A stretch of 64,000 bases of DNA from NCBI GenBank assembly GCA_934141535.1, contig CAKPCH010000001.1, positions 79,341 through 143,340 on the forward strand. The letters are read 5' to 3'. The position numbers were made by a program, and so were the translations under genes. The notes under the pieces are model-generated. The model had not been told where the DNA came from, made no database searches, and was given only the letters and a program-made list of their open reading frames with translations. This document shows positions 1 through 64,000 of the stretch, one piece after another (position 1 is the stretch's first letter; every line of letters starts with the position of its first letter). The DNA comes from an uncultured Bacilli bacterium. Its GTDB lineage: Bacteria; Bacillota_I; Bacilli_A; RF39; UBA660.

Positions 1-716
1 AAGAAAAATATTAAATCTTTATTTTTAAATCTAACTCCACTACCTCCTACACTACCATGTAGAGTTTGAATCCATTTATTTGTTCTAATACTATAAACAA
101 CAAGTCCTTCACCTATTAAGAATGATTGAACATCTAATCTAGAGAAAGCATCAAAATATCCTTTAACTTTTTTACCTGATTGATTATAAGCAACATATTC
201 CCAAGTAACTCTTTTACCCTTGTTTTCATTCTCATCTTCATCACTAAAGTCAACTAACATAGTATTAGTATCAAATGCTTTCTTGTTTCTTATATTCTTA
301 ACAAGAGCAGCTCTATCTATTCTTTTTTTAATTGATTTTGGAATATTAACAAAAAGCGTTAAGAATGAGTTAATATAATCTCCTAATTTTTTCTTTTTAA
401 TTTTTATATTTTCATTCTTATAATTTTCAGTATTTATAGTAATATTTTTTTGTTTATTCTTTTTCTCTTTTAAGTCTTCTTTTTCTTTTAGTTTTTGGCT
501 CTCTTTTCTTAGTTTTTCTACATCAAGTTCTTTTGGTTTAAATAGTTTTAATATAAAAATTATAAGTGCCATAAATGGCCAAATAATTCCATAAAAAATA
601 TATTTTATTACATGATATACATACACTGATATTTTAGTAAATATATAAACGAAGCCAGTAGCTATATTTGATATAAAACTTAATATATTATCTAGTATTT
701 TCTTTATTAAATTCAT
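1..716 (-). CDS. hypothetical membrane protein; 5' part only, continues beyond the window start. It has an N-terminal TM segment and a K/E-rich linker.
   Basis: ATG is the reverse complement of cat at 714-716. The open frame runs to position 1 with no stop. Translation MNLIKKILDNILSFISNIATGFVYIF... shows a hydrophobic N-terminus. The upstream spacer is AT-rich. Confidence 0.4.
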   Translation of the reverse strand, partial: MNLIKKILDNILSFISNIATGFVYIFTKISVYVYHVIKYIFYGIIWPFMALIIFILKLFKPKELDVEKLRKESQKLKEKEDLKEKKNKQKNITINTENYKNENIKIKKKKLGDYINSFLTLFVNIPKSIKKRIDRAALVKNIRNKKAFDTNTMLVDFSDEDENENKGKRVTWEYVAYNQSGKKVKGYFDAFSRLDVQSFLIGEGLVVYSIRTNKWIQTLHGSVGGSGVRFKNKDLIFF

Positions 717-831
717 ATAAATACCTACTCCTCTTTATTCTATACAAATAAATTATAACATATTTTTATTAAATATAAAACTTTTTTTATTAAATTCATA
801 TAATATTTTAGAAAGTATATGGGAGGATATC

Positions 832-1233
832 ATGAATTATTATAACCCTTATTTCTATAATATACCAAGTATGGCTGGTAATGTAGGAAAAGTAGGATTA
901 TTTTCTAGATTATTTGGATCTAGCGGTATTACTTTAGGTGGAATTTTAAATGGGACACAAAAAGCACTTAACTTTGCTAATCAAGCTATTCCATTTGTAA
1001 AGCAAGTAAAACCCATGATTGGTAATGCCAAGACTATGTTTAAAGTTATGAATGAATTTAAGAAAACTGAAAGAGGAAAAAATACTACTGTTAATACTAG
1101 TAATACCAGCAATTTAAATACTAACACTAATACTAATTCTTATGTAAATAGAAGTTCTAATAATGAATCAAATGAAATTACTAGTCAAAATTATCAAAAA
1201 GAATACGAAGATGGTCCTACATTTTTCATGTAA
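832..1233 (+). CDS. small hypothetical protein with an Asn/Thr/Ser-rich C-terminal tail
   Basis: Strong RBS gggagga sits 7 nt before the ATG. The 133-codon ORF is followed by a hairpin and T-run. The product has a low-complexity tail NTSNTSNLNTNTNTNSYVNRSSNNESN. Confidence 0.45.
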   Translation: MNYYNPYFYNIPSMAGNVGKVGLFSRLFGSSGITLGGILNGTQKALNFANQAIPFVKQVKPMIGNAKTMFKVMNEFKKTERGKNTTVNTSNTSNLNTNTNTNSYVNRSSNNESNEITSQNYQKEYEDGPTFFM

Positions 1234-1268
1234 AAAAGTTGATTTATTTATGATCAACTTTTTTTATT
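1234..1268. terminator. bidirectional rho-independent terminator shared by the 832-1233 ORF and tdk
   Basis: 10-bp perfect stem aaaagttgat / atcaactttt at 1234-1243 and 1253-1262, with a 9-nt loop, then ttttt. The hairpin overlaps the tdk stop codon. Confidence 0.5.
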
Positions 1269-1837
1269 TTATATTTTAAAACTTTACTAACATAGCACTC
1301 ACCACATAATGGTTTATATGTAGCATCTATTCCATCGATTGCTACTTCTTTACCAGTAAATACAAATTCACCATTCTCTACTCTAGCATTAAATTTTGCC
1401 TTCTTACCACATGCACATATTGTAGCTAATTCTTCTATTTCATCCGCTTTTTCTAGTAGTGCTTTAGAACCTTCAAAAAGTTCTCCCTTAAAATTTGTTT
1501 TAAGTCCATAACATATTACTGGTACATCATATATTTTTGATATTAACCATAATTCATATATTTGACTCTCATTTAAAAATTGTACTTCATCTACTATTAT
1601 ACAAGTAATATCCTTTATATCTAATTTATTAGATACTAAATCCTGTGGTCCTAATAAAAGATCAACTTTTCTACTAATTCCTAATCTTGATACAACAGTA
1701 TCATCACCTTTTTTATCTATTAATGGTTTAATTAAAAATGGATGCATACCATTTATTTCATAATTGTGCGCTACTTGAAGAAGTGCTGTTGTTTTACCAC
1801 AAGTCATAGCGCCATATCTAAAATACATTTTTGCCAT
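1244..1837 (-). CDS. tdk: thymidine kinase
   Basis: P-loop YGAMTCGKTTALL, a C-terminal zinc-ribbon cysteine cluster (CACGK...CGEC), and a length of 197 aa are typical of Tdk. Confidence 0.9.
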   Translation of the reverse strand: MAKMYFRYGAMTCGKTTALLQVAHNYEINGMHPFLIKPLIDKKGDDTVVSRLGISRKVDLLLGPQDLVSNKLDIKDITCIIVDEVQFLNESQIYELWLISKIYDVPVICYGLKTNFKGELFEGSKALLEKADEIEELATICACGKKAKFNARVENGEFVFTGKEVAIDGIDATYKPLCGECYVSKVLKYKIKKVDHK

Positions 1838-1839
1838 AA

Positions 1840-2754
1840 TTACCTCCTAGCTCTTGGAAAACTTTTTAAATATATATTTCTAATTTTTTCATTTGTAAGA
1901 TGAGTATAAATTTGAGTAGTAGAAAGATTTTCATGTCCTAATAATTCTTGAACACTTCTAAGATCAGCACCATCTATTAACATATGTGTAGCAAACGTAT
2001 GCCTTAATACATGGGGTGATATTTTCATATCTATATTTGCTATAACAGCAGCATCATCTATTACTTTTCTTATTTCTCTATCACTTATTTTTTTACCAGT
2101 CTTACTTAATAATAAATAATTTAAATTATTAACATTTAATTTATTATAAGATTCTTTTAAATATAAATTAATTAAATTTAAACATCTATCTCCAAAATAC
2201 ACTATTCTTTCTTTATTACCTTTTCCAACTATCTTTATAGTTTTACCAGATATATCATTTAATTTAATATTTACTAATTCACTAACACGTATACCAGTAG
2301 AATATAAAAGTTCTAAAATTAATGAATTTCTAATACCTATATAATCATTAGAATAAGCATTTAATAACTTTTCAGTATCTTCAAAATTTAAATATTTTGG
2401 AAGCCTTTTTTCTAATTTAGGGTTTGATACTAAAACCATAGGATTATTATCTATTATATTATTTACTTTTAAATATTTAAAAAAACTTCTAAGAGAACTT
2501 ATATGTCTAGAAATAGTCCTATTGTTATAATCTAAATCATATAAATAATTTACATAAAGTCTTATATCTTGATATTCAACTGAATTAAAACTTTTTATAT
2601 TATTCTCATTTAAATACTGAAGAAATAAATCTAAATCACTTAAATATCCTTCATAAGTTAAATTAGAATAGTTTTTTTCATATTTAAGTTCATCTATAAA
2701 TTTTAATATATATTCTTTCATAACATCACAACTTAATTGTAGCACATTTCTCAT
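1840..2754 (-). CDS. site-specific tyrosine recombinase of the XerC/XerD family
   Basis: C-terminal catalytic motif ...HVLRHTFATHMLIDGADLRSVQELLGHENLSTTQIYTHL with R, H-x-x-R and Y. Length ~300 aa. Confidence 0.85.
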   Translation of the reverse strand: MRNVLQLSCDVMKEYILKFIDELKYEKNYSNLTYEGYLSDLDLFLQYLNENNIKSFNSVEYQDIRLYVNYLYDLDYNNRTISRHISSLRSFFKYLKVNNIIDNNPMVLVSNPKLEKRLPKYLNFEDTEKLLNAYSNDYIGIRNSLILELLYSTGIRVSELVNIKLNDISGKTIKIVGKGNKERIVYFGDRCLNLINLYLKESYNKLNVNNLNYLLLSKTGKKISDREIRKVIDDAAVIANIDMKISPHVLRHTFATHMLIDGADLRSVQELLGHENLSTTQIYTHLTNEKIRNIYLKSFPRARR

Positions 2755-2776
2755 TTTAAAGTAAACAAAAAGGAGA

Positions 2777-4018
2777 TTAATTATTTAAATCTCCTACTCC
2801 TGATGTAAATGAATTAACTAAATCATTAAATTTTAATAAATTGTTTGCTAAATCATTTTTATCAGATTCATATTTCATTTTATCAAGACTAAGTTGATTT
2901 CTCTCTTCATCAAGAGAATCTTTTTGTGCTCTTAAAGTATCTTCAATATGACTTAATTCTTCTCTTCTTTCATCATATGCAGATTGTACTTCTTTCTTTA
3001 TAGAATTAATTCTTTCTTGTTCTTCATTCTTATATTTTTCAAAATCTGCTTTTTCTTTTTCTAATGTTGCCTGTAAAGTTTTTAATGTACTAAGTCTTTT
3101 TTCAATTTCTTCTTTTTTCTCAGTTAATTTATTTAAAACTTCCTCTTTATATTTATTTATTTCATCAAATTGATTTTTTTTAGAATTTTCTATTTCTGAT
3201 TGTAATTTTTTTAATTCATTAAATCTAGAATCTATTTTATCTTTCATTTCAGTATTTTTTCTAAATATATCAGAAGCATCTTTTACATTTAAGTTAACTT
3301 TATCAAATAACTCATTTATGTCTGTACTTTCAAGTTTTTGTTCTTTATACTCAGTTAATTTATTTAATTCTTCTATTGGAGTATTAGACATTACAATTTT
3401 TGGTTCTTCTTTTATAATTGGTTCTTCAACCTTAGGTTCTTCTACTTTTACCTCTTTTATTTCAGGAACTTCTTTTTTTACTGGTTCTTCTTTTGGTTTC
3501 TCTGGTACTATAGGTGCTTCATTTACAACAGTTTGTTCTATTCTAAATGGATTATCTACAATCTCCTTTGCTTCTTCCTTAACCTCTTCTTTAACTGGAA
3601 TATGAGGAACTGGTTTTAATACTTCATTTACTAAAGATTCTTGAGTTTCGTTATTTAAAGTATTATTTATAGACTTATTTACTGGCTCATCATATTTTAC
3701 TTCATTATTTATTAAACCAAATGAATTATTATTTAAATCAACTACACTATCATCCTTAAAATCAGGATTATATAAATCATTTGTATATTCTATATTACCA
3801 AAAGGATTAAAGTTTGGATCAAAGCCATTATTATTAAAATTATTTGTATTATCACTAGTAGTATTTACTTCATTACCACTATTATCTGTTCCAAATAAAT
3901 CTTCATTTTCATAATTACTTTCACCAAGTCCACTTATAGTATCATACTTAAATCCATCACTAGCAACTTCTTCACTAGGTCCAAATCCATAAACTTCTGT
4001 ATCAAATTGATTTTTCAT
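2777..4018 (-). CDS. Lys/Glu-rich coiled-coil protein with an N-terminal N/D/F-rich low-complexity region and KEEP/VKEE-type imperfect repeats
   Basis: 413-aa ORF. The heptad-like K/E-rich C-terminal half is consistent with coiled coil. Repeats include EKPKEEPVKKEVPEIKEVKVEEPKVEEPIIKEEPKIV. Confidence 0.5.
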   Translation of the reverse strand: MKNQFDTEVYGFGPSEEVASDGFKYDTISGLGESNYENEDLFGTDNSGNEVNTTSDNTNNFNNNGFDPNFNPFGNIEYTNDLYNPDFKDDSVVDLNNNSFGLINNEVKYDEPVNKSINNTLNNETQESLVNEVLKPVPHIPVKEEVKEEAKEIVDNPFRIEQTVVNEAPIVPEKPKEEPVKKEVPEIKEVKVEEPKVEEPIIKEEPKIVMSNTPIEELNKLTEYKEQKLESTDINELFDKVNLNVKDASDIFRKNTEMKDKIDSRFNELKKLQSEIENSKKNQFDEINKYKEEVLNKLTEKKEEIEKRLSTLKTLQATLEKEKADFEKYKNEEQERINSIKKEVQSAYDERREELSHIEDTLRAQKDSLDEERNQLSLDKMKYESDKNDLANNLLKFNDLVNSFTSGVGDLNN

Positions 4019-4030
4019 TATAACACCTCT

Positions 4031-4663
4031 TTATTCTTTATTACTTTCTAATATTGGTTTAAAATTTGAATTAAATTGATTAATTATTAATTTAAATTTA
4101 TCATATTTATCTTCTAAATTTTTGTTTTCCAATTCTATTCTTCTATTCTCTAATTCTTTATATTGTTCAAAGTCTTTCTTTTCAGATTCAAGTATTTCAT
4201 TAGAACGTTTTATTTGTTGAAGTTCTAAAGCCTTATATTCATCAAATCTTTGTTTCTCTTCTTCTATTTTATTCTTTTTAATTTCTATTTCTTTTTTATT
4301 TAATTCCAACTCTTCTAAAGCATTATCCATATTCTTTTGAAAATTAGCTTCAGCTATAGAAAGTTGATTTTTTTGAGTAGTTATATAATCATCAAGCTCT
4401 TTTTCTCTTCTTTTTATGTCTGACATTTGTTCATTCATATAATTTTGAAATTCTTGTTTAGCTCTATCTAGTCTTTGCTTTTCTTCTTGTATAGATAAAT
4501 TTTCGCTAACATTAGCTTTTTTCTCTCTTACTAAATCAGCAATATAATTATTAACAGTATTAACATTATTTGATAAATTATCAAATAAACTATCTATTTC
4601 TTTATATTTATCTTCTTTAGTATTTGACTCTGTAAATAAAATTTCATCATTCACAAAAATCAC
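4031..4663 (-). CDS. coiled-coil protein (K/E/Q-rich), function unknown
   Basis: 210-aa ORF that is almost entirely heptad-like charged sequence. It sits directly upstream of the preceding coiled-coil gene. Confidence 0.5.
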   Translation of the reverse strand: MIFVNDEILFTESNTKEDKYKEIDSLFDNLSNNVNTVNNYIADLVREKKANVSENLSIQEEKQRLDRAKQEFQNYMNEQMSDIKRREKELDDYITTQKNQLSIAEANFQKNMDNALEELELNKKEIEIKKNKIEEEKQRFDEYKALELQQIKRSNEILESEKKDFEQYKELENRRIELENKNLEDKYDKFKLIINQFNSNFKPILESNKE

Positions 4664-4730
4664 CCTTTTATCTTTCTACTCTTTTAACATATAAATTGTA
4701 TCATTTTTTTTTATAAAAATCAATACAGTC

Positions 4731-6896
4731 TTATATTTTTCTAGGATTTAAATCAACATCTAAATTTACTTTATTATTACTCTTCATTTTATTTACTATA
4801 AATTGTAATTCTTTATAAACTTGATTTATATTTTTATATTTTAATATTATCTGCATATAATACTTATTATATATCTTAGGAATATTACATAAACTTGGTC
4901 CTAATATTGTTACATTACTAGTATTAGATTTTAAGTGCTGTACTATTTTTAAAGATTCTTCATTTAACATATTATAATCTATTGAAGATAATTTAATTAA
5001 ACAAAGATTATAATATGGAGGATAATTTAATTTTTTTCTAATTTTCATTTCTTCATTATAAAATCCTATATAATCATGATTTTTAGCAGATATTATACTA
5101 TAATGATCTTTATTAAAACATTGTATTATTACTCTTCCTTCTTTTTTAGATCTACCTGATCTTCCTGATACTTGATTTAAAAGATCAAAAGTACGTTCTC
5201 CACTTCTAAAATCTGGAATATTTAAAGTAGCATCTCCATTAACTACACCTACTAATGTTACATCACCAAAATCAAGTCCTTTAGCTATCATTTGTGTACC
5301 TATTAAAATATTATATTTTTTATTTTTAAAATCATTTATAATTCTTTCATGACTTCCTTTTGTTCTTGTTGTATCAATATCCATTCTAACTACTTTAGCC
5401 TTAGTAAATAATCTACTTACTTCTTCCTCTAATTTCTCTGTACCTAATCCTAAAGAACTTATATTAGATGATTTACAAGATGGACAACATTTAGGTTTAT
5501 ATGTCGTATAATTACAATAATGACAATTTAATTTATTTCCGTTTTTATGATAAGTTAAAGGTATATCACAATTTGGACATTTAAACACTTCACCACACTC
5601 TTTACAAGTTATAGTAGTTGAATAACCTCTTCTATTTAAAAGTAATATAACCTGTTCATCTTTATCAAGTCTATCATTAATTAAATCAATTAATTTACCT
5701 GACAATATTCTATTACCCTTTTTTATTTCATCTTTCATATCTACTATATCAATTAAAGGTAAAGTCTTATTAACCCTATTAGGAAGTTCTAAAAGTTCAT
5801 ATACACCAACACGAGCTCTTGTAAAACTTTCAATAGATGGTGTCGCACTACCAAATATTACAGGACAATTATAAGTACGTGCTCTTTTTAAAGCTATATC
5901 TATAGTATCATATCTAGGATTATTATCTTGTTTATAAGTATCTGAATGTTCTTCATCAAGTATTATTAATCCTATATTAGTAAGGGGCGCAAAAATCGCA
6001 CTTCTCGCACCTATTACAATACTTACTTCTTTTCTTAATATCTTTCTATATTCATCATACTTTTCTCCATCAGATAAACCACTATGCAATATAGCTATTG
6101 TACTTTTAAATCTAGATTTAAATATATTAACCATTTGTGGAGTTAAACTAATCTCTGGTACAAGAACAATAACTTCCTTACCTAACTTTAAAACAGAATC
6201 AATAATATGCATATAAACTTCAGTCTTACCACTACCAGTAACACCAAATAATAAAAATGGTTTAAATATATTTAAGTTACCACATACCCTATTAACTACA
6301 TTACTTTGTTCTTCATTTAAAATAACCTTTTTATCTTCACCATAATTATTATCATTTAATCTATAAGTCTCTTCTAATATAACCTTAACAACATTATTCT
6401 TTATTAAAGTATTTAAACTACCAATAGATATCTTAGATAATTCACTCTTTAATACATCACCATTACTTAATCTATCTATAATCTCTTTTTGATTATCATT
6501 CTTAGGTATATATGTATTATCAACTAAACTAATATAAGAAATATACTTTTTATTAACATTAAAATCTTTATGAGCCTTTAAAGCAGCAGGTAACATAGTT
6601 TGATAAGCACTTATTAAATTACACAAAGTCTTAGAACTTATATATTTACCAAGCTCTAACATTTCTTCATTTAATACAGGCTCTTCATCAATTACATCTA
6701 TTATACTTTTTACAGCATAATCAATATTATTATTAGTATTTATACCTAATATAAAGCCTTCTAATTTTTGCTTTCCAAAAGGCACTAATACTCTTTTACC
6801 TATTTTAATTTTATCTATTAAATCTTTATTAACTAAATAAGTAAAAGTCTTATCTATTTGTTTTGCTTTAAGTTCAACTAATACATCTATATACAT
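4731..6896 (-). CDS. priA: primosomal protein N' (replication restart helicase PriA)
   Basis: N-terminus MYIDVLVELK...RVLVPFGKQKLEGFILG, Walker A GVTGSGKTEVYM, DEEH box, and a Cys-rich zinc-binding insert (CKECG...CPNCD...CHYCN...CPSCK). The ORF track begins 17 codons upstream at 6947; an internal Met at 6896 matches the PriA N-terminus. Confidence 0.9.
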   Translation of the reverse strand: MYIDVLVELKAKQIDKTFTYLVNKDLIDKIKIGKRVLVPFGKQKLEGFILGINTNNNIDYAVKSIIDVIDEEPVLNEEMLELGKYISSKTLCNLISAYQTMLPAALKAHKDFNVNKKYISYISLVDNTYIPKNDNQKEIIDRLSNGDVLKSELSKISIGSLNTLIKNNVVKVILEETYRLNDNNYGEDKKVILNEEQSNVVNRVCGNLNIFKPFLLFGVTGSGKTEVYMHIIDSVLKLGKEVIVLVPEISLTPQMVNIFKSRFKSTIAILHSGLSDGEKYDEYRKILRKEVSIVIGARSAIFAPLTNIGLIILDEEHSDTYKQDNNPRYDTIDIALKRARTYNCPVIFGSATPSIESFTRARVGVYELLELPNRVNKTLPLIDIVDMKDEIKKGNRILSGKLIDLINDRLDKDEQVILLLNRRGYSTTITCKECGEVFKCPNCDIPLTYHKNGNKLNCHYCNYTTYKPKCCPSCKSSNISSLGLGTEKLEEEVSRLFTKAKVVRMDIDTTRTKGSHERIINDFKNKKYNILIGTQMIAKGLDFGDVTLVGVVNGDATLNIPDFRSGERTFDLLNQVSGRSGRSKKEGRVIIQCFNKDHYSIISAKNHDYIGFYNEEMKIRKKLNYPPYYNLCLIKLSSIDYNMLNEESLKIVQHLKSNTSNVTILGPSLCNIPKIYNKYYMQIILKYKNINQVYKELQFIVNKMKSNNKVNLDVDLNPRKI

Positions 6897-6959
6897 ATAT
6901 TTCACCATAATTATTATACTATATATTAATTTTTTAATAAACATCATTAATAAAAAAAG

Positions 6960-7713
6960 AACAAAATGTTCTTTTAAATGGTTCTATAATAAATATTAAA
7001 GATGAAAATATAAAATTTTATGAAAATTGTTTAGAAAATGTTAATATTAATGGAATTGATACTAAAATTTTTAAAGGTTATCTTAATTATAAACCATTTT
7101 ATTGTCCTAATTGTGGCGTTATTAATGAATCTAGTGATGATATTATTAAATGGGATTGGAAACTTAATTGTAAAGTTATTTTACCTAAAATTTTTAATTA
7201 TAATACTATCCTTATGTTAGATAAATAAAGATTTTATTGTAAACATTGCCACTGTACTTTTATTGCTGAATCTAATGAAATTAATAAGTACTGTAATATT
7301 TCTAATAATACTAAACTTTCTATTAATCTTGATTTAATGAATAAGATTAGTGAAAAAGATATTGCTTTTAGAAACAAAGATATTGATTTATTTATTAAAA
7401 TTATTTCTTCTAAACATAATAATATTTCAGATTATATGAAAACTACTCTTAAAACTTATAATGAATTTAAACCATTTATTATTAATTCGCTTAAATTTGA
7501 ATATAACAACGGACTTATTGAAGGAACAAATAACTTAATTAAATATATTAAAAGAATTGCTTCGATTTTAAATCTTTTTATCATTTCAAAATTAGAATTT
7601 TACTTATTATTGGTATTTATAAATATGCATAATAAAAAGGAAGTCCGAAGACCTCCTATCAATCTCATTTATCATTAGTTTTTGGTTCCGCCAACACTAT
7701 TTGACAAAGAGCC
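6960..7713 (+). mobile_element. ISL3-family insertion sequence remnant. The transposase is truncated and internally deleted, the right inverted repeat is present, and the left end is missing.
   Basis: Frame-2 translation gives an ISL3 transposase N-terminal zinc finger (KPFYCPNCG ... FYCKHCHC). This is followed almost directly by the ISL3 C-terminal signature FEYNNGLIEGTNNLIKYIKR. An in-frame TAA lies at 7226-7228. The terminal inverted repeat ggctctttgtcaaatagtgttggc is the reverse complement of 7690-7713. Confidence 0.65.
6962..7678 (+). pseudogene. ISL3-family transposase pseudogene: no start codon, an in-frame stop at 7226, and the DDE catalytic domain deleted
   Basis: Only ~235 codons remain of a family normally ~430 aa. 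The zinc-finger N-terminus and the extreme C-terminus are joined with the DDE core absent. Confidence 0.6.
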
Positions 7714-8002
7714 TGTTATCTACCCACTAAAATGTCTTAATGGTTAATTTTTACTCCCCACTGAATTATCTAGAGCCAATTTTATTTGCTCAAAGTGACT
7801 TCCCTCTTTCAAAAAAATCTAGTCACTAGTATTTTTTGTTTACAACAAAACATTCCACTGGAATATTTTGTTACTTGTTATTCTCACTTTATTTGTCTTT
7901 ATATTTTTATTATTTTTTCTATTATTTTAAATCCTATATCGTTTATTATATTATTTCTTCTATTGTTATTTATTCTTAATTTTTATTCTTTCTTTATAAC
8001 TC

Positions 8003-10717
8003 CTATTTTATCAAAGATGATGAGATTGTTATAACTGGACGGACACCAGGATCGCTCGCATAGCTGACGGCGCCGCAGCTCAAGCCGCCGCTACAGTGAA
8101 CAAACCACGCGTAGCTAGAGTCATCAGCATCAGGTGTTATTGTCCAATAACCATATACTCCTGATACTGGATGTGCTGTATCTATCAAATAATCATATAG
8201 CCATGTTGATAAACCTGAAATATATGAATTATTAAATGTTTTTCCAGAGGCAGTGGCTATTTGACTAGCACTTGGAAAACTCACTTCTACTCCTTCTTTA
8301 TTAAATATTTCCTTTATATGGCCTAAATAATCTTTTCCTGTTGGAGCATTTGAACCTGTTGCTGTTATATTTTTACATGTTGTGTTATCTGTTCCTCCAT
8401 CTGTACACCAAGCTAATCTATATGGTACATATGAATCTGTAAAATTTTCTTTCATGATTAAACTTACATTATCTTCTGAATTTCCAAGTACAAAGAATGT
8501 ATTACTATAACTATCTCCTACATCGCATGTATATTCATCTCCGTAATTAAAACTTCCACTTGGTACATTACCTGTTGTTGCTTCTGTTACTGGATTACAT
8601 ATTGGAGGTGCTACTAATGATGATTTAGGCACTTCTATTACTGGACGAACTCCATAGCTAGTACTACTAACATTACTTTTATTAAATTGGCCCAGAAAAT
8701 ATACATACCATGCATAATTTGTATTTGTACCAGCAGATGAAGAAGCTGTCCAATAGCCATACGTTCCATCAATATCGCCGTTATTTAAACAACCATAAGA
8801 TGTACAAGTTTTCATTGTTCTATCATATAGCCAACCATAACTACATCCTGTTGTATTACCATATTTACATGTATCACTTTGTCTCGTAAAATTTGTATCA
8901 AAAAAGTAATAATTAATAGTATTAGTAGCTTCATTAAAAGTTGAATAACCTGTAATTTTAGCTATTTCATTTGCCGTTATAAGTCTTGCATTAAAATTAG
9001 AATAATCTACTGTATAATTTGCTTGAGATGCTTGTGATGACTGATCAACAGTATAATTTGAAGGAGTATTAGTCCCCTTCCAACCGCTTGTATCTGTTTT
9101 AAGTTGCGTTAGTAACGTACTAGGTCCTGATCCAATACTTCCAGTTGAATTCCAAGCAATTTTTGCTGTTGTATTGTGATCCAATATTAAATTAATATTA
9201 TCTCCACCATCATCGTTAAATGCATAAAACTTCATACATCCTGATTTTACTCCTGTAGCGCTCTGTGATGCAGTATAATTCGTACAAACTTTTCCAGTAT
9301 CTACATTGAAATATACTACTTCTCCATTTGTGTAGTGTTTTGGTGCCTCTTTGATTATAATATCACCATTAACTCTCGGTACAGTCAATAGTTTAGTAGT
9401 CTCATCATATAGGTAATCCGTTCCTCTTGTTAATGCCACATCTCCCATAATAACTCTAGGAACAGATAAATTTATAGTTGCTGTATATTTATTACCTTCT
9501 ACCACTTCATTGATACAATCTGTACATGTCACTCCATCATATGTTACTTTAAATATTTGCTTATAGTTAAATTCTATATTAAAACTTTGTGGATCACTAG
9601 TTACTAAACTTTCGTCTATTCCATCTTTATATTTTATTGTTATATATATTTTTTTAGTTACACCATTTGTACAGTTATCATCATCACATACTGGCATTAC
9701 CTCACCATTATTATAGCCATCTATTGTATAATCTAAAACACTGTCAGATTTGAATGAAGATTTAGGAATTGTTATTACTGGACGGATTCCATTTTCAAGG
9801 CTTACAAAGTTAGCAGTCAAGGAACCATTCGAACCCATAATTCGTGCACCATAAGTGGCATTTTCAACAGGGGTAGATGTCCAATAACCAGTTACATCTG
9901 ATACTGGATGAATTGTTCCATCTAAATAATCATATAGCCATGTTGGTAACATCTCTTCTTCGTTCCCTCCCGCAGCATATAACTGATCATATGTTGGCAA
10001 CGTTATTTGTGTCTGAGATAAATTTGTCCAAGTTAATGTATAAGCTCTTAAAGCTTTATTTGCTGTTATTGGTCCTTTAGTATTATTACCATTGTCATAA
10101 TTTGTTCCTCCTGCTGCTATATAGTCTTCTTGTGTTACCCATGCAACTTTTGATTTGTCTGTTGATGATGCTGTAACTATATTACCATCACTTCCTACAT
10201 TTGCATTTAAAATTAAGCTTACATTATCACCAGAGTTTTCTACTACAAAGAATGTTTTAGGTGTACCATCTCCTACATCACATATGTATTCATCTCCTGG
10301 ATTATAATTACCATCAGGTAAATATCCTAATGTAGGATTTGTTACTGGAGTACATATTGGAGATTGTGTAAGTGCTCCCATTTTTACATTACCCAAGTTT
10401 GTTATATCTACTTCATATTTTACAGTTGAATTCTTATTTGGTAATACTATATCTCCAAATATATTAGATACGTTATATTCTTCAGTTCTTGCTATAGCGT
10501 TATTATCTGTAGAACTTACTCTAATACCAGTTAATCTTACTGTCTTATCTATTCTTATCATAGCTATATTTTTCATAACTAAACTTGCGCTAAATGAAGC
10601 AAATCCTATGGTTAAAGTTGTTACTAAAATAAAAATAGTAATAATTAACCCTTGGGTTAATTTCTTACTATTAATATTTTTGAAATTGTTAAAACCATAA
10701 TTGTCTTTTCTTTTCAT
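8003..10717 (-). CDS. large (904 aa) secreted/surface protein with a SipW-cognate-type signal peptide, an N-terminal TasA-like beta-module, Ig-like middle modules and three DUF1566/Fib_succ_major-like lectin-type modules each ending in G(V/I)RPVI
   Basis: N-terminus ...LTQGLIITIFILVTTLTIGFASFSASLVMKN has a charged n-region, an h-region and the AAF-like FASF motif. Repeated module ends are NGIRPVITIPKSSF, YGVRPVIEVPKSSL and PGVRPVITISSSLIK. The modules contain YWTSTP...AWYV hallmarks of the DUF1566 family. It is the last gene of the tasA-sipW-DUF5305 operon. Confidence 0.8.
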   Translation of the reverse strand: MKRKDNYGFNNFKNINSKKLTQGLIITIFILVTTLTIGFASFSASLVMKNIAMIRIDKTVRLTGIRVSSTDNNAIARTEEYNVSNIFGDIVLPNKNSTVKYEVDITNLGNVKMGALTQSPICTPVTNPTLGYLPDGNYNPGDEYICDVGDGTPKTFFVVENSGDNVSLILNANVGSDGNIVTASSTDKSKVAWVTQEDYIAAGGTNYDNGNNTKGPITANKALRAYTLTWTNLSQTQITLPTYDQLYAAGGNEEEMLPTWLYDYLDGTIHPVSDVTGYWTSTPVENATYGARIMGSNGSLTANFVSLENGIRPVITIPKSSFKSDSVLDYTIDGYNNGEVMPVCDDDNCTNGVTKKIYITIKYKDGIDESLVTSDPQSFNIEFNYKQIFKVTYDGVTCTDCINEVVEGNKYTATINLSVPRVIMGDVALTRGTDYLYDETTKLLTVPRVNGDIIIKEAPKHYTNGEVVYFNVDTGKVCTNYTASQSATGVKSGCMKFYAFNDDGGDNINLILDHNTTAKIAWNSTGSIGSGPSTLLTQLKTDTSGWKGTNTPSNYTVDQSSQASQANYTVDYSNFNARLITANEIAKITGYSTFNEATNTINYYFFDTNFTRQSDTCKYGNTTGCSYGWLYDRTMKTCTSYGCLNNGDIDGTYGYWTASSSAGTNTNYAWYVYFLGQFNKSNVSSTSYGVRPVIEVPKSSLVAPPICNPVTEATTGNVPSGSFNYGDEYTCDVGDSYSNTFFVLGNSEDNVSLIMKENFTDSYVPYRLAWCTDGGTDNTTCKNITATGSNAPTGKDYLGHIKEIFNKEGVEVSFPSASQIATASGKTFNNSYISGLSTWLYDYLIDTAHPVSGVYGYWTITPDADDSSYAWFVHCSGGLSCGAVSYASDPGVRPVITISSSLIK

Positions 10718-10727
10718 ATTTTATCAC

Positions 10728-11855
10728 CTATAAATCAACGCTTTTTACATAATATATATATAATACTTTACCATCCTTTACATAAAAGCAACATTTTTCA
10801 CTATTTATTTTAACATACATAATTGGTATTTTTAAATTATCTCTAACATCAAGTAATTCTTGAAATTTAGTAATCTTATATACGTCATGCTCTTTTAAAT
10901 CAGGTATACGATTAGTTTCAACTATTGTTCTATCATAATCATTTAATAATTTATTAACATAACTATTGTATTTATCTTTTTTTGGAAGTAATACTACTAA
11001 TAGTTTTATTAAATATATGAAACTTGCTAATCCTAATAATATTAATATTATGCCAGCTACAAAGAATGGTTTATTACCTATCATAGCACTTACAGTCTTT
11101 GTAGCACTACCATTTTTATTTGTATTTGATGCATCTATATTTATATTAATTTGTCTTGTTGAAAGTGGTATTGTTAAAGTAGATGAACTTGAATTGTTAT
11201 AATCTATACCAAATGCACTTTCTTTACCTAATGTATTTGTAATTAATTTAATAATTAATTTACTATCACAACTTACACCATATGTACTTTTAAATGTATT
11301 TGCTAAGTCATTATATTTATTATAATCAATTGCTATTGTTTTATCTAATGAATATCCACTAGCACTGTTTTCTAACCCTTTAACATTATCTTCTAATACA
11401 TAATCTTTTGTATATAGTATTTTACCTGAATTCCCTTCCGGAGTAATAACAAGGCTTGCTACTATTTTATAATCATGATTAATTGTAGATGTTCTATTTA
11501 CCATAAAATTATATTTAAATGTTACATTAATATAGTCAATTAAACTTGCTATATAAGTCATATTCTCATCCAAATATGGTGCTTCATAGAAGTCATTTGG
11601 TTTTAAATAAACTTTGTAACCTGTACTACTACTTTCTTGATAATTTACATAAACGTTCTTATTTCTATCTATTGATAAATTAATAAACATTACTGAGGTA
11701 ATTATCATGACTATAGTGAGAATTAAAGAGAAAGTAATTCTTGCGTTAAAGCTAATATATCTTTCTTTTTTCTTCTTTACAATTTTTTCAGTTACTTTCA
11801 CTTCTTCGTTATTAGTTTTCTCACTTTCTTTAATTATGTTTCCCTTTTTTTCCAT
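10728..11855 (-). CDS. DUF5305-like accessory membrane protein: an N-terminal TM anchor, a ~230-aa extracytoplasmic domain and a C-proximal TM
   Basis: 375 aa. TM helices at ~38-58 and ~268-290 (FFVAGIILILLGLASFIYLIKLLVVLL). Its position immediately downstream of sipW matches the sipW/tasA-associated DUF5305 genes of Clostridia. The family name is assigned from memory, not from a search. Confidence 0.55.
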   Translation of the reverse strand: MEKKGNIIKESEKTNNEEVKVTEKIVKKKKERYISFNARITFSLILTIVMIITSVMFINLSIDRNKNVYVNYQESSSTGYKVYLKPNDFYEAPYLDENMTYIASLIDYINVTFKYNFMVNRTSTINHDYKIVASLVITPEGNSGKILYTKDYVLEDNVKGLENSASGYSLDKTIAIDYNKYNDLANTFKSTYGVSCDSKLIIKLITNTLGKESAFGIDYNNSSSSTLTIPLSTRQININIDASNTNKNGSATKTVSAMIGNKPFFVAGIILILLGLASFIYLIKLLVVLLPKKDKYNSYVNKLLNDYDRTIVETNRIPDLKEHDVYKITKFQELLDVRDNLKIPIMYVKINSEKCCFYVKDGKVLYIYYVKSVDL

Positions 11856-11870
11856 CTTAATCTCTCCTTT

Positions 11871-13001
11871 TTACAATTCGCTTAGCATTACTGTTGGATA
11901 TCCTATAAAAGGTATTTGAACATTAACTATTCCCTTTATCATATCTTCAGTTATCTTATATCCATCTTGACTTGCATTAGCATCACCTTTAGTATAGAAA
12001 TAATGTTCACCATCTATATCAAGCACCTTAACAACTCTATGAACTATTACTTTATTTTCATACTCATAAGCAACTATGTCCCCTACTTTAATTTTATCGT
12101 AGTCTTTATCAATTTTCTTAATAATAACAACTGCTCCTCTATCAAATGTAGGACTCATTGATCCACTAGCAATCGCTACTGCTGTATATTTGAAATAACC
12201 ACTTGTAAAATAAGTAAGTACAACTACAAGTCCGAATAACAACGCATAAGAAATTATATTTATTTTATTATTACTTCTTGTCATTACCTCTTCGTTTAAT
12301 ACATCTTTAAATTCTCTTAATAATATTGTAAATAATATTATAGGAACTAACAAGTCAAATATTGACTTCATATATTCACTAAAGTTTGGAACTATAGGAA
12401 GTAAATAACTATATACACCAAGTACTAATCCAAGTAATAATGATGGCTTATAACCAGCATTTAAGCATATATACGTCTTACATAAATTACGTGCTATACT
12501 TGGAAGTAAATATAACCCAACAAACACTAATATGTTATATACTGAATCAAAATCAGCATAATATATAGTATTTGTTACATCAACAGTAATCAAAAGTATA
12601 GTCGTAAAAATTATTAATAATATATTTCCTTCGCTTTTCTGTAACAATTGATATCTTAAAAACTCACTTAATATTATAACTAATACTGTAGGAAGTATAA
12701 ACGTTGTAAATGATTTAAAAGTATAATAATTGTTATTATAAGCAAATCCTGAAAAGAAACCTATTATGTAATATATAACTAATACTATAATCAAATATAT
12801 TAATATTGATTTCATTACATTTGAACTGTTTTGGTGTTTATCTTTTTCAAAATTAAAATTAATTTTAAAAATGATAAGCGCTAAAACCATAAATAAAACA
12901 ATATAATAATTGCTTAGTATATTTTTAAAGAAACTGTTAAAAAGTAAAACTAAAAACAATGTTAATTCAATTATTAATATTTTCAAATAACTTTTTTTCA
13001 T
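11871..13001 (-). CDS. sipW: ER/archaeal-type signal peptidase I (SipW family, S26B) fused in-frame to an N-terminal ~240-aa polytopic (about 6-TM) membrane domain
   Basis: C-terminal 137 aa: MTRSNNKINIISYALLFGLVVVLTYF (TM), then SGSMSPT (catalytic Ser box), VGDIVAY, VHRV (catalytic His), TKGDAN and QIPFIGY. This is collinear with B. subtilis SipW. There is no stop codon between the membrane domain and the peptidase domain across 376 codons, in a genome where stops are frequent. Confidence 0.8.
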   Translation of the reverse strand: MKKSYLKILIIELTLFLVLLFNSFFKNILSNYYIVLFMVLALIIFKINFNFEKDKHQNSSNVMKSILIYLIIVLVIYYIIGFFSGFAYNNNYYTFKSFTTFILPTVLVIILSEFLRYQLLQKSEGNILLIIFTTILLITVDVTNTIYYADFDSVYNILVFVGLYLLPSIARNLCKTYICLNAGYKPSLLLGLVLGVYSYLLPIVPNFSEYMKSIFDLLVPIILFTILLREFKDVLNEEVMTRSNNKINIISYALLFGLVVVLTYFTSGYFKYTAVAIASGSMSPTFDRGAVVIIKKIDKDYDKIKVGDIVAYEYENKVIVHRVVKVLDIDGEHYFYTKGDANASQDGYKITEDMIKGIVNVQIPFIGYPTVMLSEL

Positions 13002-13028
13002 GTTTCACCTCTTAAACAATATTTAGAC

Positions 13029-13059
13029 TAGAGATAATAGACGAATTCTATTATCTCTA
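13029..13059. promoter_or_regulatory. intercistronic perfect 12-bp stem-loop between the TasA-like gene and sipW; candidate attenuator or mRNA-stability element
   Basis: tagagataatag (13029-13040) / ctattatctcta (13048-13059) with a 7-nt loop. No clean T-run follows on the coding (minus) strand. Confidence 0.4.
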
Positions 13060-13082
13060 ACCTAATTTTAGAAATTAATTTA

Positions 13083-13742
13083 TTAGTTAGCTGGAGTATC
13101 TGAAGTATATTTTAATTCAACACTACCAAAGTCAACTTTAACGTCACCATCAACGTCAACAGCATCACTTGCATAACTAATAGTAATAACTGCTTGACCA
13201 GCACCGTCAGTTTTAACTAATTTTTGTGCTTCAGCTTGAACTTTATTTAATTCAGTTGTAGCAGTAAATGTTTGTAATGATTCAGCAGCAGGTCCAACTT
13301 TTACAGTCATAGTAATTTTATCACAAGCAGCAGCCATTAAATCACTAGATACAGATGTCTTACCTTCAGTTACAACAGCAGTACATTTAGTTGTTGCTGG
13401 TGTAAATGTTACAGTTCTTAAATAAGCATCATAAGCACCTTGATTTAAAACTGGAATAGTCATAGTAACTGAATCACCTGGTTTAGATAATTGAGCTGTA
13501 ATAGCTGCTATAGTATTTGTTCCTTCAGCACCACTAGATAGTGTTACAGAACCTTTATCAGATGGACTTACTGATCCTGCTCCAAATAAAACTTTAAAGT
13601 TTTCTGAAGTTGGAGTTACAGTTGCCTCTGATTTAATAGTTAATGTACTAGAGAAAGCTGCAAAACCGATACTTAAACCTAATACTGAGATAACTAATGC
13701 TACTAAAGCTACTGTTTTACTATTTTGTTCTTGCATAAACAT
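13083..13742 (-). CDS. TasA/camelysin-family (peptidase M73-like) secreted fibre subunit with a SipW-cognate signal peptide
   Basis: N-terminus KTVALVALVISVLGLSIGFAAFSSTLTIKS matches the SipW-cognate class with an AAF motif. The core LSKPGDSVTMTIPVLNQGAYDAYL resembles the TasA segment LKPGDKLTKDFQFENNGSLAIKEVL. 219 aa. It is the first gene of the operon with sipW. Confidence 0.8.
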   Translation of the reverse strand: MFMQEQNSKTVALVALVISVLGLSIGFAAFSSTLTIKSEATVTPTSENFKVLFGAGSVSPSDKGSVTLSSGAEGTNTIAAITAQLSKPGDSVTMTIPVLNQGAYDAYLRTVTFTPATTKCTAVVTEGKTSVSSDLMAAACDKITMTVKVGPAAESLQTFTATTELNKVQAEAQKLVKTDGAGQAVITISYASDAVDVDGDVKVDFGSVELKYTSDTPAN

Positions 13743-13833
13743 TCCTTCCTTTCTAACATAATTTGTACATACGATGGAAACCCTTCTTATGTTACATTAA
13801 AATTATATATCAGATAGAAATAAATTTCAATGT

Positions 13834-13880
13834 TTTTTTACAATTTTTTTTACATTTTTTTTACATTATTATATTTTGAC
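13834..13880. promoter_or_regulatory. three direct TTTACA repeats spaced ~11-12 bp in the divergent intergenic region between the tasA-sipW operon and the VanY genes
   Basis: tttaca at 13837, 13849 and 13860, each followed by a T-run. They lie between two divergently transcribed gene sets. Confidence 0.3.
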
Positions 13881-13924
13881 TTTATAAATAAACAAAACTA
13901 TGGTAGAATAATAATGGTGATAAT

Positions 13925-14893
13925 ATGAAAAGAAAGATGAAAAAAAGACCTATATTTATTTTAATTTTTATAATTATATTTATAATTGTTGTAATAAGTT
14001 TTATAGTAAGAACTATTAATTATCATAAAACTTATGACTATAAGCTTGGAAAACAAGGTTTTAATAAAGAAGAAATAGTAGAACTAAAAAAACTAAAAGA
14101 TGATACATTAAACTATTTACTTACTATTACTTATAATAAAGATATAGTAAATATAATTAAAGAAAAATATTTCTTAGAAAAAAACTTAAGTAAATATATA
14201 ACTTATTTAGAAAAAAATAAAGATAAAGATATATCTGATATAATTTCTATTGTTAATGTGGGCGCAGATAATGATTTTTATACCAATACAAAGAAAACTG
14301 ATACTAATAAAGGTATACTTATGTTAACAAATAAGTATTATGGTTTAGATGAAACATATGATGATACAACTATGAAAGAAATAAGTTCTACTTATAGTTA
14401 TGGAAGTGATCAAATGTTAGTACCAGAAGCACTTAATGCATTTATTAATATGTTTAAAGCTGCAAAAAAAGAAAATCTAACATTAATTATAAACTCCTCA
14501 TATAGAAGTTATAAAGATCAAGATGAAGTTTATAATAAATATAAAGATACTAAAGGAGAAGAATATGCAGATTCAATAGCAGCCCGTCCTGGTTATTCAG
14601 AACATCAAACAGGACTTGCCATTGATATTCAAACATATGGTTCAAGAGCCGCTACATTTGAAGAATTCGATGAATTTAAATGGTTACAAAATAATGCTCA
14701 TAAATATGGTTTTATATTAAGATATCCTAAAGATAAAGAATATTTAACAGGTTACTCATATGAGTCATGGCATTATAGATATGTTGGAATTAGTGCTGCT
14801 ACATATATTAAAGAAAATAATATAACATTTGATGAATATTATGCATATTTTATAGAAGGTAAAGAAAATGAAAAAGAAACGACTAAAAATTAA
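13925..14893 (+). CDS. membrane-anchored D-alanyl-D-alanine carboxypeptidase, VanY/peptidase M15B family (paralog 1 of 3)
   Basis: N-terminal TM (PIFILIFIIIFIIVVISFIV). C-terminal M15B motifs ARPGYSEHQTGLAIDI and SWHYRYVG. RBS aatggtgataatATG. Confidence 0.8.
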   Translation: MKRKMKKRPIFILIFIIIFIIVVISFIVRTINYHKTYDYKLGKQGFNKEEIVELKKLKDDTLNYLLTITYNKDIVNIIKEKYFLEKNLSKYITYLEKNKDKDISDIISIVNVGADNDFYTNTKKTDTNKGILMLTNKYYGLDETYDDTTMKEISSTYSYGSDQMLVPEALNAFINMFKAAKKENLTLIINSSYRSYKDQDEVYNKYKDTKGEEYADSIAARPGYSEHQTGLAIDIQTYGSRAATFEEFDEFKWLQNNAHKYGFILRYPKDKEYLTGYSYESWHYRYVGISAATYIKENNITFDEYYAYFIEGKENEKETTKN

Positions 14894-16028
14894 AAAATTA
14901 ATATTATTTATACTTATAGTTTTAATAATACTTATATTATTAGTTTTATTTAATCATAAAAATAATAAAGATTTAAAATCTATTGGTTATAATGAACTAG
15001 AAATAAGTTCAATAGAAAAACTAACTAAATCAGAAATAAATGAAATAAGAAAATATAAATATAATAAAAATATAATATATATAATAGAAAGTGAAAACTA
15101 TAATCCAAATAAAATAAAATATTATTTAAAAGGAATTAATGAAAATAAAAAAATAGATTACTTAAAAATATTTAATTTAATAAATGATGATGAATTTAAA
15201 GAAAATAATTTTGATATATATTTAAATTTATTAAATAAATATGATAATTATAAAGGTATTTTAAAATATGTAAATGATTATTCTAGTAATAATATAAAGC
15301 TTGATAACACAACACTTTCATTTATAGAACAAGAATATTTTATTATAGATTACTTAGATAGATATATAAATTATTATAATGATAATAAAAATTTAGATTT
15401 TAAAGAAATAGTAACACGTGTTAATTCTAATCTAGATTATAAATTTTATGATGATTCTAAAGAAGCTGATTTATCTAAAGGAATGTATACTTTAGTAAAT
15501 AAATTCTATTATTTAGGCAAAGATTATGTACCAGATGATTTAGAAGTAATAGATGGTATATATGCAAGAGATAGTGCTAAAGCTGTTAAAGTTGCAGCTA
15601 CTACATTTAAAAAAATGGCTGATGATGCAAGGAATGAAGGCTTAACTATAAAAGTTACAACAGGATATAGAAGTTATAATTTTCAATCCACTTTATATAA
15701 TAACTATGTTAAAATAGATGGTGTAAAAGAAGCTGATACCTACTCTGCTCGACCTGGTTATTCAGAACATCAATTAGGATATTCACTAGATTTAACAAAT
15801 GCTAAAAACGTAGGATTTAGAGATTTTGATAAAACAAAAGAATATGAATGGTTAAGTAAAAATGCATATAAATATGGATTTATACAAAGATATCCTAAAG
15901 ACAAAGAATATTTAACAGGATATATGTATGAATCATGGCATTATAGATATGTTGGTGATGATATAGCAAAATATATCTATGAAAATAACTTAACATACGA
16001 AGAATATTATGCCTACTTTAAAAGATAG
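14868..16028 (+). CDS. membrane-anchored VanY/peptidase M15B family D,D-carboxypeptidase (paralog 2) with a long N/K-rich N-terminal extension
   Basis: SARPGYSEHQLGYSLDL and ESWHYRYVG motifs, and an N-terminal TM. The start overlaps the previous gene by 26 nt. Confidence 0.8.
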   Translation: MKKKRLKIKKLILFILIVLIILILLVLFNHKNNKDLKSIGYNELEISSIEKLTKSEINEIRKYKYNKNIIYIIESENYNPNKIKYYLKGINENKKIDYLKIFNLINDDEFKENNFDIYLNLLNKYDNYKGILKYVNDYSSNNIKLDNTTLSFIEQEYFIIDYLDRYINYYNDNKNLDFKEIVTRVNSNLDYKFYDDSKEADLSKGMYTLVNKFYYLGKDYVPDDLEVIDGIYARDSAKAVKVAATTFKKMADDARNEGLTIKVTTGYRSYNFQSTLYNNYVKIDGVKEADTYSARPGYSEHQLGYSLDLTNAKNVGFRDFDKTKEYEWLSKNAYKYGFIQRYPKDKEYLTGYMYESWHYRYVGDDIAKYIYENNLTYEEYYAYFKR

Positions 16029-16068
16029 TAAATGCTATCTTTTTTTCATATAATATAATGGTGATAAT

Positions 16069-16701
16069 ATGGAAAAAATAATTTATATAATATTATTATT
16101 AATATTAGAAAAAGATTTTTATACTAATATTAAAACAATAAAAAAAGTAGATTTAACTACTATAGTTAATAAAAATAATAAATTAGAAAAAAACTATGTT
16201 CCAGATAATCTAGAATACATAGATTTAAAATATTCTTGCAAAGATAAAATGCTTGTAAGTGTAGCACGTAAACAATTTGAAAAACTTGCTAAAGATGCTT
16301 CTATTGAAGGATATAATATAATAGCAGTTTCTGCTTATAGAAGTTATGATTATCAAGAAAAACTATATAATAATTATGTTCTTCTTAAAGGAAAATATAT
16401 GGCAGATGTAGCAAGTGCTAGAAGTGGACATTCAGAACATCAAACAGGCCTTGCTGTTGATGTTTCTGATATTACACTTGATTATGATAACTTTGAAAAA
16501 ACTAAAGAATTTACTTGGATGAAAAATAATGCATATAAATATGGATTTATACTAAGATACCCTAAAGCAAAATTTCATATTACAGGATTTAAATATGAGC
16601 CATGGCATTATAGATATGTTGGTAATGTTGTAGCACAAATAATACATAGTAAAAATATAACTCTAGAAGAATATGAAAAAGAGTTAAGAAATAACTCTTA
16701 A
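16069..16701 (+). CDS. VanY/peptidase M15B family D,D-carboxypeptidase (paralog 3, shortest)
   Basis: SARSGHSEHQTGLAVDV and EPWHYRYVG motifs. It uses the same aatggtgataatATG start context as paralog 1. Confidence 0.8.
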   Translation: MEKIIYIILLLILEKDFYTNIKTIKKVDLTTIVNKNNKLEKNYVPDNLEYIDLKYSCKDKMLVSVARKQFEKLAKDASIEGYNIIAVSAYRSYDYQEKLYNNYVLLKGKYMADVASARSGHSEHQTGLAVDVSDITLDYDNFEKTKEFTWMKNNAYKYGFILRYPKAKFHITGFKYEPWHYRYVGNVVAQIIHSKNITLEEYEKELRNNS

Positions 16702-17028
16702 CTCTATACCAACTACACCATATTTTTCTTGTTCTTCATTAGAATAATACTTTTCCATATCTTTAAAACCACCCTCTTCATTATTTTTATAGCCTAAAGA
16801 TACTAAATCAAAATTCTCATATAATTCACAAAAATCTTTAAAATAGTGTAAATCAATAACTTCAGCACATAAAACTTCTAAAGTATCTATATTAGTAAAC
16901 TCTATTATATCATTCTTTTTTATTAATTTTCTTTTTTCATCATTAAGTCTTAATTCTATTTTTTTACTACCACCTTTAATTAATAGAAAAGGCTCATTAT
17001 TTAATCTCATATAATGTTTATTTTTCAT
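16684..17028 (-). CDS. ASCH (PUA-like) domain protein
   Basis: 114 aa beginning ...FLLIKGGSKKIELRLNDEKRK, with ASCH-like beta-barrel spacing. Assignment rests on motif similarity only. Confidence 0.5.
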   Translation of the reverse strand: MKNKHYMRLNNEPFLLIKGGSKKIELRLNDEKRKLIKKNDIIEFTNIDTLEVLCAEVIDLHYFKDFCELYENFDLVSLGYKNNEEGGFKDMEKYYSNEEQEKYGVVGIELRVIS

Positions 17029-17398
17029 AATTCCATAATCCTAACTTTCCTTTTGCTTTTATAGGTTTAGAATATTTAAATACATCTTCTAATACAAAAG
17101 CATATTCTTCTTTATATCCGCTTTTAGCATACACTATATTATCAATATTTCTTAACTTTTTAGCTAACTTTTCATCTACTAATATACAATCCTTTATTGT
17201 TGCTTCACCTATTATATAACCCATTTTATAATCTAGATTATAATCTTTAAATCTATCTATATCACTTTTACTATATGATAATGAAGAATGTATTAGTATT
17301 CTACCTCTATAATTAGTTTTCCAACTTCTAAATTCATATTTTTTATAACCTTCTATTATTAAACTAGCAAAAGGCTCTTTTATACTTAATACTTTCAT
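17018..17398 (-). CDS. ASCH (PUA-like) domain protein, tandem to the previous one
   Basis: 126 aa. MKVLSIKEPFASLIIEGYKKYEFRSW is a typical ASCH N-terminus. Confidence 0.55.
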   Translation of the reverse strand: MKVLSIKEPFASLIIEGYKKYEFRSWKTNYRGRILIHSSLSYSKSDIDRFKDYNLDYKMGYIIGEATIKDCILVDEKLAKKLRNIDNIVYAKSGYKEEYAFVLEDVFKYSKPIKAKGKLGLWNYEK

Positions 17399-17401
17399 AT
17401 G

Positions 17402-18319
17402 TTAAAATCCTCTTGAGGCGCCTCCACCACCAGATGAACCACCGCCTCCACTAAATCCACCTGATGAAAATCCACTACTTCCTCCACTAAAGAATCCACC
17501 AGTATACATTGAATCTGACGTTTTAATAAGCCCAGATATAAATAAAATAGGGTTAAATGGGAAAATGAGTGTTATTAAATTTATATTATTGGAAGACATT
17601 CCAAATATAAATAATATTATATATATAATAATATAAGATAAAATAGATAAAACTTTTACCTTACCAAAAGTATACTTTCTAATTAAATATCCAAATAATA
17701 AACCAATTAAAGCACCTATAATAGCTAGTGCAAATGAACTATCACTACTTGTACTAGGTACTGCTTCATTATAAGGAATATCTAAATTATTTAATTTAAC
17801 TATTTCAGAATAAAAAGCATCATATCCATTTTTTATTCCTTCATCAAATTTATCTTCTTTTAAATAAGGAATAATATATTCATCTATTAATCTACCAGTT
17901 TTACCATCTGGAAGAATACCTTCTAATCCATACCCTACTTCTACTCTAAACTTTCTATCTTCATATGAAAGTAATAATAAAAGTCCATTATTTTTAGAAC
18001 TATCCCCTATTTTAAAGTTTCTAAACAATTGTAAAGAATAATCTTCTATAGATAAACCTTCTAAATTTTTTACTGTAACAACTACTATTTGAGTACCATC
18101 TGCACTTTCAATTTTTTGACTCTGATTAATTATATAATTTTTAGTATCACTACTTAATATATTAGCATAATCATTAACATAAAAATCATTAGTAGGACTT
18201 ACTATAGCACTTACTTTAACTATAAATAATACATTAAATAAAATAAGAAGGATTAAATAATTTTTAATCCTATTCAAACGAAACATTTGGAACCTCATTA
18301 GCAGTACTCTTTGATTCAA
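17402..18319 (-). CDS. TPM-domain (YgcG/DUF477-type phosphatase-like) membrane protein with a Gly-rich C-terminal tail
   Basis: Signal/TM at the N-terminus. TPM core YVNDYANILS...IVVVTV...LLLLSYEDRKFRVEVGYGLEG. C-terminal TM and GGFSGGGGSSGGGG tail. It sits downstream of LemA, the classic LemA-TPM pair. Confidence 0.7.
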   Translation of the reverse strand: MNQRVLLMRFQMFRLNRIKNYLILLILFNVLFIVKVSAIVSPTNDFYVNDYANILSSDTKNYIINQSQKIESADGTQIVVVTVKNLEGLSIEDYSLQLFRNFKIGDSSKNNGLLLLLSYEDRKFRVEVGYGLEGILPDGKTGRLIDEYIIPYLKEDKFDEGIKNGYDAFYSEIVKLNNLDIPYNEAVPSTSSDSSFALAIIGALIGLLFGYLIRKYTFGKVKVLSILSYIIIYIILFIFGMSSNNINLITLIFPFNPILFISGLIKTSDSMYTGGFFSGGSSGFSSGGFSGGGGSSGGGGASRGF

Positions 18320-18836
18320 AATATGTTTTATCAGTAAAATTAAACATACGCGCTACTATATTTTTTGGAAAACTTTTAATAGTTTTATTATAATCACTAA
18401 CAGCATCATTATAATCTTTACGTGCTACAGCTATTCTATTCTCAGTTCCTGCAAGTTCATCTTGTAAATTTATAAAATTAGTATTAGCCTTTAAATCAGG
18501 ATAATTTTCTACTATAACATATAACCCGTTAATAGCACTCGTTAACTCATCATTAGCTTTTGCCATATCTTCTACAGTACTAGCTTTTGTTAAGTTTTCA
18601 CGTGCTCTAGTAATACTATTTATAACATTTTCTTCATGTGTTACATATCCTTTTACTGTATTAACTAAGTTTGGAATTAAGTCAGCTCTTCTTTCTAATT
18701 GAACAGAAATATCAGATAATTTTTGACTAACTGTCTCATCCTTACTCATAATAGAGTTATAAACTCCTCCTAACATCATAACAAATATAAGGAAAATTCC
18801 TAATAAAACTGCAATAACTTTTACTCCTTTACTCAT
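18270..18836 (-). CDS. lemA: LemA family membrane protein
   Basis: N-terminal TM followed by the conserved LemA core QLERRADLIPNLVNTVKGY...ENRIAVARKDYNDAV. Confidence 0.8.
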   Translation of the reverse strand: MSKGVKVIAVLLGIFLIFVMMLGGVYNSIMSKDETVSQKLSDISVQLERRADLIPNLVNTVKGYVTHEENVINSITRARENLTKASTVEDMAKANDELTSAINGLYVIVENYPDLKANTNFINLQDELAGTENRIAVARKDYNDAVSDYNKTIKSFPKNIVARMFNFTDKTYFESKSTANEVPNVSFE

Positions 18837-18887
18837 TCTATCACCTCATGTTTATGATATCATATTAATACTTTTTTTACAATATAT

Positions 18888-19880
18888 TTATAAAATTACT
18901 CCAAATATAATAGCAAGCATACTAGCAAGTACTCCTACTAAACAAAATATTTTAACTATTGATCTTTCACTATATCCTTTATATTCAAAAGCATGATGAA
19001 TAGGAGTTATTGAAAATAATCTTTTATGTGTTAATTTATAATAAAATCTTTGTATTAAACAAGTTAATGTTTCTATAACAAATACAATACCTATTAATAT
19101 TAATAATACTTCATGACGAGTTAATATTGCAATACCACCCATAGTAGCACCGAGTGCTAAAGAACCTGTATCTCCCATAAATACTTTAGCAGGATTTAAA
19201 TTAAACATTAAAAATCCTATTAAAGATCCACATAAAGAAAAACAAAAGAGTGCTACTTCTTCATAACCTTCAAGCCATCCTGTATTATAACTAATTATAC
19301 CAAGAGTTAAGAATGCTATAAATGAAAGACTACCAGCAAGTCCATCTAATCCATCTGTTATATTTACTGCATTTGAACTAGATACAAGTACAAGTAAAAT
19401 AAAAAGTCCATAAAACCATCCTATATCAACTTTTATACCTAGTGTATGTACCCAAAGAAGTGGCTCATTACCACTTCTCATAAATAAATAAAAGAATATA
19501 ACAGCAATCACTACTTGCATAAAAAACTTGGAATTTTCACTTAATCCTGCATTATTATGTCTTTTTATTATTAAAAAGTCATCTATAAATCCAATTAGAG
19601 AATAAAATATAAATGTTAAAATAACTATTAAAATAGTATCATTAAACTTTATCTTATTAAACAAAATCATAAATAACATACAAAATAATGTAGGTATTAT
19701 AAATATTAATCCCCCCATAGTAGGAGTACCTTGTTTATTTTTATGTCTTTCTTCTAAATATGTACTAAGTCTTTGACCTGCTTTTAATTTTCTTAAAATT
19801 GGTAAAAGTATAAATCCTACACATATAGATAGTATTAAACTTAACATCATAACAAGTACTGCTTTAGTAAGTAGTATCAT
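18888..19880 (-). CDS. mraY: phospho-N-acetylmuramoyl-pentapeptide transferase
   Basis: TPTMGGL, IGFIDD, NITDGLDGLA, VFMGDTGSLALG and PIHHAFEYKG motifs. About 10 TM segments. 330 aa. Confidence 0.85.
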   Translation of the reverse strand: MILLTKAVLVMMLSLILSICVGFILLPILRKLKAGQRLSTYLEERHKNKQGTPTMGGLIFIIPTLFCMLFMILFNKIKFNDTILIVILTFIFYSLIGFIDDFLIIKRHNNAGLSENSKFFMQVVIAVIFFYLFMRSGNEPLLWVHTLGIKVDIGWFYGLFILLVLVSSSNAVNITDGLDGLAGSLSFIAFLTLGIISYNTGWLEGYEEVALFCFSLCGSLIGFLMFNLNPAKVFMGDTGSLALGATMGGIAILTRHEVLLILIGIVFVIETLTCLIQRFYYKLTHKRLFSITPIHHAFEYKGYSERSIVKIFCLVGVLASMLAIIFGVIL

Positions 19881-19929
19881 ATTATCCCTCTAATTAAGTT
19901 TATGAAGAATATAAAAAAAAAGAAGATAA

Positions 19930-21231
19930 TTATTTAATAAAATTATTTTTTCTTTTTCTTATAATAGTTATAAATATAGTTAAAGAAAGTAATAAAATTA
20001 TAATATGTGCTGTTATGTTATCAAGAGTATTTGGATTTGTTATATTCTTAGAAACATTTTTTATTAATGTATCTTGGTATGCTAAAGCAAAAGTAGAAAA
20101 TTTATTTGTTTTAAATGATATTGTGTCATCTTCATTTAAATTAACATCTAATATATCACTTACATTATTATGAAGTCTTATAATAGAATACTTTCTAGTA
20201 TAACCATCTTCCAATTCTTCTATGCCACTAGTATCTAAAGTTACTAATATATCTTTATTACTTGAATCTTCATAACTTATTAAATTCTCTTTTATAAAAT
20301 TACCTAAAGAAATATCATAATAAGAAAATATTTTATATTTAGAATTAATAGAATTTTTTATTAATTCTAAATCACTCTTTGGTATTTCTTTTTCTACTTT
20401 ATTCTTAATTATTAATTCCTTAGATAATTCTTCTTTAGAACACACATAAAAATCTTTATCTAATATTTTATATAGTTTTAATGCTTTATCATTTATATAT
20501 TCTTCTATATTAGAACTATATACTCCACCATTTATATTTAAATTAGGTTTTAAAGATTCTTCTATATTAAATTTACCTTCATGATTAATATTATTTATAG
20601 TAATTAAAGTTTTAGAATCTTTACTACCATCACTAGTCATTTCTATATCACCTTTTATAGTACCTAATGTAGATATAGTAACATTAGCACCATTCTTATA
20701 CTCTTCACTTGGCCACCAATATGCATCTAAAGCTACTTTAGGGGAATAAATATTAGTTTTACCTATAATATTTATTACACCACTATTATTTGATAAAGCA
20801 TACTTACAAGACTTAGATAAAGTACAATCAAGAGTCATATTTTCTAATGTTAAATTCGAATAGTTTTGTATTAATATTTTAGCATTCTTATCTGCTATTA
20901 AAGATCCGTTTTTTAATGTAATGTTAGAATTCTCTTGTAATAGTATATTACTTTCTATACTATATGCACTATCTAAAACTACTGTATGATTATCAAAATC
21001 AATAATAATATTTTTAGGTGAAGTACTAAGTATTTTAAATCCCGGAGTTTGTAATGTATCATTTATAACTTTAATTGTTACTAAGGAGTTATCTTTTATA
21101 TCCTCTATTGCTTCTTCAAACGTCTTATATTTTTTATCATCTATTTGAAGTAAATCTGGAAGTGCACTCACCCTATTTGTTAAAACAAAAAGCAAACTGA
21201 AAAAAAACAATAAAATATTAATTTTTTTCAC
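19930..21231 (-). CDS. hypothetical secreted protein with a C-terminal membrane anchor; possibly a beta-helix fold
   Basis: Cleavable signal peptide (LLFVLTNRVSA). Repetitive N-x-T/S-rich body. C-terminal hydrophobic segment followed by RKRKNNFIK. Confidence 0.5.
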   Translation of the reverse strand: MKKINILLFFFSLLFVLTNRVSALPDLLQIDDKKYKTFEEAIEDIKDNSLVTIKVINDTLQTPGFKILSTSPKNIIIDFDNHTVVLDSAYSIESNILLQENSNITLKNGSLIADKNAKILIQNYSNLTLENMTLDCTLSKSCKYALSNNSGVINIIGKTNIYSPKVALDAYWWPSEEYKNGANVTISTLGTIKGDIEMTSDGSKDSKTLITINNINHEGKFNIEESLKPNLNINGGVYSSNIEEYINDKALKLYKILDKDFYVCSKEELSKELIIKNKVEKEIPKSDLELIKNSINSKYKIFSYYDISLGNFIKENLISYEDSSNKDILVTLDTSGIEELEDGYTRKYSIIRLHNNVSDILDVNLNEDDTISFKTNKFSTFALAYQDTLIKNVSKNITNPNTLDNITAHIIILLLSLTIFITIIRKRKNNFIK

Positions 21232-21335
21232 ATTCTCTTATCTCCTTTGTATAACAATTAAATCATAAGCAAATATCTAAGTCAAGCAATATCTATATAA
21301 TCGACAAAACATAAGAAAAGTAGTCAAAAAAAGTG

Positions 21336-22241
21336 CTACAAATTATTAATAGCACTCTTTATTACATTTATTGAATTTATAATTTTTTTTGTTTCTATAT
21401 CGTTAAATGGTACAAATATTTTTCCCTTTACACCATATTTATTAACTATAGCAGGAGTTGAAATATATATATCATTTTCAAAATCATATGAAGATACTGA
21501 AAGTATTATATTTTCATCACCTAATATAGCTTCAGTAATTCTAACTAAACACATACCAATACCATAGTATGTAGCACCTTTTTTCTTTATTATTTCATAA
21601 GCAGAATTTCTTACATCTTCTTCAATTTGTTCCATTTCTTGTTTAGTTAAATAAGAACTAATACGTTTTAAAGCTATATTAGCATTACTCCAAGCAACAA
21701 ACTCTGAATCTCCATGTTCTCCTAATACATATGCATTTATGTCTTTAGGACTAATACCTACTTTTTCACTTATTATATATTTTAAACGTGCTGTATCTAA
21801 TGTAGTACCACTTCCAAGTACTTTATTTGGTGAAAGATTAGAATATTTATAAGTTAAATATGTCATTATATCTAAAGGATTAGTAGCAACTAAAAATATA
21901 CCATCAAAACCACTATTCATAACATTATCTACTATTGATTTAAATATTTTACTATTTTTATGTATTAAATCCATTCTAGTTTCACCAACATTTTGGTTAG
22001 CACCTGCTGCTATTACAACTATTTTAGCATTCTTACAATCACTATACTCTCCTATTCTTATATTAATTTTAGAAGGACTATATGCAAGACAATGATTTAA
22101 ATCCATTACCTCCCCTTCTAATACTGTTTTATTTATATCTATTAAAACTAATTCATTTACATAAGTTTTTTGATTAAGTAAAGCATAACAATAACTCATT
22201 CCAACATTACCACAACCAATTACAACTACTTTATTATTCAT
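21336..22241 (-). CDS. ldh: L-lactate dehydrogenase
   Basis: Rossmann motif VVVIGCGNVGMSY, catalytic His context GEHGDS, and 301 aa of LDH/MDH superfamily with LDH-like substrate residues. Confidence 0.85.
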   Translation of the reverse strand: MNNKVVVIGCGNVGMSYCYALLNQKTYVNELVLIDINKTVLEGEVMDLNHCLAYSPSKINIRIGEYSDCKNAKIVVIAAGANQNVGETRMDLIHKNSKIFKSIVDNVMNSGFDGIFLVATNPLDIMTYLTYKYSNLSPNKVLGSGTTLDTARLKYIISEKVGISPKDINAYVLGEHGDSEFVAWSNANIALKRISSYLTKQEMEQIEEDVRNSAYEIIKKKGATYYGIGMCLVRITEAILGDENIILSVSSYDFENDIYISTPAIVNKYGVKGKIFVPFNDIETKKIINSINVIKSAINNL

Positions 22242-22249
22242 ATTACCAC

Positions 22250-22948
22250 CTATTCTACATAATTATTAATTGATACGTTTAAAGAATATCCCTCAATAGT
22301 TAGTAAATCACTAAAAACAATATTATCATCAGCAATTACTATTAAATTTAAAGTGTTATAACTATCATTAACATAGTCAACAAAGTAATTTATTATTTCA
22401 ACTGAAATTGTAGTATCTGAATTCTTTAGATTAATTGTTTTATTTTGTTCAACATATTTTTCGAGTCTTTTTATTTCACTCTCTGTTCCCACAAAAGATA
22501 CATTAATACCATTATAATTTTTATTTTTAAATAAAATACTACTAAATTTTATATCCTTTTCATCAAGCGATTGTAACAATATATAAGAATTACTCTTCGT
22601 ACTCTCTACTGATAAAGATACAGCATTTTGAATTTCGCCTTTAGAATTAACAAATTCAAAAATTTTATTAGAAAGTTTTGATGGAGTTTCAAAATCTGTT
22701 ATAATAACTAGTCCCCTATCACTTATTCTACTATATGAATTTATATTTAATACTAATTCACTATTATAATATTGCTTTTCAATATTTAATATTTCTTCTT
22801 TTGTCAACTCATCTTCTTTTGTTAATTTATCTTCAATTGTATCTTCTTTTTTTGTACATCCAATAACTAGTCCTAGCATCAATAATGCACAAGTTAAACT
22901 TAAAGCTATTTTTCTTTTGTTGAATAAATATTTTATTTTCTTTTTCAT
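22250..22948 (-). CDS. hypothetical lipoprotein
   Basis: Signal peptide ending in the lipobox LVIGC. 232 aa. No recognisable catalytic motif. Confidence 0.5.
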   Translation of the reverse strand: MKKKIKYLFNKRKIALSLTCALLMLGLVIGCTKKEDTIEDKLTKEDELTKEEILNIEKQYYNSELVLNINSYSRISDRGLVIITDFETPSKLSNKIFEFVNSKGEIQNAVSLSVESTKSNSYILLQSLDEKDIKFSSILFKNKNYNGINVSFVGTESEIKRLEKYVEQNKTINLKNSDTTISVEIINYFVDYVNDSYNTLNLIVIADDNIVFSDLLTIEGYSLNVSINNYVE

Positions 22949-23230
22949 ATTTTCCTCTTTTCTTTAATTTATAAGGATCCACCACAGTAAAGTCAAAATA
23001 AAGATAATGTGTTAGAAAATGCAATATTCCTTGAACTGATTGCAAATCTCCTCTAAATTGTTCACATATGACAACCCTATTATAATTATACAATAACAAA
23101 TGATAAAAGAAAACAGTCTTTGTTATTTTTTTAATTATCTTTTGAATACTTTGATTTTAAAAATAACAAAAAAACATACTAAAGCAAATAACTTTAATAT
23201 GTTATATTTACATTTTTATTATATATCTTA

Positions 23231-25135
23231 TTAATTTAATAATAATCTTATTGTTTCTCCCTCATAAACATATTCATTAGGATTTATTGATTGATATGTT
23301 ATAACTTCTCCACTACCACTATATTCTACTTTAAATTTTTTTAAATAAGTAAGAGCTTCTTTTATACTCATACCAACTACATTAGGTACTTGTGCATATT
23401 GTTTATCTAAATACATATATTCTCTTTCTATTTCATTTTCTCTTTTCTCTATATTTAATATACTAATACAACTTTCAAGAACTGACTTTGCTATAGGAGC
23501 TGCTATAGTTCCTCCAAATTGTGTTATTCCTTTAGCATTATCTACTGCTATATATACTATTACTTGAGGATCATCTGCTGGCATAAAACCTATAAAACTA
23601 GTTATATAATTACCACTCATATAAACTCCATCTTTTACTTTTTGTGCTGTACCTGTTTTACCTCCTACTCTATATCCTGCTATATATGCATTATGACCTG
23701 TACCTCTAGCAACTACTGATTCTAATGCATATCTTACTTTTTGACTTGTATCATCGCTTATTACTTTTCTAACTACTTTAGGAGTATTCTCTAATATTAC
23801 ACTATTAGTTTCTGGTTCATTTAAACTTTTAACTATATAAGGTTTATAAAGTATTCCACCATTAATAGCTGCGCTAACAGCAGTTATTTGTTGTATAGGA
23901 GTTACTGATACTCCTTGACCAAAAGCTGTTGTAGCAAGCTCTAAATCTCCTATTTTATCTTTATCAAATATAATACCACTTGCTTCTCCATTTAAATCTA
24001 TGCCTGTCTTTTTACCAAACCCAAATAAATCTATATAATTAAATAACTTATCTTTACCAAGTTTTAAACCTAAATTAACAAAACCTGGATTACAAGAGTT
24101 TTCTACTACATTTAAATATGTTTCATCACCATGTCCTCCATGTTTCCAACAATGTAGTGTAGCACCCCCTACTTTTATAGAACCTGAGTCAAAAAAATGA
24201 TCATTTTCTAAATCTACAGTTTTTTCTTCTAAAGAAGCTGCTAATGTTATTATTTTAAAAGTACTACCAGGTTCATATGTCATCCAGATTGGTAGATTTC
24301 TATTTATTTGTTCAGTTGTATATTCTTGATATTTACTAGGACTAAAGTTAGGATAAGAAGAGAGCGCTAAAACTTCTCCTGTTTTAGGATCCATAACTAT
24401 ACCTAATGCTTGATCTGGATTATATTTTTTATATGCATTATCTAATTCTCTTTCTAATGCTTCTTGTATATCATAATTAATTGTAAGGGTCATATTAACT
24501 CCACTTTGTGGTTGTTCATATACTTGTGTCATAGATAAACTATTTCCTTTAGCATCACTAAAATATTTAATTGACCCATCACTCCCTGTCAAATAATTAT
24601 TGTATATAAGTTCTAATCCACTTAATCCTTGATTATCTATTCCAACAAAACCTAAAGTATGTGATAAGAGTTTATCTGATGGATAATATCTTTTAGCCTC
24701 TTTTACTAAATATACCCCATCTAATCTTAACTCATTTATTTTATCTGCAATCTCATAACTTAAATTTCTACCTTCTGGATGTACTCTTTCTATTGAAGTT
24801 TTCTTTGATACGTGATTATACATATCATTATAATCTACATTTAAAATATCAGATAACTTACGTGCTGTAGATTCTTTATCCTTAATTTGATTTGGTATTA
24901 AAATTAATGAAGTTGTTGTTATATTACTAGCAAGTTCTACACCATTTCTATCATAAATAATTCCTCTATTAGCAGCAAGAGGCAAATTTCTACTCCAAAG
25001 ATTTGTAGCATACTTATTTAACTTTTTATAATCTATTACTTGTATATAAAATACTTTACCTATAATAATTACAAATAAGATTATAGTTACTAATATAATT
25101 ATTTTAATTCTTGTATGTATATTTTTAAAGAACAT
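23231..25135 (-). CDS. class B penicillin-binding protein (SpoVD/FtsI-like) with a C-terminal PASTA domain
   Basis: N-terminal TM, then transpeptidase motifs STFK, SCN and KTGTA. A C-terminal PASTA-like segment VPNVVGMSIKEAL follows. Confidence 0.85.
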   Translation of the reverse strand: MFFKNIHTRIKIIILVTIILFVIIIGKVFYIQVIDYKKLNKYATNLWSRNLPLAANRGIIYDRNGVELASNITTTSLILIPNQIKDKESTARKLSDILNVDYNDMYNHVSKKTSIERVHPEGRNLSYEIADKINELRLDGVYLVKEAKRYYPSDKLLSHTLGFVGIDNQGLSGLELIYNNYLTGSDGSIKYFSDAKGNSLSMTQVYEQPQSGVNMTLTINYDIQEALERELDNAYKKYNPDQALGIVMDPKTGEVLALSSYPNFSPSKYQEYTTEQINRNLPIWMTYEPGSTFKIITLAASLEEKTVDLENDHFFDSGSIKVGGATLHCWKHGGHGDETYLNVVENSCNPGFVNLGLKLGKDKLFNYIDLFGFGKKTGIDLNGEASGIIFDKDKIGDLELATTAFGQGVSVTPIQQITAVSAAINGGILYKPYIVKSLNEPETNSVILENTPKVVRKVISDDTSQKVRYALESVVARGTGHNAYIAGYRVGGKTGTAQKVKDGVYMSGNYITSFIGFMPADDPQVIVYIAVDNAKGITQFGGTIAAPIAKSVLESCISILNIEKRENEIEREYMYLDKQYAQVPNVVGMSIKEALTYLKKFKVEYSGSGEVITYQSINPNEYVYEGETIRLLLN

Positions 25136-25240
25136 AGTATCACCAATTAAATTTATGATAAAAAAAAATATTAATTAAAAAATTAAATATTTTTTTATCT
25201 TTTATATATAGTTTTAAAAATTCAGATGTCATCATATCAT

Positions 25241-25972
25241 TTATTTAGATATCTTTATCATTTCGTCATCTTTACAAATTAAATTAATATTACCATTTTT
25301 TATTTTATAGCACTCTCCATATAAATATATATAATTTGAATCTTCTAGTATGTAAGAACCATCTGGTATTGCATATATATCTCTATTACAAGATTCTTTA
25401 ATAATTGCTTCACGTTGAATTTTTTCATTCAAAGTATTAGTATTGTTTAATCTGAAATGTGGCTCAATATTAATACTAGTTAAACCTAATCCTTGTAAGT
25501 TAGAAGAATTAACTAAATCTTCCTTACATTCTGGACTATTAAACACATTTAAAGCGGCATTGATTGATCCTGCACTGATGCCAACAATAACACTATTCAC
25601 TTTTTTTATATGTTCTTTTAATTGAATTTCATTAAAAAATTTGTTTTGTACAAAAGTATCACCACCACAAAGAAATATTAAATCACTATTTTTCAAAATA
25701 TTACACACGTCAATTTTATTTCTATTATCTAAAACCAAATATTCATTGAAATCAATCCCAGATAAATTTAATGCTTTTTTATCTAAATCTAAAAATAAAT
25801 CATTTTGTTCATAATTAGTAGGATTACTAGCTATTAAAACAAATTTTTTATTATTTTTTATATACTTTTTTAAATTTTCTAAAAATTTGTTTTGCTCGAA
25901 AAAATTTGTAGCATACTTTTGACCGTTTTCTTTTTTTACTCCACCAATATTGCTCGTTAAAAATAGAGTCAT
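25241..25972 (-). CDS. peptidase S51 family (dipeptidase E-like)
   Basis: LIFLCGGDTF...VIVGISAGS...EPHF matches the PepE GGNTF / SAG / His arrangement. Confidence 0.6.
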   Translation of the reverse strand: MTLFLTSNIGGVKKENGQKYATNFFEQNKFLENLKKYIKNNKKFVLIASNPTNYEQNDLFLDLDKKALNLSGIDFNEYLVLDNRNKIDVCNILKNSDLIFLCGGDTFVQNKFFNEIQLKEHIKKVNSVIVGISAGSINAALNVFNSPECKEDLVNSSNLQGLGLTSINIEPHFRLNNTNTLNEKIQREAIIKESCNRDIYAIPDGSYILEDSNYIYLYGECYKIKNGNINLICKDDEMIKISK

Positions 25973-26023
25973 TAAAATAACCTCCTATAATAATTAAAAT
26001 TCACTTATATCCATCATAACAAA

Positions 26024-26953
26024 TTAATTTGTATTTTCTATATGTTCTATTATTTCTTTAAACTGAGTATCGTAAGGAATTGGAATAGAAATTTTATCTA
26101 ATACTCTAATTATCATATCATCTAATTCTATAAAAACACATAAATGTTTTATTAATTCATCATTAATTGTTGGATCTAATTTTTTATATTCTTCTAATAT
26201 AGATTGATATTCTTCTTCGTTTTCACAAACTTCCATTCTTAAAAATGCCAAATCCCACTCTTTTATACCATATCTTGCTCCACCAGGATCTATCACAGCA
26301 GATAATGAATATAATCCGTTATTTTCATTAATTAAAATATTATTAGGATTTAAATCATACCACACTAATTGAGGGTGCAAATTATTTTCTATTTTTTTTA
26401 TTTTTTCTATACAGTTTTGTCCTTTTTCAAGCATAATATCTATATATTTCTTATCAATCGTATTTTTAACGCTATCTTCAAATCTTAATAATTCTGATTT
26501 TAAATAATCACAGAATGTTTCATGTTCAAATACTTCGTTATCAGTTATCCAACCATACTTAGTTTTTACTTTTATATTATGAATATCAAATAAACATTGC
26601 GCTAAATCTTTTGATATAGATTTTATAGAAAAGTTTTTATCTTCTTTTCTAATATCTGAAAGCATTTTGCCTGTTTTATATTCTGTTATTAACCAAGTTT
26701 TATCACTTTCAATCCCAAAATTTAAAGCTTTAGGTATAAAACTTGTTTTTACATTAGAATGAATTAAATTTGTAATATCATATTTTTTCTTTGCTTGATA
26801 CATAGAACTTTCTCTATACTCTTGGTAAATTATATCATCTTTACCTGTTAGGTGTTCAGTTTTACATCTCAAACCGCCAGATAATTCTATTTTTTTATAT
26901 TCATTGTTATTATGATATGGTTCTTGTGTTACTTCATAATTTAAATTCTTCAT
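26024..26953 (-). CDS. phosphotransferase (APH/choline-kinase-like) family protein
   Basis: Catalytic-loop-like YDLNPNNILIN and DFG-like VIDPGGARYG segments. 309 aa. Confidence 0.55.
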   Translation of the reverse strand: MKNLNYEVTQEPYHNNNEYKKIELSGGLRCKTEHLTGKDDIIYQEYRESSMYQAKKKYDITNLIHSNVKTSFIPKALNFGIESDKTWLITEYKTGKMLSDIRKEDKNFSIKSISKDLAQCLFDIHNIKVKTKYGWITDNEVFEHETFCDYLKSELLRFEDSVKNTIDKKYIDIMLEKGQNCIEKIKKIENNLHPQLVWYDLNPNNILINENNGLYSLSAVIDPGGARYGIKEWDLAFLRMEVCENEEEYQSILEEYKKLDPTINDELIKHLCVFIELDDMIIRVLDKISIPIPYDTQFKEIIEHIENTN

Positions 26954-27083
26954 TTTATACCTCCATTTTAAATATAAATATTAATTAAATACTATCTTAA
27001 TTTTTTTTGATTGTCAATATTCTTTTGCTTTCTCTAATTTTTTTATATAAATATGTAAAATTAAAAGTTGATTAAATCAACTT

Positions 27084-29444
27084 TTAATTTGGCTTTATAT
27101 TTCCTAGTAATATTTCTAAACTAGAATTTTTATCTATATTATTACCTTCAGTTATACTTTGACTTACCACATAACCATATCCATCAAATGTACAACTAAT
27201 ACCTACAATTTCACAATATTTTGAAACTTCATATTTAGACCAGTTATAAAAATTAGGAATTGTTATATTTGTACCATTTGTTAAAAGGAATACTTTATCT
27301 CCTACTACTACACTAGTTTTTTGTTTAGGATATTGTTTAATAATTTTATCTCCATCTCCAATTAGTACAACATTTATATTATTTTGTTCTAAACTAGATA
27401 TTACTTCATCTTTATTTTTATTAATATATGAAGATAGAGTAATAGATGTATCTACTTCTTCTTTAGTAGAACTACTATTCATAGCTTTATACTTAGATAT
27501 GTTTTTTATTAATTCTTTTAATGGTGTTGATAATACTAAGTTTGAATTACTACTTGGTTGTTTTGTTGCAGCATATATTATTATTTCTGGATCTTCTTTT
27601 GGATACATAAGAGCTACTGATAATATATAATCATTATCTCCTGTTAAATATCTACCATTTTCAAATATTTGAGCAGTACCTGTTTTACCTATTAAATCAA
27701 ATCCTTCTAAATAATACCTAGAACCTGTTGGACTATCGGATGCTACTACACTTTCCATTAGATCTTTAATTTTATCAACTGTTGATGAACTAACAATATT
27801 TTCTTTCTTTTTTATTTCTGTTATATTTTCTTCTTTTGTATTTTTATTTACTATTTTACTTATTATATGAGGTTTTACTAATGTACCGTTATTAGCAATT
27901 ATAGTGAGTGCTTGAAGTTGTTGTATAGCTGTTGTTGATATTCCTTGACCAAATCCAGCTGACATTAATTCTATCTCATATTTAAAATCTAATTTACCTT
28001 TTTCTTCATTAGATAATTCTATTCCTGTTTTTTTACCAAATCCATATTTTTCTAGACAACTTCTCATACTTTTAGAAGATAAATAATCTTTAATTATATT
28101 TATAATACCTACATTTGACGAATAAGTAAATCCACTATTATAAGTAAGATAACCCCAACCATTTTTATCCCAGTCATGAATTTTAGTACCATCAGAAAAT
28201 TCATAATTACCACTTAAATATGTTTTTTCTCCATCATAATTACCTGTTTCTATAGCACACATATATGTATATATTTTCATAACACTACCAGGTTCATATG
28301 TATAAGATACAAGTGGATTTTGATAACTCATATCACTAGATAAACTATTTGGATTATAAGATGGTGTTGTAGCACTTGCTAAAATAGCACCACTTTTAGC
28401 ATCCATTACTCCTAATATAGTCCATTTTGGATCATAATTATTTTTTATATCTTCAACAGCACTTTCAGCAAATCTTTGTATATTAGAATCTATAGTTAAA
28501 TATATGTCATTACCATCTACTGCTTCTATTCTCTCTTCTTTAGTATCTGGTATTTTATATCCATATTTGTCTTGTTGATATTTTATATATCCATCTACAC
28601 CTTGTAAAATATTTTCAAATTTACTTTCTATTCCAAGTTCTCCTACTATTGTACTATCAATTGTATTAACTTTATTTAAACTAGATACATTAATAAATAT
28701 AGTAGCTAAAGTATCTTCATTTGTTTTTATATATAATAAACTTGTACCTTCTTTTTTGCTTGTAATTACTTTATCATTTACTTTAACTATTTTATCATCA
28801 CTTATTGTTATTGTTACATTTGTATAATTATTAAAGAAGTTTTTATAATAGTTATATAAATCATATGATTCATTTACTCTTAAATTAATTCTTGTATATT
28901 GTTTAGCATACCCTACTATATATGAAGCAAAACTACCATTAGGATAATATCTTTTTACTGTTTCTGTAAAAGATATACCAGGTAGTCCTAAATCTTCTAT
29001 AGCTAGTTTTGTAAGCTCAGTTAGATTTCTACCTATATTTCCAAATTCTACTTGTTTAGAATTTTTATTTAAACGTTCTAATATATAATCATAATTTTCT
29101 TCACCTAAAACAGTTGATAATTTAGATGCAGTATACTCTTTATCTACTACATGTTTTGGATCGTTTTCATCTATAGTTCTTGATGAATCTAGATAAGCTA
29201 TTAAAGTATAAGAAGAAATATTTTGCGCTAAAACGTTACCTAATGCATCATATATTGTTCCTCTTTGTGCAGTAAGTGTTGATGTTACTGTATTTCTTGT
29301 AAGTGCAAATTTTTGTATATTTATACCATATACTTTTTTAGATAAACTTATATAACAAAATTGTAAAAATAGAATTGCTATTACGATAAAAAATATTATA
29401 AAGCATATTACTGGAGCATTCCATTTTGTATCTTGATTTTTCAT
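27084..29444 (-). CDS. class B penicillin-binding protein (PBP2B/FtsI-like) with C-terminal PASTA domains
   Basis: TM anchor, SVMK/SSN/KTGTA transpeptidase motifs, and two PASTA-like repeats at the C-terminus. It sits immediately downstream of ftsL in the dcw cluster. Confidence 0.85.
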   Translation of the reverse strand: MKNQDTKWNAPVICFIIFFIVIAILFLQFCYISLSKKVYGINIQKFALTRNTVTSTLTAQRGTIYDALGNVLAQNISSYTLIAYLDSSRTIDENDPKHVVDKEYTASKLSTVLGEENYDYILERLNKNSKQVEFGNIGRNLTELTKLAIEDLGLPGISFTETVKRYYPNGSFASYIVGYAKQYTRINLRVNESYDLYNYYKNFFNNYTNVTITISDDKIVKVNDKVITSKKEGTSLLYIKTNEDTLATIFINVSSLNKVNTIDSTIVGELGIESKFENILQGVDGYIKYQQDKYGYKIPDTKEERIEAVDGNDIYLTIDSNIQRFAESAVEDIKNNYDPKWTILGVMDAKSGAILASATTPSYNPNSLSSDMSYQNPLVSYTYEPGSVMKIYTYMCAIETGNYDGEKTYLSGNYEFSDGTKIHDWDKNGWGYLTYNSGFTYSSNVGIINIIKDYLSSKSMRSCLEKYGFGKKTGIELSNEEKGKLDFKYEIELMSAGFGQGISTTAIQQLQALTIIANNGTLVKPHIISKIVNKNTKEENITEIKKKENIVSSSTVDKIKDLMESVVASDSPTGSRYYLEGFDLIGKTGTAQIFENGRYLTGDNDYILSVALMYPKEDPEIIIYAATKQPSSNSNLVLSTPLKELIKNISKYKAMNSSSTKEEVDTSITLSSYINKNKDEVISSLEQNNINVVLIGDGDKIIKQYPKQKTSVVVGDKVFLLTNGTNITIPNFYNWSKYEVSKYCEIVGISCTFDGYGYVVSQSITEGNNIDKNSSLEILLGNIKPN

Positions 29445-29499
29445 AACTCACCTACCATTATATAAATATTATAACATAAAAAATATGCCGAAGCATATT

Positions 29500-29790
29500 T
29501 TATTTTACTACTATTATATTTTCATTATTATATGCAAGGCCCATATCTTTTAAAACCCCGTTTAATTTTTCGTATGATGTAAGTTCATTAACTTGCATAA
29601 CTAGGCTTTGATTTTTCTTTTCTTGATTTTCTATTTTATATGAAATTTTTTCTATATCCATTTTTAGATTACTGATACTTGCGCTTGAAAAGACTTTTAT
29701 TACAACAGTTAAAACTACACACATAACGCCTAGTGTATAAAGCATTTTTTCTCCTCTTGTAAATTTAACTATTTTTTTAGTCTTTCTCAT
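29500..29790 (-). CDS. ftsL: cell division protein FtsL
   Basis: 96 aa with a single TM and a short coiled-coil. It lies between rsmH and the PBP gene, as in dcw clusters. Confidence 0.6.
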   Translation of the reverse strand: MRKTKKIVKFTRGEKMLYTLGVMCVVLTVVIKVFSSASISNLKMDIEKISYKIENQEKKNQSLVMQVNELTSYEKLNGVLKDMGLAYNNENIIVVK

Positions 29791-29794
29791 AATT

Positions 29795-30703
29795 TCACCT
29801 AATTCTCTCTATTATTCTTAATTTAGCACTCCTAGCTCTATTATTGTTTTCTATTTCTTCTTTACTAGGATTAATTGTTTTAATAACCTTATATTTTGGT
29901 AAATATTCTTCTGGTATAACGGGTAAATGTTTTAATGTAGAATCTACTTCACTAACACTTTTAAATACTTCTTTACATATTTTATCTTCTAAAGAATGAA
30001 ATGTTATAACGCATATTCTTCCATTTACATTTAAAAGTTCTAATGATTGTTTTAAACTTTTTTCAAATACGTTTAATTCATCATTTACTTCAATTCGTAT
30101 AGCTTGAAATATTTTACGGGCTGGATGTTTTTCACGTCTATATTTTAAAGGAACATTTGCTTTAATTACTTCTACTAGTTCTAAAGTTGTATTGATTGGT
30201 CTTGATTTTATTATTCCTTTTGCAATACTACTAGAATACTTTTCTTCACCATACTTATAAAATATATTAACTAATTCTTCATAACTATAATTGTTAACTA
30301 CTTTATAAGCATCTAGTGGATTATTTTGATCCATCCTCATATCTAATCTTGCATCTTGATGAAAACTAAAGCCTCTATAATCTTCATCTAATTGTGGACT
30401 AGAAACTCCAAGATCATAAAGAATGCCATCTACTTTATATATATTTCTTTTATTTAATTCTTCAGTTATATTAACAAAATTACTGTTAATAATAGAATAA
30501 TTAGTACCAATACTACTTAATTTTTTAGAACTACTTTCTATGGCTTCTAAATCTTGATCAAAGGCGAATAAAAACCCACTTTTTATTCTTTTTAATATCT
30601 CACTGCTATGACCTGCATATCCAAGTGTGCAATCAACTATAACACTATTATCTTTTAAGTTTAGGTTTTCTATACTTTCATTTAATAATACTGATTTATG
30701 CAT
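29795..30703 (-). CDS. rsmH: 16S rRNA (cytosine1402-N4)-methyltransferase
   Basis: HKSVLLNE...[11 protein letters not shown] and [10 protein letters not shown] motifs. The gene follows mraZ. Confidence 0.9.
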
Positions 30704-31127
30704 TCATACCTCTAAATAAATTATCAGCTATATCTGACATATTTTCTTCATTAGAATTAATAAATTCACCCCAACGCTCTTTACTCCATATTTCAAGTCT
30801 TTCATCTACACCTATTATAATACAATCTTTTTTTAGGTCCGCAAATTGAATTAATGGATTAGGAATATTTATTCTTCCTTGCTTATCGTATTCACATACT
30901 GTAGCGCCTGATAAAAATATTCTCATAAACTGACGTTTATCTTTGGTGTCTGGTAAATCTTTATATTTACTTATAATAGTATCCCAAGCATTTTTTGGGT
31001 AAAGGAATAAACATCCATCAAGTCCTCTAGTTACGATAAAGTTTTCACCTAAATCATCTCTAACTTTTGATGGAACAATGATTCTACCTTTTGTATCTAT
31101 ACTATGATGATACTCCCCCATAAACAT
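30696..31127 (-). CDS. mraZ: transcriptional regulator MraZ
   Basis: [21 protein letters not shown] with two DXXXR-containing halves. The start was moved to the internal Met at 31127, which is preceded by the RBS ggtgggtga. The ORF track begins at 31172. Confidence 0.85.
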
Positions 31128-31481
31128 AAGAATCACCCACCTTTTACCACTTTCTTGCACCTTGTACCACAATTATATCTTTTTTCTTTATATTTGTAAA
31201 TACCTTTTTAAAAAAAAGTAATAAAAAAAAGCACAATTATGTGCTATTTTGACAATGTAATTGCTAAAGAATCAGTTGTAAACTCTTTTACCTTATTATT
31301 TAAATAAGTTGTCATTAAAAGAACTATTGCTATACCTACTAAAAATATAAATAAATATACAAAAGCCAAATCTAAATTCCTAAACAAAATATTTTTCTTT
31401 TCTTTTACTTGTTCCATATTACCCTCTCAATATCATATACTATATTTATAATAGCACACTTCTAACGTTTTTTCAAACATT

Positions 31482-32120
31482 TTATAATAATTCACTTCTA
31501 GAAATTACAAATACTTTATTATTAGTATAGAATGCATAAAAAACATCTTCTAATGATAGATTTTTATTTTTTAATATATTTAAAATCCAATTATAATCTT
31601 TATTAATCTCTTTTAATACTTCATAATCTATTGCTCCATCTAGTATGAGTGGTAATGGATAATCTGAATCATCTTTAAATACTGATAGATCTCCATTATT
31701 TTCTAATACTGCATATTTAACTTTATCTATACTTTTTACTCCTTGTAGTCTTAATTGTGTTAATAAATCATCAAGCGAATATCTAAGTTTTGACATTTCT
31801 GTAAAATTTAATTTACCATTCTTTATTATTATTGTAGGTTTACCATCTATTAAATCTCTTATTCTTTCATTTTTTAGTGTTATATAACTTATTAACATTT
31901 GAACTAATACAAGTACAAGTATTGGTACTACAGATATTAATATGTTAGAGTCTTTAGATTCTATTGAGAGCGCTATTAATTCTGCTATTAATATTGATAC
32001 AATTAAATCTACTATACTTAATTGCCCTACTTCTTTCTTACCCATTAATCTATATACAAATATAACAAAAAAATACATAAATATAGTTTTTAATACTAAT
32101 ATAAGATACATAGATATCAC
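31482..32120 (-). CDS. DUF421 (YetF-like) membrane protein
   Basis: N-terminal TMs with RLMGKKEVGQLSIVDLIVSILIAELIA, the hallmark of the DUF421 family. Confidence 0.65.
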   Translation of the reverse strand: MISMYLILVLKTIFMYFFVIFVYRLMGKKEVGQLSIVDLIVSILIAELIALSIESKDSNILISVVPILVLVLVQMLISYITLKNERIRDLIDGKPTIIIKNGKLNFTEMSKLRYSLDDLLTQLRLQGVKSIDKVKYAVLENNGDLSVFKDDSDYPLPLILDGAIDYEVLKEINKDYNWILNILKNKNLSLEDVFYAFYTNNKVFVISRSELL

Positions 32121-32172
32121 CTACTTTATAATGAACATAAGCATATTTTTTTATACAAAAGAATAATAATTA

Positions 32173-32553
32173 ATGGGTGATATATTGATATATATTAAAA
32201 ATTTAGGTATTTCTATCATAAGAACTATTATATCTATTATTTCTTTTACATTTTTTATAACTATATTAAGTTACTTTAATATTTTAAATGATAAAATATG
32301 TTCTATATTCAAAATATTAATACCTGTTATATCTCTTTTTATAGGTGGATTTTATATGGGTAAAAAAAGTAGGAATAAAGGATATTTAGAAGGATTAAAA
32401 TTTGGATTAATTTTTTGTCTTTTATTAATTATTTTTAATTTAATTGTTTTTGGTTTTACTTTTGAAATTAAATATATTTTATTTTATATAATAATTATAA
32501 TCTCTTCTACATTAGGAAGTATGATAGGAATAAATAAAGCAAAAAGGAATTAG
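32173..32553 (+). CDS. small integral membrane protein (4 predicted TMs)
   Basis: The 126-aa ORF is almost entirely hydrophobic. It is convergent with secDF. Confidence 0.4.
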   Translation: MGDILIYIKNLGISIIRTIISIISFTFFITILSYFNILNDKICSIFKILIPVISLFIGGFYMGKKSRNKGYLEGLKFGLIFCLLLIIFNLIVFGFTFEIKYILFYIIIIISSTLGSMIGINKAKRN

Positions 32554-34856
32554 CAATTAATTCCTTTTACTTTTAATTCTTCTTTTTCTTTTTTGTTATC
32601 ATCATACCAATGTTTATTAGGATCTTTTCCTATACTTTTCTTTTCTATACTCATCCATATTTGACTTGATATAAATAAACTTGAGAAAGTACCACATAAT
32701 AGTCCTATTAAAAGTGCTATATTAAAGTTATTTATTTCATGTGAACCTAATATAATTAAACTAACTACTGGGAATAATGTTGTTATTGTTGTTATAAGAC
32801 AACGATTAATAGTTTGATTTAAACTTATATTTACTATATCTTTTAAATCATCATATTTTTTAATTTTATTTTTATATAGTAATTTTTTATTTTCTCTTAT
32901 TCTATCAAATATAACTATTGTATTATTTATTGAATAACCTATTATTGAAAGTATAGCTGCAATAAACATACTATCTACTTCAAGTCTTAATAAAGCAAAG
33001 CCAATAATTACCATTAAACAATCATGTACAAGCGCTATTATAGCACTCATTCCATAACTAAATTTAAATCTTATAGTTATATAAATAATCATACCAATAC
33101 ATGCATATATTAAAGCTTTAATAGCATTTCTTGTAATATCTTTTTTAACTTGATTAGAAATAGCTCCAACACTTGTAGTAGCATCATATGCTTCATTAAA
33201 ATAATTTTCTACTTTAGTAGTTTCTTCATTATTTAGAACATCTTTAATAGTTATATATGCTGTTGTACTATCTATCATTTCTATTTTTTCTGTTTTATAA
33301 TTTAATTCTGATAAATCTTTTTGTATATCTTTTTCATTTAATTTACTATTAGAATTAATTTCAATAGTAGATCCACCTTTAAAATCAATTCCAAAATTTA
33401 ATCCTTTATTATAGATGAATATACCACTTACTATTATAATTAAACTTACTATTATAAATGTTAATTTTTTATATTTTACAAAATCAAGTTTTCTTTCTTT
33501 TTTAGATTCTTTATAATTAATAAATAATCTTGTATGTCCTTCAAAAATAGAAGTATTTACTAATAATTTTAACATATATCTATTTAGATATACCATAACT
33601 ATAAATGTTACTATAATACTTATAATTAACATAGTAGCAAATCCTTTAACGCTACTTTGACCAAATATAAATAATATTATGGCTGCTATTAATGTAGTTA
33701 TATTAGCATCTAATATTGATATAAAAGATTCTTTACTACCAAGAGAATATGCTGTTTTTAAACTTACTCCTCTTTTTAACTCTTCTTTTATACGAGCAAA
33801 ACTAATTACTGCAGAGTCAACTGCCATTCCTATACCAATAACAAGAGCAGCAATTCCTTGTAAAGTAAGTCTTCCACCTATTAAATTAAATATTAATAAA
33901 GTTAAGAAAGTGTATGCTAAAATACTAACACTTGCTACTATACCACTTATATTGTATAAAGCAATTAGTAAAAGTGCGATTGCTGTTATACCAACAATAC
34001 CTGCTACAAATGTTTTTGAAAGTGAATTTTCACCAAATGAAGCGCTTACAGTTTTTGAAGATATTTCTATTAACTTAGTAGGCATACTACCACTATTTAT
34101 TAAATCTACTAAATTTTGTGCTTCTTCTTTTGTGAATTTACCTTGAATAATTACGTCACTAGCAAACCCTTGTGATACTCCTGCATAAGATAAACAGTTA
34201 GAATTAGCTAAATCTCCACAAGCATGGAAACTAGATTCACCTGATTCATTAGTTTCATAATATCCATAATACTTACCCTTGTGCTCTAATGTTGTACCTT
34301 CTTTATAATCTAACCATATAGTTATATAATTATTTTCCATTTCACTAACTTTTTTAGTTTGTTTATAAAATTCATCATAATCTTTAACACTTAAAGAAAT
34401 ATAATATCCTTTAGAAGCATCATATCCTACACTAGCTTTACCACTATTTAAGACATCACTATTCATAAGTAAATTACCTTCTGTATCTCTAAATGTAAGA
34501 TTAGCTGTTGTACTAATAGTTTTTCTTGCCTCATCTATATTGTCAACACCTGCCATTGTAACACGTATATTATTACCCTCTATAGATATTTCAGGCTCAC
34601 TAACTCCTAATACATTAATTCTTTTTTCTATAATTTTATATGTACTGTTAACCATATCAGTAGTAACATCTTCGTCATTAATACTATCAACTTGATATAA
34701 AACCTCAAACCCACCTTGTAAATCCAATCCATAATTTAAATTTTTGATTGAATAAAAAACACCTACTATTGAAATTAATAATACAAAAACCAACATTAAT
34801 ATTGATTTAGTTAAACTAGTTTTTTTGTTTTCTTTTTTATTTGCCATACTAATCAT
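32550..34856 (-). CDS. secDF: fused protein-export membrane protein SecDF
   Basis: SecD start GLDLQGGFEVLYQV followed by SecF start GIDFKGGSTIEI. 12 TM segments. 768 aa. Confidence 0.9.
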   Translation of the reverse strand: MISMANKKENKKTSLTKSILMLVFVLLISIVGVFYSIKNLNYGLDLQGGFEVLYQVDSINDEDVTTDMVNSTYKIIEKRINVLGVSEPEISIEGNNIRVTMAGVDNIDEARKTISTTANLTFRDTEGNLLMNSDVLNSGKASVGYDASKGYYISLSVKDYDEFYKQTKKVSEMENNYITIWLDYKEGTTLEHKGKYYGYYETNESGESSFHACGDLANSNCLSYAGVSQGFASDVIIQGKFTKEEAQNLVDLINSGSMPTKLIEISSKTVSASFGENSLSKTFVAGIVGITAIALLLIALYNISGIVASVSILAYTFLTLLIFNLIGGRLTLQGIAALVIGIGMAVDSAVISFARIKEELKRGVSLKTAYSLGSKESFISILDANITTLIAAIILFIFGQSSVKGFATMLIISIIVTFIVMVYLNRYMLKLLVNTSIFEGHTRLFINYKESKKERKLDFVKYKKLTFIIVSLIIIVSGIFIYNKGLNFGIDFKGGSTIEINSNSKLNEKDIQKDLSELNYKTEKIEMIDSTTAYITIKDVLNNEETTKVENYFNEAYDATTSVGAISNQVKKDITRNAIKALIYACIGMIIYITIRFKFSYGMSAIIALVHDCLMVIIGFALLRLEVDSMFIAAILSIIGYSINNTIVIFDRIRENKKLLYKNKIKKYDDLKDIVNISLNQTINRCLITTITTLFPVVSLIILGSHEINNFNIALLIGLLCGTFSSLFISSQIWMSIEKKSIGKDPNKHWYDDNKKEKEELKVKGINC

Positions 34857-35136
34857 CTACTTTCATATTTTCTAAATTAGGTTTTATTACTTTTTTCCTT
34901 ATTTCTTCTTTTACATAATTATCAATTAAATCATTATCTAAATTTAAAATATCATCTACCATTTGATAAAGAAGTAAATTATTTGCTTTCTCCCATTTAT
35001 TAATCTTCAAATAATTCCATATATCTTCTTTCTTTATATAATCTAAATCATATTTTTTTAACTCATTTAACTTGGTGTTTAAGGCTGGAGTAAGTCTTTC
35101 ATATAACTCTTTAATACTAGAAAATTCTATATCCAT
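34849..35136 (-). CDS. post-transcriptional regulator (ComN/YrzD-like)
   Basis: 95 aa with WNYLKINKWEK...LYQMVDDILNL. It sits immediately upstream of secDF, as in Bacillus. Confidence 0.5.
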   Translation of the reverse strand: MDIEFSSIKELYERLTPALNTKLNELKKYDLDYIKKEDIWNYLKINKWEKANNLLLYQMVDDILNLDNDLIDNYVKEEIRKKVIKPNLENMKVDD

Positions 35137-35272
35137 AAAATTACCTCCTAATATTTTTAATCAATACATATATATTATATATGAAAACAAATATTTTTTA
35201 AATGTTTTTTGTTAATTTTTTTAAATTTAATAGTTTGTACATTTTTTATTTATTATTGAATAAAATTTTAAT

Positions 35273-36568
35273 ATGAAAAATAAATTTATTAAATCTACTC
35301 TAATTTTAATTATTGGAGGATTCTTTACAAAATTACTTGGAATGGTTATAAAAATAGTTTTAACACGTTTAGTTGGAACTACTGGTATTGGTCTTTATTC
35401 TATGATAATGCCTACTTTCTTACTTCTAATTAATATTTCTCAATTAGGTCTACCTACAGCTTTAAATGTCTTAATATCAAGTGATAAATATAATACCAAA
35501 AATTTAGTATTTACTTCTATTATAATATCTCTTACAATTAATTTAATTATATTTTTATTATTACTTTTTACTAGTAATTATCTAAGTATAAATATGTTAA
35601 ATGATGAAAGGCTTAGATTTGGACTACTTTCTATTGGATTTGTATTACCTTTTATTACAGTATCTAATTGTCTTAGAAGTTATTTTTTTGCTAAAGAAAG
35701 AATGTGGCCTCATGTAATTACTAATATAATAGAAGATCTAGTTAAACTAATATTAATTGTAGTTGGTTCACCATTCTTTCTTAGTAAAGGTTTTGAATAC
35801 TTAGTAGCTTATATAATACTCACAAATATAGCATCAGAATTATCAAGTATAATAATATTTTTATTCTTAATACCTAATTTTAAATGCAGTAAAAAAGATC
35901 TTACTCCAAATAAAAAAAATATAAAATCTCTACTTCAAATAGCCATACCAACTACAGGTAGTAGATTAATAGGCTCTATTGGTTATTTCTTAGAACCCAT
36001 TATAATAACTTATGTATTATTAAAAATAGGATATACAAATAACTTTATAGTAAATGAATATGGAATAATAAATGGATACGTTATGCAACTGGTACTACTA
36101 CCATCATTCTTTACAAGTGCTATATCACAATCCCTAATACCTTTAGTATCTAAAAATTATACAAATAATAATTTCAATAACATTAAAAGAAAAATAAGAC
36201 AAGCAATTATTTTCTCTTGTCTTATAGGTATACCTGCTACTATTGCTTTTGAATTATTTCCAGATTTATTATTAAAATTATTATTTAATACAGATAAAGG
36301 AGTAACTTATATAAAAGTAATTGCGCCTATTTGTCTTCTTCATTATATACAATCCCCAATATCAAGCAGTCTTCAAGCTATGAATAAAGCACGTATCTCT
36401 ATGTTAGGTACATTACTTGGTATGATAATTAGAACAGTTAGTCTATTTATATTTTCATATCTTCATATAGGACTTTGGAGTTTAATAATTGCTACTAGTA
36501 TTAATATTGTTTTTGTTACTGTTTTTGATTTTATAAATGTTAAAAGAATATTAAAAAAATGTCATTAA
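35273..36568 (+). CDS. MOP-superfamily polysaccharide/lipid-II flippase-like protein (SpoVB family)
   Basis: N-terminus KSTLILIIGGFFTKLLGMVIKIVLTRLVG. Multi-TM. Located next to comN-secDF. Confidence 0.65.
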   Translation: MKNKFIKSTLILIIGGFFTKLLGMVIKIVLTRLVGTTGIGLYSMIMPTFLLLINISQLGLPTALNVLISSDKYNTKNLVFTSIIISLTINLIIFLLLLFTSNYLSINMLNDERLRFGLLSIGFVLPFITVSNCLRSYFFAKERMWPHVITNIIEDLVKLILIVVGSPFFLSKGFEYLVAYIILTNIASELSSIIIFLFLIPNFKCSKKDLTPNKKNIKSLLQIAIPTTGSRLIGSIGYFLEPIIITYVLLKIGYTNNFIVNEYGIINGYVMQLVLLPSFFTSAISQSLIPLVSKNYTNNNFNNIKRKIRQAIIFSCLIGIPATIAFELFPDLLLKLLFNTDKGVTYIKVIAPICLLHYIQSPISSSLQAMNKARISMLGTLLGMIIRTVSLFIFSYLHIGLWSLIIATSINIVFVTVFDFINVKRILKKCH

Positions 36569-36584
36569 CTTTGACATTTTTTTA
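36557..36584 (+). terminator. rho-independent terminator after the SpoVB-like gene
   Basis: Stem aaatgtca / tgacattt with a 7-nt loop, then ttttttt. Confidence 0.45.
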
Positions 36585-36622
36585 TTGTATTTATTTTTTG
36601 ATAATAATTTTAGATTAAATTT

Positions 36623-36952
36623 TTACTTTGATTCAACAACCTTTTCAAGAAAGATCTTTTCTTCAAAAGCACCACGCTTTTTCACTTTTTTATCTGCAAT
36701 TGTTATGACATCGTTTAAGGCTTTGTTTTCTAAACTTGCTAATGCTCTAATTACTTCTAACATATCAGCTAATTCTTCTACACGATCATCTCCTATTGCT
36801 TCAATTACTTCTTTGTACTCTTCATATAATTTCTTTTCTAATTCTTTTTTATATTCATTTTCATCTAATATTCTTACAAAAGGTGTTTCACCTGTTGCTT
36901 TTATTATGTTTGGTATTTTATCTCTTACTAATTTATTATATATTCTTTCCAT
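36623..36952 (-). CDS. MazG-like nucleoside triphosphate pyrophosphohydrolase (small all-alpha NTP-PPase)
   Basis: MERIYNKLVRDKIPNII...EEYKEVIEA...EELADMLEVIRALA with an EExxE/D metal-binding pattern. Confidence 0.55.
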   Translation of the reverse strand: MERIYNKLVRDKIPNIIKATGETPFVRILDENEYKKELEKKLYEEYKEVIEAIGDDRVEELADMLEVIRALASLENKALNDVITIADKKVKKRGAFEEKIFLEKVVESK

Positions 36953-37033
36953 TCTTAATTCTCCTTACTTAATAATTTTTTAATACGAATTGTTTATAAA
37001 AGCACATAAAAATCCCTTTTATAGGGAATGTTA

Positions 37034-37174
37034 TTTGACATTAATAGAAATATAGGAGTTTCTTATATCCTTATTTCTTTCATCATACTTTTTAGTACTT
37101 ATAGAACTTATAATTGTAAATCCTAAAACCACTACTAAAAACATAACCATTCCTTTACTTTTAACTAATTCCAT
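37034..37174 (-). CDS. unannotated small single-TM peptide (47 aa)
   Basis: rc ATG at 37172-37174 preceded by gaaagaaggtaa. Product MELVKSKGMVMFLVVVLGFTIISSISTKKYDERNKDIRNSYISINVK. Absent from the ORF track because it is shorter than 60 aa. Confidence 0.25.
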
Positions 37175-37206
37175 ACTATTACCTTCTTTCTGAAATTATC
37201 ATATCA

Positions 37207-37220
37207 CGAACATTTATTCG
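37207..37220. promoter_or_regulatory. LexA (Cheo/SOS) box upstream of lexA
   Basis: CGAACATTTATTCG compared with the Gram-positive consensus CGAACnnnnGTTCG (one mismatch). It lies ~90 bp upstream of the lexA start. Confidence 0.5.
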
Positions 37221-37306
37221 TGTCAACACTTTTTTATAAAAAATAAAACATTTGTTTGACATATGTAAATAATTATGTTAAACTATAAATGTTGGGAGGA
37301 ATAAAA

Positions 37307-37924
37307 ATGGAGAAATTAACAAAAAGACAAAGTGATGCTCTTGATTTTATAAAATCTTATATAGTAGCGCACGGTTATCCACCTACTGTAAGAGAAATAG
37401 CGCAATCTATTGGTGTATCTTCACCTGCTACTGTGCAAGCACACCTTGATTGTTTAGCTAGTAAAGGATATATTAAAAAAGGTAATAATAAAAATAGAAC
37501 TATAGAACTTATGGTAGATAATGAATATTTAAATAAGAATGAAGATGTTGTAGAGGTACCTTTGCTTGGTAAAATTACTGCTGGAAATCCTATTGAAGCA
37601 ATTGAAAATCCAGATGAGTTCTTTTCACTTCCTGCATATTTGATTCCTAAAGATAAGGAAGTATTTACTTTACATGTTAGTGGAGATTCTATGATTAATG
37701 CTGGAATACTTGATGGAGATATAGTTATTGTAGAAAGAAGAAATACTGCTAGAAATGGTGAAATTGTTGTAGCAATGACAGAAGAAAATGAAGTTACTTT
37801 AAAAACTTTTTATAAAGAGAATGGACATTTTAGATTACAACCTGAAAATGATACTATGGATCCATTTATATTTGATAATGTTTTTATTCTTGGTAAAGCT
37901 ATAGGATTATATAGAAAAATATAA
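37307..37924 (+). CDS. lexA: SOS repressor LexA
   Basis: N-terminal wHTH LTKRQSDALDFIKSYIVAHGYPPTVREIAQ. Ala-Gly cleavage site context. S24 peptidase Ser (GDSM) and Lys. Start set at MEKLTK, which follows the RBS gggagga. Confidence 0.9.
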   Translation: MEKLTKRQSDALDFIKSYIVAHGYPPTVREIAQSIGVSSPATVQAHLDCLASKGYIKKGNNKNRTIELMVDNEYLNKNEDVVEVPLLGKITAGNPIEAIENPDEFFSLPAYLIPKDKEVFTLHVSGDSMINAGILDGDIVIVERRNTARNGEIVVAMTEENEVTLKTFYKENGHFRLQPENDTMDPFIFDNVFILGKAIGLYRKI

Positions 37925-37950
37925 GAGTTCGTTTGAACTCTTATTTTTTT
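37923..37950. terminator. bidirectional terminator shared by lexA and rdgB
   Basis: aagagttc-gttt-gaactctt perfect 8-bp stem followed by attttttt. Confidence 0.5.
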
Positions 37951-38525
37951 AACTCTTCTTTTATTTGTATGAGTGCTCTATATCTATGTGATACTTTATT
38001 TTTATCTAAAGAAGATGCAAGACCAAAAGTTGTATTTAAATCATCTGATAAGAATATACAATCATATCCAAATGAAGTATCACCTAACTCTTCTTCTATT
38101 ATCTTACCATATGTTTTTCCCTCTTTATAACAATAAGTATCATCTATATGATATAAAACCATTACGCATATAAAATATGCAGACTTATCTTTATCTTTTA
38201 ATTCACTTATTAATTTTTTTCTATTTAAAGCATCATCATGTTCTTTAGCATATCTAGCACTATATACCCCAGGTTCTAGGTTGATGCCTAAACAACATAA
38301 TCCACTATCATCTGCAAGAACATCATAATCCATATTATTTTCTTTTAAATAGTGACTTACTGTACGTGCTTTTATTAAGGCATTTTCTAAGAATGTAGAA
38401 CCTGTTTCTTCTATATCTTCATCATAACCAATATCTTTAAGTGTAAGTATTTCTACATTATCAAGTATCTCTTTTATTTCTTTTACTTTATGTTTATTAT
38501 TTGAAGCTAAAACTATTTTTTTCAT
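37941..38525 (-). CDS. rdgB: non-canonical purine NTP pyrophosphatase (RdgB/Ham1 family)
   Basis: IVLASNNKHKVKE...TFLENALIKA...DDSGLCCLGINLEPGVYSARYA signature. Confidence 0.85.
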   Translation of the reverse strand: MKKIVLASNNKHKVKEIKEILDNVEILTLKDIGYDEDIEETGSTFLENALIKARTVSHYLKENNMDYDVLADDSGLCCLGINLEPGVYSARYAKEHDDALNRKKLISELKDKDKSAYFICVMVLYHIDDTYCYKEGKTYGKIIEEELGDTSFGYDCIFLSDDLNTTFGLASSLDKNKVSHRYRALIQIKEELKK

Positions 38526-38534
38526 ATATCCTCC

Positions 38535-39422
38535 CTAATATAATTTACTTGGGTATTCTTTATTTTTTATCATTTCATTTATACAATCTACTAATTCTTT
38601 TTTATCTTCTTTATAAGTAACACCATGCCATACAGCACTCGTGTCTATAACTCTTACTTTTAAAGAATCTTTTTTTATTCTTTCAAATACTACATCTGGT
38701 ATTAAGTATTCACATTTTTCAAGATTATCTTTATTTTTATTAAAGAAATCTATAAAATGTTTATCTAAATAATCTATCATATCACTTCTAAAGCAAAACA
38801 TATTCATTGATACTAAATCATCAAATGAACAATAAAAAGAATCGCGACCATCTAGTGGTTCTACTAGTACTTTATCATTTTCTTTAGTCATACTAGCTTC
38901 TATTAAGTTAACTAAATAATTATCTTTTTGTTCACAATATCCTCTTTTTACAGATCCATTATCTGTTAATGTATTACCTACTCTATATCCTATCATAGCA
39001 TAATCTGTTGTATCTTCTTTTAAGAAATTAGCAGCTTTAATATATGCATCTCTTCCATAAAAATCATCTGCATTTATAATAGCAAATGGTTCATTTACTA
39101 CTCCTTTACAACTAAGTATTGCATGTCCTGTACCTAAAGGTTTTACTCTATCACTTGGAAGTTTAACATTATCTGGTATATTTTTTATATCTTGAAATAC
39201 ATATTCTACATCTATTTTTCCTTCTATTCTACTACCAATAGTACTTTTAAATATTTCATAATTTTCTTCTTTTATTATAAAAACTACTTTTGTAAATCCA
39301 GCTTTAATAGCATCATAAATAGAATAATCTATTATAAACTCTCCATTAGGTCCTACTGGTTCTATTTGTTTTAGCCCTCCAAATCTACTTCCCATTCCTG
39401 CAGCCATAATTACTAATGTCAT
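38535..39422 (-). CDS. sugar-phosphate nucleotidyltransferase (NTP_transferase fold) family protein
   Basis: N-terminal IMAAGMGSRFGGLKQ glycine-rich NTP-binding loop. 295 aa. Confidence 0.55.
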   Translation of the reverse strand: MTLVIMAAGMGSRFGGLKQIEPVGPNGEFIIDYSIYDAIKAGFTKVVFIIKEENYEIFKSTIGSRIEGKIDVEYVFQDIKNIPDNVKLPSDRVKPLGTGHAILSCKGVVNEPFAIINADDFYGRDAYIKAANFLKEDTTDYAMIGYRVGNTLTDNGSVKRGYCEQKDNYLVNLIEASMTKENDKVLVEPLDGRDSFYCSFDDLVSMNMFCFRSDMIDYLDKHFIDFFNKNKDNLEKCEYLIPDVVFERIKKDSLKVRVIDTSAVWHGVTYKEDKKELVDCINEMIKNKEYPSKLY

Positions 39423-40279
39423 AAATTCCCTCCTCTTAACATTTTATATGGTTTTAAATAATTATCTTCCTTTTCATATATAGCTATTACTTCATTATTT
39501 AGTGTAAATATTATTTTATCTTCATTATAAATATTAGGTACTTTAGCACCATTTAAAATTTTCTTTTTTATGCTTTCATCTATTTCTATTTTTTTATAAT
39601 CAAATATATCTTCTATATTTATTAAGTCTGTATCTTTAATACTTGAAAGTTTACAAGATTGATCAATACTAAATCTTCCTTGTCTTGTTCTTCTTAAATC
39701 AGTCATAATACCATATGTTTCAAGAGATGTTGCAATATCTCTTATTAAACTTCTTATATATGTACCTTTTGATACTGTGCATTTAAATGTAAATATTGTA
39801 TGGTTATCTATATATTTTATATCTTCTAGTAACTCTATATCTTTTATATTTACTTCTCTTTTTGGAAGAGGTACATCTATATTTTCTCTTGCATATTCAT
39901 ATAATTTTTTACCATTTATTTTTATTGCTGAATATTTTGGCACTTCTTGAAGATATTTACCTTTAAATTTATTTAATGTATTAATTATTTCATCTTTTGA
40001 TTTTAAAGAAATTATATCATTTAATACATTACCTGTATTATCTAGAGTATCTGTTTGTATTCCTAAAGTTGCGCATGCTTCATACTCTTTATCATTACTT
40101 GTTAAAATATCAACCAGTTTTGTAGCACTCCCAACACATACTATAAGTACTCCTGTAGCAAGTGGATCAAGTGTACCTGTATGACCTACTTTTCTAGTCT
40201 TAAATTTCTTTTGTATTTCATTTACTACATCTCTGCTTGTAACACCTTTTGGTTTATCTATTATAAATATACCATTCAT
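39419..40279 (-). CDS. truB: tRNA pseudouridine(55) synthase
   Basis: GIFIIDKPKG...VGHTGTLDPLATGVL catalytic Asp motif. Start moved to the internal Met at 40279 (RBS aggtggt); the ORF track starts at 40324. Confidence 0.9.
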   Translation of the reverse strand: MNGIFIIDKPKGVTSRDVVNEIQKKFKTRKVGHTGTLDPLATGVLIVCVGSATKLVDILTSNDKEYEACATLGIQTDTLDNTGNVLNDIISLKSKDEIINTLNKFKGKYLQEVPKYSAIKINGKKLYEYARENIDVPLPKREVNIKDIELLEDIKYIDNHTIFTFKCTVSKGTYIRSLIRDIATSLETYGIMTDLRRTRQGRFSIDQSCKLSSIKDTDLINIEDIFDYKKIEIDESIKKKILNGAKVPNIYNEDKIIFTLNNEVIAIYEKEDNYLKPYKMLRGGNL

Positions 40280-40339
40280 CTTACCACCTATATTCATTAT
40301 ACAAAAGAAGTTTTCTATAGTCAAATAAAAAGAAAGTTT

Positions 40340-40759
40340 TTATCTAACTTTCTTCTTTTCACTATCAAATAAAATTATATTGTTTATATCGTTTCTATCT
40401 AAATAATATTTATCATTTCCTTTTATATTTAGTATTTCATTAAGTGGTATTATTATATAATCTTCTTCACTAGAAGATATTACATCTAAATCAAAAGTTA
40501 AAAACTGTTCCTTAGTTAATATTAGTTTATTATTAATAACATTATAATATTTTTTTGTTTCTTTTATTAATTGATTTTTACCTATATTTACTATTTCTGT
40601 ATCACTTATAAATTCACGTGCTACACAAGTATTTTTAGTTTTTTTATTAAAAATATAATTAACATTACTATTTTTATCTATTACTAGAATTCCAAGAGGT
40701 ATTTCTTCAAATGATTCATAACTTCTTAATATTTTATCTTGCATTATATCACCCAACAA
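40340..40759 (-). CDS. hypothetical protein (139 aa)
   Basis: ORF with no recognisable motif, lying between polA and truB. Confidence 0.35.
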   Translation of the reverse strand: MLGDIMQDKILRSYESFEEIPLGILVIDKNSNVNYIFNKKTKNTCVAREFISDTEIVNIGKNQLIKETKKYYNVINNKLILTKEQFLTFDLDVISSSEEDYIIIPLNEILNIKGNDKYYLDRNDINNIILFDSEKKKVR

Positions 40760-40792
40760 GTATTATAACAATTTTTTTAAATTTGTCAATTT

Positions 40793-43360
40793 TTATTTTG
40801 CTTCATACCAATCATTTCCATATTCTATATCTATTTCAAGTGGTACTTCAAGTTTAACAACGTTTTCCATCACATCTTTCATTAATTTACAAACTATATC
40901 AAATTCATCTTTTTTACAATCTATAACAAGTTCATCGTGTACTTGAACTAGTATTTTACTTTGTAAATTATTTTTATTAAATTCATCATATAATCTTACC
41001 ATAGCAAGTTTTATTATATCTGCTGCTGTTCCTTGTATTGGAGTATTTAGAGCCATTCTCTCTGCTCCACTTCGTATCATATAGTTTTTATTTTCTAACT
41101 CAGGTATTGTACGTATTCTATTAAACATAGTTTTTACATATCCTTTAGCATGTGCTTCTTTTATACATTTATCTTGATATGCTTTTATACCAGGATAGGT
41201 TTCATAATACTGATTAATAAATTTTGATGCTTCTTTTGCATTTATATTAAGATTTTCACCTAATCCATAACCACTAATACCATAAAGAATACCAAAGTTA
41301 ACTGCTTTAGCAACTCTTCTTTCATCTTTAGTTACTGCTTCTACTTCACAATTAAATATATCACTTGCTGTCTTAGTATGAATATCAATACCGTGTAAAA
41401 AGGCATCTTTCATAGATTTTACATCAGCAAAGCATGAAAATATTCTAAGCTCTATTTGTGAATAATCAGCACTCACTATTATAGAATTTTCGCTTGGTAT
41501 AAATGCTTTTCTTATTAATCTACCATATGGATTTCTAATAGGAATATTTTGAAGATTAGGTTCTATACTAGAAAGTCTACCTGTACGAGTTAATGTTTGT
41601 GTATATATTGTATGTATTTTATTATCTTCAAATATATATGATTTTAATCCTTCTATATATGTAGAATATAATTTAGTTAAAAGTCTATATTCTAAAATTT
41701 GATCTATTATAGGATGTTTATCTTTTAATTTCATAAGTACATCTGCTGCTGTTGAATAACCTGTTTTACCTTTTTTACCATGTGGCAAGTTTAATTTTTC
41801 AAATAATATATCACCTAACTGTGTAGGAGATGATATATTAAATTGTTCACCAGCATAATTATAAATGGTTTTACTAATTAATTCTATTTTTATTTTTATA
41901 TCTTCACCCATATCAGTTAATTGAGCCTCATCTACTAAAAATCCAGTATATTCCATATCAGCAAGTACTCTACTTAATGGAAGTTCTATGTTGTTAAATA
42001 AATCATACATTTCTTTATTCTTTAATTCTTCTTCTAAAGAATTTTTAGTATCATATATAAATTTTGCTTTTTTAACTATTACTTCTTCTATATTTGTTCT
42101 ATCCTTTAATATATTAGTATAAAATGGTAATTCAAAATTTAATTGATTTGAAAGGTATGCTATATCATCTTTTAAATTATATTCAAGCAGGTAGGCAGCT
42201 AATGATGTATCAAATACTACATTTGGAATCATTAAATTTTTCTTTTTTAAAGATACTATAACTTTTTTATAGTCATATGTATATATATCTATGTTTTTTA
42301 AAAAGTCAGTATTATTTAAATCATCACCAGATATATAAATAGAATTATCTTTATTATATACACCCATACCAATTATATTTGCTTTATGATAATTAATATC
42401 ATCTACCTCTAAATAAATAGCGCAACTATCATCTATTTTTATTTCATTAATATCTTTTACTTTTTTATAACTAAATTGTTCTACTTCTTTATGAGTAGGT
42501 TCTTCTATATTTTTTAAAAATGAATAAAACTCTAAATTTTCATATATTTCTTTAAGATTAGATTTAGGTCCTAAATACTTAATATCATCTATATTAATTG
42601 TAAGTGGAACTTCTCTATATATAGTAGCTATACCGTAACTCATATAAGCATTAGGTTTATCTAATACAAGCTTATCATGAACACTTCCCTTTATTTTATC
42701 TATATTTTCATATATACCATCTAATGTTTTATATGTATGAAGAAGTTTTAAAGCAGTTTTTTCACCTATACCCTTAACACCTGGTATATTATCTGAAGAA
42801 TCTCCCATAAGGGATTTTAAATCTATTATATTTATAGGATCTATTCCCCATTCTTCTTTAAAGCTTTCTAAGTTATATCTAATATAATCTTTGCTTTTTA
42901 ATAATTTCATTTCTACTTGAGGAGAAATTAATTGAAGTAAATCTTTATCACTACTAATTATTAATCCTTCATAATCATCATCTGGTATATCACAATATTT
43001 AGCAAACGTTCCAATAATATCATCTGCTTCATAATTATCTATTTCATAATACTTTATACCCATAGCATCTAACATTTCTTTAGCAACCGGAAATTGAAGT
43101 TTTAATTCATCAGGTGTTTCTATTCTTCCCTGTTTATAAAAATCATATTTTTCATGTCTAAATGTTTTACCTTTATCAAAAGCAACTATCATATATTCTG
43201 GATTTTCTTCATGTACTATTTTATTTATCATATTAGCAAATCCAAATAGTGCATTTGTAGGAAATCCTTTACTATTTTTCATAAAATTTCCAGTATATGC
43301 TGTAGCATAATAACTTCTAAATAACAAGTTATTTCCATCTACCATTATTATTTTTTTCAT
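40793..43360 (-). CDS. polA: DNA polymerase I
   Basis: 5'-3' exonuclease N-terminus (GNNLLFRSYYA). Family A polymerase motifs RRVAKAVNFGILYGIS and VHDELVID. 855 aa. Confidence 0.9.
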   Translation of the reverse strand: MKKIIMVDGNNLLFRSYYATAYTGNFMKNSKGFPTNALFGFANMINKIVHEENPEYMIVAFDKGKTFRHEKYDFYKQGRIETPDELKLQFPVAKEMLDAMGIKYYEIDNYEADDIIGTFAKYCDIPDDDYEGLIISSDKDLLQLISPQVEMKLLKSKDYIRYNLESFKEEWGIDPINIIDLKSLMGDSSDNIPGVKGIGEKTALKLLHTYKTLDGIYENIDKIKGSVHDKLVLDKPNAYMSYGIATIYREVPLTINIDDIKYLGPKSNLKEIYENLEFYSFLKNIEEPTHKEVEQFSYKKVKDINEIKIDDSCAIYLEVDDINYHKANIIGMGVYNKDNSIYISGDDLNNTDFLKNIDIYTYDYKKVIVSLKKKNLMIPNVVFDTSLAAYLLEYNLKDDIAYLSNQLNFELPFYTNILKDRTNIEEVIVKKAKFIYDTKNSLEEELKNKEMYDLFNNIELPLSRVLADMEYTGFLVDEAQLTDMGEDIKIKIELISKTIYNYAGEQFNISSPTQLGDILFEKLNLPHGKKGKTGYSTAADVLMKLKDKHPIIDQILEYRLLTKLYSTYIEGLKSYIFEDNKIHTIYTQTLTRTGRLSSIEPNLQNIPIRNPYGRLIRKAFIPSENSIIVSADYSQIELRIFSCFADVKSMKDAFLHGIDIHTKTASDIFNCEVEAVTKDERRVAKAVNFGILYGISGYGLGENLNINAKEASKFINQYYETYPGIKAYQDKCIKEAHAKGYVKTMFNRIRTIPELENKNYMIRSGAERMALNTPIQGTAADIIKLAMVRLYDEFNKNNLQSKILVQVHDELVIDCKKDEFDIVCKLMKDVMENVVKLEVPLEIDIEYGNDWYEAK

Positions 43361-43418
43361 AACATCACCATTATTATTTTACCATGAAAAAACACATTAT
43401 TTCTAATATGTTTTAATT

Positions 43419-44132
43419 TTATATATATTTTTTTAATTTTTTAACTTTTGGTTTTAATGTTTTTTGCTCTTTTAATAATAATTCTAAGTCTAATTGTTCT
43501 AATACATTATGAAAGTCATATAAATTATCATTTGTTATATTTGTATAAAATTTATTTATTAAATTATCTTTATTTAGTGGTTCTCCATCTTCTATTAATC
43601 TTTTCATAAATATTACTGGAAAACCATAAAGATATTCAAGGCAAAGTGCCATAGCAGATTGATTAGACCATATAAAATCATTTATACAATCATCAGCAAT
43701 CAATGAATCTATATCACATAGTTTTATATCATCTGTTTTAGGATTTAATAATATATTACCACAATGATAATCCATATAAGTTAATCCATTATCAACAAGC
43801 ATATTAAAAATATCTATTACTTTATGACAATCTTTAATCTTTAGCTTTATATCCCTTTTTGAAAACTTAGCTAAACTTTTATAATTATCATAAAATTTAA
43901 AAGAATATCCAATAGCAAATCCTTCTTGCATTATAAAATCTTTTATTTTTATTAAATTATCATAATTGCACTCTGAAATATAATTTATTACTTCTATTCT
44001 ATTTTGATCAAAGAAAAATGGTAATTTATATATTATATTATTATGATAATATAATATACTACTATTATTTGTATCTCTTGGTTTATATCTTTTAAACTTC
44101 ACCACTTCTTCATAATCTATTTTATTTAACAT
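43419..44132 (-). CDS. small protein-kinase-like fold protein (CotS/Kdo-kinase-like), function unknown
   Basis: Catalytic-loop-like YMDYHCGNILLN followed by CDIDS (DFG-like). 237 aa. Confidence 0.4.
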   Translation of the reverse strand: MLNKIDYEEVVKFKRYKPRDTNNSSILYYHNNIIYKLPFFFDQNRIEVINYISECNYDNLIKIKDFIMQEGFAIGYSFKFYDNYKSLAKFSKRDIKLKIKDCHKVIDIFNMLVDNGLTYMDYHCGNILLNPKTDDIKLCDIDSLIADDCINDFIWSNQSAMALCLEYLYGFPVIFMKRLIEDGEPLNKDNLINKFYTNITNDNLYDFHNVLEQLDLELLLKEQKTLKPKVKKLKKYI

Positions 44133-44206
44133 TTTATCACCAGTTCAAGTATTATAACACGTTTTTTAATTTATATCAAAAAAGATGTATTAAAATTTAT
44201 ACATCT

Positions 44207-45478
44207 TTACTTTATAACTGATTTAGATAATGTTATTACTGGACGGATACCAAATTTATTTGAAAGTCCAACGTTATAATAATCTATATTGCTATTATTA
44301 CCAACATACCATGCACCAATAGTAACTGTATGTGGAGTACTAGTCCAATATCCATCTACACCTGTTACTGAATGTAAAGCTCCAGATAAATAATCAGTTA
44401 ACCATTTTTGTTCTAAAGTTGGATAGTCTAAATAATTCTTTCCATCAGCGGTTGCTATTTGACTAGCACTTGGAAAACTCACTTCTACTCCTTCTTTATT
44501 AAATATTTCTTTTATATGCCCTAAATAATCTTTTCCTGTTGGAGCACTACTTCCTGTTGTACTTATATTTTTACAAGTTGTGTTATCATCTTCACCATCT
44601 GTACACCAGGAAAGTGTTGTTGGTATATATGAATCTGTATAGTTTTCTTTCATGATTAAACTTACTGTATCTGTATTATTTTCTAGCACAAAGAATGTAT
44701 TTGTGTAACTATCTCCTACTTGGCATGTATATTCATCTCCGTAGTTAAAACTTCCAGTAGGTACGTTTCCTGTTGTGGCAGTAGTTACTCCTGTACAGAT
44801 TGGTTCAGAAGGTAGTGTTGGCATTCCACTTAAACTTGTTGATCCATATGTTAAATAAATACTACCAAATTTTATTGTAAATGGGCCATCGGCTATTGCT
44901 GAACCACTTGTATATTCTATTGTTATTTTTACTAATTCACTATTACTTTTCTTTAATACATGATTTGTTATATTTAGAGTTGTATCAGTATAAGAAGTAC
45001 TTAATACTGTTGTTGTTACTTTTATTCCATTACATGCTGATTCTACCATTGAAGAACTAGTACCTTCTCCAGCTACACATTCTTTAAATACTGACTTACC
45101 ACTAATATTATTAAATACTACACTACTTAAATATGCATCATAACTTCCTTCATTTCTTGCATAAAATGTATACTCTACTTTTTCTCCAGGTGCAGTAAAT
45201 GAAGCACTTAAATTTTTAATTGTTGGATTACCACTATTATCTATTATTGGTGTTCCAGCTTGTGCATTCCCTGTTTTTGTTACACTTACATTAGTTGTTG
45301 AAAGTGATGTACTACTACTTGAAAATACTACTTTAAAATTTCCTGAATCTGGTGTAATTGTCGCATTACTTTTTACTGTTAGAGAACTAGAAAAAGCTGC
45401 AAAAGCTATACTTAAACCTAATACGCTTATTATAGTTATTATTAATATTAATGTTGTATTTTTTTTATTATATCCCAT
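44207..45478 (-). CDS. TasA/camelysin-like protein with a SipW-cognate signal peptide and one C-terminal DUF1566/Fib_succ_major-like module
   Basis: N-terminus TLILIITIISVLGLSIAFAAFSSSLTVKS. TasA-like core FTAPGEKVEYTFYARNEGSYDAYL. The C-terminal ~200 aa are near-identical in design to the modules of the giant paralogs (CTGVTTATTGNVPTGSFNYGDEYTC ... YWTSTP ... GIRPVITLSKSVIK). Confidence 0.75.
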   Translation of the reverse strand: MGYNKKNTTLILIITIISVLGLSIAFAAFSSSLTVKSNATITPDSGNFKVVFSSSSTSLSTTNVSVTKTGNAQAGTPIIDNSGNPTIKNLSASFTAPGEKVEYTFYARNEGSYDAYLSSVVFNNISGKSVFKECVAGEGTSSSMVESACNGIKVTTTVLSTSYTDTTLNITNHVLKKSNSELVKITIEYTSGSAIADGPFTIKFGSIYLTYGSTSLSGMPTLPSEPICTGVTTATTGNVPTGSFNYGDEYTCQVGDSYTNTFFVLENNTDTVSLIMKENYTDSYIPTTLSWCTDGEDDNTTCKNISTTGSSAPTGKDYLGHIKEIFNKEGVEVSFPSASQIATADGKNYLDYPTLEQKWLTDYLSGALHSVTGVDGYWTSTPHTVTIGAWYVGNNSNIDYYNVGLSNKFGIRPVITLSKSVIK

Positions 45479-45640
45479 ATACTTCCTACCCTTCTTTTAT
45501 AGTTTACCACATATTACTATTTTTTTACATTCATTAATAGTATATATGTGCTTTGACTACTCTTCATTATATAACTATCATATCGCAAAAAAAACAAGTA
45601 ATATTTTTGAAAATTAAAAAATTATTTCTTGCTTTTATCA
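45479..45640. promoter_or_regulatory. conserved upstream leader cassette (copy 1 of 4) of the SipW-substrate paralog family
   Basis: Shares ...acccttcttttatagtttaccacatattactatttttttacattcatta... and ...caagtaatatttttg.aaatta with the regions at 54668-54810 and 60824-60960. Confidence 0.4.
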
Positions 45641-45644
45641 CTCT

Positions 45645-48600
45645 TTATTTATGATCTAGTTCAACTAAATTATCATCTAATATAGAATAGAGATATATAT
45701 TTACTTTTTTACCACTTATATTACTTATATAATTTTTATAACCATTAAGTTGTTTTATATAAGCATCATCTACTATATTTTTAGTTTTATAATCTATTAA
45801 CATTATATAATCATCATATTCTAACATAAGATCTATAAAACCATGTTTTATATCATTATTATCATTAAATATAAATTCATATTCTTTATAACAATTAATA
45901 TAATTTTTATCTATATGTTTTAGAAATTTAAGTACGAATACATTATCTGTATTGTTAAAGTCTTCAGTTTCAAATATATAATGAAGCTTTACTCCCTCTT
46001 TCATATTATCTATTTCATTTAAAGTCAATAATTTATTACTATCTTTAGAAAATCTAGTTTGATTTATTATTTCATAATTAATATTATTATATTTATGTTC
46101 TATTTTAATTGAACTTTCTTTTATTTCTTTTTTATAATTATATTTTTTTATTTTATTATAATCTTTTGTAAGTTTTACTTCATTAAAATCTATTTGTTTT
46201 ATATATGGTTCTAATACTGGTTTTATAGAGTTTAACATATCACTTATTCTTTTGTATTCTAATCTGTTTTGATCTGGTACTAAGTGTGTGAATGATTCTA
46301 CCTTATCGTCAAATGGAAGTAATATTATTATTTTTTCTTTAGCACGTGTAAGTGCGACATAAAATAAACGTATTTTTTCACTTATATTATCCCTTATATT
46401 TTTATTTATTAATAAATCTTTTAGTATTGTATTTTTAACTCCTTCTTTTACATATGGAGTAATTATATTAAAACTATCATCTACTAAGAATAAAGATTTT
46501 ATATCTTCATCATTATTTTTTTTAGATAATCCAGAAAAATAACAAATATTATATTCTAACCCTTTACTTTTATGTATATTTAATATTTTAACACTATTAA
46601 CATCTCCACTATTTAATGAATACTCTATTACTTCTTTTTCACTCATTTTATTTAAATATTCACTAAACATTAATGGAGTATAACCTATTTTTGATAGATT
46701 AACACTTAAATCTTTTAAATATTCTATTTTTATTTCACTTTCTTTTATAGAAGATGTAGTTGTTATTTTTTCATAATAATTAAATTTATTTATTATTTCA
46801 TTTAATAAATCTAAATTAGAAAGTTCATCTATATTTATACTTTTACATATTTTAAATAATTCTGTATCATAAAACTTATTACTTTTTAATATATCAAATA
46901 TTTCTTCATCTGATATTTTATTTAAAAATGATCTAGAGCAACTAGTAAAGTAATATTTAAATTCTTGATCTAATTCATTATTATTTATTTTTATTATTAA
47001 ATTTATGAAGTTTTTTATAACTGTTATATCATTACCACTTGTTAATTTTTCATTTTTTATTTGTGATAATGGTATACCTACATATTCAAATATTTTTTTA
47101 TATAAATCAAAACTAGTACCACGATCCATTATTATAGCAAAGTCTTTATACATAGAGTCTCTTAATGTATTTGTTTTCTTATCTACTACCTGATATTTGT
47201 TATCTATTTTTTGTTTTATATCATATGCTATTGTAAATGCTTCTATTTCATCTGTTGTAAATTCTTTTAGATCTTCTTTATTATATGTTAATATATCCAT
47301 AGAGTTATCATGAAGAGTTTTTAAATGTTCTATATAACTAGTATTACCAAAATTCATTCTATGAGATTTACTATATTCTGCATCTCCTACATTATTATCC
47401 ATTATTAAATCAAATATTAAATTTATATTATCTAATACTTCTTTTCTACTTCTAAAGTTTTTTAATAAATCTATTTTTATACCACCCTTATTAATAGAAT
47501 AATCATCATATTTATTTCTAAATATATAAGGATTAGCATGTCTAAATCTATATATTGATTGTTTTATATCTCCTACCATATAAACATTATTAGAGGCTAT
47601 TAAATTAATAAATTCTTCTTGTATATCACTAGTATCTTGATATTCATCTACCATGATTTCATCAAATGAATTTTTTAATTCTTCTTGTATATCTTTATTA
47701 TTTTTTATAACTTTAATAGCCATATGTGCGATATCTTGAAATGTATATAAGTTTTTATCTATTTTATATTTATTAAATCTTTCATCATAAAGATTTATTA
47801 TTTTACAAATAGCTCTTATATAAGGTTTAATAGATAATAGAGATTCTTTTATTTCTTCACTATTTTCAAATCTAGTTAATTCTTTTAAAGTTTTTACTTT
47901 TTTTACAATTATATCTTTATATGTAGCAGCATCTTCACTACAGTTTTTATTTTTTCTTGGACTACCTATTATATTTAAACTAGATTTTATATCTTCATAA
48001 GAGTTAGATTCTAGTAAGTTTTCTATATTTAATGTAGTAATATATTTTTCATCTGTTAAACTAATTAAAGTTTTATATGGATCTTTTATTTCTTCTTTTT
48101 TAGTTATTATAAGTTTATAATACTCATTTATATAATTATTTATATTTTCTTCATTAAAAAATATAGTTTCATAATTTTTTAAATATTCTTGTTTATTTGG
48201 TAATAAATCTAATTTTTTTGATATTTCTTTTACTATCTCTTTTATTTTATCATCTGTTTTTGTACAAAAGTCTCCTACTAATTTTTTAAAGTCAGGATCA
48301 TTATACATTGATAAAAAAACTTCATCTATTATTTCATCTGTTTTTGATACTTCTATTGAAGAATCCATAATTGATATATCTTTAGGTATTTTAAGTAAAT
48401 AGTGATATTTTTTTACTACTGAAAGTGCGAATGAGTCAAATGTTGTAATATAACTTGAATCTATATAATCTAGTTGTTCTTTTAATCCAGCCTTTTTTAT
48501 AGCTTGTCTAATTCTATCTTTCATTTCACCAGCTGCCATATTTGTAAAAGTTAATATTAATAGTCTATTAATGTTTTGACCATTAATAAGTTTTCTTATT

Positions 48601-48707
48601 GTACGTTCTGTAAGAACTGCTGTTTTACCACTTCCAGCTCCTGCAGAAACTATTATATTGGTACCTGTTTTAGTTATTGCTTCTTCTTGTTCTTTTGTAA
48701 AACCCAT
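45645..48707 (-). CDS. addA: AddA-like ATP-dependent helicase/nuclease: UvrD-family helicase with a C-terminal PD-(D/E)XK nuclease. Compact at 1020 aa.
   Basis: N-terminus FTKEQEEAITKTG...AGAGSGKTAVL (UvrD motif I) and motif II DEYQDT. The C-terminus FIDLMLEY...DYKT is nuclease-like. Confidence 0.65.
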   Translation of the reverse strand: MGFTKEQEEAITKTGTNIIVSAGAGSGKTAVLTERTIRKLINGQNINRLLILTFTNMAAGEMKDRIRQAIKKAGLKEQLDYIDSSYITTFDSFALSVVKKYHYLLKIPKDISIMDSSIEVSKTDEIIDEVFLSMYNDPDFKKLVGDFCTKTDDKIKEIVKEISKKLDLLPNKQEYLKNYETIFFNEENINNYINEYYKLIITKKEEIKDPYKTLISLTDEKYITTLNIENLLESNSYEDIKSSLNIIGSPRKNKNCSEDAATYKDIIVKKVKTLKELTRFENSEEIKESLLSIKPYIRAICKIINLYDERFNKYKIDKNLYTFQDIAHMAIKVIKNNKDIQEELKNSFDEIMVDEYQDTSDIQEEFINLIASNNVYMVGDIKQSIYRFRHANPYIFRNKYDDYSINKGGIKIDLLKNFRSRKEVLDNINLIFDLIMDNNVGDAEYSKSHRMNFGNTSYIEHLKTLHDNSMDILTYNKEDLKEFTTDEIEAFTIAYDIKQKIDNKYQVVDKKTNTLRDSMYKDFAIIMDRGTSFDLYKKIFEYVGIPLSQIKNEKLTSGNDITVIKNFINLIIKINNNELDQEFKYYFTSCSRSFLNKISDEEIFDILKSNKFYDTELFKICKSINIDELSNLDLLNEIINKFNYYEKITTTSSIKESEIKIEYLKDLSVNLSKIGYTPLMFSEYLNKMSEKEVIEYSLNSGDVNSVKILNIHKSKGLEYNICYFSGLSKKNNDEDIKSLFLVDDSFNIITPYVKEGVKNTILKDLLINKNIRDNISEKIRLFYVALTRAKEKIIILLPFDDKVESFTHLVPDQNRLEYKRISDMLNSIKPVLEPYIKQIDFNEVKLTKDYNKIKKYNYKKEIKESSIKIEHKYNNINYEIINQTRFSKDSNKLLTLNEIDNMKEGVKLHYIFETEDFNNTDNVFVLKFLKHIDKNYINCYKEYEFIFNDNNDIKHGFIDLMLEYDDYIMLIDYKTKNIVDDAYIKQLNGYKNYISNISGKKVNIYLYSILDDNLVELDHK

Positions 48708-48721
48708 AATCCACTTCCTTT

Positions 48722-51022
48722 TTAAATATCATCATGTTCTACTATTTTTACATAATTAGATTCATTCATAAAACACAAGTCTTTAAAGTTACAAAATTCA
48801 CATCCTATATTTGTTTTATCAAATTTTGGATTTATATCAAATTTAGAATCTAATATATTTTTTAATGTTTCTTTTATTTTAGAACTTGTTAAATTAATTA
48901 AGTCATTAATTTCATCATCACTTAACATATTCTTTAAACTATTAGAACTAAATGAACCATCATTATTAACTTTAATACCATTTATAACTTTACTATCCAT
49001 ATAATTATAATCAAATTGTTCTAAAATTTCTTTATTTGTATTACTATAACCTATAAGTTTTAAACTCTTTTGTTTTTCTTCTTCACTCATATTATCAAGC
49101 ATTATATTTTGCATATAAAATCCTGCAAATTTAATATTATTAAAAATAGAGTGCGCTAAAAACATATATACTGGAAGTTGTAATCCTATACCATATTCTT
49201 TATATTTTAAGCTAGGTTTTTTTATATAAGTTTTATAATCTATAATAGAAGCTATTATATCTTCTTTATCTTTTTTATACATTATTTTATCTATAAAGCC
49301 TATAAAATTTATATTATCAATTAATGGTACACATATATTTTTTTCAGTTTCTATTATATTTAATTTTGAATATTTATTTTGTTCTTTAATAGTATTAATT
49401 AAATAATTTATATTATCTATTGTTCTTTTTATAAAAAACTCTTCATCACTTTTTAATACTATTTCATTAGCACTTAAATATTTATAAACTTCTTCTTCTA
49501 CATTTATAGTATTGTTAGTAGAAAGTTCTAATATATGATGATATATATTTCCAAGTAAAACACTAAATTTATTTATATCTGTTTTTAAATTTAATATTTT
49601 TTCTATATAAAATCTAAAAGCACACCTATTATAATCATCCATTGTAGAAAATGATAAATTAAATGTTTTTAATGATTTAATATAAGTGTTTAATTTTTTT
49701 TTATTTAAACCTGTAAATGATGATGTATAAGTATTGTACTTAACTTCATAATTAGAATTTAAAATACTTAATTTATCAGACTTCTCACCATATTTAATTA
49801 AATTATCAAGTAATTTAGAAAGGGTTAAAATATTTGATAAATCACTATAACTCACTTTTAAATCTATATTTATTTTATTTACTTCACTATCTAATTCTTC
49901 TATTAAACTAGATGGATAGAATGTATTAAAATCAGTTTTTAATTTATATGTTATTATTAAGTTTTTTATATTTTTTATAGATCTTAAAGTTTGTTCTTTT
50001 TCTTTTTTATTTAAATCTACTGTATTATCTAAATAACTAGGTTTAATACTATCATTTATATAATCTTCATCCTTCTTTAATATAGGTATTATTCCTTGAT
50101 TAAATCCTAACATAAATACATATTCATCATCAACAATATAATTTTTATAATCTATTACTTCCACTTCATTAGTATATTTAATATGTTCTATATAAGTATT
50201 ATTTAAATCATTAAATATTAAAGTCTTTAAATCATTTATATCAGTACACCATATATATTTATTACATATATCTACTATTTTTTTATAACTTGTAGTATTA
50301 TTATATTCTTTTATATTTTCTAAAGATTCCTCTATACCTAAATCTAAACTATTAAAAAATTTATTACCTATTATAGTTGATATAACAGGAATATTTTTAT
50401 GCTTATTTATTTTTAAATTATAAAAGCTAAATATTTTTTCTATTATATTTATATAATCTTCGCTAATGTTAGTAAGCTTAATTTTAGAAATATCAATACC
50501 TCTATCTATTAATTTAGAAATAGAATAAGCAACGAATTCAACTTCTTCTTCTATAGTTTGTGCTTCAAATATTTTAGGTGTATAGTTATTATTTTCTTTG
50601 TTTATTATTTTATAATCTATATTACTTAATAAATATTTTTCAAACTTATTTAAATCATAATTATATATAATTATATCTTTTTCTTTAATATATTTTTTAA
50701 ATCTAGTATTAAATATTAATAATTTATTTTCTATTAATTCATTTTTTAAGTTAACTAAAAAATCTAATTTTTTATTATTATATTTTTTATTTTCTATATA
50801 TATTAAATTATCTAAATATTCTTTAGCAACCTCATATTTTAAGTTATATTTTTTTATTACATAAAGAATACTTTTTTCATCATAATCAAAATATAAGTTT
50901 TTTATAAACTCATTAATAGTAAAAAATTTAATGTTTACTAATTGTTTTAAATTTTTTAATATTTGTATTTTTGATTCATTAGATGAAATTATTATTGTAT
51001 TATTTTTTATAATATTTTGCAT
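48722..51022 (-). CDS. addB: AddB-like nuclease subunit (PD-(D/E)XK nuclease with a C-terminal Fe-S cysteine motif). Compact at 766 aa.
   Basis: C-terminal IDKIMYKKD...IIDYKTY (nuclease) and CAFRF...GCEFCNFKDLC four-Cys motif as in AddB. It is adjacent to the addA-like gene and co-oriented with it. Confidence 0.6.
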   Translation of the reverse strand: MQNIIKNNTIIISSNESKIQILKNLKQLVNIKFFTINEFIKNLYFDYDEKSILYVIKKYNLKYEVAKEYLDNLIYIENKKYNNKKLDFLVNLKNELIENKLLIFNTRFKKYIKEKDIIIYNYDLNKFEKYLLSNIDYKIINKENNNYTPKIFEAQTIEEEVEFVAYSISKLIDRGIDISKIKLTNISEDYINIIEKIFSFYNLKINKHKNIPVISTIIGNKFFNSLDLGIEESLENIKEYNNTTSYKKIVDICNKYIWCTDINDLKTLIFNDLNNTYIEHIKYTNEVEVIDYKNYIVDDEYVFMLGFNQGIIPILKKDEDYINDSIKPSYLDNTVDLNKKEKEQTLRSIKNIKNLIITYKLKTDFNTFYPSSLIEELDSEVNKINIDLKVSYSDLSNILTLSKLLDNLIKYGEKSDKLSILNSNYEVKYNTYTSSFTGLNKKKLNTYIKSLKTFNLSFSTMDDYNRCAFRFYIEKILNLKTDINKFSVLLGNIYHHILELSTNNTINVEEEVYKYLSANEIVLKSDEEFFIKRTIDNINYLINTIKEQNKYSKLNIIETEKNICVPLIDNINFIGFIDKIMYKKDKEDIIASIIDYKTYIKKPSLKYKEYGIGLQLPVYMFLAHSIFNNIKFAGFYMQNIMLDNMSEEEKQKSLKLIGYSNTNKEILEQFDYNYMDSKVINGIKVNNDGSFSSNSLKNMLSDDEINDLINLTSSKIKETLKNILDSKFDINPKFDKTNIGCEFCNFKDLCFMNESNYVKIVEHDDI

Positions 51023-51104
51023 ATTACCACCTATATCAATTTTATCAAAAACGAGGTTCTAAGTCTATATATAAATAAAAAGCAAAAGTTTTTTCTTTTG
51101 CTTT

Positions 51105-52538
51105 TTAATAAATTATTTCTATTTTTGATGGAGCATTTGTAGTATTTACTGTTAATATTGTTGTATTTTGTATTTTTGATAATTTTGGTAAATCTACTAA
51201 TTCTTCTGTTCCGCTACTTCTTATAACTTTTCCAAGCTCATAATCTATATAGTCTCCATTCATTAATGGTGAATTCAAACTTACTTTATAACTGATTGGT
51301 TCTACATATGCTTCGTATGCTGTTGGGGTTGTACCTTCTTCTATTTGGAATGTAGAGAATTTTGCTATATCACTTGAAGTAAGCACTAATGTCTGACCTT
51401 TTTTTACAAAATAATCATATCCATCCTCTACAGTAAATGTTGATGATGGTTGTAATTTATCTACTGTTATATATGAAAGAAATGTAAAAGCTGTACTATC
51501 TATTTTATAAAAATATATATATTCTGGAACACTAGAACTATTCTTTAATGTCGCACTTATTACATATTGTTTACCTGGTGTTAATTTATCCGTATATACT
51601 CTTGCTTTAGATTGTGTTGATGAAAATGGATAATCTGTTGTAACTAGTTTTGATGTATTAAAGAAATCTATTTTATTTTTACCACTAAGTGTTAATGGTA
51701 TTTCGTATTTCCCTGTACTGGAATTCAAATCTCCTACTCCACTACTACTTCCATATATTCTATATCCATCTATATAACTTATACTATCATCAACTTTTAT
51801 TTCATTTGTGGTTGATGACAATACTGTTCCAGTTGGTAATGTTGGTGTTCCGCTTAAATTTGTTGAGCCATATGTTAAATATATCTTACCAAATTTTATT
51901 GTAAATGGACCATCTGCTACACTTGAGCCACTTGTATATTCTATTGTTACTTTTACTAATTCACTATTATTCTTTTTTAATACATGATTTGTTATATTTA
52001 GTGTTGTGTCTGTATATGATGTACTTAATACTGTGGTTGTTACCTTTATTCCGTTACAAGCACTTGCTACTAAAGATGATGTTGTACCAGTACCTGCTAT
52101 ACATTCTTTAAATGATGTTTTTCCTTTAATATTATCAAATACTATACTACTTAAATATGCATCGTAACTACCTACGTTTCTTGCGTAAAATGTATACTCT
52201 ATCTTTTCACCAGGTGACGTGAAAGTTGCTTTTAATCCACTTATAGATGGATTACCATCATTATTTATTGTTGGTGTTTCAGCACTCGCATTTCCAGTTT
52301 TCGTTATGCTTACACCAGTTGTTGCAAGTGATGTACTGCTACTTGAAAATACTACTTTAAACTCTCCTGAATCCGGTGTAATAGTCGCATTACTTTTTAC
52401 CGTTAAAGTACTTGAAAAAGCTGCAAATACAATAGATAGTCCAAGCACTGAAATAAGTGTTATTACAAGAGCTAAATTTATATTTCTTTTATTATAATAT
52501 CCCATAGTACTTCCTACCCTTCTTTTATATTTTACCAC
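51105..52538 (-). CDS. TasA/camelysin-like protein with a SipW-cognate signal peptide and a distinct ~260-aa C-terminal domain (no DUF1566 module)
   Basis: N-terminus NLALVITLISVLGLSIVFAAFSSTLTVKS. The TasA-like core is almost identical to the 44207-45478 paralog up to ...TIKFGKIYLTYGSTNLSG, then diverges. Confidence 0.75.
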   Translation of the reverse strand: MVKYKRRVGSTMGYYNKRNINLALVITLISVLGLSIVFAAFSSTLTVKSNATITPDSGEFKVVFSSSSTSLATTGVSITKTGNASAETPTINNDGNPSISGLKATFTSPGEKIEYTFYARNVGSYDAYLSSIVFDNIKGKTSFKECIAGTGTTSSLVASACNGIKVTTTVLSTSYTDTTLNITNHVLKKNNSELVKVTIEYTSGSSVADGPFTIKFGKIYLTYGSTNLSGTPTLPTGTVLSSTTNEIKVDDSISYIDGYRIYGSSSGVGDLNSSTGKYEIPLTLSGKNKIDFFNTSKLVTTDYPFSSTQSKARVYTDKLTPGKQYVISATLKNSSSVPEYIYFYKIDSTAFTFLSYITVDKLQPSSTFTVEDGYDYFVKKGQTLVLTSSDIAKFSTFQIEEGTTPTAYEAYVEPISYKVSLNSPLMNGDYIDYELGKVIRSSGTEELVDLPKLSKIQNTTILTVNTTNAPSKIEIIY

Positions 52539-52639
52539 ATATTTATAATTTATTACAACAATTATTAGAATGAAAAACTTAACTAATTCATTAAAAGAGT
52601 TAAGTTTTTATTTTTTTGTTATAATATACCATATATTTT
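52539..52639. promoter_or_regulatory. upstream leader of the 51105-52538 paralog; only the proximal ~45 bp is shared with the family cassette
   Basis: cttcctacccttcttttatattttaccacatat matches the proximal part of the cassette; the distal part diverges. Confidence 0.3.
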
Positions 52640-54667
52640 TTAATTTAATTCTGATTTAGGAATTGTTATAACTGGACGAATGCCATCATAGTTGGCATCG
52701 ACATCTTGACTATATAATGACCCATCACCTGTCACATCATAAGCTCTCGCATAATTTCCAGTAGAATCCTCAGAATACATAGAATATGAAATGGTCCAAT
52801 AACCAAATACTTCTGATACTGGATGAGTTGCTTCCTCTAAATAATCATGTAGCCATGTTGGTAAATTTTCTAACAAATCATCATTGTCAACATCAACAGT
52901 TAAACCTAAAGCATTTGCTATCTGATCTGCTGTTGGTAATGTTATTTGAGATATATTTGTCCAAGCCGATGTATATTCTTTCAATGCATTAGTAACTGTT
53001 ATTGGTCCTTTATTAGTTCTAATATATCTATTCCAATCACTTTCTGTCCCTCCGGCAGCTATATAATCTTCCTTTGTTACCCATGAAACTGTTGATAGAT
53101 TCGTTGAAGATGATGTTACTGCTTTACCATCTATTCCTACATTTGCATTCATTATTAAACTTACATTATCTCCTGAAGTTTCTAGTACAAAAAATGTTTT
53201 TGAGTCACCATCGCCCACATCACATGTATATTCATCTCCATAAGCATAATTTCCTGTTGGAACACTACCTGTAGTTGCGGTTGTTACTGCTTTACATATA
53301 TAATTTGAACCTTCACTAATTGTGATATCCCCATTAACATTAGGTATTGTTAACAATTTAGTAGCTTCATCATATGTATAATCTATATCTTTTGTTAATA
53401 TTATATCTCCCATAACAATACTTGGAGTACTTGAATTTATAGTTGCTGTATATGTATTACCTTCTATCGATTCTGTATTACAATTAGTACAAGTTATTCC
53501 ATCGTATGTTACTTTAAATATTTGTTTGTAATCAAATCCTATATTAAAAGTTTGTGGTTCACTAGTTACTAAACTGTCACTTATTCCATCTTTATATTTT
53601 ATTGTTACATATATCTTTTTAGTTGCACCATTTGTGCAGTTGTCACCATCACATACTGGTATTGCTTCACCATTACTATAACCATCTATTGTGTAATTTA
53701 AACTAGTATCTGCTCCAAATGCTGATTTAGATATTTTTATTACTGGACGAACACCGTAACTTCTAGAATCACTGACGGAGGGGGTGCCGCCGTTCAAATA
53801 GCCGTTATAGTGAACAATCCACGCGCTGCGAGAGAAATTACCAGGCGTTATTGTCCAATAGCCACTTACGCCTGTTACTGGATGGGTTGTTTTATCTAAA
53901 TAATCATATAGCCATGTTGGAAAACTAGAACTTTTATTTCCTGCTGCTTTATATATTTGAGCTTTTGCAGGAAAACTTACTTCTACTCCAGATTTATTAA
54001 ATATACTTTTTATATGTCCTAAATAATCTTTACCATCAGGAGCATTACTTCCAGTTGCGGTTATATTTTTACAAGTTTTATGACTGGAACCACCATCTGT
54101 ACACCAAGCTGTTGTTTTAGGTACATAAGAATCTGTATAGTTTTCTTTCATAATTAAACTTACTGTATCTGTATTATTTTCTAGCACAAAGAATGTATTT
54201 GTATAACTATCTCCTACTTTGCATTTATATTCATCTCCATAATTAAAACTTCCAGTTGGTACATTGCCTGTTGTAGCTGTAGTCACTGCTGTACAGATTG
54301 AAGAGTGTGTAACTGGAGGAAGTGCTCCCATTTTTACATTACCCAAATTTGTTATATCTACTTCATATTTTACATATGAATCTTTACTTGGTAATACTAC
54401 ATCTCCAAATATATTAGATACGTTATATTCTTCAGTTCTTGATATAGCACCTCCATTTGTAGAATTTACTTTTATACCAGTTAATCTTACTGTTTTATCT
54501 ACTCTTATCATAGCTATATTTTTCATAACTAAGTTTGAACTAAATGAAGCAAATCCTATAGTTAAACTTGTTACTAATATAGCACATATTACTATTAAAT
54601 ATTTTGAGATCTTTTTTCTCTTTATAAAACTAAAATTATTAAATCCATAATTATTTTTATGCCTCAT
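52640..54667 (-). CDS. large (675 aa) SipW-cognate-signal-peptide surface protein with two DUF1566-like modules and Ig-like middle modules
   Basis: N-terminus YLIVICAILVTSLTIGFASFSSNLVMKN. The N-terminal module is shared with the other giant paralogs (VDKTVRLTGIKVNST...VKYEVDITNLGNVKMGAL). Module ends YGVRPVIKISKSAF and DGIRPVITIPKSELN. Confidence 0.8.
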   Translation of the reverse strand: MRHKNNYGFNNFSFIKRKKISKYLIVICAILVTSLTIGFASFSSNLVMKNIAMIRVDKTVRLTGIKVNSTNGGAISRTEEYNVSNIFGDVVLPSKDSYVKYEVDITNLGNVKMGALPPVTHSSICTAVTTATTGNVPTGSFNYGDEYKCKVGDSYTNTFFVLENNTDTVSLIMKENYTDSYVPKTTAWCTDGGSSHKTCKNITATGSNAPDGKDYLGHIKSIFNKSGVEVSFPAKAQIYKAAGNKSSSFPTWLYDYLDKTTHPVTGVSGYWTITPGNFSRSAWIVHYNGYLNGGTPSVSDSRSYGVRPVIKISKSAFGADTSLNYTIDGYSNGEAIPVCDGDNCTNGATKKIYVTIKYKDGISDSLVTSEPQTFNIGFDYKQIFKVTYDGITCTNCNTESIEGNTYTATINSSTPSIVMGDIILTKDIDYTYDEATKLLTIPNVNGDITISEGSNYICKAVTTATTGSVPTGNYAYGDEYTCDVGDGDSKTFFVLETSGDNVSLIMNANVGIDGKAVTSSSTNLSTVSWVTKEDYIAAGGTESDWNRYIRTNKGPITVTNALKEYTSAWTNISQITLPTADQIANALGLTVDVDNDDLLENLPTWLHDYLEEATHPVSEVFGYWTISYSMYSEDSTGNYARAYDVTGDGSLYSQDVDANYDGIRPVITIPKSELN

Positions 54668-54810
54668 ATTTAATTCATACCCTTCTTATATAGTTTACCA
54701 CATATTACTATTTTTTACATTCATTATTGTTATATTTATATAAAAATATTCTTCATTATATTATTATCTTATCACACACAAAAAAACAAGTAATATTTTT
54801 GTAAATTACC
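54668..54810. promoter_or_regulatory. conserved upstream leader cassette (copy 3)
   Basis: Near-identical to 60824-60960 over ~130 bp. It includes the AT-rich near-palindrome atatttatataaaaatat and a -10-like tataat. Confidence 0.4.
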
Positions 54811-54833
54811 CGTTTTTTTACATTTAGTTGTTA

Positions 54834-55778
54834 CTATTTAATTAATTTTTTCTCTTGACTTAATTCTTTTTCAAATTTTTTTACACAACTACCATACTTA
54901 AAAGTTTCAAATGGTATTCCTAATATTCTTAACATTTCTTTATCATTTACTTTAGCATAATTCATATTAAAACAATCTAACAATTCTTCATAATCATTAC
55001 TTTTGTATTTACTATAAAAATATAAACATAATAAATCACTCATAAATTGCTTATACTTATAATCAAAAATTAATTTATCTATGGTTGATATATTATCTGA
55101 TAAATAAGAATCTAAGCTATCATTTAAAATAGAATGATTTAATATTATCTCATTAATAATATTCACTTTTTCATTAAAGGATTTTTCTTTAAAACCATTT
55201 TTTCTTAAATAATCTATAAATTGTAATTCTAAGAATGAAGAAAAACTTTCCATAAAACATGTAGAATAATAATCTGTTTGTTTATACCCATTTAAGTTTT
55301 GAAAAGCATGTCCTAATTCATGTATTAATGTAAGTTTTTTATCGAATGCTGTAGCATCATTTATTATAATATAATTCTTTAACAGACTCTTTATATAAAC
55401 TGTACTTCCACATATATTTTCATCTATAGTAGTATAAATAATATTATGTTTTTTCATCTTAGTATAAAGTTCAAATAAAGGTATATTAGTTGTTATCAAA
55501 AAATCTATAAATATTTCATCTAATACTTTAGAACTTATTCTTTTACTTAGTTTTACTTTTTTGTTTGTATTTTTAAGAAATTTATTATGAGTCATAATAT
55601 CTAAAATTGATTCTTTATTTAAATAATTAGAAGTAAAACCTATACGTTTTTCGACTAATTCTTTTGATGTATTTGTTATAACTTTTTTATCCTTATTTAA
55701 GGAATATAATATATCTTGATCTGTCGTTAAATCTGATAATTTGGAAAGTGTTATTAAGTCATTCTTTTTGGTATTCAT
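54834..55778 (-). CDS. putative zinc metallopeptidase (HExxH motif), family unassigned
   Basis: LTLIHELGHAF with a downstream Glu-containing segment. 314 aa. No signal peptide. Confidence 0.4.
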   Translation of the reverse strand: MNTKKNDLITLSKLSDLTTDQDILYSLNKDKKVITNTSKELVEKRIGFTSNYLNKESILDIMTHNKFLKNTNKKVKLSKRISSKVLDEIFIDFLITTNIPLFELYTKMKKHNIIYTTIDENICGSTVYIKSLLKNYIIINDATAFDKKLTLIHELGHAFQNLNGYKQTDYYSTCFMESFSSFLELQFIDYLRKNGFKEKSFNEKVNIINEIILNHSILNDSLDSYLSDNISTIDKLIFDYKYKQFMSDLLCLYFYSKYKSNDYEELLDCFNMNYAKVNDKEMLRILGIPFETFKYGSCVKKFEKELSQEKKLIK

Positions 55779-55835
55779 ATTATACCCCCCAATACGTACT
55801 TAATATAATACAACAATAAGAAAAAAAAGGCAAGT

Positions 55836-56735
55836 TTACTTGCGTAAGTTCTTGCTAATCATTTGTAGGTTTACAGTTAACTGTTCTATTCTAGAAATAA
55901 TTCTTCTTGCCTTAACTTCATCTACTCCATTTTTAGAATTTGATAAGTGACATTCTAATTCTTTCATATTTAAATTAGAAGTAAAAAATGTAGTTAAATT
56001 ATTATCCATTCTATATTGAAGTAATGGACATAATATTTCATCTCTATTATAAGCAGTAAGTCCTTCAGCACCTATATCATCTATTAAAAGTAGTGGTACT
56101 TTTTTTACATAATCAAATTTTTCTTTAAAATCATCATAGAAAGCTTGTCTTAAAAACTCTGGCCAAAATATAATACAGCTTTTAAAATTTTTAAGTGCTA
56201 ATTCATTAAATATAGCTGCTATTAAATAAGTTTTACCACATCCAAAATTACCGTGCAAATAAAGTCCTTTACAAGGTTTATGTGCTTCATAATCATCTAA
56301 GAAATCCATTAAATAGTTTATTACTTCAAATCTATTTTTATCTGTTTTATATATATTATTAAGAGAAGCATCTTTTACATATTCTGGAGTATTAAAATAT
56401 TTTATATTATCTAAATATTTATTTTTATTATCAAGTGCTTCTTTATATCTACAAGGTTTATAAGTAAAATTAATATTACCATTAACATTAATAGGTAAAT
56501 AACAAAATCCTTCTATTTTATTTTTACAATCTAATAAACATGAACAATTTTTACAATTTTTATATTCTTTACTACACTCTTCTATTACACTAGTATATTT
56601 TTTTAATATAGAAGAATCTAATTTAGTACTATTAACTATTTCTTTAAAGTCTTTATCTTTTAATGCTTCATTATATTCTTTATCTAAATCATATATATTA
56701 TTATTTATATCTAAATCTTCAGTTATATTATGCAT
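55836..56735 (-). CDS. dnaI: primosomal helicase loader DnaI (AAA+ ATPase)
   Basis: N-terminal Cys-rich zinc module (CKNCSCLLDCKN...C). Walker A GNFGCGKTYL. Walker B LLIDDIG. Length and gene order with dnaB fit. Confidence 0.8.
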   Translation of the reverse strand: MHNITEDLDINNNIYDLDKEYNEALKDKDFKEIVNSTKLDSSILKKYTSVIEECSKEYKNCKNCSCLLDCKNKIEGFCYLPINVNGNINFTYKPCRYKEALDNKNKYLDNIKYFNTPEYVKDASLNNIYKTDKNRFEVINYLMDFLDDYEAHKPCKGLYLHGNFGCGKTYLIAAIFNELALKNFKSCIIFWPEFLRQAFYDDFKEKFDYVKKVPLLLIDDIGAEGLTAYNRDEILCPLLQYRMDNNLTTFFTSNLNMKELECHLSNSKNGVDEVKARRIISRIEQLTVNLQMISKNLRK

Positions 56736-56738
56736 AAG

Positions 56739-58013
56739 CTAACCTCTTTTCATACGACTTTCTAACTTTCTTATTTCTTCTTCATTAGCAATATCTTCTT
56801 TTATTTCTTTATTAAACCAATCAGGTGTTATTGATGATTTTTTATTTACTTTTACTGTAACATTTTTCTTTTTCTTATATTCATCTTCAGCTATTTTCAT
56901 AGCATCCTCAACAGTTTCAATACCACTCTTACTCCATTGTGAAGCAATTACTTCTACAAATGATTTAATTAGTTTATTATTATTAATTTTTAATACATAA
57001 TCAATTAATACATTAACAACACCAGGTTTAAGATTAAGATCTATAAGCAAATAAGAAATAATAGCTAAATCTGAACTTGTAGGATTAGAATTTTTATATT
57101 TACTACTTATAAAATCATAAGGACTTGTAGTTTCAAACATGTGTATTATTCTTGATCTATTTGATGTATCTAAATTTTCTTTTCTTAAATATTCTGGTTG
57201 ATTTTTATATATTATACTAGGTAATTTACCTAAGTTATCAAATCTATAGTATTTATTAGCATTCTCTTGTAATAATTTTTTATCTATAGTATGTTTATCA
57301 CTTATAGAATTTCTAATAAGTTCTACCATATCATCATTATCATAATTATAAATGTATGCTATTTTATATAAAAAATCTTTTGTTTCTCTAGTTAGTGATT
57401 TTTTATTTAACATTTCATCACTTATAAATTCTAATATAGTATTTATATCTATCTTAGATAGTATTTCTAATTTTCTATAATTAGATTTTTTTATATCATA
57501 TATTAAGTTTTCATTAATAGGCTCACTCGAAAAAGCAAATACATCACTAAATCTACTAGTTATATCTTCATATTCTCTTAAATTAATTTTTGGTATTTTA
57601 AAGAAACCAATAATTCTATCATATTCTAATTTTCCAACAGCATTAAGGAGTGCTATATTAAGAGCTGGATTGTTTATAAACTCTGATGCACTAATAGGAG
57701 AATATAATTCATATACAAAACTATTAATATTACCTTTTTTTACATATGTTTTAATTAAACCTATTGCTTCTAATTTTACTCTAGCATCCATAAGTTCATT
57801 ATTACTTATCATCATATCTCTAAGTATATGATGATGTGTCCATTCATTAGATAATAATTCCATTTTATCTAAATAAGACCATAATGTATAATATAGACTT
57901 ATTGCTTGTGAACCAATTATTGGTTGATATAAAAGAAATAATAAATTTCTATCTTTATCGCTTAATGTTGTTTTATTTACTACAATAAATGTATCTGCAG
58001 GAAGTATAACCAT
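56739..58013 (-). CDS. dnaB: replication initiation/membrane attachment protein DnaB (Firmicute helicase co-loader, DnaD-like domains)
   Basis: N-terminus LLYQPIIGSQAISLYYTLWSYLD...THHHILRDMMISNNELMDARVKLEAIGLIKTY aligns with B. subtilis DnaB. Confidence 0.7.
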   Translation of the reverse strand: MVILPADTFIVVNKTTLSDKDRNLLFLLYQPIIGSQAISLYYTLWSYLDKMELLSNEWTHHHILRDMMISNNELMDARVKLEAIGLIKTYVKKGNINSFVYELYSPISASEFINNPALNIALLNAVGKLEYDRIIGFFKIPKINLREYEDITSRFSDVFAFSSEPINENLIYDIKKSNYRKLEILSKIDINTILEFISDEMLNKKSLTRETKDFLYKIAYIYNYDNDDMVELIRNSISDKHTIDKKLLQENANKYYRFDNLGKLPSIIYKNQPEYLRKENLDTSNRSRIIHMFETTSPYDFISSKYKNSNPTSSDLAIISYLLIDLNLKPGVVNVLIDYVLKINNNKLIKSFVEVIASQWSKSGIETVEDAMKIAEDEYKKKKNVTVKVNKKSSITPDWFNKEIKEDIANEEEIRKLESRMKRG

Positions 58014-58108
58014 ATTATCACCAACTTACATGTCTATTTTAACATATTTAATAATTAAATAAAATAAAAACTATTAATATAAATTAAAAAAGCAAGGTTA
58101 GACCTTAC

Positions 58109-60823
58109 TTAATTTATTAAATCTTTTGAAATAGTTATTACTGGACGGACACCATACTCGCTAGAATCGTTAACGTTAGAATAATACAAAATATTAGAAT
58201 TATCACCACTCCATGCAACGTTATTAATAGCAGCATTAGGCGTTGTTGTCCAATAGCCATATACTCCTGATACTGGATGTGCTGTATCTATTAAATAATC
58301 AGATAACCATTCTGGTAAACCTCTAATATAATTTTCATCGTCAAATGACTTACTAGAAGCAGTGGCTATTTGACTAGCACTTGGAAAACTCACTTCTACT
58401 CCTTCTATATTAAATATACTTTTTATATGACCTAAATAGTCTTTTCCAGTAAGAGCATTAGATCCAGTCGCTGTTATATTTTTGCAAGTTGTATTATCTT
58501 CTCCTCCATCTATGCACCATGCCAAAGTTTTTGGGACATATGAATCTGTGAAATTTTCTTTCATGATTAAACTTACTGTATCACTAGAATTTTCTAATAC
58601 AAAGAATGTATTGCTATAGTTGTCGCCTACCCGACAAGTGTATTCATCTCCATAATTATAACTTCCACTCGGTACATTGCCTATTATTGCTTCTGTTACT
58701 GCTTTACATCCATATTCTTGAGGTGCTACTACTGACCTAGGTACTTCTATTACTGGACGTAAGCCTATACTACCACCATATATATCATAAGTAGACATTG
58801 AATAATCTGTCATTACTGTATACACTGAATTAGTATCTAATACAAACTGTGTAGCGGTCCAATAGCCTAGATCTGAAGTTCCAGATAACCATTGATAATT
58901 ACAGCCTGTTGTAATATCAGTTTCAGTTTCTTCATCATATTTGCAAGTATCACTTGGTTCAGATGTATTAGTATCAAAATAGAATACTCCTTCTTCATCT
59001 GTAGATACATCAAAAGATGTATTACCAGTAATTCTAGCTACTTCTTCTGCTGTTATTAATCTTGCTTTATATCCTGTATAATCTATTGTATAATTAGGAT
59101 GACTATAATTTGTTGGAGTTAATGTACCTTTCCAAGACGATGTGTCAGTTTTTAATTGATCTAATAAAGAGGTAGGACCATTTGTAACATCATCACTATC
59201 ATTCCAATCTATAAGTTGCGTGGTATTATGATCTAATATCAGATTGACTTTATCTCCACCATCATCATTGAAAACATAAAATTTCATACATCCTGATTTT
59301 ACTTCTGTTTCACTTTGAGATTCAGTGTAATCTGTACAAACTTTTCCAGTATCTACATTAAAATATACAATTTGGCCATTAGAAATTTTTCCAGTGTCTT
59401 CTTTGACCTCTTCTTTAATTGTAATATCGCCATTAACATTAGGGATTGTTAATAGTTTAGTGGTTTCATCATATGTATAGTCAGTATCTTTTGTTAATAA
59501 TGTATAACCCATTGTTACTCTAGGATTTGTTAAACTAATAGTTGAAGTATAAGTATTGCCTTCTACTACTTCACTTATACAATCTGTACAAGTTACTCCA
59601 TCATATGTTACTGTAAATATTTGCTTATAATCAAACCCTATATTAAAACTTTGTGGTTCACTAGTTACTAAACTTTCATCTATTCCATCTTTGTATTTAA
59701 TTGTTACATATATTTTTTTAGTTACACCATTTGTGCAGTTATCACCATCACATACTGGTATTACATCACTTTTATTATAATCATCTATTGTATAATCTAA
59801 ATTATTATTTAAGCCAAACTGTAATTTTGATAAAGTTATAACTGGGCGTACTCCAATACCAAGATCACTAGCTACAGTACTTCCATATCCTAAATGTTCT
59901 GTCGAAATAGTTCCATTTTCAACACAATATGCATAAGTTTTTGAAGCATCTAATAATTTAGAAGTCCAATAACCTAAGACCTCATCAACAACATGTTTAT
60001 TTTCAAACGCAGAATCATATGCTGTATAATCATATAGCCATATTGGTAAACCTGACATTTTATCGCCTGCTGCTGTAGATACTTGATCTCTTGTTGGCAG
60101 TGTTATTTGAGATGATGATATATTTGTCCAAGTTGATGTATATTCTCTCAATGTTTTATTTGCTGTTAATGGGCTCATATTAATATTTTCATTCCATTCA
60201 CTTTCTGTTCCTCCTGCAGCCAGATAATCTTCTTTCGTTAACCAAAATACCTTTGATTTATTTGTTGAAGATGATGTTACCATTTTTCCATCTGTTCCTA
60301 CATTTGAATTCATTATTAAACTTACTGTATCTCCTTTGTTTTCTAATACAAAGAATGTTTTTTCTTCACCATCTCCTACATCACAAATATATTCGTCACC
60401 AACTACAAATTTTCCTTCTGGTACATTACCAGTTGTTGCTGTAGTGGCTGGCATGCATATTTGATTAGAAGTAAGAGCACCCATTTTTACATTACCCAAG
60501 TTTGTTATATCAACTTCATATTTTACATATGAATCTTTACTCGGTAATACTACATCTCCAAATATATTAGATACGTTATATTCTTCAGTTCTTGATATAG
60601 AATTGCCACTTGTAGAATTTACACTAATTCCTGTTAATCTTACTGTCTTATCTACTCTTATCACAGCTATACTTTTCATAACTAGGTTAGCACTCGATGC
60701 AGCAAATCCTATAGTTAAACTTGTTACTAATATAGCACATATTACTATTAAATATTTTGAGATCTTTTTTCTTTTTATAAAACTAAAATTATTAAATCCA
60801 TAATTATTTTTTCTATGCCTCAT
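58109..60823 (-). CDS. large (904 aa) SipW-cognate-signal-peptide surface protein with three DUF1566-like modules; mosaic paralog of 8003-10717 and 52640-54667
   Basis: N-terminus YLIVICAILVTSLTIGFAASSANLVMKS. Module ends IGVRPVITLSKLQF, IGLRPVIEVPRSVV and YGVRPVITISKDLIN. The middle module YFNVDTGKVCTDYTESQSETEVKSGCMKFYVFNDDGGD is shared with the 8003-10717 paralog. Confidence 0.8.
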   Translation of the reverse strand: MRHRKNNYGFNNFSFIKRKKISKYLIVICAILVTSLTIGFAASSANLVMKSIAVIRVDKTVRLTGISVNSTSGNSISRTEEYNVSNIFGDVVLPSKDSYVKYEVDITNLGNVKMGALTSNQICMPATTATTGNVPEGKFVVGDEYICDVGDGEEKTFFVLENKGDTVSLIMNSNVGTDGKMVTSSSTNKSKVFWLTKEDYLAAGGTESEWNENINMSPLTANKTLREYTSTWTNISSSQITLPTRDQVSTAAGDKMSGLPIWLYDYTAYDSAFENKHVVDEVLGYWTSKLLDASKTYAYCVENGTISTEHLGYGSTVASDLGIGVRPVITLSKLQFGLNNNLDYTIDDYNKSDVIPVCDGDNCTNGVTKKIYVTIKYKDGIDESLVTSEPQSFNIGFDYKQIFTVTYDGVTCTDCISEVVEGNTYTSTISLTNPRVTMGYTLLTKDTDYTYDETTKLLTIPNVNGDITIKEEVKEDTGKISNGQIVYFNVDTGKVCTDYTESQSETEVKSGCMKFYVFNDDGGDKVNLILDHNTTQLIDWNDSDDVTNGPTSLLDQLKTDTSSWKGTLTPTNYSHPNYTIDYTGYKARLITAEEVARITGNTSFDVSTDEEGVFYFDTNTSEPSDTCKYDEETETDITTGCNYQWLSGTSDLGYWTATQFVLDTNSVYTVMTDYSMSTYDIYGGSIGLRPVIEVPRSVVAPQEYGCKAVTEAIIGNVPSGSYNYGDEYTCRVGDNYSNTFFVLENSSDTVSLIMKENFTDSYVPKTLAWCIDGGEDNTTCKNITATGSNALTGKDYLGHIKSIFNIEGVEVSFPSASQIATASSKSFDDENYIRGLPEWLSDYLIDTAHPVSGVYGYWTTTPNAAINNVAWSGDNSNILYYSNVNDSSEYGVRPVITISKDLIN

Positions 60824-60960
60824 ATTTAATTCATACCCTTCTTTTATAGTTTACCACAAAATACCATATTTTTACATTCATTATTGTTATATTTATATAA
60901 AAATATTCTTCATTATACTATAATATAATAACAAAAAAAGAAAAAACAAGTAGTTTTTAA
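60824..60960. promoter_or_regulatory. conserved upstream leader cassette (copy 4)
   Basis: See the entry for 54668-54810; the two are near-identical over ~130 bp. Confidence 0.4.
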
Positions 60961-60971
60961 GAAAAATAATT

Positions 60972-61757
60972 TTATTCATTTTGTACATTAGTAATAAGAC
61001 TAGGTGTTTTTAAATAACCTCCCATATAATAACTAGGTACATTACCTTCTATTATTTTCATAATTATAGGAGTACTAAGAGTAATTGTTGTTATACTAGA
61101 TGTTACTGGTAATAATATTTTAACATCAGTACTCATAGTTATATTAACAGTTATTAATGCATTATTTATTCCATAATCTTTTATATCTGTTTCAAGTCTA
61201 CATATAATATTTCCAATTGGGCTTATCCTAACTGGTATTTTAGGAAGTATATTAGCAAGTAAAAAATTATTAAATATAACTCCACTAGGTAATTCATATA
61301 TAATACCTCTATTTAAATTTTCTTTAGAATAATTTGATAAAGATGATTCTGGTAAATCTAGTTTACCCATATCACCATTTTCTAAGTATCTTAAATTCTC
61401 TTCTACTTTTCTTGTAGCAATCACTAATATATCATTAACTACTTTAGAATTAAAATCTATACTTCTTATATTACCATTATCATCTTTTTGGGTTATAAAT
61501 AGTTCATCCATAGTTGTGTTGTTAGCAATCTCTTTTGTTATTGTACTACTAATAATGAGTGTTACTATTTTTTTAGTTTCTATTTCAGAATAACTCTCTA
61601 ATATTGGAAGTGCTCTTTCATTAAATATTTGAAATATATATATGATTGCTATTACAATAAATATAATAATTATTATTATTTTGTTTATTATTTTATTTTT
61701 TTTTACTTTTCTTCTTCTTAAATGCATTCTTTTCATACTTAATAATATGAATAACAT
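60972..61757 (-). CDS. yunB: sporulation protein YunB
   Basis: N-terminal TM. The conserved YunB C-terminal region ...VRISPIGNIICRLETDIKDYGINNALITVNITMS matches the Spore_YunB family. Confidence 0.65.
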   Translation of the reverse strand: MLFILLSMKRMHLRRRKVKKNKIINKIIIIIIFIVIAIIYIFQIFNERALPILESYSEIETKKIVTLIISSTITKEIANNTTMDELFITQKDDNGNIRSIDFNSKVVNDILVIATRKVEENLRYLENGDMGKLDLPESSLSNYSKENLNRGIIYELPSGVIFNNFLLANILPKIPVRISPIGNIICRLETDIKDYGINNALITVNITMSTDVKILLPVTSSITTITLSTPIIMKIIEGNVPSYYMGGYLKTPSLITNVQNE

Positions 61758-61791
61758 TTAGTTTTTAATCAATAATATTAATGGTGATAAT

Positions 61792-62241
61792 ATGATTAAT
61801 GAAGTTATTAGTAAAAATATTATATATATAGATAAAAACAATTCTATTAAAGATGCTTCTATTTTAATGAAAAAGAATAATATTGGTTTTCTACCTATTA
61901 AAGATGATAATAAATATATTGGAGTTATTACTGATAGAGATATATGTCTTAGTCTTAGTAGTATTAAAAGTATTGATGATAAAGTAACTGATTATATGAC
62001 TAAAGATATTATATATATAAATTATAGTTTTACTTTTGATGAAGCTTTAGATACTATGGCTCATTTTAAAGTTAAAAGATTATTGGTAAAAGAAAAAGAT
62101 AATGTTATTGGCATATTATCTTTATCTGATATTATTAAATATTATAGTTCAAATAAAATTATTAATACTATTAAAACTATTTTTTATATTCATGATAGTA
62201 TAAATTATAATAGTAGTGAAATAGATGAATTTTATCTTTAA
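61792..62241 (+). CDS. CBS-domain pair protein
   Basis: Two CBS motifs (VIS...IIYIDKNNSIKDASILMKKNNIGFLPI and VTDYMTKDIIYI...HFKVKRLLV). 149 aa. Confidence 0.7.
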   Translation: MINEVISKNIIYIDKNNSIKDASILMKKNNIGFLPIKDDNKYIGVITDRDICLSLSSIKSIDDKVTDYMTKDIIYINYSFTFDEALDTMAHFKVKRLLVKEKDNVIGILSLSDIIKYYSSNKIINTIKTIFYIHDSINYNSSEIDEFYL

Positions 62242-63872
62242 TTATTATTTTTTGTTATACCTGATTCTAAAGTATCGATAATATAGTAATATTCTATTTT
62301 ATCATCTTTAGAATTTTTATTTTCAAAAGTTAAGTAAATACCTTCTTTATTATCTTTAGATTTTTTACCTGATAAGTTCTCATTAAATTCATATTTACTA
62401 TCTAATGTATCTTTAAAAGCTACTAATTCTTTATCATTAAAATTTACTATTTTTACTATATTTTTATCAAGTACTGCTATATATTTATCATATAGTCCTA
62501 ATAATTTAGTATAAGTTTTACTTCTTTGTATTAGATTTGAATCATAGTCATATGTTTCAAATCCTTTAGAACTCATTAAATATATATAATCATCTAAGAA
62601 CATCATTTTCGTATATTCTATATCTTGAAATAATTGTTTACCATTACTATTATATACTTTAAATTTATTTATATCTGTTGTATATGTAGTTATATATACT
62701 ATATTGTTTTTAGGACTCTCTATAAAGTTACTTATTTTATTATCTATTTTATAACTTATATTACCTGTTTTTAGATTAATAAAGTTATTAGTATTATTAT
62801 TTCTTAATACTAAATATCCATATTTATACATGATAGATGGAGTAAAATTAATATTTTCTTCTAATAATTCTCCTTTTATATTTTTAAATGTTTTTTTAGA
62901 ACTTATACTATATAAGTTTTTTGTATTATCTTTAAAAATAATACCATAAAGTACTGAATTATAGCTTAATAAGTTTTTATCTTCCATATTAAATGGTCCA
63001 AATTCTTTTTTACTATCATAGTCATATAAGTAATATTCATTGTTTTCTTTTACTATTACTCTATTTTCATATGCTCTTTCTAATGTACATTCATGACACA
63101 TAATAGTTTTATATAAAGTTCCTTCTTCATTACTTGAATAATAATTATTATTTACATATATATCTATTTTAGTACTTTCTTTTATTTCTTGTTTTTCTCC
63201 ATATGTATATTTAACTTTTTTATTATCTATTACACATTTATTTAAATAAACTTTAGAATCACTATATAACTCTTCTTCTTCACATTTTATTTCATGTTTT
63301 TTATAGTCTAATAATTTATTTATTTCTTCAATAGATGGTACTTCATCTTTTTCTTTTAAATATTCTTTTAAAGTACTTTTTAATGCATCTCCATATTCAT
63401 TTAATATTTTTTCATAATCTACTACTACTGGTTCTTCTTGTTTATCTTTTTTATTAAATAGTAAGAAAAGTCCTACTAAAGATATAAGTAATAATATAAT
63501 TATTGAGATTATTATTATTAACTTAGTTTTATTTTTTTTAGGGTTTTTACTTTCTTCTTTTACTTCTTCCTCTTTTATATTTTCTTTTTCTAGAGTTTCA
63601 TATTCTTCTTTATTTTTTTCTTCTCTTGTTAATTCATTAACAGGTAATTCATTATTATTTACTGTATTATTAATTATTATATCTTTATTTATATCATTTA
63701 TATCATATAGTACTTTAGTATCATCCATATCACTAAATGATTGTTGACTTTCTATTAATTTTTTTAATTCATTTAATTCACTTCTTGAAGATATTTTTTT
63801 TATTTCATCTTCACATGACTTACAAAAAATTTTATCATCTTCTATTTGTTTTCCACAATTCTTACAAGTCAT
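62238..63872 (-). CDS. zinc-ribbon / single-TM protein with a large extracytoplasmic domain (anti-sigma-factor-like topology), function unknown
   Basis: N-terminus MTCKNCGKQIEDDKIFCKSCEDE (C-x2-C...C-x2-C). TM KLIIIISIIILLLISLVGLFLLF at ~115-137. ~400-aa C-terminal domain. Confidence 0.5.
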   Translation of the reverse strand: MTCKNCGKQIEDDKIFCKSCEDEIKKISSRSELNELKKLIESQQSFSDMDDTKVLYDINDINKDIIINNTVNNNELPVNELTREEKNKEEYETLEKENIKEEEVKEESKNPKKNKTKLIIIISIIILLLISLVGLFLLFNKKDKQEEPVVVDYEKILNEYGDALKSTLKEYLKEKDEVPSIEEINKLLDYKKHEIKCEEEELYSDSKVYLNKCVIDNKKVKYTYGEKQEIKESTKIDIYVNNNYYSSNEEGTLYKTIMCHECTLERAYENRVIVKENNEYYLYDYDSKKEFGPFNMEDKNLLSYNSVLYGIIFKDNTKNLYSISSKKTFKNIKGELLEENINFTPSIMYKYGYLVLRNNNTNNFINLKTGNISYKIDNKISNFIESPKNNIVYITTYTTDINKFKVYNSNGKQLFQDIEYTKMMFLDDYIYLMSSKGFETYDYDSNLIQRSKTYTKLLGLYDKYIAVLDKNIVKIVNFNDKELVAFKDTLDSKYEFNENLSGKKSKDNKEGIYLTFENKNSKDDKIEYYYIIDTLESGITKNNN

Positions 63873-64000
63873 AATATCCTCCTTTATTTTCTTTCTTTAT
63901 TATATCACACTTAATTAAAAATATGAATATATAAAAAGAAAATGACTTATGTCATTTTAAAGTATTATACAAAGTATAAAAAATGCTATTCCAAGAAATA

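Follow-up and report, generated by a model that had tools for sequence, protein, structure and literature searches.

Fibers of the TasA kind are the chief protein scaffold of Bacillus biofilms and have lately been found across archaea; to our knowledge, they have barely been explored in the gut microbiota. The TasA superfamily of donor-strand biomatrix fibers is taken here as TasA, AbpX, AbpA, the 0406 thread, CanA and Tafi. In the tapA-sipW-tasA locus of Bacillus subtilis, the gene of a dedicated ER-type signal peptidase lies between those of the accessory or initiator protein and the fiber subunit, and TasA is cleaved within the sequence G-T-W-A↓A-F-N-D (↓, cleavage site). The AbpX loci encode a fiber subunit, a signal peptidase I (SPase I) with ten transmembrane segments, a DUF5305 protein and predicted tip proteins (bioRxiv 10.64898/2026.01.04.697558). 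A comparable gene set, including a predicted tip protein, is found in the haloarchaeal Tafi system (PMC11821415). A related locus was analyzed in a 64,000-nucleotide stretch of DNA from an uncultured Bacilli bacterium of the human gut (hereafter, the window). The first-pass annotation of this DNA had presented the coupling of a SipW-type system to lectin-like proteins as novel, a claim that is weakened because the AbpX and Tafi loci with similar gene sets have already been described. With a probability of about 0.6, we read the locus as a self-contained, chaperone-free donor-strand surface-fiber system of the TasA/AbpX/Tafi kind, in which the small subunit would polymerize.

The locus consists of four co-oriented, tightly packed genes on the minus strand (13742..8003), as had been annotated. 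They encode proteins of 219, 376, 375 and 904 amino acids and are separated by gaps of 81, 15 and 10 bp in the ORF listing. The gene order of this cassette, which comprises a class A subunit, a polytopic peptidase (S), a DUF5305 protein (D) and a class B protein (A-S-D-B), is kept across uncultured gut and rumen Bacilli, and the carrier group has been seen in Hadza human-gut metagenomes. Synteny was assessed at 80 loci from other species that contain 84 peptidase genes and were drawn from 187 species genomes encoding a relative of protein S. One to six class A genes are located directly upstream of S in 68 of the 84 cases, a DUF5305 gene directly downstream in 78, and the full A-S-D-B order is observed in 40; the arrangement is not due to chance. 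The class B position is occupied by variable proteins of 321–1,328 residues in the related loci. Besides the cassette families, no further gene is conserved in the adjacent positions of the 80 loci, and no chaperone, usher, ATPase or sortase gene is conserved among the neighbors.

Table 1. Features of the cassette, its putative regulatory elements and the unlinked substrate genes (window coordinates)
Feature	Position	Strand	Basis or description
Terminator-like hairpin and T-run	7638..7657	-	8-bp stem, 4 GC pairs, tail TTTTATTATG; pattern match only
Class B protein, 904 aa	8003..10717	-	DUF6273, alignments, hhalign of core against class A
Lectin-like module L3	8006-8635	-	
Lectin-like module L2	8636-9343	-	
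Class B conserved domain, ~70 aa	9344-9550	-	
Class B second half of sandwich	9551-9751	-	
Lectin-like module L1, inserted in sandwich	9752-10369	-	
Class B predicted donor strand and first half of class-A-like sandwich	10370-10597	-	
Class B signal	10598-10717	-	
Protein D, 375 aa, DUF5305	10728..11855	-	PF17231, 66.1 bits vs gathering score 29
Protein S, 376 aa, polytopic signal peptidase I	11871..13001	-	TIGR02228, SEC11A/C, invariant residues
Hairpin between subunit and peptidase genes	13023..13065	-	19-bp stem
Class A subunit, 219 aa	13083..13742	-	Signal-anchor helix, strand, beta-sandwich
Promoter-like TTGAAA-17-TATAAT upstream of subunit gene	13802..13830	-	11/12 consensus matches, best of the region
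A423, unlinked substrate	44207..45478	-	Class A domain and one C-terminal lectin-like module ending GIRPVI
A477, unlinked substrate	51105..52538	-	Class A domain and unrelated C-terminal domain of ~240 aa
B675, unlinked substrate	52640..54667	-	Class B paralogue, two lectin-like modules
B904b, unlinked substrate	58109..60823	-	Class B paralogue, 66% identical to cassette 904-aa protein

Six window proteins, two from the cassette and four from the unlinked ORFs in Table 1, carry the near-invariant motif G-[FYW]-[AS]↓[AS]-F at the end of a single N-terminal membrane helix, in agreement with the annotated set of six substrates with a common unusual N-terminus. The N-termini of the 219-aa and 904-aa proteins read ...GLSIGFAAFSSTLTIKS and ...TLTIGFASFSASLVMKN, respectively, and the B904b motif is GFAAS versus GFASF. 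G-F-A↓A-F-S is kept in 92–100% of class A proteins, and G-[FYW]-S↓A-F is kept in class B. The A↓A-F-type motif lines up with the TasA site and with that of the B. cereus plasmid TasA (G-T-Y-A↓Y-F-S-D), and cleavage of the six proteins at this position is predicted from the alignment. A SipW-cognate signal had been proposed for these proteins. Its cleavage-site pattern, small/aromatic/A↓A-F-(S/N), is present, but the 34-position HMM for SipW-dependent-type signals (TIGR04088) matches none of the 18 members examined, even at E≤10. The same HMM gives 38 bits for the TasA control (cutoff, 19) and also fails on AbpX, a proven relative. Module shuffling is seen across the six genes, at 71–85% identity in DNA. 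The module of A423 is 78–85% identical in DNA to the modules of class B genes, and A423 is presumed to be a minor, decorated subunit. The C-terminal domain of A477 has no family match.

The class A subunit gene has a ribosome-binding site 3 nt before its first ATG; gene callers begin two codons later, and this second ATG is probably the start, yielding 217 residues. In the 219-aa numbering, the signal-anchor helix is followed by the cleavage motif G26-F27-A28↓A29-F30, an amphipathic strand at the N-terminus of the mature subunit (AFSSTLTIKSEATVTP) and a β-sandwich of ~170 residues with the motif PG..V......N.G.Y.AYL and two conserved cysteines. The AF2 model (pLDDT 81) is an all-β sandwich with a disordered N-terminal extension, and subunits of donor-strand filaments are its best long structural matches. 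Conservation in the family peaks at the cleavage motif (entropy of 0.48 bits), and the first 19 mature residues (1.6 bits, compared with 2.2 bits elsewhere) are on par with the best core motif. Hydrophobic and polar residues alternate along this stretch in both classes. No cell-wall anchor, whether an LPXTG motif, an SLH domain or a C-terminal membrane segment, was found.

The class A subunit, a predicted β-sandwich protein, shares several traits with the jelly-roll subunit AbpX of Pyrodictium abyssi (PMC12518558): a mature length of ~160–190 residues, an amphipathic strand at the N-terminus, two cysteines, an aromatic side chain at the second mature position and a low pI, which is 4.6 for the window subunit. 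The alternating hydrophobic and polar residues of the mature class A N-terminus align by hand and without gaps to the AbpX donor strand QWSETLSLSATI, with the hhalign register shifted by one residue. At mature position 4, AbpX has a calcium-binding acidic residue, whereas class A proteins have Ser, Asn or Thr, so that a calcium-bridged strand insertion like that of AbpX is unlikely. When the signal peptide is included, hhalign matches class A to AbpX at 59% (P 9e-5), using a shallow AbpX profile of 5 sequences. Without the signal peptide, the value is 7% (P 0.005) and the alignment covers only the PG..N.G motif, and the mature domains are thus barely related in sequence. The PG..N.G motif is also found in DUF11/CARDB-like Ig domains. 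The class A HMM scores ~17 bits on AbpX, similar to the 14–19 bits that AbpX receives from the TasA HMM.

Protein S contains nine hydrophobic segments (residues 1–270) followed by an S26B catalytic domain (residues 271–376) and lacks a C-terminal membrane segment. TIGR02228 matches it with 94.6 bits (cutoff, 51.85), and its only relatives in the PDB are human SEC11A/C (E 2e-13). S281 (in GSM.P), H321-R322 and D340 (in G-D340-A-N) are invariant. Protein S has more than 1,200 full-length homologues. By sequence, protein S is an ER/archaeal-type peptidase (S26B) with Ser-His rather than Ser-Lys residues. The annotation as an ER-type peptidase therefore stands for the catalytic domain, but the assignment to SipW does not, given a SipW equivalog (NF046067) score of 69.2 bits against a cutoff of 190. 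The ~250-residue N-terminal domain with nine membrane segments that is fused before the catalytic domain had been overlooked. Over the catalytic domain, protein S shares 45% identity (E 6e-21) with the peptidase encoded beside AbpX in P. abyssi. The two enzymes are 376 and 380 residues long, nine hydrophobic segments precede the catalytic domain in each, and the catalytic domains are located at residues 266–368 and 271–369, respectively. No sequence similarity was detected between their membrane domains. In layout and in its place beside the subunit gene, protein S fits the AbpX-type polytopic SPase I. Protein D, confirmed as a DUF5305 protein with two transmembrane segments (TM1, residues 40–58; TM2, residues 265–283), has a cytoplasmic N-terminal tail, an extracytoplasmic domain of ~205 residues between the segments and a cytoplasmic C-terminal domain of ~90 residues. 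It presumably serves the peptidase as an accessory subunit.

The 904-aa class B protein had been described as a giant array of three DUF1566/Fib_succ_major-like modules. Three lectin-like modules are present, with the motifs GIRPVI, GVRPVI and GVRPVI at residues 310, 689 and 891, but the profile matches are different: DUF6273 matches the whole protein with 42.9 bits (threshold, 23.5) and each module with 15–20 bits, Lcl_C (DUF1566) stays below its threshold (25.9 versus 34.9), and Fib_succ_major is unmatched in the profile search. The protein is also more than an array. Its core matches class A in hhalign (97.1%, E 6.5e-11), and as judged from this alignment its N-terminus is a subunit paralogue interrupted by one lectin-like module. 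A C-type-lectin-like fold has been reported for DUF6273 (PMC10743442). Modeling of the 904-aa protein failed (pLDDT 38), so both its fold and its place at the tip are predicted from sequence and by analogy; class B is presumed to be an initiator or tip adhesin.

A promoter-like sequence precedes the subunit gene and is assigned by consensus match only, in AT-rich DNA with 61 such sites found versus 48 expected. The region between the subunit and peptidase genes folds with −22.8 kcal/mol (z −5.5), and z values below −2 are obtained for the equivalent intergenic position at 54 of 65 related loci (median −3.9). This hairpin is a putative attenuator or mRNA 3′ stabilizer. The terminator-like hairpin is located ~350 nt past the last cassette gene.

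In the proposed mechanism, the proteins would be exported by Sec, and a complex of the peptidase and the DUF5305 protein would cut after G-F-A to free an amphipathic strand of ~14 residues (A-F-S-S-T-L-T-I-K-S-S-A-T-V). The freed strand may enter the open groove in the β-sandwich of the next subunit (donor-strand complementation), and repeated insertion would yield a fiber of the 219-aa subunit. By analogy with proposals for TapA and TafC, the class B protein may give the first donor strand and come to lie at the distal tip of the fiber, where its three C-type-lectin-like modules could bind glycans or other cells. A423 and A477, in which class A domains carry C-terminal modules, may be incorporated along the shaft as minor subunits that bear decorations. 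With the conserved hairpin that follows the subunit gene, subunit mRNA could outnumber the machinery mRNA.

Several features of the locus could also be accommodated by other explanations. The cassette could be a dedicated maturation system for non-polymerizing adhesins, in which the peptidase and the DUF5305 protein do no more than take off the unusual signal peptide, lectin-bearing monomers are free or loosely associated with the wall, and the mature N-terminus is conserved because the peptidase recognizes it. The peptidase, the DUF5305 protein and the common motif suit such adhesins equally well, the mature domain has weak sequence ties to proven fiber subunits, and neither an anchor nor an assembly factor was found. 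However, the positions recognized by signal peptidases are −3 and −1 rather than the 15–19 residues that follow the site, yet in classes A and B alike this stretch shows conservation and a strictly amphipathic pattern. The small class A protein lacks a binding module, is encoded in 1–6 tandem copies and has an attenuator-like hairpin after its gene, features that typify an abundant structural component. Moreover, the best of the long structural matches are to subunits of donor-strand filaments, and fibers are the product of every characterized system that has this set of genes (TasA, AbpX and Tafi). We regard non-polymerizing adhesins as unlikely. It is far less probable still that the DUF6273 modules are phage-derived or diversified by a diversity-generating retroelement (DGR), as targets of a DGR or parts of a prophage tail, and we give that origin next to no credence. 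Most known occurrences of DUF6273 are in targets of DGRs and in receptor-binding proteins of phages, and the shuffling of modules among the six genes would fit. The module C-terminal halves match DUF6273/Lcl_C and end in G-x-R-P, similar to phage tentaclins and the C-terminal domain of Legionella Lcl, but singly the window modules are sub-threshold, and they are fused to, or embedded within, a fiber-subunit-like domain rather than a phage tail protein. A self-comparison within the 64-kb window revealed no template repeat or lectin-module copy outside the six substrate genes, whose repeats pair only among themselves. No PHROG family was matched except for one weak match of unknown function, the flanking genes are housekeeping genes (priA, mraY, vanY and addAB-like), and the chromosomal surroundings of the cassette differ between genomes.

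A true TasA/camelysin (Peptidase_M73) subunit paired with a peptidase orthologous to SipW of B. subtilis, as the annotation had it, is very improbable. Resemblance to TasA (PGD...N.G) is seen in the aromatic-A↓A-F cleavage motif and in KPGD..(9)..N.G, and the TasA fiber 8aur appears at rank 15 in the Foldseek search with the subunit model. Yet Peptidase_M73 (PF12389) and NF046066 do not match the 219-aa protein or any of 18 relatives, even at E≤10, while TasA scores 129 and 514 bits, respectively, in the same libraries. Against a 9-sequence TasA profile, hhalign gives 2% for class A and 85% for AbpX in the same test. TasA/camelysin membership of the subunit is rejected at the family level on these profile tests, together with the TIGR04088 result. 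The window peptidase has nine membrane segments more than SipW, and DUF5305 and a lectin-bearing subunit paralogue stand in the place of TapA. The dedicated ER-type peptidase gene beside the subunit gene remains a shared feature of the two loci, as would the chaperone-free donor-strand assembly proposed for the window system.

The closest known systems include the AbpX loci, found in archaea and bacteria, where a polytopic SPase I gene of similar size adjoins the subunit gene, DUF5305 and predicted tip proteins are encoded in one cluster and a chaperone is absent. The window locus differs in having no c-di-GMP regulator genes and no SLH or LPXTG anchor genes nearby, in the C-type-lectin-like modules of its predicted tip protein, one of them inside the subunit-like domain, and in its hosts, uncultured gut Bacilli. 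The Tafi system (TafA/C/E pilins; PMC11821415, PMC12337348) likewise clusters subunits with a peptidase of several membrane segments (TafD) and a DUF5305 protein (TafG), and TafC, its variable tip protein, has been proposed as the source of the first donor strand. In contrast, Tafi subunits have Tat signals, TafD has four membrane segments and an N-terminal catalytic domain, and the Tafi transcription regulator and anchor proteins TafB and TafF are unmatched in the window system. A functional analogy exists with sortase-assembled Gram-positive pili, which combine a shaft of one small subunit, a large modular adhesin and a dedicated membrane processing enzyme, but the window system has no LPXTG motif, sortase, Cna-B or SpaA, and its assembly would be non-covalent.

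A broader interpretation, which we hold tentatively and at less than even odds, is that the class A family represents a very large unrecognized branch of donor-strand fibers in uncultured gut and rumen Bacilli, with 6,475 clusters at 50% identity. This branch would be invisible to TasA and AbpX profiles, would couple polymerization to cleavage by the peptidase and DUF5305 protein, and would serve as a scaffold for exchangeable lectin-like modules at the tip and along the shaft. If true, an entire group of order rank, comprising uncultured low-GC Bacilli of the gut and rumen, makes fibers of the TasA kind from a subunit family that escapes current annotation, and lectin-like modules shuffled among paralogues would tip and decorate these fibers. 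The subunit, the polytopic ER-type peptidase and the DUF5305 protein form a conserved set of three that offers a simple bacterial setting in which to probe the roles of the extra membrane domain and of DUF5305. The family would also hold many natural cases of a fiber subunit that tolerates insertion or fusion, which would be useful for engineered protein materials. For the bacteria themselves, the system would provide a reshufflable repertoire of glycan-binding fibers and a concrete candidate for attachment to mucus, dietary glycans and other cells.

The four minus-strand ORFs delimited in the first-pass annotation are present exactly as described and encode a 219-aa subunit, a 376-aa peptidase, a 375-aa DUF5305 protein and the 904-aa protein, with intergenic gaps of 81, 15 and 10 bp in this order. 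A six-frame motif scan, combined with the ORF list, showed that four further genes of the window share the N-terminal pattern of the 219-aa and 904-aa proteins, and the six proteins fall into two classes, A and B.

Genes of the operon and further genes sharing its N-terminal motif
Feature	Coordinates	Strand	Source
219-aa subunit (class A)	13742..13083	-	ORF list
376-aa peptidase	13001..11871	-	ORF list
375-aa DUF5305 protein	11855..10728	-	ORF list
904-aa protein (class B)	10717..8003	-	ORF list
A423, 423 aa, class A	45478..44207	-	motif scan + ORF list
A477, 477 aa, class A	52538..51105	-	motif scan + ORF list
B675, 675 aa, class B	54667..52640	-	motif scan + ORF list
B904b, 904 aa, class B	60823..58109	-	motif scan + ORF list

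The class A proteins begin with ...GLSI(G/A/V)FAAFSS(T/S)LT(I/V)KS.AT(V/I)TP, and the class B proteins with ...SLTIGFASFS..LVMKNIAMIR.DKTVRLTGI. The consensus from 83 class A and 49 class B proteins is (L)(S/T)(I/V/L)-G-(F/Y/W)-(A/S)-(A/S)-F. This motif is the best-conserved part of the family, with an entropy of 0.48 bits; the 19 residues that follow it stand at 1.6 bits, on a par with the best core motif, and the remainder at ~2.2 bits. Counted from the presumed G-F-A cut, one face of the strand presents F, S/N, L, I, S, A and V, and the other face is wholly polar; the mature N-terminus is thus predicted to be an amphipathic strand of ~14 residues. The known cleavage site of TasA is W-A↓A-F-N-D. 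The mature N-terminus matches the donor strand of the Pyrodictium abyssi fibre protein AbpX (Q-W-S-E-T-L-S-L-S-A-T-I) without gaps in a manual alignment, and the hhalign register is one residue off. The acidic residue at mature position 4 that binds calcium in AbpX (bioRxiv 10.64898/2026.01.04.697558) is absent from the window family. B904b reads TIGFAASSANL at residues 38-46, in contrast to the G-[FYW]-S-A-F of all other class B proteins. It thus has Ser in place of the conserved aromatic residue of mature position 2 and may consequently be cleaved or polymerised differently.

The proposed membership of the 219-aa protein in the TasA/camelysin family was not borne out. None of 18 relatives matches Peptidase_M73 or the SipW-cognate signal peptide model TIGR04088 at E≤10, and the protein itself has no match in Pfam, NCBIfam, PHROG or PDB sequences. 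A TasA control sequence, confirmed by its 514 bits on the TasA equivalog, scored 129 bits on Peptidase_M73 and 38 bits on TIGR04088. AbpX, taken from the supplement of the preprint, does not match TIGR04088 and reaches 18.6 bits on Peptidase_M73 (threshold 22.5). In hhalign, a 164-sequence class A profile gave 2% against a TasA profile of nine sequences from B. cereus-group plasmids, and AbpX gave 85% against TasA in the same set-up. Class A gave 59% (P 9e-5) against an AbpX profile of limited depth, built from only 5 close relatives; the aligned parts are the signal peptide, the mature N-terminal strand and the PG..N.G motif, and the value fell to 7% without the signal peptide. The class A HMM gave AbpX proteins ~17 bits and TasA proteins ≤3 bits, and the TasA HMM scored AbpX at 14-19 bits. 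In the AF2 model of the 219-aa subunit (pLDDT 81, pTM 0.73), a membrane helix and a disordered segment containing the conserved mature N-terminus precede a β-sandwich. A Foldseek search of the PDB with this model was unspecific and returned only generic jelly rolls, and PDB sequence searches with the subunit, its profile, the 904-aa protein and the DUF5305 protein yielded nothing useful. By sequence criteria, class A is a family separate from TasA; within the TasA superfamily, it is plausibly a remote offshoot closer to AbpX. The family is large: a word-indexed homologue search gave just the 18 relatives, and an exhaustive profile search revealed 6,475 cluster representatives at E≤1e-3 and 657 at E≤1e-30. 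C-terminal extensions occur in 60 of 146 of the best class A representatives listed.

The 376-aa protein contains the ER/archaeal-type signal peptidase I that had been proposed (TIGR02228, 94.6 bits against a cutoff of 51.85), but its designation as SipW fails on the equivalog (69 bits against 190). The catalytic domain is confined to residues 271-376 and is preceded by nine hydrophobic segments in residues 1-270. The enzyme has more than 1,200 full-length homologues, all of which retain S281, H321, R322 and D340, and the only PDB matches of the peptidase-family profile are human SEC11A/C. The 375-aa protein was correctly recognised as DUF5305 (66 bits against a gathering score of 29) and places a domain of ~205 residues outside the cell between two membrane segments. 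According to the preprint on AbpX (bioRxiv 10.64898/2026.01.04.697558), the SPase I of bacterial and archaeal AbpX loci is structurally distinct and has ten membrane helices, and the same loci encode minor subunits, predicted tip proteins and an accessory protein of the DUF5305 family. The gene adjoining P. abyssi abpX encodes a 380-aa protein whose catalytic domain (residues 271-369) shares 45% identity with residues 266-368 of the window enzyme (E 6e-21). Both peptidases carry nine hydrophobic segments ahead of the catalytic domain, and no sequence similarity is detectable between the two membrane domains. In haloarchaeal Tat-fimbriae (Tafi) loci, the peptidase TafD is likewise accompanied by a DUF5305 protein, TafG, and by a tip protein that varies (PMC11821415).

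In the membrane domain of the window peptidase (residues 1-250), which has no family match, E52, E113, R116, Y117, E209 and S213 are invariant. A similar stretch of the P. abyssi enzyme, G-R-E-M-V-R, lies in a comparable position. A CPBP/Abi-like intramembrane protease was considered for this domain and dropped; E113-x-x-R116 is invariant, but there is no invariant His and no Pfam match. The nine-segment domain could bind substrate or serve as an assembly platform.

The lectin modules ascribed to the 904-aa protein were upheld in part. DUF6273, for which a C-type-lectin-like fold is reported (PMC10743442), passes for the whole protein (42.9 bits against 23.5), whereas Lcl_C/DUF1566 remains below threshold and Fib_succ_major has zero matches. 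Taken singly, the lectin-like modules L1, L2 and L3 give sub-threshold matches only. An alignment of 41 class B proteins displays a conserved core (the donor-strand region, LPN..STVTY.V..TN.GNVEMGI, two cysteines, FYITIKYK and L.FDFR.FH.ITY), followed by a conserved domain of ~70 residues and then by variable modules. The core matches the class A profile (hhalign 97.1%, E 6.5e-11), so the N-terminal part of class B proteins is a subunit paralogue. In the operon protein, L1 (residues 117-322) is inserted in the subunit-like core, and L2 (459-694) and L3 (695-904) follow. An AF2 model of this protein, based on an alignment of the three window paralogues only, was unusable (pLDDT 38). Modules are shuffled across the six substrate genes at 71-85% DNA identity. 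No module copy lies elsewhere in the window, and there is thus no sign of a DGR template repeat. A DGR target and a phage origin were both rejected, the former for want of a template repeat in the window and the latter for want of PHROG support. The papers found to mention DUF6273 concern phages, prophages and DGRs, as well as IgA-cleaving metallopeptidases of gut bacteria and a Filifactor alocis proteome.

Scanning genomes with the alignment of the peptidase turned up relatives in 187 species genomes, and even the best match shares just 54% identity. Synteny was counted over 80 retained loci with 84 peptidase genes. By title, most of their hosts are MAGs of an uncultured "Bacilli bacterium" from gut or rumen; named hosts include Coprobacillus sp. 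CAG:605 and Candidatus Faecisoma merdavium, and some loci are titled Erysipelotrichaceae, Mollicutes or Mycoplasma. The window's species was found in Hadza human-gut metagenomes at 99% identity with the same gene order. One to six class A genes lie directly upstream of 68 of the 84 peptidase genes, and DUF5305 lies directly downstream of 78. A class B gene (321-1,328 aa) comes next after DUF5305 in 42 cases, and the complete order of subunit, peptidase, DUF5305 and class B occurs in 40 cases in the 80 loci. In ORF clustering, the cassette families alone are conserved, with any other family in at most 14 loci. The subunit-peptidase gap forms a stable hairpin in 54 of 65 loci (median z -3.9) and folds at -22.8 kcal/mol (z -5.5) in the window; this agrees with attenuation downstream of a gene for an abundant subunit. 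Rfam detected no RNA family in the whole window. A related Bacilli MAG with the same cassette (GCA_017536505.1, L001 18939-21125) encodes a SpaA-type pilin and a sortase ~4 kb downstream, so these bacteria may make sortase pili as well; it also has the sporulation genes spoIID, spoIIID and cotJB.

Housekeeping genes surround the operon (priA, a fragment of an ISL3 transposase, three paralogues of vanY, mraY and addAB-like genes). The three VanY-type D-Ala-D-Ala carboxypeptidases (322, 386 and 210 aa; 13925-16701, plus strand) are encoded in tandem and divergently from the operon. The first two keep their position in the same-species Hadza contigs, where the 3-kb flank reaches only these two, but not in the loci of other species. 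Just 3' of the operon, a 113-aa ORF (7337-7678, plus strand) matches only the C-terminal part of the ISL3 transposase (PF01610 positions 179-227 of 240) and is a transposase remnant. A 433-aa ORF (19930-21231, minus strand) with an ordinary N-terminal signal peptide, a C-terminal membrane segment and no Pfam match may encode a further surface protein with no relation to the six substrates. GC content is very low in the window (~19-26%) and higher in the substrate genes (30-34%), with high-GC stretches at 8001-10000, 52001-54000 and 58001-60000; the excess may reflect a Gly/Thr/Ser/Ala-rich composition or a foreign origin. The ~150 nt upstream of A423, B675 and B904b (45479-45640, 54668-54830 and 60824-60970, minus strand) are 75-85% identical and contain ...TATAATGAAGAATATT... 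and ...ATAATGAATGTAAAAA.ATAGTAATATGTGGTAAACTATA.AAGAAGGGTA. They may be left over from a duplication or may act as a shared promoter and leader, and the operon's own upstream region is unlike them.

The analysis established the common motif, the ER-type peptidase and its AbpX-like architecture, the presence of DUF5305, the self-contained conserved cassette, the class B paralogy and the conserved hairpin. On these we base a model of chaperone-free fibre assembly, to which we assign a probability of about 0.6. Sec would export the substrates, and a peptidase-DUF5305 complex would cleave them after G-F-A. Each freed strand would enter the sandwich of a neighbouring subunit, generating a class A fibre without a chaperone. 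The first strand would come from class B, which would end as a lectin-bearing tip by analogy with TapA and TafC, for which roles as first-strand donor or tip have been proposed (PMC11821415). Class A proteins with C-terminal modules would decorate the shaft, and an uncleaved last subunit is one possible means of retaining the fibre on the cell. In the main alternative, which we consider less likely, the cassette would be a dedicated maturation system whose substrates are monomeric adhesins.

Systems of this kind are already known from TasA, AbpX and Tafi, and the combination of a polytopic peptidase with DUF5305 and a tip protein already appears in the January 2026 preprint (bioRxiv 10.64898/2026.01.04.697558). 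No paper linking SipW with DUF1566 was found in the literature. What is new here is a very large, sequence-distinct subunit family in uncultured gut Bacilli, a conserved attenuator-like hairpin, and the apparent use of C-type-lectin-like modules to build both tip proteins and decorated subunits, including insertion inside the subunit fold.

What the first reader, a model, noticed from the sequence alone, without database searches (positions are those of the whole stretch)
8041..8110. GC-rich NNC-codon patch at the C-terminal tip of a DUF1566-like module, resembling a diversity-generating retroelement variable region
In a genome whose codons are overwhelmingly A/T-ending, the last ~20 codons before the terminal GVRPVI of the 8003-10717 protein read tgt agc ggc ggc ttg agc tgc ggc gcc gtc agc tat gcg agc gat. 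Ten of 15 codons end in C, and local GC is about 65%. DGR variable regions sit at the C-terminal tip of CLec/FGE-like folds, and DUF1566 domains are a known DGR target class. Adenine-specific mutagenesis of AAC-rich template repeats produces exactly this NNC codon signature. The homologous position in the 52640-54667 paralog (next finding) differs mainly by A<->G changes. No reverse transcriptase or template repeat is present in this window, so the diversifier would have to act in trans or be lost.
Basis: partly seen in the sequence, partly recalled or inferred. Interest (0 to 1): 0.7.

Follow-up and report, generated by a model that had tools for sequence, protein, structure and literature searches.

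The report
Retroelement-written variable patch in adhesin gene
The GC-rich patch is the variable region of a diversity-generating retroelement (DGR) target, a lectin-like binding tip whose codons were rewritten by adenine-specific reverse-transcriptase mutagenesis; the reverse transcriptase and template lie outside this window, so it is a remote or orphaned target of a known kind of system.

The parts
8036..8131 (-). A3 variable region (VR). This 96-nt span is collinear with the template repeats of related DGRs and reads GAT GCT GAT GAC TCT AGC TAC GCG TGG TTT GTT CAC TGT AGC GGC GGC TTG AGC TGC GGC GCC GTC AGC TAT GCG AGC GAT CCT GGT GTC CGT CCA.
   Evidence: It has 0 A at 56 never-A TR columns, is identical to the TRs at 25 of 27 invariant non-A columns, and is randomised (G11 A8 T5 C4) at 28 always-A columns.
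8035..8047 (-). Conserved GC-rich 3' end of the VR (GGT GTC CGT CCA G), in the position an IMH would occupy. In related cassettes, TR and VR are identical up to ...CCAG and diverge right after it (VR: TTATAAC..., TR: ATT(T)CC...).
   Evidence: The strain-variable tract stops exactly here: the last difference is at 8048.
8003..8620 (-). A3 module: the C-terminal 205-aa C-type-lectin-fold (Lcl_C/DUF1566-like) domain that carries the VR.
8003..10717 (-). Gene A: a 904-aa secreted protein with three CLec-like modules. Only the last module (A3) is 'hot'; A1 (9773-9889) and A2 (8636-8758) have compositionally ordinary tips.
8048..8300 (-). Strain-variable tract. All 49 differences between this window and five metagenome copies of the same species fall here: 30 in the VR core, 19 upstream, and one codon indel.
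53744..53839 (-). B1 VR-like patch in paralog B (gene 52640-54667), with the same NNC/GC signature. It sits mid-protein, is not collinear with A3 (indels), and is nearly invariant among strains.
58142..58237 (-). C3: the 'cold' counterpart of A3 in paralog C (gene 58109-60823). It keeps the same GGT GTC CGT CCA 3' end but has an AT-normal tip. It serves as an internal control.
   Evidence: A3/C3 identity is 0.82 upstream, 0.53 in the patch and 0.78 downstream.
10728..13001 (-). Upstream operon context: a DUF5305 protein (10728-11855) and an archaeal-type/SipW-like signal peptidase I (11871-13001). This suggests SipW-dependent export of A rather than the pilin route used by most homologs.

Best explanation
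Window 8036-8131 is the variable region (VR) of a DGR target gene. The last module of protein A is a C-type-lectin-fold, DUF1566/Lcl_C-like binding domain. Its solvent-facing tip is encoded by codons copied from an A-rich template repeat (TR, mostly AAC/AAT codons) through an RNA intermediate. A DGR reverse transcriptase misincorporates opposite template adenines. AAC therefore becomes NNC, while scaffold codons that lack adenine (GCG TGG, GTT, GGC, TTG, GTC, GGT GTC CGT CCA) are copied faithfully. In a 24%-GC genome this leaves an A-depleted, C-ending, GC-rich island. The machinery in this clade is a chromosomal cassette of MutS-like gene, bAvd, RT and TR, and it often serves several scattered targets. 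It is not in this window, so A3 is a remote (trans) target. Shown here: the signature, codon-level collinearity with real TRs, the fold, active cassettes in relatives, and allele replacement confined to the 3' end of gene A in a clonal species. Inferred: that A3 itself was written by such a cassette (about 0.9). Unresolved: whether a cognate TR/RT still exists in this genome (about 0.5). Paralog gene conversion demonstrably also moves these tips around in this species.
For: The composition is an outlier. A TR predicted from four VRs in two MAGs was then found almost base for base in L014/L017. Complete cassettes with homologous targets exist: L016 target-ORF-avd-RT(RVT_1, E 1.8e-16)-TR; L017 target-TR-MSL-bAvd-RT; L019/L020, L041-44 and L045-48 MSL-bAvd-RT-TR-target. 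Within the TR-homologous span, VR/TR mismatches fall on TR adenines: 16-23 at A against 0-2 elsewhere in each of the six intact cassettes; the RT-less L014 copy gives 21 at A against 5-7 elsewhere. L019 and L020 have an identical TR and differ at 22 VR sites. A3 is collinear with six TRs, with 0 of 56 A at never-A columns, 25 of 27 matches at invariant non-A columns, and randomised always-A columns. The cold paralog C3 scores 18 of 27 and has 5 A. The two A3 alleles in clonal strains differ at 28 collinear sites: 21 in always-A columns, 5 in mixed columns and 2 in never-A columns (Fisher p = 9e-10; p = 9e-7 using codon positions 1-2 only). The fold is CLec and closest to Lcl_C and to the DGR proteins TvpA, Mtd and TaqVP. 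Several hot VRs on separate contigs of one MAG show that trans targets occur in this clade. The literature describes MSL+Avd architecture, the DUF1566/CLec2 VR class and remote targets of non-phage DGRs (PMC5758913).
Against: No RT, Avd, MSL, TR or DGR-associated RNA was found in the 64-kb window or in about 14 kb of flanks from the same species. The alternative A3 allele is identical in five samples. The B1 VR is identical in the window and two other strain loci (L051, L052), and a hot-looking VR in the gene beyond the right end of the window (P0003) is identical in five loci. The strain-variable tract (8048-8300) overruns the roughly 100-nt TR span by about 170 nt and carries a 1-codon indel. 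The hot-looking VRs of this species are not collinear with each other, so one TR cannot serve them all.
Confidence: 0.85

Rival explanations
1. Orphaned relic. The patch was written by a DGR in an ancestor, but the cassette has since been lost from this species. The VR tips are now frozen and change only when homologous recombination or gene conversion swaps 100-300-bp tracts between the many paralogous modules. This rival shares the DGR origin and differs only on the present mechanism.
For: One A3 allele is fixed in five samples. The P0003 VR is identical in five loci; the B1 VR is unchanged in L051/L052 and differs at only 8 sites in L049/L050. The A3 allele difference spans 253 nt, 19 differences lie outside the TR-homologous span, and there is a codon indel. 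Paralog conversion is directly visible elsewhere in the same strains: about 20 differences per 100 bp at 54448-54547 and at 60601-60700. L014 shows that the cassette can be deleted, leaving a TR/VR hybrid next to polA. The species' VRs are not collinear.
Against: A3 is as pristine as VRs next to live cassettes: no adenine at 56 scaffold columns and 25 of 27 scaffold matches, whereas the cold paralog C3 has decayed. No donor for either allele was found in the sequence held. The strains differ by at most 0.05% elsewhere, so there has been very little time for a DGR to fire. Relatives with about 79% nt identity in polA (L014 and its cassette-bearing near-twin L017) or in LDH (L045) keep intact cassettes.
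Confidence: 0.4
2. Not DGR-related. The GC-rich island is a horizontally acquired or gene-converted fragment from a GC-rich donor, or it results from selection for a Gly/Ser/Cys/Ala-rich loop encoded by GC-rich codons.
For: The patch encodes many G, S, A and C residues. No RT or TR is present locally.
Against: Ser is encoded here by AGC, not by the genome's usual AT-rich choices, and C-ending codons occur at 14 times the background rate. The patch matches DGR TRs codon for codon, with randomisation only at the TR adenine columns. The same signature sits at the same position in homologs that lie next to verified TR/RT cassettes. A different GC-rich peak of the window (17409-17468) has low adenine (0.17) but only 4 NNC codons per 28.
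Confidence: 0.03
3. Assembly or sequencing artefact, such as a chimeric join at a repeat.
For: Many metagenome assemblies break in or just after gene A. L021/L022 look chimeric.
Against: The reading frame, the conserved scaffold residues and the downstream sequence are intact. The upstream 2.4 kb of gene A is 99.96-100% identical in independent assemblies. The alternative allele is reproduced in five independent assemblies.
Confidence: 0.01

Closest known systems
Legionella pneumophila DGR (target LdtA): Architecture D (MSL + avd + RT), VR class CLec2/DUF1566 (Wu et al. 2018, PMC5758913)
   Same: The cassettes in the relatives use the same accessory set: a MutS-like small protein plus Avd plus RT. 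The VR sits at the C-terminal tip of a DUF1566/Lcl_C-type CLec fold and ends ...G(V/I)R(P/C)V. TR codons are AAC/AAT-rich.
   Different: The hosts are low-GC gut Bacilli rather than Legionella. The targets are type IV pilin-like proteins or, in this window, SipW-type multi-module secreted proteins, not an outer-membrane lipoprotein. No cassette lies next to the target in this window.
Treponema denticola TvpA DGR with seven remote targets (as summarised in PMC5758913)
   Different: TvpA is of the FGE-sulfatase subtype, and A3 is closer to Lcl_C. For this window the RT/TR has not been located.
Bordetella phage BPP-1 DGR (Mtd/avd/TR/brt), the paradigm
   Different: BPP-1 is phage-borne with a single adjacent target and no MSL gene. 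The IMH and hairpin requirements were not tested here.
Bacteroides DGRs that diversify type V pilus adhesins (bioRxiv 10.1101/2024.11.15.621889)
   Same: Gut commensals use DGRs to vary the adhesive tips of pilus-associated proteins.
   Different: The phylum, the pilus type and the RT lineage all differ. I saw only the abstract.
Pilin antigenic variation by gene conversion from silent cassettes (Neisseria pilE/pilS; own knowledge)
   Same: Short tracts are copied between paralogous surface-protein genes. This is seen here at 54448-54547 and 60601-60700, and probably at 8048-8300.
   Different: It does not generate an NNC/A-depleted signature and needs no reverse transcriptase. Here it would only reshuffle tips that a DGR wrote.

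Membership tests
DGR target (variable region) | A TR copy in the same genome that differs from the VR only at TR adenines | tested here: inconclusive
   There is no extra copy in the window (blastn) or in about 14 kb of same-species flanks. The rest of the genome is not available. As a proxy, A3 against six homologous TRs behaves exactly as a VR should.
DGR target (variable region) | A DGR-clade reverse transcriptase encoded in the genome (usually within about 10 kb, but remote targets are known) | tested here: not met
   This was tested only for the window. tblastn with the L016 RT finds nothing. Pfam on all 44 ORFs of 150 aa or more that lie outside larger ORFs finds no RVT_1, bAvd or MutS_I. 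It is not testable genome-wide with the remaining caps.
DGR target (variable region) | Adenine-depleted VR with NNC/NNT codons at variable sites and faithful scaffold codons | tested here: met
   15 of 28 codons are NNC against a mean of 1.06, and A is 0.12 against 0.42. There are 0 A at 56 never-A columns and 25 of 27 scaffold matches.
DGR target (variable region) | VR located in the ligand-binding tip of a C-type-lectin (or Ig) fold, near the C-terminus | tested here: met
   [not shown]
DGR target (variable region) | Conserved 3' boundary (IMH-like) shared with the TR, after which VR and TR diverge | tested here: met
   GGT GTC CGT CCA G occupies 8047-8035, in the same register as GGN GTN CGN CCA G in all TR/VR pairs, and TR and VR diverge right after CCAG. 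Function was not tested.
DGR target (variable region) | Hypervariability between or within strains that is confined to the VR and to TR-adenine positions | tested here: inconclusive
   Two alleles exist in clonal strains. In the VR core, 26 of 28 variable sites lie on always-A or mixed columns. However, 19 further differences lie upstream of the TR span, there is one codon indel, and one allele is fixed in five samples.
DGR target (variable region) | Homology to targets of verified DGR cassettes | tested here: met
   The same domain and the same VR scaffold sit next to MSL-bAvd-RT-TR in L016, L017, L019/20, L041-44 and L045-48.
Pfam Lcl_C / DUF1566 (PF07603) | HMM match above the gathering threshold | tested here: not met
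   Only the middle module (residues 558-693) matches, at 25.9 bits against a cut-off of 34.9. A3 has no Pfam hit.
Pfam Lcl_C / DUF1566 (PF07603) | Fold of the Legionella Lcl C-terminal domain | tested here: met
   [not shown]
Type IV pilin-like DGR targets (N_methyl, PF07963), the architecture of most homologs | N-terminal prepilin cleavage/methylation motif | tested here: not met
   Proteins A, B and C have no N_methyl hit. They lie in an operon with a SipW-like signal peptidase and DUF5305. Most of the best-scoring homologs do carry PF07963.

The most novel reading that the evidence does not exclude
Two-tier diversification. A single chromosomal MSL-bAvd-RT DGR elsewhere in the genome keeps rewriting one or a few collinear 'hot' tips such as A3. 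Frequent gene conversion then spreads the DGR-made tips, with 100-300 bp of flanking sequence, across a large paralog family. That family spans two different export systems: type IV pilin-like proteins and SipW-dependent multi-module fibres. The repertoire of surface lectins would then be far larger than the set of direct DGR targets.
Probability: 0.25. Interest if true: 0.6.

Novelty: new member of a known kind. Interest (0 to 1): 0.4.

Why it matters
It shows that a sharp GC/NNC spike in an AT-rich genome is a reliable, alignment-free flag for DGR variable regions, even when the retroelement is tens of kilobases or more away. It adds SipW-type multi-module secreted proteins to the targets of a large DGR lineage in uncultured low-GC gut Bacilli: more than 3,300 RT homologs at E<=1e-10, mostly with type IV pilin-like targets. 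It also gives a concrete case in which DGR mutagenesis and paralog gene conversion can be separated. That matters for reading strain-level variation of gut-commensal adhesins in metagenomes, and it explains why assemblies fragment at these genes.

Tried and rejected
(1) A TR inside the window: blastn of both patches against the window finds only the paralogous modules.
(2) An RT inside the window: tblastn with the L016 RT and Pfam on all large ORFs find none. The Rfam E-value scan of the whole window finds no DGR-associated RNA.
(3) Viral origin: no relative of the target domain and no scaffold match in IMG/VR.
(4) Genome collection: only six loci from two MAGs, at 40-44% identity. The source species is not retrievable there.
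(5) Picking this species' RT out of more than 3,300 homologs by contig count or contig length: P0163 and P0241 turned out to be other species. The listing of cluster members gives no sample names. Proteins of the window's own species seem not to be returned by the homology search: the 905-aa ortholog in L026 was not listed. Absence of its RT therefore means little.
(6) PriA as an anchor failed because the wrong start codon was used.
(7) A donor paralog for either A3 allele: none in the sequence held.
(8) A TR remnant between polA and gene D, the position syntenic to the L014 TR: the interval holds only a kinase-like ORF.
(9) The three-hairpin element found downstream of hot targets in L010, L014, L016 and L017: absent from the window.
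Full report
**Observation.**
Gene 8003-10717 lies on the minus strand and encodes 904 aa. Window 8037-8096 is the most GC-rich 60-mer in the whole window, at 0.68 against a mean of 0.243 (sd 0.074). The homologous position in paralog B (53771-53830) is second at 0.58.

Only 3.8% of codons in the window's ORFs end in C. A 28-codon frame in A3 holds 15 such codons and a frame in B1 holds 14. The mean is 1.06 (sd 1.26), and the next best of 17,298 frames holds 7. Adenine falls to 0.12 against 0.42.

The window holds nine modules ending GYWT...G(V/I)RPVI: three in A, two in B, three in C and one in D. Only A3 and B1 carry the signature. Against its closest paralog C3, A3 is 82% identical upstream, 53% in the patch and 78% downstream.

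**What the domain is.**
The 205-aa A3 module has about 270 homologs (E<=1e-5) in gut metagenomes. Most are 310-345-aa proteins with a type IV prepilin N-terminus (PF07963). Their alignment shows a fixed scaffold, GYWTxTPxxxxSxxAWxVxxxGxLxxxxVxxxxxxGVRPVITISKS. The x positions are filled mostly with the residues reachable from AAC by changing its first two bases.

**Finding the retroelement in relatives.**
The same GC/NNC spike is the top GC peak of every locus that carries a 'hot' homolog. Four such VRs come from two MAGs, labelled 'uncultured Bacilli' and 'uncultured Tenericutes UMGS688'. They were identical at scaffold positions and differed only at NNC codons. From them I predicted the template.

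A scaffold pattern scanned over the metagenome collection then returned two key loci:
- **L014:** an A-rich copy 300 bp downstream of a VR. It matches the predicted template almost base for base.
- **L016:** a complete cassette of target(VR), small ORF, avd-like ORF, RT (RVT_1, E 1.8e-16) and TR.

The RT has more than 3,300 homologs at E<=1e-10. Contigs for four of them show the same chromosomal cassette of MutS_I-like (MSL), bAvd, RT and TR beside a pilin-like target. These loci are L017, L019/L020, L041-44 and L045-48. The cassette sits among housekeeping genes such as FtsH, UDG, ParAB and rpsF-ssb-rpsR.

Inside the TR-homologous span, VR/TR mismatches are 16-23 at TR adenines against 0-2 elsewhere in the six intact cassettes. 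The RT-less L014 copy has 21 at adenines and a handful elsewhere. L019 and L020 are two strains with an identical TR, and their VRs differ at 22 sites. These are active, textbook DGRs.

They belong to the MSL+avd architecture and the DUF1566/CLec2 VR class described by Wu et al. 2018, which also documents remote targets for non-phage DGRs (PMC5758913). An Rfam RT-14 match (42.5 bits, below the gathering score) lies directly after the TR in L017.

**Placing the window's patch.**
A3 (8036-8131) is collinear, without gaps, with six TRs from these cassettes.

| TR column class | Number of columns | Window A3 | Cold paralog C3 |
|---|---|---|---|
| Never adenine in any TR | 56 | 0 adenines | 5 adenines |
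| Invariant non-A | 27 | identical at 25 | identical at 18 |
| Always adenine | 28 | G11, A8, T5, C4 | A14, T6, G5, C3 |

The VR ends with GGT GTC CGT CCA G (8047-8035). This is the point up to which TRs and VRs agree before diverging: VR TTATAAC..., TR ATT(T)CC. I therefore regard DGR origin of the patch as about 0.9 likely.

**Is a DGR acting on it in this genome?**
The window has no TR copy, no RT, no RVT_1, bAvd or MutS_I in any large ORF, and no DGR-linked RNA. About 14 kb of flanks from the same species add nothing.

The species is common in human-gut metagenomes (Hadza, MERR22 and others) and is remarkably clonal, with 0-7 differences per 6-11 kb. Against that background, all 49 differences between the window and L027 (13.9 kb) or L032 (10.5 kb) fall in 8048-8300. 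Thirty are in the VR core and 19 are upstream, and there is one codon indel.

Within the collinear VR core, the two alleles differ at 28 sites. Of these, 21 lie on always-A columns, 5 on mixed columns and 2 on never-A columns. Fisher p is 9e-10, or 9e-7 using only codon positions 1-2.

Four points argue against current activity:
- The tract overruns the roughly 100-nt TR span by about 170 nt.
- The other A3 allele is identical in five samples.
- The B1 VR is identical in the window and two other strain loci and differs at 8 sites in two more. A further hot-looking VR, in the gene for P0003 about 10 kb beyond the right end of the window, is identical in five loci.
- The same strains show clear paralog gene-conversion tracts elsewhere, at 54448-54547 and 60601-60700.

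No donor for either A3 allele is present in the sequence I hold. L014 shows that the cassette can be lost, leaving a TR/VR hybrid next to polA. I put about 0.5 on a cognate TR/RT still being present in this genome. The alternative (about 0.4) is an orphaned VR that is now only reshuffled by gene conversion.

**Limits.**
The homology search did not return this species' own ortholog of protein A, so the absence of its RT from the hit list carries little weight.

**Comparison and novelty.**
The mechanism and architecture match known DGRs. The closest are the Legionella LdtA type (MSL+avd, DUF1566/CLec2) and the Treponema TvpA system with its scattered targets. The new elements are the host clade, the pilin-like and SipW-type target architectures, and the visible interplay with paralog conversion. 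This makes it a new member of a known kind, of moderate interest.

Noticed in passing
window 54448-54547 and 60601-60700: In otherwise identical strains of this species, the N-terminal regions of genes B and C each show about 20 differences packed into 100 bp (B tract in L050 and L054; C tract in L052, L053 and L056). This looks like gene conversion between the A/B/C paralogs.
   Followed up: partly
window 10728-13001 and 62238-63872: An archaeal-type/SipW-like signal peptidase I (TIGR02228, above cut-off) and a DUF5305 gene lie directly upstream of gene A. A second DUF5305-like gene lies upstream of gene C. Proteins A, B, C and 51105-52538 share a TasA-like N-terminus instead of the prepilin motif of most homologs, which suggests SipW-dependent fibre or adhesin export.
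   Followed up: partly
window 7337-7678: An ISL3-family transposase fragment lies just downstream of gene A. Several metagenome assemblies break between it and the stop codon of A.
   Followed up: no
window 17409-17468: The third-highest GC peak (0.57) lies at the C-terminal end of the TPM-domain gene 17402-18319. It has low adenine (0.17) but only 4 NNC codons per 28, so it lacks the DGR signature. I did not translate it.
   Followed up: partly
L014 2735-3110 (minus strand): An A-rich TR has the same 5' flank as the L017 TR but a VR-type 3' end (GVRPVIEVLRSKLI*). It sits directly upstream of polA with no RT in the locus. This looks like deletion of the RT cassette by TR/VR recombination.
   Followed up: partly
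L017 8755-8860; also L010 about 815-925, L014 about 2900-3010, L016 about 2560-2630: A conserved element downstream of the stop codon of hot target genes is centred on CTTGTAATAGG. In L010, L014 and L017 it is about 110 nt long with three hairpins (RNA fold z = -6.5 for the L017 copy); L016 has a shorter copy with the first two hairpins. In L010 it occurs without a TR. It is absent from the window, and its function is unknown: it could be a terminator or a DGR target-recognition structure.
   Followed up: partly
L017 9036-9182: An Rfam RT-14 RNA match (42.5 bits, gathering score 48.1, E 2e-4) lies immediately 3' of the TR. It is probably the DGR spacer RNA. It was not detected at E<=0.01 in L016, L019, L041 or L045.
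   Followed up: partly
[not shown]
   Followed up: no
window 13925-16701: Three tandem VanY-type D-Ala-D-Ala carboxypeptidase genes lie on the plus strand.
   Followed up: no
L021/L022 versus window 53844-54798 and L025: Short low-coverage contigs join the N-terminal half of gene B (90-91% nt identity) to the C-terminal half and downstream region of the pilin-like gene for P0003. They are either assembly chimeras at the shared module or a real recombinant.
   Followed up: no
L032-L036 and L038 (just beyond the left end of the window): Type IV pilus machinery genes (a T2SSF/PilC-like gene and a prepilin peptidase A24 gene) lie 1-3 kb left of window position 1. This fits the pilin-like DGR targets elsewhere in this genome.
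   Followed up: no

Follow-up and report, generated by a model that had tools for sequence, protein, structure and literature searches.

We analysed a window of 64,000 nucleotides, the whole stretch of DNA under study, and found that the gene at 11871..13001 encodes a signal peptidase fused in frame to a polytopic membrane domain (376 aa; all features described below lie on the minus strand). The product is probably a dedicated ER/archaeal-type signal peptidase for TasA/AbpX-like fibre proteins, with the N-terminus acting as a built-in membrane scaffold. It would be a one-protein counterpart of the SpbR-SpsB complex of S. aureus.

The fusion gene is intact and conserved

The fusion ORF begins with an ATG, has a Shine-Dalgarno-like AAGAGGTG 5 nt upstream, and contains no internal stop or frameshift. 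At least 120 homologues of ~375 aa, among the matches listed, aligned with 100% query coverage and 45-69% identity. A profile of the N-terminal domain detected 1,054 cluster representatives (50% identity clusters, E<=1e-3), nearly all of ~375 aa, and the domain was present in at least 105 species genomes and ~1,050 protein clusters. With phmmer, the fusion protein was matched in each of the 79 species-level genome loci, and a motif scan recovered the fusion ORF in 61 of these. Both halves, with the SGSM and HR motifs, were found in 59 complete ORFs of ~375 aa, GDxN being present in all but two of them; the remaining two of the 61 were interrupted by contig ends. Conservation of the N-terminal domain comes close to that of the peptidase domain (mean column entropy 1.42 and 1.20 bits, respectively; linker, 2.15; anchor helix, 2.07). 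The fusion ORF is real and not an assembly artefact. An earlier note on this DNA had read the gene as a SipW-like peptidase fused to an N-terminal polytopic domain and had judged the long open frame not to be due to chance. Both claims hold, given the end-to-end homologues and the ~1,050 N-domain clusters, and the check it proposed, whether orthologues carry the same fusion, came out positive in 59 of the 59 complete ORFs from the 79 loci.

It is hardly credible that the fusion reflects a sequencing or assembly error, or that Met240 (12284) is the sole start with the upstream frame untranslated. A GAGG does precede the internal ATG, and a few short entries with only the N-terminal domain occur among the cluster representatives. 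However, this GAGG, ~3 nt from the ATG, merely represents Glu-Val codons, and residue 240 is Met in 1 of the 41 aligned homologues, in a column that is mostly D or E; Met240 is therefore not the family start. Four 'stand-alone' entries were inspected and none proved to be a genuine N-domain copy: in P0134, a run of N in the scaffold separates the peptidase part, P0135 and P0146 both stop within the anchor helix, and the downstream ORF in P0163 begins within the SGSM-P active-site motif. The frameshift or stop that would make two genes, which the earlier note had raised as a refuting case alongside Met240, is at odds with the intact frame and with full-length conservation in hundreds of independent assemblies, where the N-terminal domain is conserved to a degree close to that of the peptidase. 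We regard the artefact or two-gene reading as already refuted by these comparative data.

P0177 is another short representative with the appearance of a stand-alone N-domain candidate. P0204 (812 aa) was considered as a triple fusion with DUF5305 and rejected; since its truncated peptidase part is followed by metallophosphatase-like sequence, it is probably a chimera.

An ER/archaeal-type signal peptidase at the C-terminus

By its profile match and motifs, the C-terminal domain belongs to signal peptidase I of the ER/archaeal type, with a Ser281/His321 pair (TIGR02228; MEROPS S26B). TIGR02228 matched residues 247-374 with 94.6 bits (cut-off 51.85), and SEC11A/C are the closest solved sequences. 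The predicted extracytoplasmic catalytic domain (aa 267-376; 11874..12203) contains Ser281 in SGSM (codon 12159-12161) and His321 in VHR (codon 12039-12041). S281, H321, D340/N342 (GDAN), and D346 are invariant in the 41 homologues. The TIGR02228 alignment stops at model position 134/158 and the protein ends directly after ...IPFIGYPTVMLSEL, 9 residues past the IPFIGYP motif, indicating that the C-terminal TM helix of SipW is absent. The earlier note's description of residues 240-376 as a complete SipW-like unit thus needs correction. NF046067, the SipW equivalog, scored 69.2 bits against a cut-off of 190, with the alignment ending at 136/189, and strictly speaking the peptidase is not SipW.

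The catalytic domain is preceded by a variable cytoplasmic linker (aa 240-246) and a ninth TM helix (aa 247-266), the peptidase anchor (12204..12284), which were delimited by hydropathy, AlphaFold2, and high entropy. The anchor helix, placed at aa 245-266 by AlphaFold2 (block means 49-61, low confidence) and also seen by hydropathy, sits directly before the catalytic domain, which is predicted from the positive-inside count to lie outside the cell.

The operon is predicted to encode a surface-fibre system

The gene context predicts a TasA/AbpX-like surface-fibre system of uncultured gut bacteria. Upstream of the peptidase gene lies a fibre subunit gene (13083..13742; 219 aa; signal ...GLSIGFA|AFSSTLTIKSEATV), assigned as the predicted major subunit from synteny, its signal motif, and hhalign against AbpX. 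The best sigma-70-like promoter match (11/12 by consensus), of a kind barely enriched over shuffles, is located 5' of this gene (13802..13830). A 19-bp hairpin between the subunit and peptidase genes (13023..13065), detected by a terminator-like scan (RNA fold -22.8 kcal/mol, z -4.6), is a possible intra-operon attenuator or RNA stabiliser. Downstream of the peptidase gene are a gene for a DUF5305 protein (10728..11855; 375 aa; PF17231, E 3.9e-18) with two TM helices by hydropathy (40-58 and 265-283), and one for a 904-aa secreted protein (8003..10717) with a GFA|SFS signal and DUF6273/Lcl_C-like modules, a predicted tip or adhesin subunit. A terminator-like hairpin with a T-run 3' of the 904-aa gene (7638..7657), found in the same type of scan, is likely the end of the operon.

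The order subunit(s)-peptidase-DUF5305 was observed in nearly all of the 79 loci, with one to six subunit gene copies directly upstream of the peptidase per locus. Where a locus extends far enough, DUF5305 nearly always comes next after the peptidase, and in about half of the loci a homologous large adhesin-like gene follows. The same core gene order surrounds the distant homologue P0130. The DUF5305 protein is a putative accessory subunit of the peptidase, a role already proposed for this family (10.64898/2026.01.04.697558; PMC11821415).

The subunit family (~220 aa) aligned with the AbpX alignment in hhalign (90%, E 1.7e-6), although the aligned stretch is partly signal peptide. BLASTP of the 219-aa protein against AbpX was not significant, and searches of PDB and Pfam with the family gave weak Ig-like matches alone. 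A paper on a TANB77 gut 'pilin' was set aside, as it concerns an unrelated Tad/type IV pilus.

The predicted substrates share a signal motif with the consensus ...G-L-S-x-G-F-A|A-F-S.... In 93 proteins, G26 is invariant and F27, A28, A29, F30, S31, L34, and I36 are near-invariant. Five proteins within the window carry a GFA|AFS-type signal. Further predicted substrates are a 423-aa protein outside the operon (44207..45478; LSIAFA|AFSSSL), a 477-aa protein (51105..52538; LSIVFA|AFSSTL), and a 675-aa protein with an adhesin-class signal (52640..54667; LTIGFA|SFSSNL). The N-terminus after the predicted cut, AFSxTLxIxSSAxV, has an alternating pattern, and cleavage would expose it as a donor-strand-like segment.

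The N-terminal domain adopts a predicted CAAX-protease fold

Hydropathy and two AlphaFold2 models showed that residues 1-239 (12285..13001) form eight helices, giving nine TM helices with the anchor, instead of the approximately six hydrophobic helices counted in the earlier note. There are 16 K/R residues in the predicted cytoplasmic loops and 3 in the predicted external loops. The predicted structure has the eight TM helices of an Rce1-type fold, and its closest structural matches, among the fold matches listed, were SpdC (best), APH-1, and TMEM147. On the basis of these models, the N-terminal domain is a CAAX-protease (CPBP/Rce1)-shaped 8-TM domain that has lost the catalytic histidines. 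PF02517 (CPBP) did not match the fusion protein even at E<=10, the N-domain profile had no match among PDB sequences, and no canonical CPBP gene was found within the window or the loci as a sequence bridge. The CPBP assignment accordingly rests on predicted structure, as a sequence-level link to CPBP is lacking. An exosortase/archaeosortase or rhomboid-like domain was also considered and rejected, because there is no fitting invariant Cys/His and, by description, neither appears among the fold matches listed.

The invariant residues of the N-terminal domain are N22, E52, G81, Y92, P104, E113, F160, P167, N172, G183, P186, Y199, and P205. E113 (codon 12663-12665) and R116, which is invariant or nearly so, are located on helix 4, the helix of motif 1 (EExxxR) in Rce1. 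The sequence (S/K)-E113-F-L-R116 offers one Glu and an Arg, with a spacing one residue short of that motif. For motifs 2 (FxxxH, TM5) and 3 (HxxxN/D, TM7), the positions of which were assigned by helix order and conservation, no conserved His was detected on helices 5 or 7. The domain contains no invariant His, and H56 in the TM2-TM3 loop is the sole nearly invariant one. Since the motif 2 and 3 histidines are not conserved, the domain is fold-related to CPBP but at best a degenerate member. In our reading, Glu-x-x-Arg would be a remnant of motif 1 and, together with the lack of conserved motif 2 and 3 histidines, gives the pattern of the non-catalytic SpdC, SpbR, and APH-1.

The polar residues E52, D54, H56, E113, R116, K122, S123, E124, N172, Y184, and K185 are invariant or nearly so and predicted to face the cytoplasm. 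This set is larger than a passive scaffold would require and leaves scope for a binding or catalytic site. One such reading, which we consider quite unlikely, places two proteases in one chain: the N-terminal domain would be an active, non-canonical glutamate-type intramembrane protease cutting on the cytoplasmic side, where it might, for example, clear the cleaved signal peptide as a built-in signal-peptide peptidase or trim the long n-region, and the C-terminal domain would cut outside. The conservation of E113 and R116 on the motif 1 helix, the polar cluster of E52, D54, H56, E124, N172, Y184, and K185, and the ExxR/ExxxR patterns in the distant enzymes P0130 (LEFIRL), P. abyssi (REMVRS), and P0131 (GELLSR), of which P0130 alone was aligned, are compatible with it. 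However, the histidines of helices 5 and 7, which are not conserved here, belong to the listed motifs of active CAAX proteases, and SpbR, although it retains Glu and Arg (HELYMR), has no catalytic function and withstands mutation of both residues (PMC12260438). SpdC, the best structural match, is itself inactive. In a related reading, which is unlikely but a little less so, the 8-TM domain is a signal-peptide-handling machine, whose conserved cavity would bind the GFA|AFS signal by its n-/h-region, or even hydrolyse that region, with the peptidase cutting outside at the same time. The proposed cavity residues, all predicted to face the cytoplasm, are those of the polar cluster named above together with E113 and R116. 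If true, this machine would gate cleavage to fibre polymerisation, and a single polypeptide with DUF5305 would do in a prokaryote, in minimal form, what the eukaryotic signal peptidase complex and signal-peptide peptidase do together.

A built-in scaffold is the favoured role

We favour the scaffold role, in which the N-terminus would lie in the cytoplasm, followed by eight helices, a cytoplasmic linker, an outward-directed ninth helix, and the external catalytic domain. The scaffold would pack on the peptidase's own anchor helix, as SpbR-SpsB and SpdC-SagB do in trans, and probably also on both helices of the adjacent DUF5305 protein. Such packing would fix the active site at the membrane surface and stand in for the missing SipW-type C-terminal helix. 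The assembly may confer specificity for, or control over, the ...G-L-S-x-G-F-A|A-F-S... signal. A cut after GFA would then free AFSxTLxIxSSAxV, and the subunits would polymerise into a fibre ending in large adhesins.

Fusion is strong evidence of joint function, which indicates that the CAAX-fold domain and the signal peptidase work together. The earlier note's suggestion of a docking or partner-recruiting module fits the fold, as SpdC, APH-1, and TMEM147 are scaffolds that each grip the lone TM helix of the enzyme they work with. Its further idea, that the extension may do the job of TapA, gained nothing: no evidence links the N-terminal domain to TapA, and the accessory candidate is the separate DUF5305 protein. 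Against a scaffold interface, the anchor helix is poorly conserved (entropy 2.07), unlike what a tight, specific interface would lead one to expect. Because the AlphaFold2 confidence in this region is low (49-61), we infer rather than observe its packing on the scaffold.

The analogy with SpbR also speaks against a helper role, as SpbR inhibits its partner instead of helping it. The CPBP-like domain might then be a built-in regulator that inhibits the peptidase until DUF5305 or the growing fibre is present, thereby coupling cleavage to polymerisation; we rate this as unlikely. In the sole pair of this kind that has been characterised, a CAAX-protease homologue inhibits a signal peptidase (PMC12260438); nearly all loci have DUF5305 next after the peptidase, and early exposure of the donor strand would plausibly be harmful. 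On the other hand, a positioning scaffold would be more economical than an inhibitor tied for good to the sole dedicated peptidase, and the present data fit inhibition and activation alike.

Comparison with known systems

SpbR is a degenerate homologue of CAAX proteases that binds SpsB in a 1:1 complex, by way of the SpsB TM helix and TM5/TM7 of SpbR (PMC12260438). SpbR-SpsB and SpdC-SagB (PDB 6u0o) share with the fusion protein the combination of a degenerate CAAX-fold membrane protein and a single-pass extracellular hydrolase, and in SpbR-SpsB the partner is likewise a type I signal peptidase held by its TM helix. The two functions are on separate proteins there and on a single chain here. 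Furthermore, SpsB is a bacterial Ser/Lys (P-type) housekeeping enzyme, whereas the present peptidase is of the ER/archaeal Ser/His type and operon-dedicated. SpbR is CAAX-like by HMM and the present N-terminal domain is not; SpbR inhibits its partner, whereas the effect of the present domain may go either way. The permanent fusion suggests that the SpbR-SpsB partnership, described recently from a single species, belongs to a wider and older principle, in which the CAAX-protease fold grips single-pass enzymes through the helix that spans the membrane.

The architecture is not entirely new, since a preprint (Sleutel et al., bioRxiv 10.64898/2026.01.04.697558, January 2026) mentions 'ten-TM' SPase I enzymes with DUF5305 beside AbpX fibre genes in archaea and bacteria. 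Like the fusion protein, these enzymes combine a long polytopic N-terminus with an ER-type peptidase domain behind it, and their genes neighbour that of a fibre subunit of ~215 aa, joined by DUF5305 in most loci. The P. abyssi enzyme (380 aa) has ~9 hydrophobic segments before the catalytic domain, and its C-terminal helix is seemingly absent by hydropathy. Its peptidase domain led us to P0130, in a subunit/adhesin/SPase/DUF5305 locus, the N-terminal domain of which aligned with the fusion family in hhalign (93%, E 3e-7, 175 columns). The fusion-family N-domain gave no significant alignment with those of P. abyssi or P0131, so that P0130 alone provides the link. P0130 and P0131 possess a tenth helix, whereas the fusion protein has nine TM helices and no C-terminal one. 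The present host also differs in being a low-GC gut lineage, and mature position 4 of its subunits carries Ser in place of an acidic residue. CAAX, Rce1, CPBP, and APH-1 go unmentioned in the preprint, which also suggests no role for the N-terminal domain. In the literature searched, we found neither a description of a CAAX-protease/signal-peptidase fusion nor a CAAX-protease fold assignment for such peptidases. Our analysis offers a proposed fold, and a role open to testing, for the extra helices, so far unexplained, of the signal peptidases reported beside AbpX-like fibre genes.

SipW of Bacillus subtilis (tapA-sipW-tasA) is likewise an ER/archaeal-type Ser/His peptidase encoded with its fibre substrate. 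It is a protein of ~190 aa with a TM helix at either end. The TasA signal (...TWA|AFND) is similar to the present ...GFA|AFSS. TapA has been described as a chaperone and assembly factor of TasA filaments (PMC10151520). We noticed no TapA homologue here, where DUF5305 is present instead. In haloarchaeal tat-fimbriae, processing of TafA requires the dedicated peptidase TafD, which is accompanied by the DUF5305 protein TafG (PMC11821415), the same pairing of a fibre-subunit peptidase with DUF5305. TafD differs in having four TM helices and a C-terminal Ig-like domain without the N-terminal 8-TM domain, and in acting on Tat-pathway substrates. In the eukaryotic signal peptidase complex (SEC11A/C + SPC, PDB 7p2p/7p2q), the accessory helices come from the separate, unrelated SPCS1-3 instead of a fused CPBP-like domain. 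The genes described here form a compact system of four genes for predicted fibres, marked by a clear signal motif and widespread among low-GC gut bacteria that are uncultured and have no cultured models. Its fibres, with lectin-like tips, likely mediate gut attachment.

Architecture of the Fused Signal Peptidase

The fused signal peptidase is encoded by a genuine ORF of 376 codons (11871-13001), with an ATG start and AAGAGGTG 5 nt upstream of it, in a window of 24.3% G+C. The earlier note had read this ORF as a SipW-like peptidase with a polytopic extension in the same frame, and this is confirmed, as the ORF is continuous and conserved; its coordinates were kept, while its strand was corrected to minus. 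Hydropathy and two AlphaFold2 models place eight helices in the N-domain (residues 3-24, 32-48, 59-84, 95-123, 127-148, 154-182, 184-200, and 209-239), rather than the about six first described. A variable linker, a ninth helix (245-266), and a β-rich catalytic domain follow; the AlphaFold2 confidence is low for this anchor helix. Counted along the hydropathy plot, 16 Lys/Arg residues lie in predicted cytoplasmic loops versus 3 in predicted external loops, which fits a predicted topology with the N-terminus inside and the peptidase outside.

Residues 247-374 match NCBIfam TIGR02228 (archaeal/ER-type signal peptidase I; 94.6 bits, cut-off 51.85), and S281, H321, D340, N342, and D346 are invariant in the homologue alignment. 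The closest solved sequences are human SEC11A/C (E 1e-13), and SipA, SEC11, and LexA-type folds are closest in structure comparison. The SipW-like unit had been claimed to be complete, and it is not: the protein scores 69 of the 190 bits required by the SipW equivalog model, and the C-terminal helix is absent. Both model matches end ahead of that helix, and the protein terminates just past ...IPFIGYPTVMLSEL.

Conservation of the Fusion

A search of 5.8 billion proteins returned 1,208 matches. Among the best 120, nearly all are ~375 aa long with end-to-end query coverage and 45-69% identity, and some carry the sole name 'signal peptidase I [Bacilli bacterium]'. Run on a collection with one genome per species, the N-domain profile matched 105 genomes, with 79 loci returned. 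These come from MAGs of gut and rumen that carry the labels Bacilli, Mycoplasma sp. CAG:877, Ca. Faecisoma, Erysipelotrichaceae, or Tenericutes. A motif scan recovered the fused ORF in 61 of these loci; 59 ORFs are ~375 aa with SGSM and HR, all but two of which also contain GDxN, and the remaining two are truncated by contig ends. By phmmer, the fusion protein was matched in 79/79 loci. The same fusion thus occurs in related genomes, a check that the earlier note had proposed, with both halves present in the 59 ~375-aa ORFs. Its possible internal start, Met240 (12284), is Met in 1 of 41 homologues and is not upheld.

Against 1.84 billion cluster representatives, the N-domain profile gave 1,054 matches at E≤1e-3, and nearly all of those listed are ~375 aa. 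Four of the five short entries inspected are fragments: in one, a run of N separates the N-domain from the peptidase half, two terminate within the anchor helix, and in the fourth, a separately called downstream ORF starts within the SGSM-P active-site motif. Mean column entropies are 1.42 (N-domain), 1.20 (catalytic domain), and 2.15 bits (linker), so conservation of the N-domain comes close to that of the catalytic part. An assembly or sequencing artefact as the source of the fusion is refuted by the full-length conservation across homologues.

One 812-aa cluster representative (P0204), in which the N-domain and a truncated peptidase run into metallophosphatase-like sequence (GNHEFDWG...), is probably a chimeric assembly or pseudogene. 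The best N-domain match in species-level genomes is just 52-53% identical, so the window's species seemingly has no close representative in that collection; metagenome assemblies contain a 99% identical protein (P0001).

Fold of the N-Domain

Residues 1-239 gave no Pfam or NCBIfam family match, even at E≤10. The AlphaFold2 model is confident (pLDDT 88, pTM 0.84), and we read it as a degenerate CAAX-protease-like fold. The CAAX-protease/CPBP family includes SpdC and Rce1, and its active members share the motifs EExxxR, FxxxH, and HxxxD/N (PMC12260438); an origin of APH-1 from this family has also been proposed (Pei et al. 2011, as cited in PMC12260438). With the motifs placed by helix order only, the sole remnant is on helix 4, where E113 is invariant and R116 nearly invariant in ...(S/K)EFLRY.... 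Helices 5 and 7 lack any histidine conserved in the homologue alignment, which makes it quite unlikely that the domain acts on the signal peptide as an active glutamate protease of a non-canonical kind. Judged by sequence, the retained E113/R116 without the histidines is the pattern of the non-catalytic SpdC and SpbR; SpbR keeps HELYMR yet tolerates mutation of those residues (PMC12260438). A conserved polar cluster in segments predicted to be cytoplasmic (E52, D54, H56, E113, R116, K122, S123, E124, N172, Y184, and K185) suggests that the N-domain may do more than pack inertly.

In S. aureus, the degenerate CAAX-protease homologue SpbR binds the signal peptidase SpsB in a 1:1 complex, validated by cross-linking, in which the SpsB TM helix contacts SpbR TM5/TM7 (PMC12260438). 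SagB is held by SpdC in a similar way (PDB 6u0o). SpbR inhibits SpsB (PMC12260438), and we consider a built-in inhibitor of this type a doubtful reading of the N-domain.

Operon and Predicted Substrates

In nearly all 79 loci, the gene for the fused peptidase is preceded by one to six genes for ~220-aa proteins and followed by a DUF5305 gene, all co-directional; in about half, a large secreted protein comes next. In the window, the peptidase lies on the minus strand between a 219-aa subunit (13083-13742) and a DUF5305 protein (10728-11855; E 3.9e-18, two TM helices), followed by a 904-aa protein with DUF6273/Lcl_C-like modules (8003-10717). A promoter-like site upstream of the first gene and a terminator-like site downstream of the last are likely regulatory. 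Also likely regulatory is a 19-bp hairpin (13023-13065), near-perfect with G-U pairs, between the subunit and peptidase genes; its RNA fold z is -4.6, and its T-run is weak. It might stabilise the RNA, or act as an attenuator through which the ratio of subunit to enzyme is set.

Subunit copy number differs among genomes, with six tandem genes in one locus (L007:3033-7902). Four loci (L006, L019, L030, and L071) contain a second fused-peptidase match, accompanied in L006 and L019 by its own subunit and DUF5305 genes. Divergent beside the operon are three tandem paralogous genes (13925-16701, plus strand; 322, 386, and 210 aa) with the common motifs SYRSY...SEHQTGLA(I/V)D...WHYRYVG, which we take to resemble VanY/M15B-type D-Ala-D-Ala carboxypeptidases.

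The 93 subunit-like proteins have the common motif ...G-L-S-x-G26-F-A-A-F-S-x-x-L-x-I-x-S-S-A-x-V-x-P, with G26 invariant, and a cut (↓) is predicted after GFA because of the -3/-1 rule. The mature end of TasA is A↓AFNDIK. The AbpX cleavage region is YA↓QWSETLSLSATIS (supplement of 10.64898/2026.01.04.697558), and the predicted mature end of the subunit, AFSxTLxI..., resembles both. The subunit and AbpX alignments matched with an hhalign probability of 90%, over a stretch that is partly signal peptide; pairwise BLAST against AbpX and searches of Pfam and PDB gave no firm match for the subunit family.

The signal is present in five window proteins. Two belong to the operon, and the other three, with GFA↓(A/S)FS, are encoded elsewhere (44207-45478, 51105-52538, and 52640-54667, minus strand), scattered among genes whose translations, read by eye, suggest DNA polymerase I and helicases/nucleases. 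Two of these three, of 423 aa (44207-45478) and 477 aa (51105-52538), are similar to the 219-aa subunit over their N-terminal ~210 residues and differ at their C-termini. Repeated C-terminal modules ending ...GYWT(S/I)TP...YG(V/I)RPVI..(S/P)KS occur at 8003-10717, 44207-45478, and 52640-54667. Those of the 904-aa protein gave a hit to DUF6273 (E 6e-11) and a weak one to Lcl_C; on this basis, the modules of the large secreted proteins may be lectin-like adhesion tips.

Relation to Known Systems and Proposed Role

In AbpX loci, described in a Pyrodictium abyssi preprint (January 2026), the dedicated SPase I 'possess[es] ten TM helices' and DUF5305 is proposed as a peptidase accessory subunit (10.64898/2026.01.04.697558). 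At the P. abyssi locus itself, we found a 380-aa peptidase organised like the window protein; its catalytic domain is 40% identical to the window family in alignment, and the N-domains gave no significant alignment. A more distant polytopic peptidase (P0130), reached via the P. abyssi catalytic domain, has an N-domain that aligns with the window family with 93% probability over 175 columns, and lies in a subunit/adhesin/peptidase/DUF5305 locus. Based on these matches, the window protein is most likely a member of the loosely described polytopic AbpX-locus SPases, as a nine-TM form without the C-terminal helix, in contrast to the ten TM helices reported. The haloarchaeal peptidase TafD, paired with a DUF5305 protein, is experimentally required to process its fibre subunit (PMC11821415).

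Of the readings considered, the best supported is that of a dedicated peptidase carrying a CAAX-fold scaffold in its own chain, in partial support of the docking or recruiting module proposed earlier. The scaffold would clamp the anchor helix of its own peptidase, a helix placed with low AlphaFold2 confidence, as it probably would the helices of DUF5305. It would also substitute for the missing C-terminal helix and may tune the recognition or timing of the cut at GFA↓AFS. With this cut, an N-terminus resembling a donor strand would become available for assembly into fibres.

The architecture already appears in one sentence of the preprint (10.64898/2026.01.04.697558), which mentions none of CAAX, Rce1, CPBP, or APH-1, and the scaffold-peptidase partnership is already known in trans. 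Our literature search found no paper on a CAAX-fold/signal-peptidase fusion. What seems to be new is the CAAX-fold assignment, the fusion as evidence for the partnership, and its broad spread among gut lineages together with a defined signal motif.

Two further proteins found via the P. abyssi peptidase, P0129 (501 aa) and P0132 (460 aa), have an N-terminal peptidase domain and then a long extension with more hydrophobic segments, and each may represent an SPase-DUF5305 fusion of a type already reported in the literature.

Follow-up and report, generated by a model that had tools for sequence, protein, structure and literature searches.

Dispersed paralogs with interchangeable lectin-like heads as probable subunits of a TasA/AbpX-type fibre system in an uncultured gut bacterium

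AbpX-type loci of the TasA superfamily combine a small beta-sandwich subunit with a signal peptidase I of about ten transmembrane (TM) helices, a DUF5305 accessory protein with two TM helices, and larger minor subunits and tip proteins (bioRxiv 10.64898/2026.01.04.697558). A SipW-type peptidase is also part of the B. subtilis TapA-SipW-TasA and C. perfringens SipW-BsaA/B/C operons, and in C. perfringens a functional link has been described between the TasA-like matrix proteins and type IV pilus genes (PMC11580942); the descriptions of both loci include neither lectin-headed paralogs nor dispersed cassettes. Domains of the DUF1566/Lcl_C/DUF6273 superfamily occur in Lcl, DGR variable proteins and phage tentaclins, and Lcl domains serve in ligand binding (PMC10743442; PMC11162425; PMC6642488). 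We analysed a 64,000-nucleotide stretch (the window) from an uncultured, very AT-rich gut bacterium (24% GC), in which six genes (A to F) probably code for the secreted subunits and the accessory proteins of an extracellular fibre system of TasA/AbpX type. The locus matches this known kind, except that the accessory subunits are multiplied, bear lectin-like heads and are encoded at dispersed sites outside it. If this reading is true, lectin-like heads are interchangeable on a TasA-like fibre-subunit domain and travel as self-contained cassettes among housekeeping genes.

All six genes lie on the minus strand. Gene A (13083..13742, 219 aa) consists of the core only and is the candidate major fibre subunit. 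Genes C to F were found where the first-pass annotation had placed them, with one revision: for gene D, the ATG at 52505, which gives 466 aa as in public assemblies, is more likely the start than the GTG at 52538. Gene C (44207..45478, 423 aa in all seven loci shown, one of which ends early at a contig end) joins an A-type core to a module of subtype Dc (44210-44803), whereas gene D (51105..52505) joins this core to a 241-aa C-terminal domain of unknown family, without matches in Pfam or PHROG. The remaining proteins begin with an N-domain that is interrupted by an inserted module and followed by an Ig-like domain. In B (8003..10717, 904 aa) the insert is Da (9752-10357) and the C-terminal modules are Db (8606-9355) and Dc (8006-8599); F (58109..60823, 904 aa) has the same order, with Da at 59816-60460, Db at 58721-59410 and Dc at 58112-58720; in E (52640..54667, 675 aa) the insert is Dc (53717-54298) and the C-terminal module is Da (52643-53311). 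The nine D modules fall into three subtypes with mutual homology (hhalign probability 98.6-100%). The different module order in B and F versus E (N-Da-mid-Ig-Db-Dc and N-Dc-mid-Ig-Da) bears out the description of an expanded mosaic family with shuffled modules; the proposed one to three DUF1566-like modules per protein apply to B, C, E and F, gene D having another domain in their place.

The N-domain requires a different division from the one first drawn, which separated an N-terminal module of ~110 aa from Ig-like middle modules. The former and the first ~67 aa of the latter are halves of one domain, which distant homologs (P0025-P0034) have in one piece and which an inserted D module interrupts in B, E and F. 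In BLASTP, residues 17-114 of E align with 10-108 of the contiguous homolog P0026 and residues ~318-451 with ~113-242; the architecture of E is also based on AF2 secondary structure. The interruption falls at another loop in P0009-14 and P0024. The N-domain and the A/C/D core are homologs (hhalign 94.6%, E = 7e-8), and in each of B, E and F one D module is inserted into a loop of this predicted beta-sandwich.

The operon is ordered A, signal peptidase I, DUF5305 and B, and is kept in a related MAG locus (L027). The peptidase (11871..13001, minus strand) is of the archaeal/SipW type fused to ~9-10 N-terminal TM segments, as identified from hydropathy and the SGSM/HRV/GDA motifs; it scores 94.6 bits with TIGR02228 (cutoff 51.85) and 69 bits with the SipW model NF046067, under the cutoff of 190. 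The DUF5305 protein (10728..11855, minus strand; 66.1 bits, Pfam cutoff 29) has two TM segments and belongs to a family with a proposed role as signal-peptidase accessory subunit (bioRxiv 10.64898/2026.01.04.697558). All six family proteins share a basic N-terminus, a hydrophobic helix and the motif (I)(G/A/V)-F-A-(A/S)-(F/S)-S, in two variants (A/C/D and B/E/F); F of the window has F-A-A-S-S, with no aromatic residue. The suggestion of a common signal peptide holds approximately, as a common motif; the NCBIfam SipW-cognate model TIGR04088 gave no match, and the term "SipW-cognate" is inferred from the adjacent peptidase. The Sec-type N-terminus ending in F-A|(A/S)-F-S-S would probably be cut by the ~10-TM peptidase of the operon with its DUF5305 partner.

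The designation "TasA-like" is valid for fold, context and cleavage motif, and not by sequence models. Mature TasA (fibre structure 8AUR) begins with A-F-N-D after W-A, equivalent to F-A|A-F-S-S here, and the core strand motif PGD-x5-F-x-x-N-x-G is common to both. As in AbpX, mature position 2 is aromatic. The acidic residue at mature position 4, which defines AbpX and also occurs in TasA, is missing, a point against the fibre reading, and the pI is 4.6 with 10.5% Asp+Glu, compared with ~4.0 and ~15% in AbpX. No sequence similarity of the window proteins to AbpX or TasA chains of known structure was detectable: hhalign of the core with TasA gave a probability of 2.7%, a PDB profile search with the core returned no matches, Peptidase_M73 was absent among the window proteins and 90 relatives, and scores fell short of the Pfam/NCBIfam TasA and SipW equivalog models. 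The TasA fibre was among the top Foldseek matches, where generic beta-sandwiches scored equally to fibre subunits; the multi-domain model gave no usable matches in the fold search. Both AF2 models are of moderate quality (pLDDT ~70), and in both the conserved N-terminal strand falls below 50, as would be expected for a donor strand without a partner. The A-type core may form donor-strand polymers.

The D modules show sub-threshold to threshold similarity to DUF6273 and Lcl_C in Pfam; B exceeds the DUF6273 cutoff (42.9 bits versus 23.5), and most modules stay below cutoffs. They carry the C-terminal signature GYW...G-V-R-P-V of the superfamily and a hypervariable loop with NNC codons; unlike described members, they are mounted on or inserted into a TasA-like core. 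DUF6273 and Lcl_C have C-type-lectin folds, occur as Lcl adhesin domains and are DGR targets (PMC11162425; PMC10743442; PMC6642488). Together with the weak Pfam matches, this literature suggests a lectin fold for the D modules and a putative adhesin function for the proteins that bear them. D modules 60-75% identical to these are also present on canonical GFTLIE type IV pilins in a conspecific 159-kb contig (L045, strain L002), and pilin-like genes flank paralogs in L057 and L103.

The first-pass annotation missed a DGR-like codon signature in these modules. Exactly between GYW and RPV, preceding the last strand, the Dc modules of B (residues 861-892, 8042..8137) and E (residues 276-305 in the insert, 53753..53842), both on the minus strand, contain a sharply bounded patch of NNC codons that resembles a DGR variable region. 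Codons ending in C make up 15/32 of the B patch and 54/872 of the remainder of the gene (Fisher p = 8e-10); the corresponding values for E are 14/30 and 32/645 (p = 4e-10). This amounts to 47% in the patches, 5-6% elsewhere in the genes and 2.6% in housekeeping genes (p ~1e-9). Entropy at codon positions 1 and 2 is far above that at position 3, and the B patch, documented by a framework alignment and a codon table, varies more among cluster members than any other stretch. Based on this signature, we infer that DGR-type adenine mutagenesis shaped the Dc binding loop, at least historically.

Whether a DGR is the main diversification engine today is doubtful. In that case, an active element elsewhere in the genome would act in trans and rewrite the Dc binding loop in many dispersed TasA-like and pilin-like genes. 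DUF1566 and DUF6273 are classic DGR target folds, the patches are sharply bounded and rich in C-ending codons, and such a patch should decay fast in a 24% GC genome and is therefore probably recent. Where strains differ in the E patch, one haplotype mostly has an A. Related MAGs carry a bAvd+RT+TR cassette beside the same operon (L027) or beside addAB (L106), and all TR1/VR mismatches over 102 nt in L106 fall at TR adenines. However, neither RT nor TR was found in the window, in ~0.7 Mb of conspecific and related DNA, in viral contigs or in 44 metagenome loci. Given their indels and framework differences, a single TR could not match all of the patches; clusters at 90% contain only two to three haplotypes with differences reaching beyond the patch, which points to recombination; and the C-rich signature is lost in several Dc modules (C, F).

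In type 1 pili, a pilin-like domain of FimH joins the fibre and the fused lectin domain binds ligand. B to F retain the N-terminal strand and beta-sandwich of A, B, C, E and F adding one to three C-type-lectin-like modules, and could be alternative minor, tip or decorating subunits that offer ligand-binding heads as FimH does. The analogy is functional only: homology is absent, as are a chaperone and an usher, and the lectin modules here sit at the C-terminus or within a loop, in many alternative copies. Alternatively, the proteins could be independent monomeric surface or secreted lectin-like adhesins outside any fibre, with the N-domain as a stalk and the hydrophobic segment as an ordinary signal peptide or uncleaved membrane anchor. 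The lack of TasA membership at the sequence level, the generic character of the fold matches, the motif of window F and the transcription of C to F from individual conserved promoters outside the operon would all fit such adhesins. This alternative is nonetheless unlikely, because the N-terminal strand, cleavage-like motif and core are conserved with A, a core-only protein encoded with a signal peptidase I and DUF5305 in an arrangement typical of TasA-superfamily fibres. The A-type core forms a large family of single-domain proteins of ~210 aa, as fits a polymerising subunit, and the same heads are mounted on pilins, which are filament subunits.

Some multigene surface-protein families diversify by gene conversion. 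The genes analysed here resemble these in their many paralogs, common 5' ends and promoters, short-tract conversion and upstream homopolymers. Each of C, D, E and F forms a self-contained cassette of promoter, gene and terminator between core genes. The promoter/5'-UTR element of F (60824..60957, minus strand), defined by repeat families D9 and D16 and alignment, recurs upstream of C (~45479-45560), D (~52506-52590) and E (~54668-54800) with the conserved string AATGAATGTAAAAA..TATGTGGTAAACTATAAAAGAAGGGTA..ATG; the region upstream of A is unlike it. Terminator-like hairpins close the F cassette (58090..58110, minus strand) and follow D (51076-51107), and a strain without F sets the boundaries of the F cassette. 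Ongoing recombination, as proposed earlier, is well supported by comparison of strains and not by the window alone. In L003, a tract of E with 19 SNPs (nt 121-220, 54448..54547, minus strand), spanning the putative cleavage site and first strand, is 100% identical to F over 121 nt; reciprocally, F of L010 bears E-type bases at 19/19 sites (nt 124-223, 60601..60700, minus strand). The F locus is present, absent or occupied by a mosaic allele, the latter two in strains with housekeeping genes of 99-100% identity. The repertoire changes by module shuffling, short-tract conversion, cassette gain or loss and allele replacement between strains. The likeness to phase-variable adhesins is not supported: the tract has no invertible element or nearby recombinase, and there is neither a silent-cassette/expression-site architecture nor an invertase. 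One upstream homopolymer differs between strains (T17 to T12), those in the window reach just T6-T8, and ON/OFF phase variation is unproven.

All strain data are short-read metagenome assemblies, and E and F share exact runs of at least 70 nt flanking the converted tract, at which a de Bruijn path could switch. It is still very unlikely that the conversions and the presence or absence of F are assembly artefacts at paralogous repeats. The L003 change is non-reciprocal, E and F both being F-type with E-specific sequence on both sides of the E tract, and another sample (L010) shows the reverse. Several contigs carry the converted versions of the protein (P0001, four members), the F deletion junctions are clean in a 25.8-kb contig with both flanks intact, and an 887-aa allele lies on a 159-kb contig that was found in two samples.

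The six genes are true paralogs. Although the proteins have a high content of S, T, N and G and Pfam matches are missing for most of them, low-complexity resemblance without conserved domain boundaries is refuted by colinear all-vs-all BLASTP alignments free of masking artefacts (E-values down to 0), module boundaries on which more than 70 homologs agree, hhalign between module classes (E 8e-16 to 2e-57) and recurring invariant Cys/Trp/Tyr/Pro motifs. In BLASTP, the A, C and D cores are 36-72% identical, B and F are colinear over 904 aa (62% identity), and every E module is also found in B and F. Near-identical swapped blocks, claimed earlier, are absent within the window, where nucleotide identity peaks at 92% over 300 nt (5' ends of E and F), followed by 85% over 335 nt (Dc of C and E); the block YFNVDTGKVCT..., given as an example, is the colinear Db module of B and F at ~50% amino acid identity. 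Beyond the six, the chromosome holds further members, at least ten in all. As first described, the paralogs are interleaved with housekeeping genes: the pair described as addAB matches Pfam UvrD-helicase/PDDEXK_1 and dnaB matches DnaB_2, with a weaker match of dnaI to AAA/DnaI_N.

The four dispersed ORFs on the minus strand of the window, C (44207–45478), D (51105–52505, counted from its likelier ATG start), E (52640–54667) and F (58109–60823), lie where the first-pass annotation had placed them, and together with A (13083–13742) and B (8003–10717) from the operon they constitute a genuine family. This finding is real and wider than was described there. The cores of A, C and D share 36–72% mutual identity, B and F are 62% identical along their entire length, and all modules of E are also present in B and F. 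A module map covering 75 homologs assigned the core only to A, the core plus a lectin-like module of subtype Dc to C, and the core plus a 241-aa C-terminal orphan domain to protein D; searches of Pfam and PHROGs identified no family for this last domain. The arrangement N-Da-mid-Ig-Db-Dc is common to B and F, and E is arranged as N-Dc-mid-Ig-Da, where Da, Db and Dc are subtypes of the lectin-like modules, hereafter D modules. Both order and content truly vary between paralogs in this map, in agreement with the proposal that the paralogs were shuffled from modules. Low-complexity similarity as the source of the shared blocks was ruled out by BLASTP paralogy, the module map and hhalign comparison between the D subtypes. 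The near-identical swapped blocks reported within the window were not recovered: identity between paralogs reached a maximum of 92% over 300 nt, and the example quoted for such a swap is no more than the Db module, which is colinear in B and F.

TasA-superfamily fibres are usually viewed as matrix scaffolds. In this uncultured gut Bacilli lineage, known solely from human and animal gut metagenomes, the fibre-subunit domain appears to be used as a chassis for a large and fast-changing set of lectin-like heads. We propose that the family would display lectin heads on a TasA/AbpX-type fibre chassis. It diversifies through the shuffling of modules, gene conversion and the turnover of cassettes, with mutagenesis by a diversity-generating retroelement (DGR) probably serving, at least formerly, as an added source of diversity. 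Every component is already known; the combination of subunit-inserted heads, heads shared with pilins, dispersed autonomous cassettes and a DGR footprint is, to our knowledge, apparently undescribed in the literature. If confirmed, it would assign to TasA-type fibres an adhesin-display function comparable to that of FimH-tipped pili, provide a natural case in which a whole domain is inserted into a fibre subunit, and open the evolution of strain-level adhesin repertoires to direct testing by way of gene conversion, the gain and loss of cassettes, and possibly mutagenesis by a DGR.

The N-terminal beta-module and the middle module, described in the first-pass annotation as two units, are not separate; the N-module and the N-terminal half of the middle module form one domain of ~140 aa. 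In distant homologs of ~710 aa (P0025–P0034), the N-module continues directly into that half. BLASTP comparison of E with one of these proteins, P0026, aligned residues 17–114 of E with 10–108 of P0026, and a second segment at approximately 318–451 of E with approximately 113–242 of P0026. Because these flanking halves align contiguously to P0026, the ~200-aa D module at residues 120–317 of E represents a loop insertion. In seven further homologs (P0009–P0014 and P0024) a D module is inserted in another, earlier loop. The N-domain and the core of A, C and D are homologous (hhalign 94.6%, E = 7e-8) across the signal region plus the first ~100 residues, and the rest of the middle module (~68 aa, KVTYDG...GDITI) is a small all-beta domain.

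The Da, Db and Dc subtypes are mutually homologous (hhalign 98.6–100%), and the D modules in the AF2 model of E have pLDDT values of 80–90. These modules touch the Pfam families DUF6273 and Lcl_C (DUF1566). A gathering score was exceeded by whole B only, for DUF6273 (42.9 bits against a cutoff of 23.5), with Lcl_C at 25.9 bits against a cutoff of 34.9; single D modules scored just 14–20 bits in the Pfam search. According to the literature, DUF1566/Lcl_C and DUF6273 domains adopt C-type-lectin-like folds, the Lcl domain of Legionella binds glycosaminoglycans (PMC11162425), and these families are the commonest DGR targets in phages and bacteria (PMC10743442, PMC6642488, PMC11661182). All six window proteins lack the class III signal G-F-T-L-I-E (N_methyl). 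We also identified canonical type IV pilins (GFTLIELLAV..., Pfam N_methyl) carrying Da and Dc modules that are 60–75% identical to those of E; these pilin-D genes lie on L045, a contig of 159 kb from the conspecific strain that also yielded L002. Runs of type IV pilin-like genes stand beside paralogs in three comparison loci, L045 (11394–14493), L057 (12707–15479) and L103 (5234–6766). The pilin-like genes of L045 and L103 bear Da or Dc, one of them bearing two D-like modules, and in L057 N_methyl pilin-like genes adjoin a 422-aa paralog. The heads are therefore common to two unrelated filament scaffolds, which supports a displayed, ligand-binding role of the D modules.

The operon contains, in order, A, a signal peptidase I (11871–13001), a DUF5305 protein (10728–11855) and B. 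The peptidase is of the archaeal/SipW type (TIGR02228, 94.6 bits against a cutoff of 51.85), with ~9–10 hydrophobic segments ahead of its catalytic domain, and a dedicated peptidase of this type within the operon is a feature that the locus of A shares with TasA-type loci. The DUF5305 protein scored 66.1 bits against a cutoff of 29 and has two TM segments. A homologous operon is conserved in L027, a locus from a related MAG. In the AbpX-type loci of the TasA superfamily, a 10-TM SPase I is accompanied by a DUF5305 accessory protein and by minor subunits and tip proteins (bioRxiv 10.64898/2026.01.04.697558), and the window operon resembles them in its ~ten-TM signal peptidase I and DUF5305 protein. 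However, the family departs from the AbpX-type residue and charge characteristics (bioRxiv 10.64898/2026.01.04.697558), with Ser at position +4 and, for A, a pI of 4.6 with 10.5% D+E; the AbpX-type aromatic residue at +2 is present in the window proteins but absent from F. The window copy of F reads G-F-A-A-S-S-A-N-L (60700–60715), so that the aromatic residue otherwise conserved behind the putative cleavage site is missing; in the F of the conspecific locus L010 an E-type conversion restores F-A-S-F-S-S.

Sequence models did not connect the core with TasA. Pfam Peptidase_M73 matched none of A, C, D or 90 A-like relatives, PDB profile searches were empty, with no sequence link to TasA, AbpX or any PDB chain, and hhalign of the A-type alignment against TasA returned a probability of only 2.7%. 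The SipW-cognate signal peptide claimed for the family was likewise not recovered, TIGR04088 leaving all six N-termini unmatched at E ≤ 10. A likeness is seen around the start of the mature chain: TasA in the fibre reads W-A then A-F-N-D, and the equivalent in this family is F-A then A-F-S-S. The AF2 model of A is a beta-sandwich (pLDDT 70.5), for which Foldseek ranked the TasA fibre (8aur) third among distinct folds at a probability of 0.93, generic beta-sandwiches scoring similarly. Foldseek matches of the 675-aa E model were meaningless because this model is multi-domain. In both AF2 monomer models the conserved N-terminal strand has pLDDT below 50, as would be the behaviour of an unpaired donor strand if the subunits polymerise by N-terminal donor-strand complementation. 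Since neither a TasA sequence model nor TIGR04088 matched, “TasA-like” is not a demonstrated membership; what stands of this description is the peptidase context of the operon and the resemblance at the cleavage site, and the term describes the probable working mode of these proteins rather than their family. The A-type core itself belongs to a large unnamed family of 1661 clusters at 50% identity, mostly of 205–240 aa (phmmer).

The original count of six members is genuine but falls short of the family's size. Further C-like paralogs of 422–427 aa are located between other housekeeping genes outside the window, and these bring the family to at least 10 members. They include two paralogs, of 426 and 425 aa, next to ArgS and RelA (L045), a 422-aa paralog beside GatCAB and Obg (L057) and a 425-aa paralog beside PGK, Spo0A and MutS (L103, where a sortase-domain protein is encoded nearby). 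A contig of 246,860 bp with the window's B, C and E also contains cluster members of the 422-, 425- and 427-aa paralogs. C, D, E and F have in common an upstream element composed of an extended -10-like TGGTAAACT and a AAGAAGGGTA ribosome-binding region, and D and F carry terminator-like hairpins at their 3' ends. In the strain without F the junction between yunB and dnaB is clean, with exactly the promoter, gene and terminator missing. The motif TGTAAAAA(A) occurs in three tandem copies upstream of A (13743–13930) and as one copy each in the promoter elements of C (45479–45560), E (54668–54800) and F (60824–60957); it could be a shared regulator site. The promoter scan was uninformative in this 24% GC DNA, giving fewer matches than shuffled sequence.

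The suggestion of ongoing recombination was borne out by comparison with five conspecific contigs, all data being short-read metagenome assemblies. Housekeeping genes on these contigs are mostly 99–100% identical to the window (lowest 98.5%). The family genes do not follow this pattern: E differs between strains by up to 62 SNPs, in clusters. In the conspecific locus L003, nucleotides 121–220 of E contain 19 SNPs and match paralog F with 100% identity over 121 nt (F to E conversion), and the F of L010 has E-type bases at the homologous 19 sites (E to F conversion). From these alignments we infer non-reciprocal conversions in opposite directions over the putative cleavage site and the first strand. 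That the pattern is non-reciprocal and recurs across samples argues against an assembly artefact. F is 904 aa long in most of ~22 contigs and 903 aa in some; one contig lacks it, and others have in its place an 887-aa allele with a Dc-type instead of a Da-type module as the first D module. The Dc tail and 3' flank of B are 93% identical to those of paralog P0047 over 720 nt, with the last 75 aa identical, and in other strains both genes have a different tail that is again common to the two, a case of concerted evolution.

The likeness to phase-variable adhesin families was not supported: in the window we identified no invertible element, no recombinase near the tract and no long upstream repeat. 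The only recombinase of the window, a Phage_integrase-family tyrosine recombinase that is Xer-like by size (1840–2754), is far from the tract. The T-tracts upstream of the window's C, D and E are T6–T8 and vary by ~1 nt between otherwise near-identical strains. Outside the window, the poly-T upstream of a 425-aa paralog is T17 in L045 (~9942–9958) and T12 in L046 (~4958–4969) for the same protein, which may reflect slipped-strand regulation and is a lead rather than evidence of switching.

Two patches within Dc modules, at 8042–8137 in B and 53753–53842 in E, both between GYW and RPV, contain 47% C-ending codons, compared with 5–6% elsewhere in the two genes and 2.6% among housekeeping genes (p ~1e-9). 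Alignment of twelve such variable regions (VRs) of this species showed a fixed framework (GCG TGG .. GTT ... GGC ... TTG ... GTC ... GGT GTC CGT CCA) interspersed with NN(C/T) codons whose positions 1 and 2 are near-maximally variable. This codon pattern is the AAC-to-NNC footprint that mutagenic retrohoming by a DGR classically leaves, at the classic lectin-fold position. Genuine DGRs were identified in related MAGs. In L027 a complete element (287–3422; VR 287–553, TR-like copies 1237–1823, an Avd-like (bAvd) ORF and RT 2295–3422, where TR is the template repeat and RT the reverse transcriptase) is separated by 3 kb from the homologous A-SPase-DUF5305-B operon, on its upstream side. The L106 DGR (5951–11143) comprises five tandem TRs (~8010–9500), bAvd and RT, its 670-aa target adjoins addAB, and over 102 nt every mismatch between TR1 and VR falls at a TR adenine. 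The N-terminus of this target, GTIGISYAYW, is also SipW-type in appearance, and a type II-A CRISPR-Cas9 locus follows the DGR.

A cognate TR would be expected to fit the framework GCGTGG-AAT-GTT-CAC-TAT-AAC-GGC-AAC-TTG-AAC-AAC-AAC...GGTGTCCG. For the window's species we identified no extra TR copy in the window or in ~0.7 Mb of conspecific and related loci (nhmmer). No RT was found in the window, or by motif scan and nhmmer across ~0.7 Mb of comparison loci; viral-contig scans for RT and TR gave chance matches or none, and none of 44 loci in a metagenome scan contained an RT. The RT homologs P0147 and P0149 corresponded to a real DGR of another species and an uninformative 2.7-kb contig. In L098, the tail of a D module recurs as a non-coding, AAC-rich and TR-like copy (5005–5115, minus strand) 270 nt downstream of the GC-rich variable region of a pilin-D gene (5380–5513), with an inverted repeat between them; it was rejected as a TR, its mismatches being adenine-only in the first half only and no RT being nearby. 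The window-species patches differ by indels and so cannot all match one TR, and patch haplotypes among strains are few and reach past the patch. Given these haplotypes, the indels and the negative TR and RT searches, we take the patches to be products of a DGR, either recent or fossil, that recombination now redistributes. A DGR still active in trans may exist in this species. We consider it unlikely that one such DGR rewrites the ligand-binding loop in at least a dozen dispersed genes of two unrelated filament systems, TasA-like donor-strand subunits and type IV pilins, with gene conversion spreading the variants; if true, this would constitute a two-tier diversification of fibre-tip lectins in a gut commensal.

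The window has a GC content of ~24%, and nearly all its genes are on the minus strand. Human-gut metagenome assemblies, from Hadza and other samples, contain identical proteins on contigs of up to 247 kb, and relatives of the family occur in MAGs, mostly labelled “uncultured Bacilli bacterium”, from human, goat, roe deer, rabbit and mouse gut. Core genes surround the family (PriA, MraZ/MraW, PBPs, MraY, SecDF, LexA, TruB, PolA, AddAB, DnaB/DnaI and YunB). A prophage origin was not supported, PHROGs giving one weak match only, and no Rfam family reached the gathering threshold on either strand of the 64 kb. An ISL3 transposase remnant (7337–7678, plus strand; Pfam DDE_Tnp_ISL3, E = 3e-7) is located within the ~1 kb that separates priA from the 3' end of B. 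Immediately upstream of the operon, on the opposite strand, are three tandem VanY-type D-Ala-D-Ala carboxypeptidase paralogs of 322, 386 and 210 aa (13925–16701, plus strand). A 544-aa protein encoded two genes upstream of F (62238–63872, minus strand) has a single TM segment, shows a sub-threshold DUF5305 match (19.5 bits against a cutoff of 29), and may be a second peptidase-accessory-like protein. Between E and dnaI, a 314-aa protein with a HELGH zinc-peptidase-like motif (54834–55778, minus strand), whose sole Pfam match is a weak one to DUF6055, is kept in all strains.
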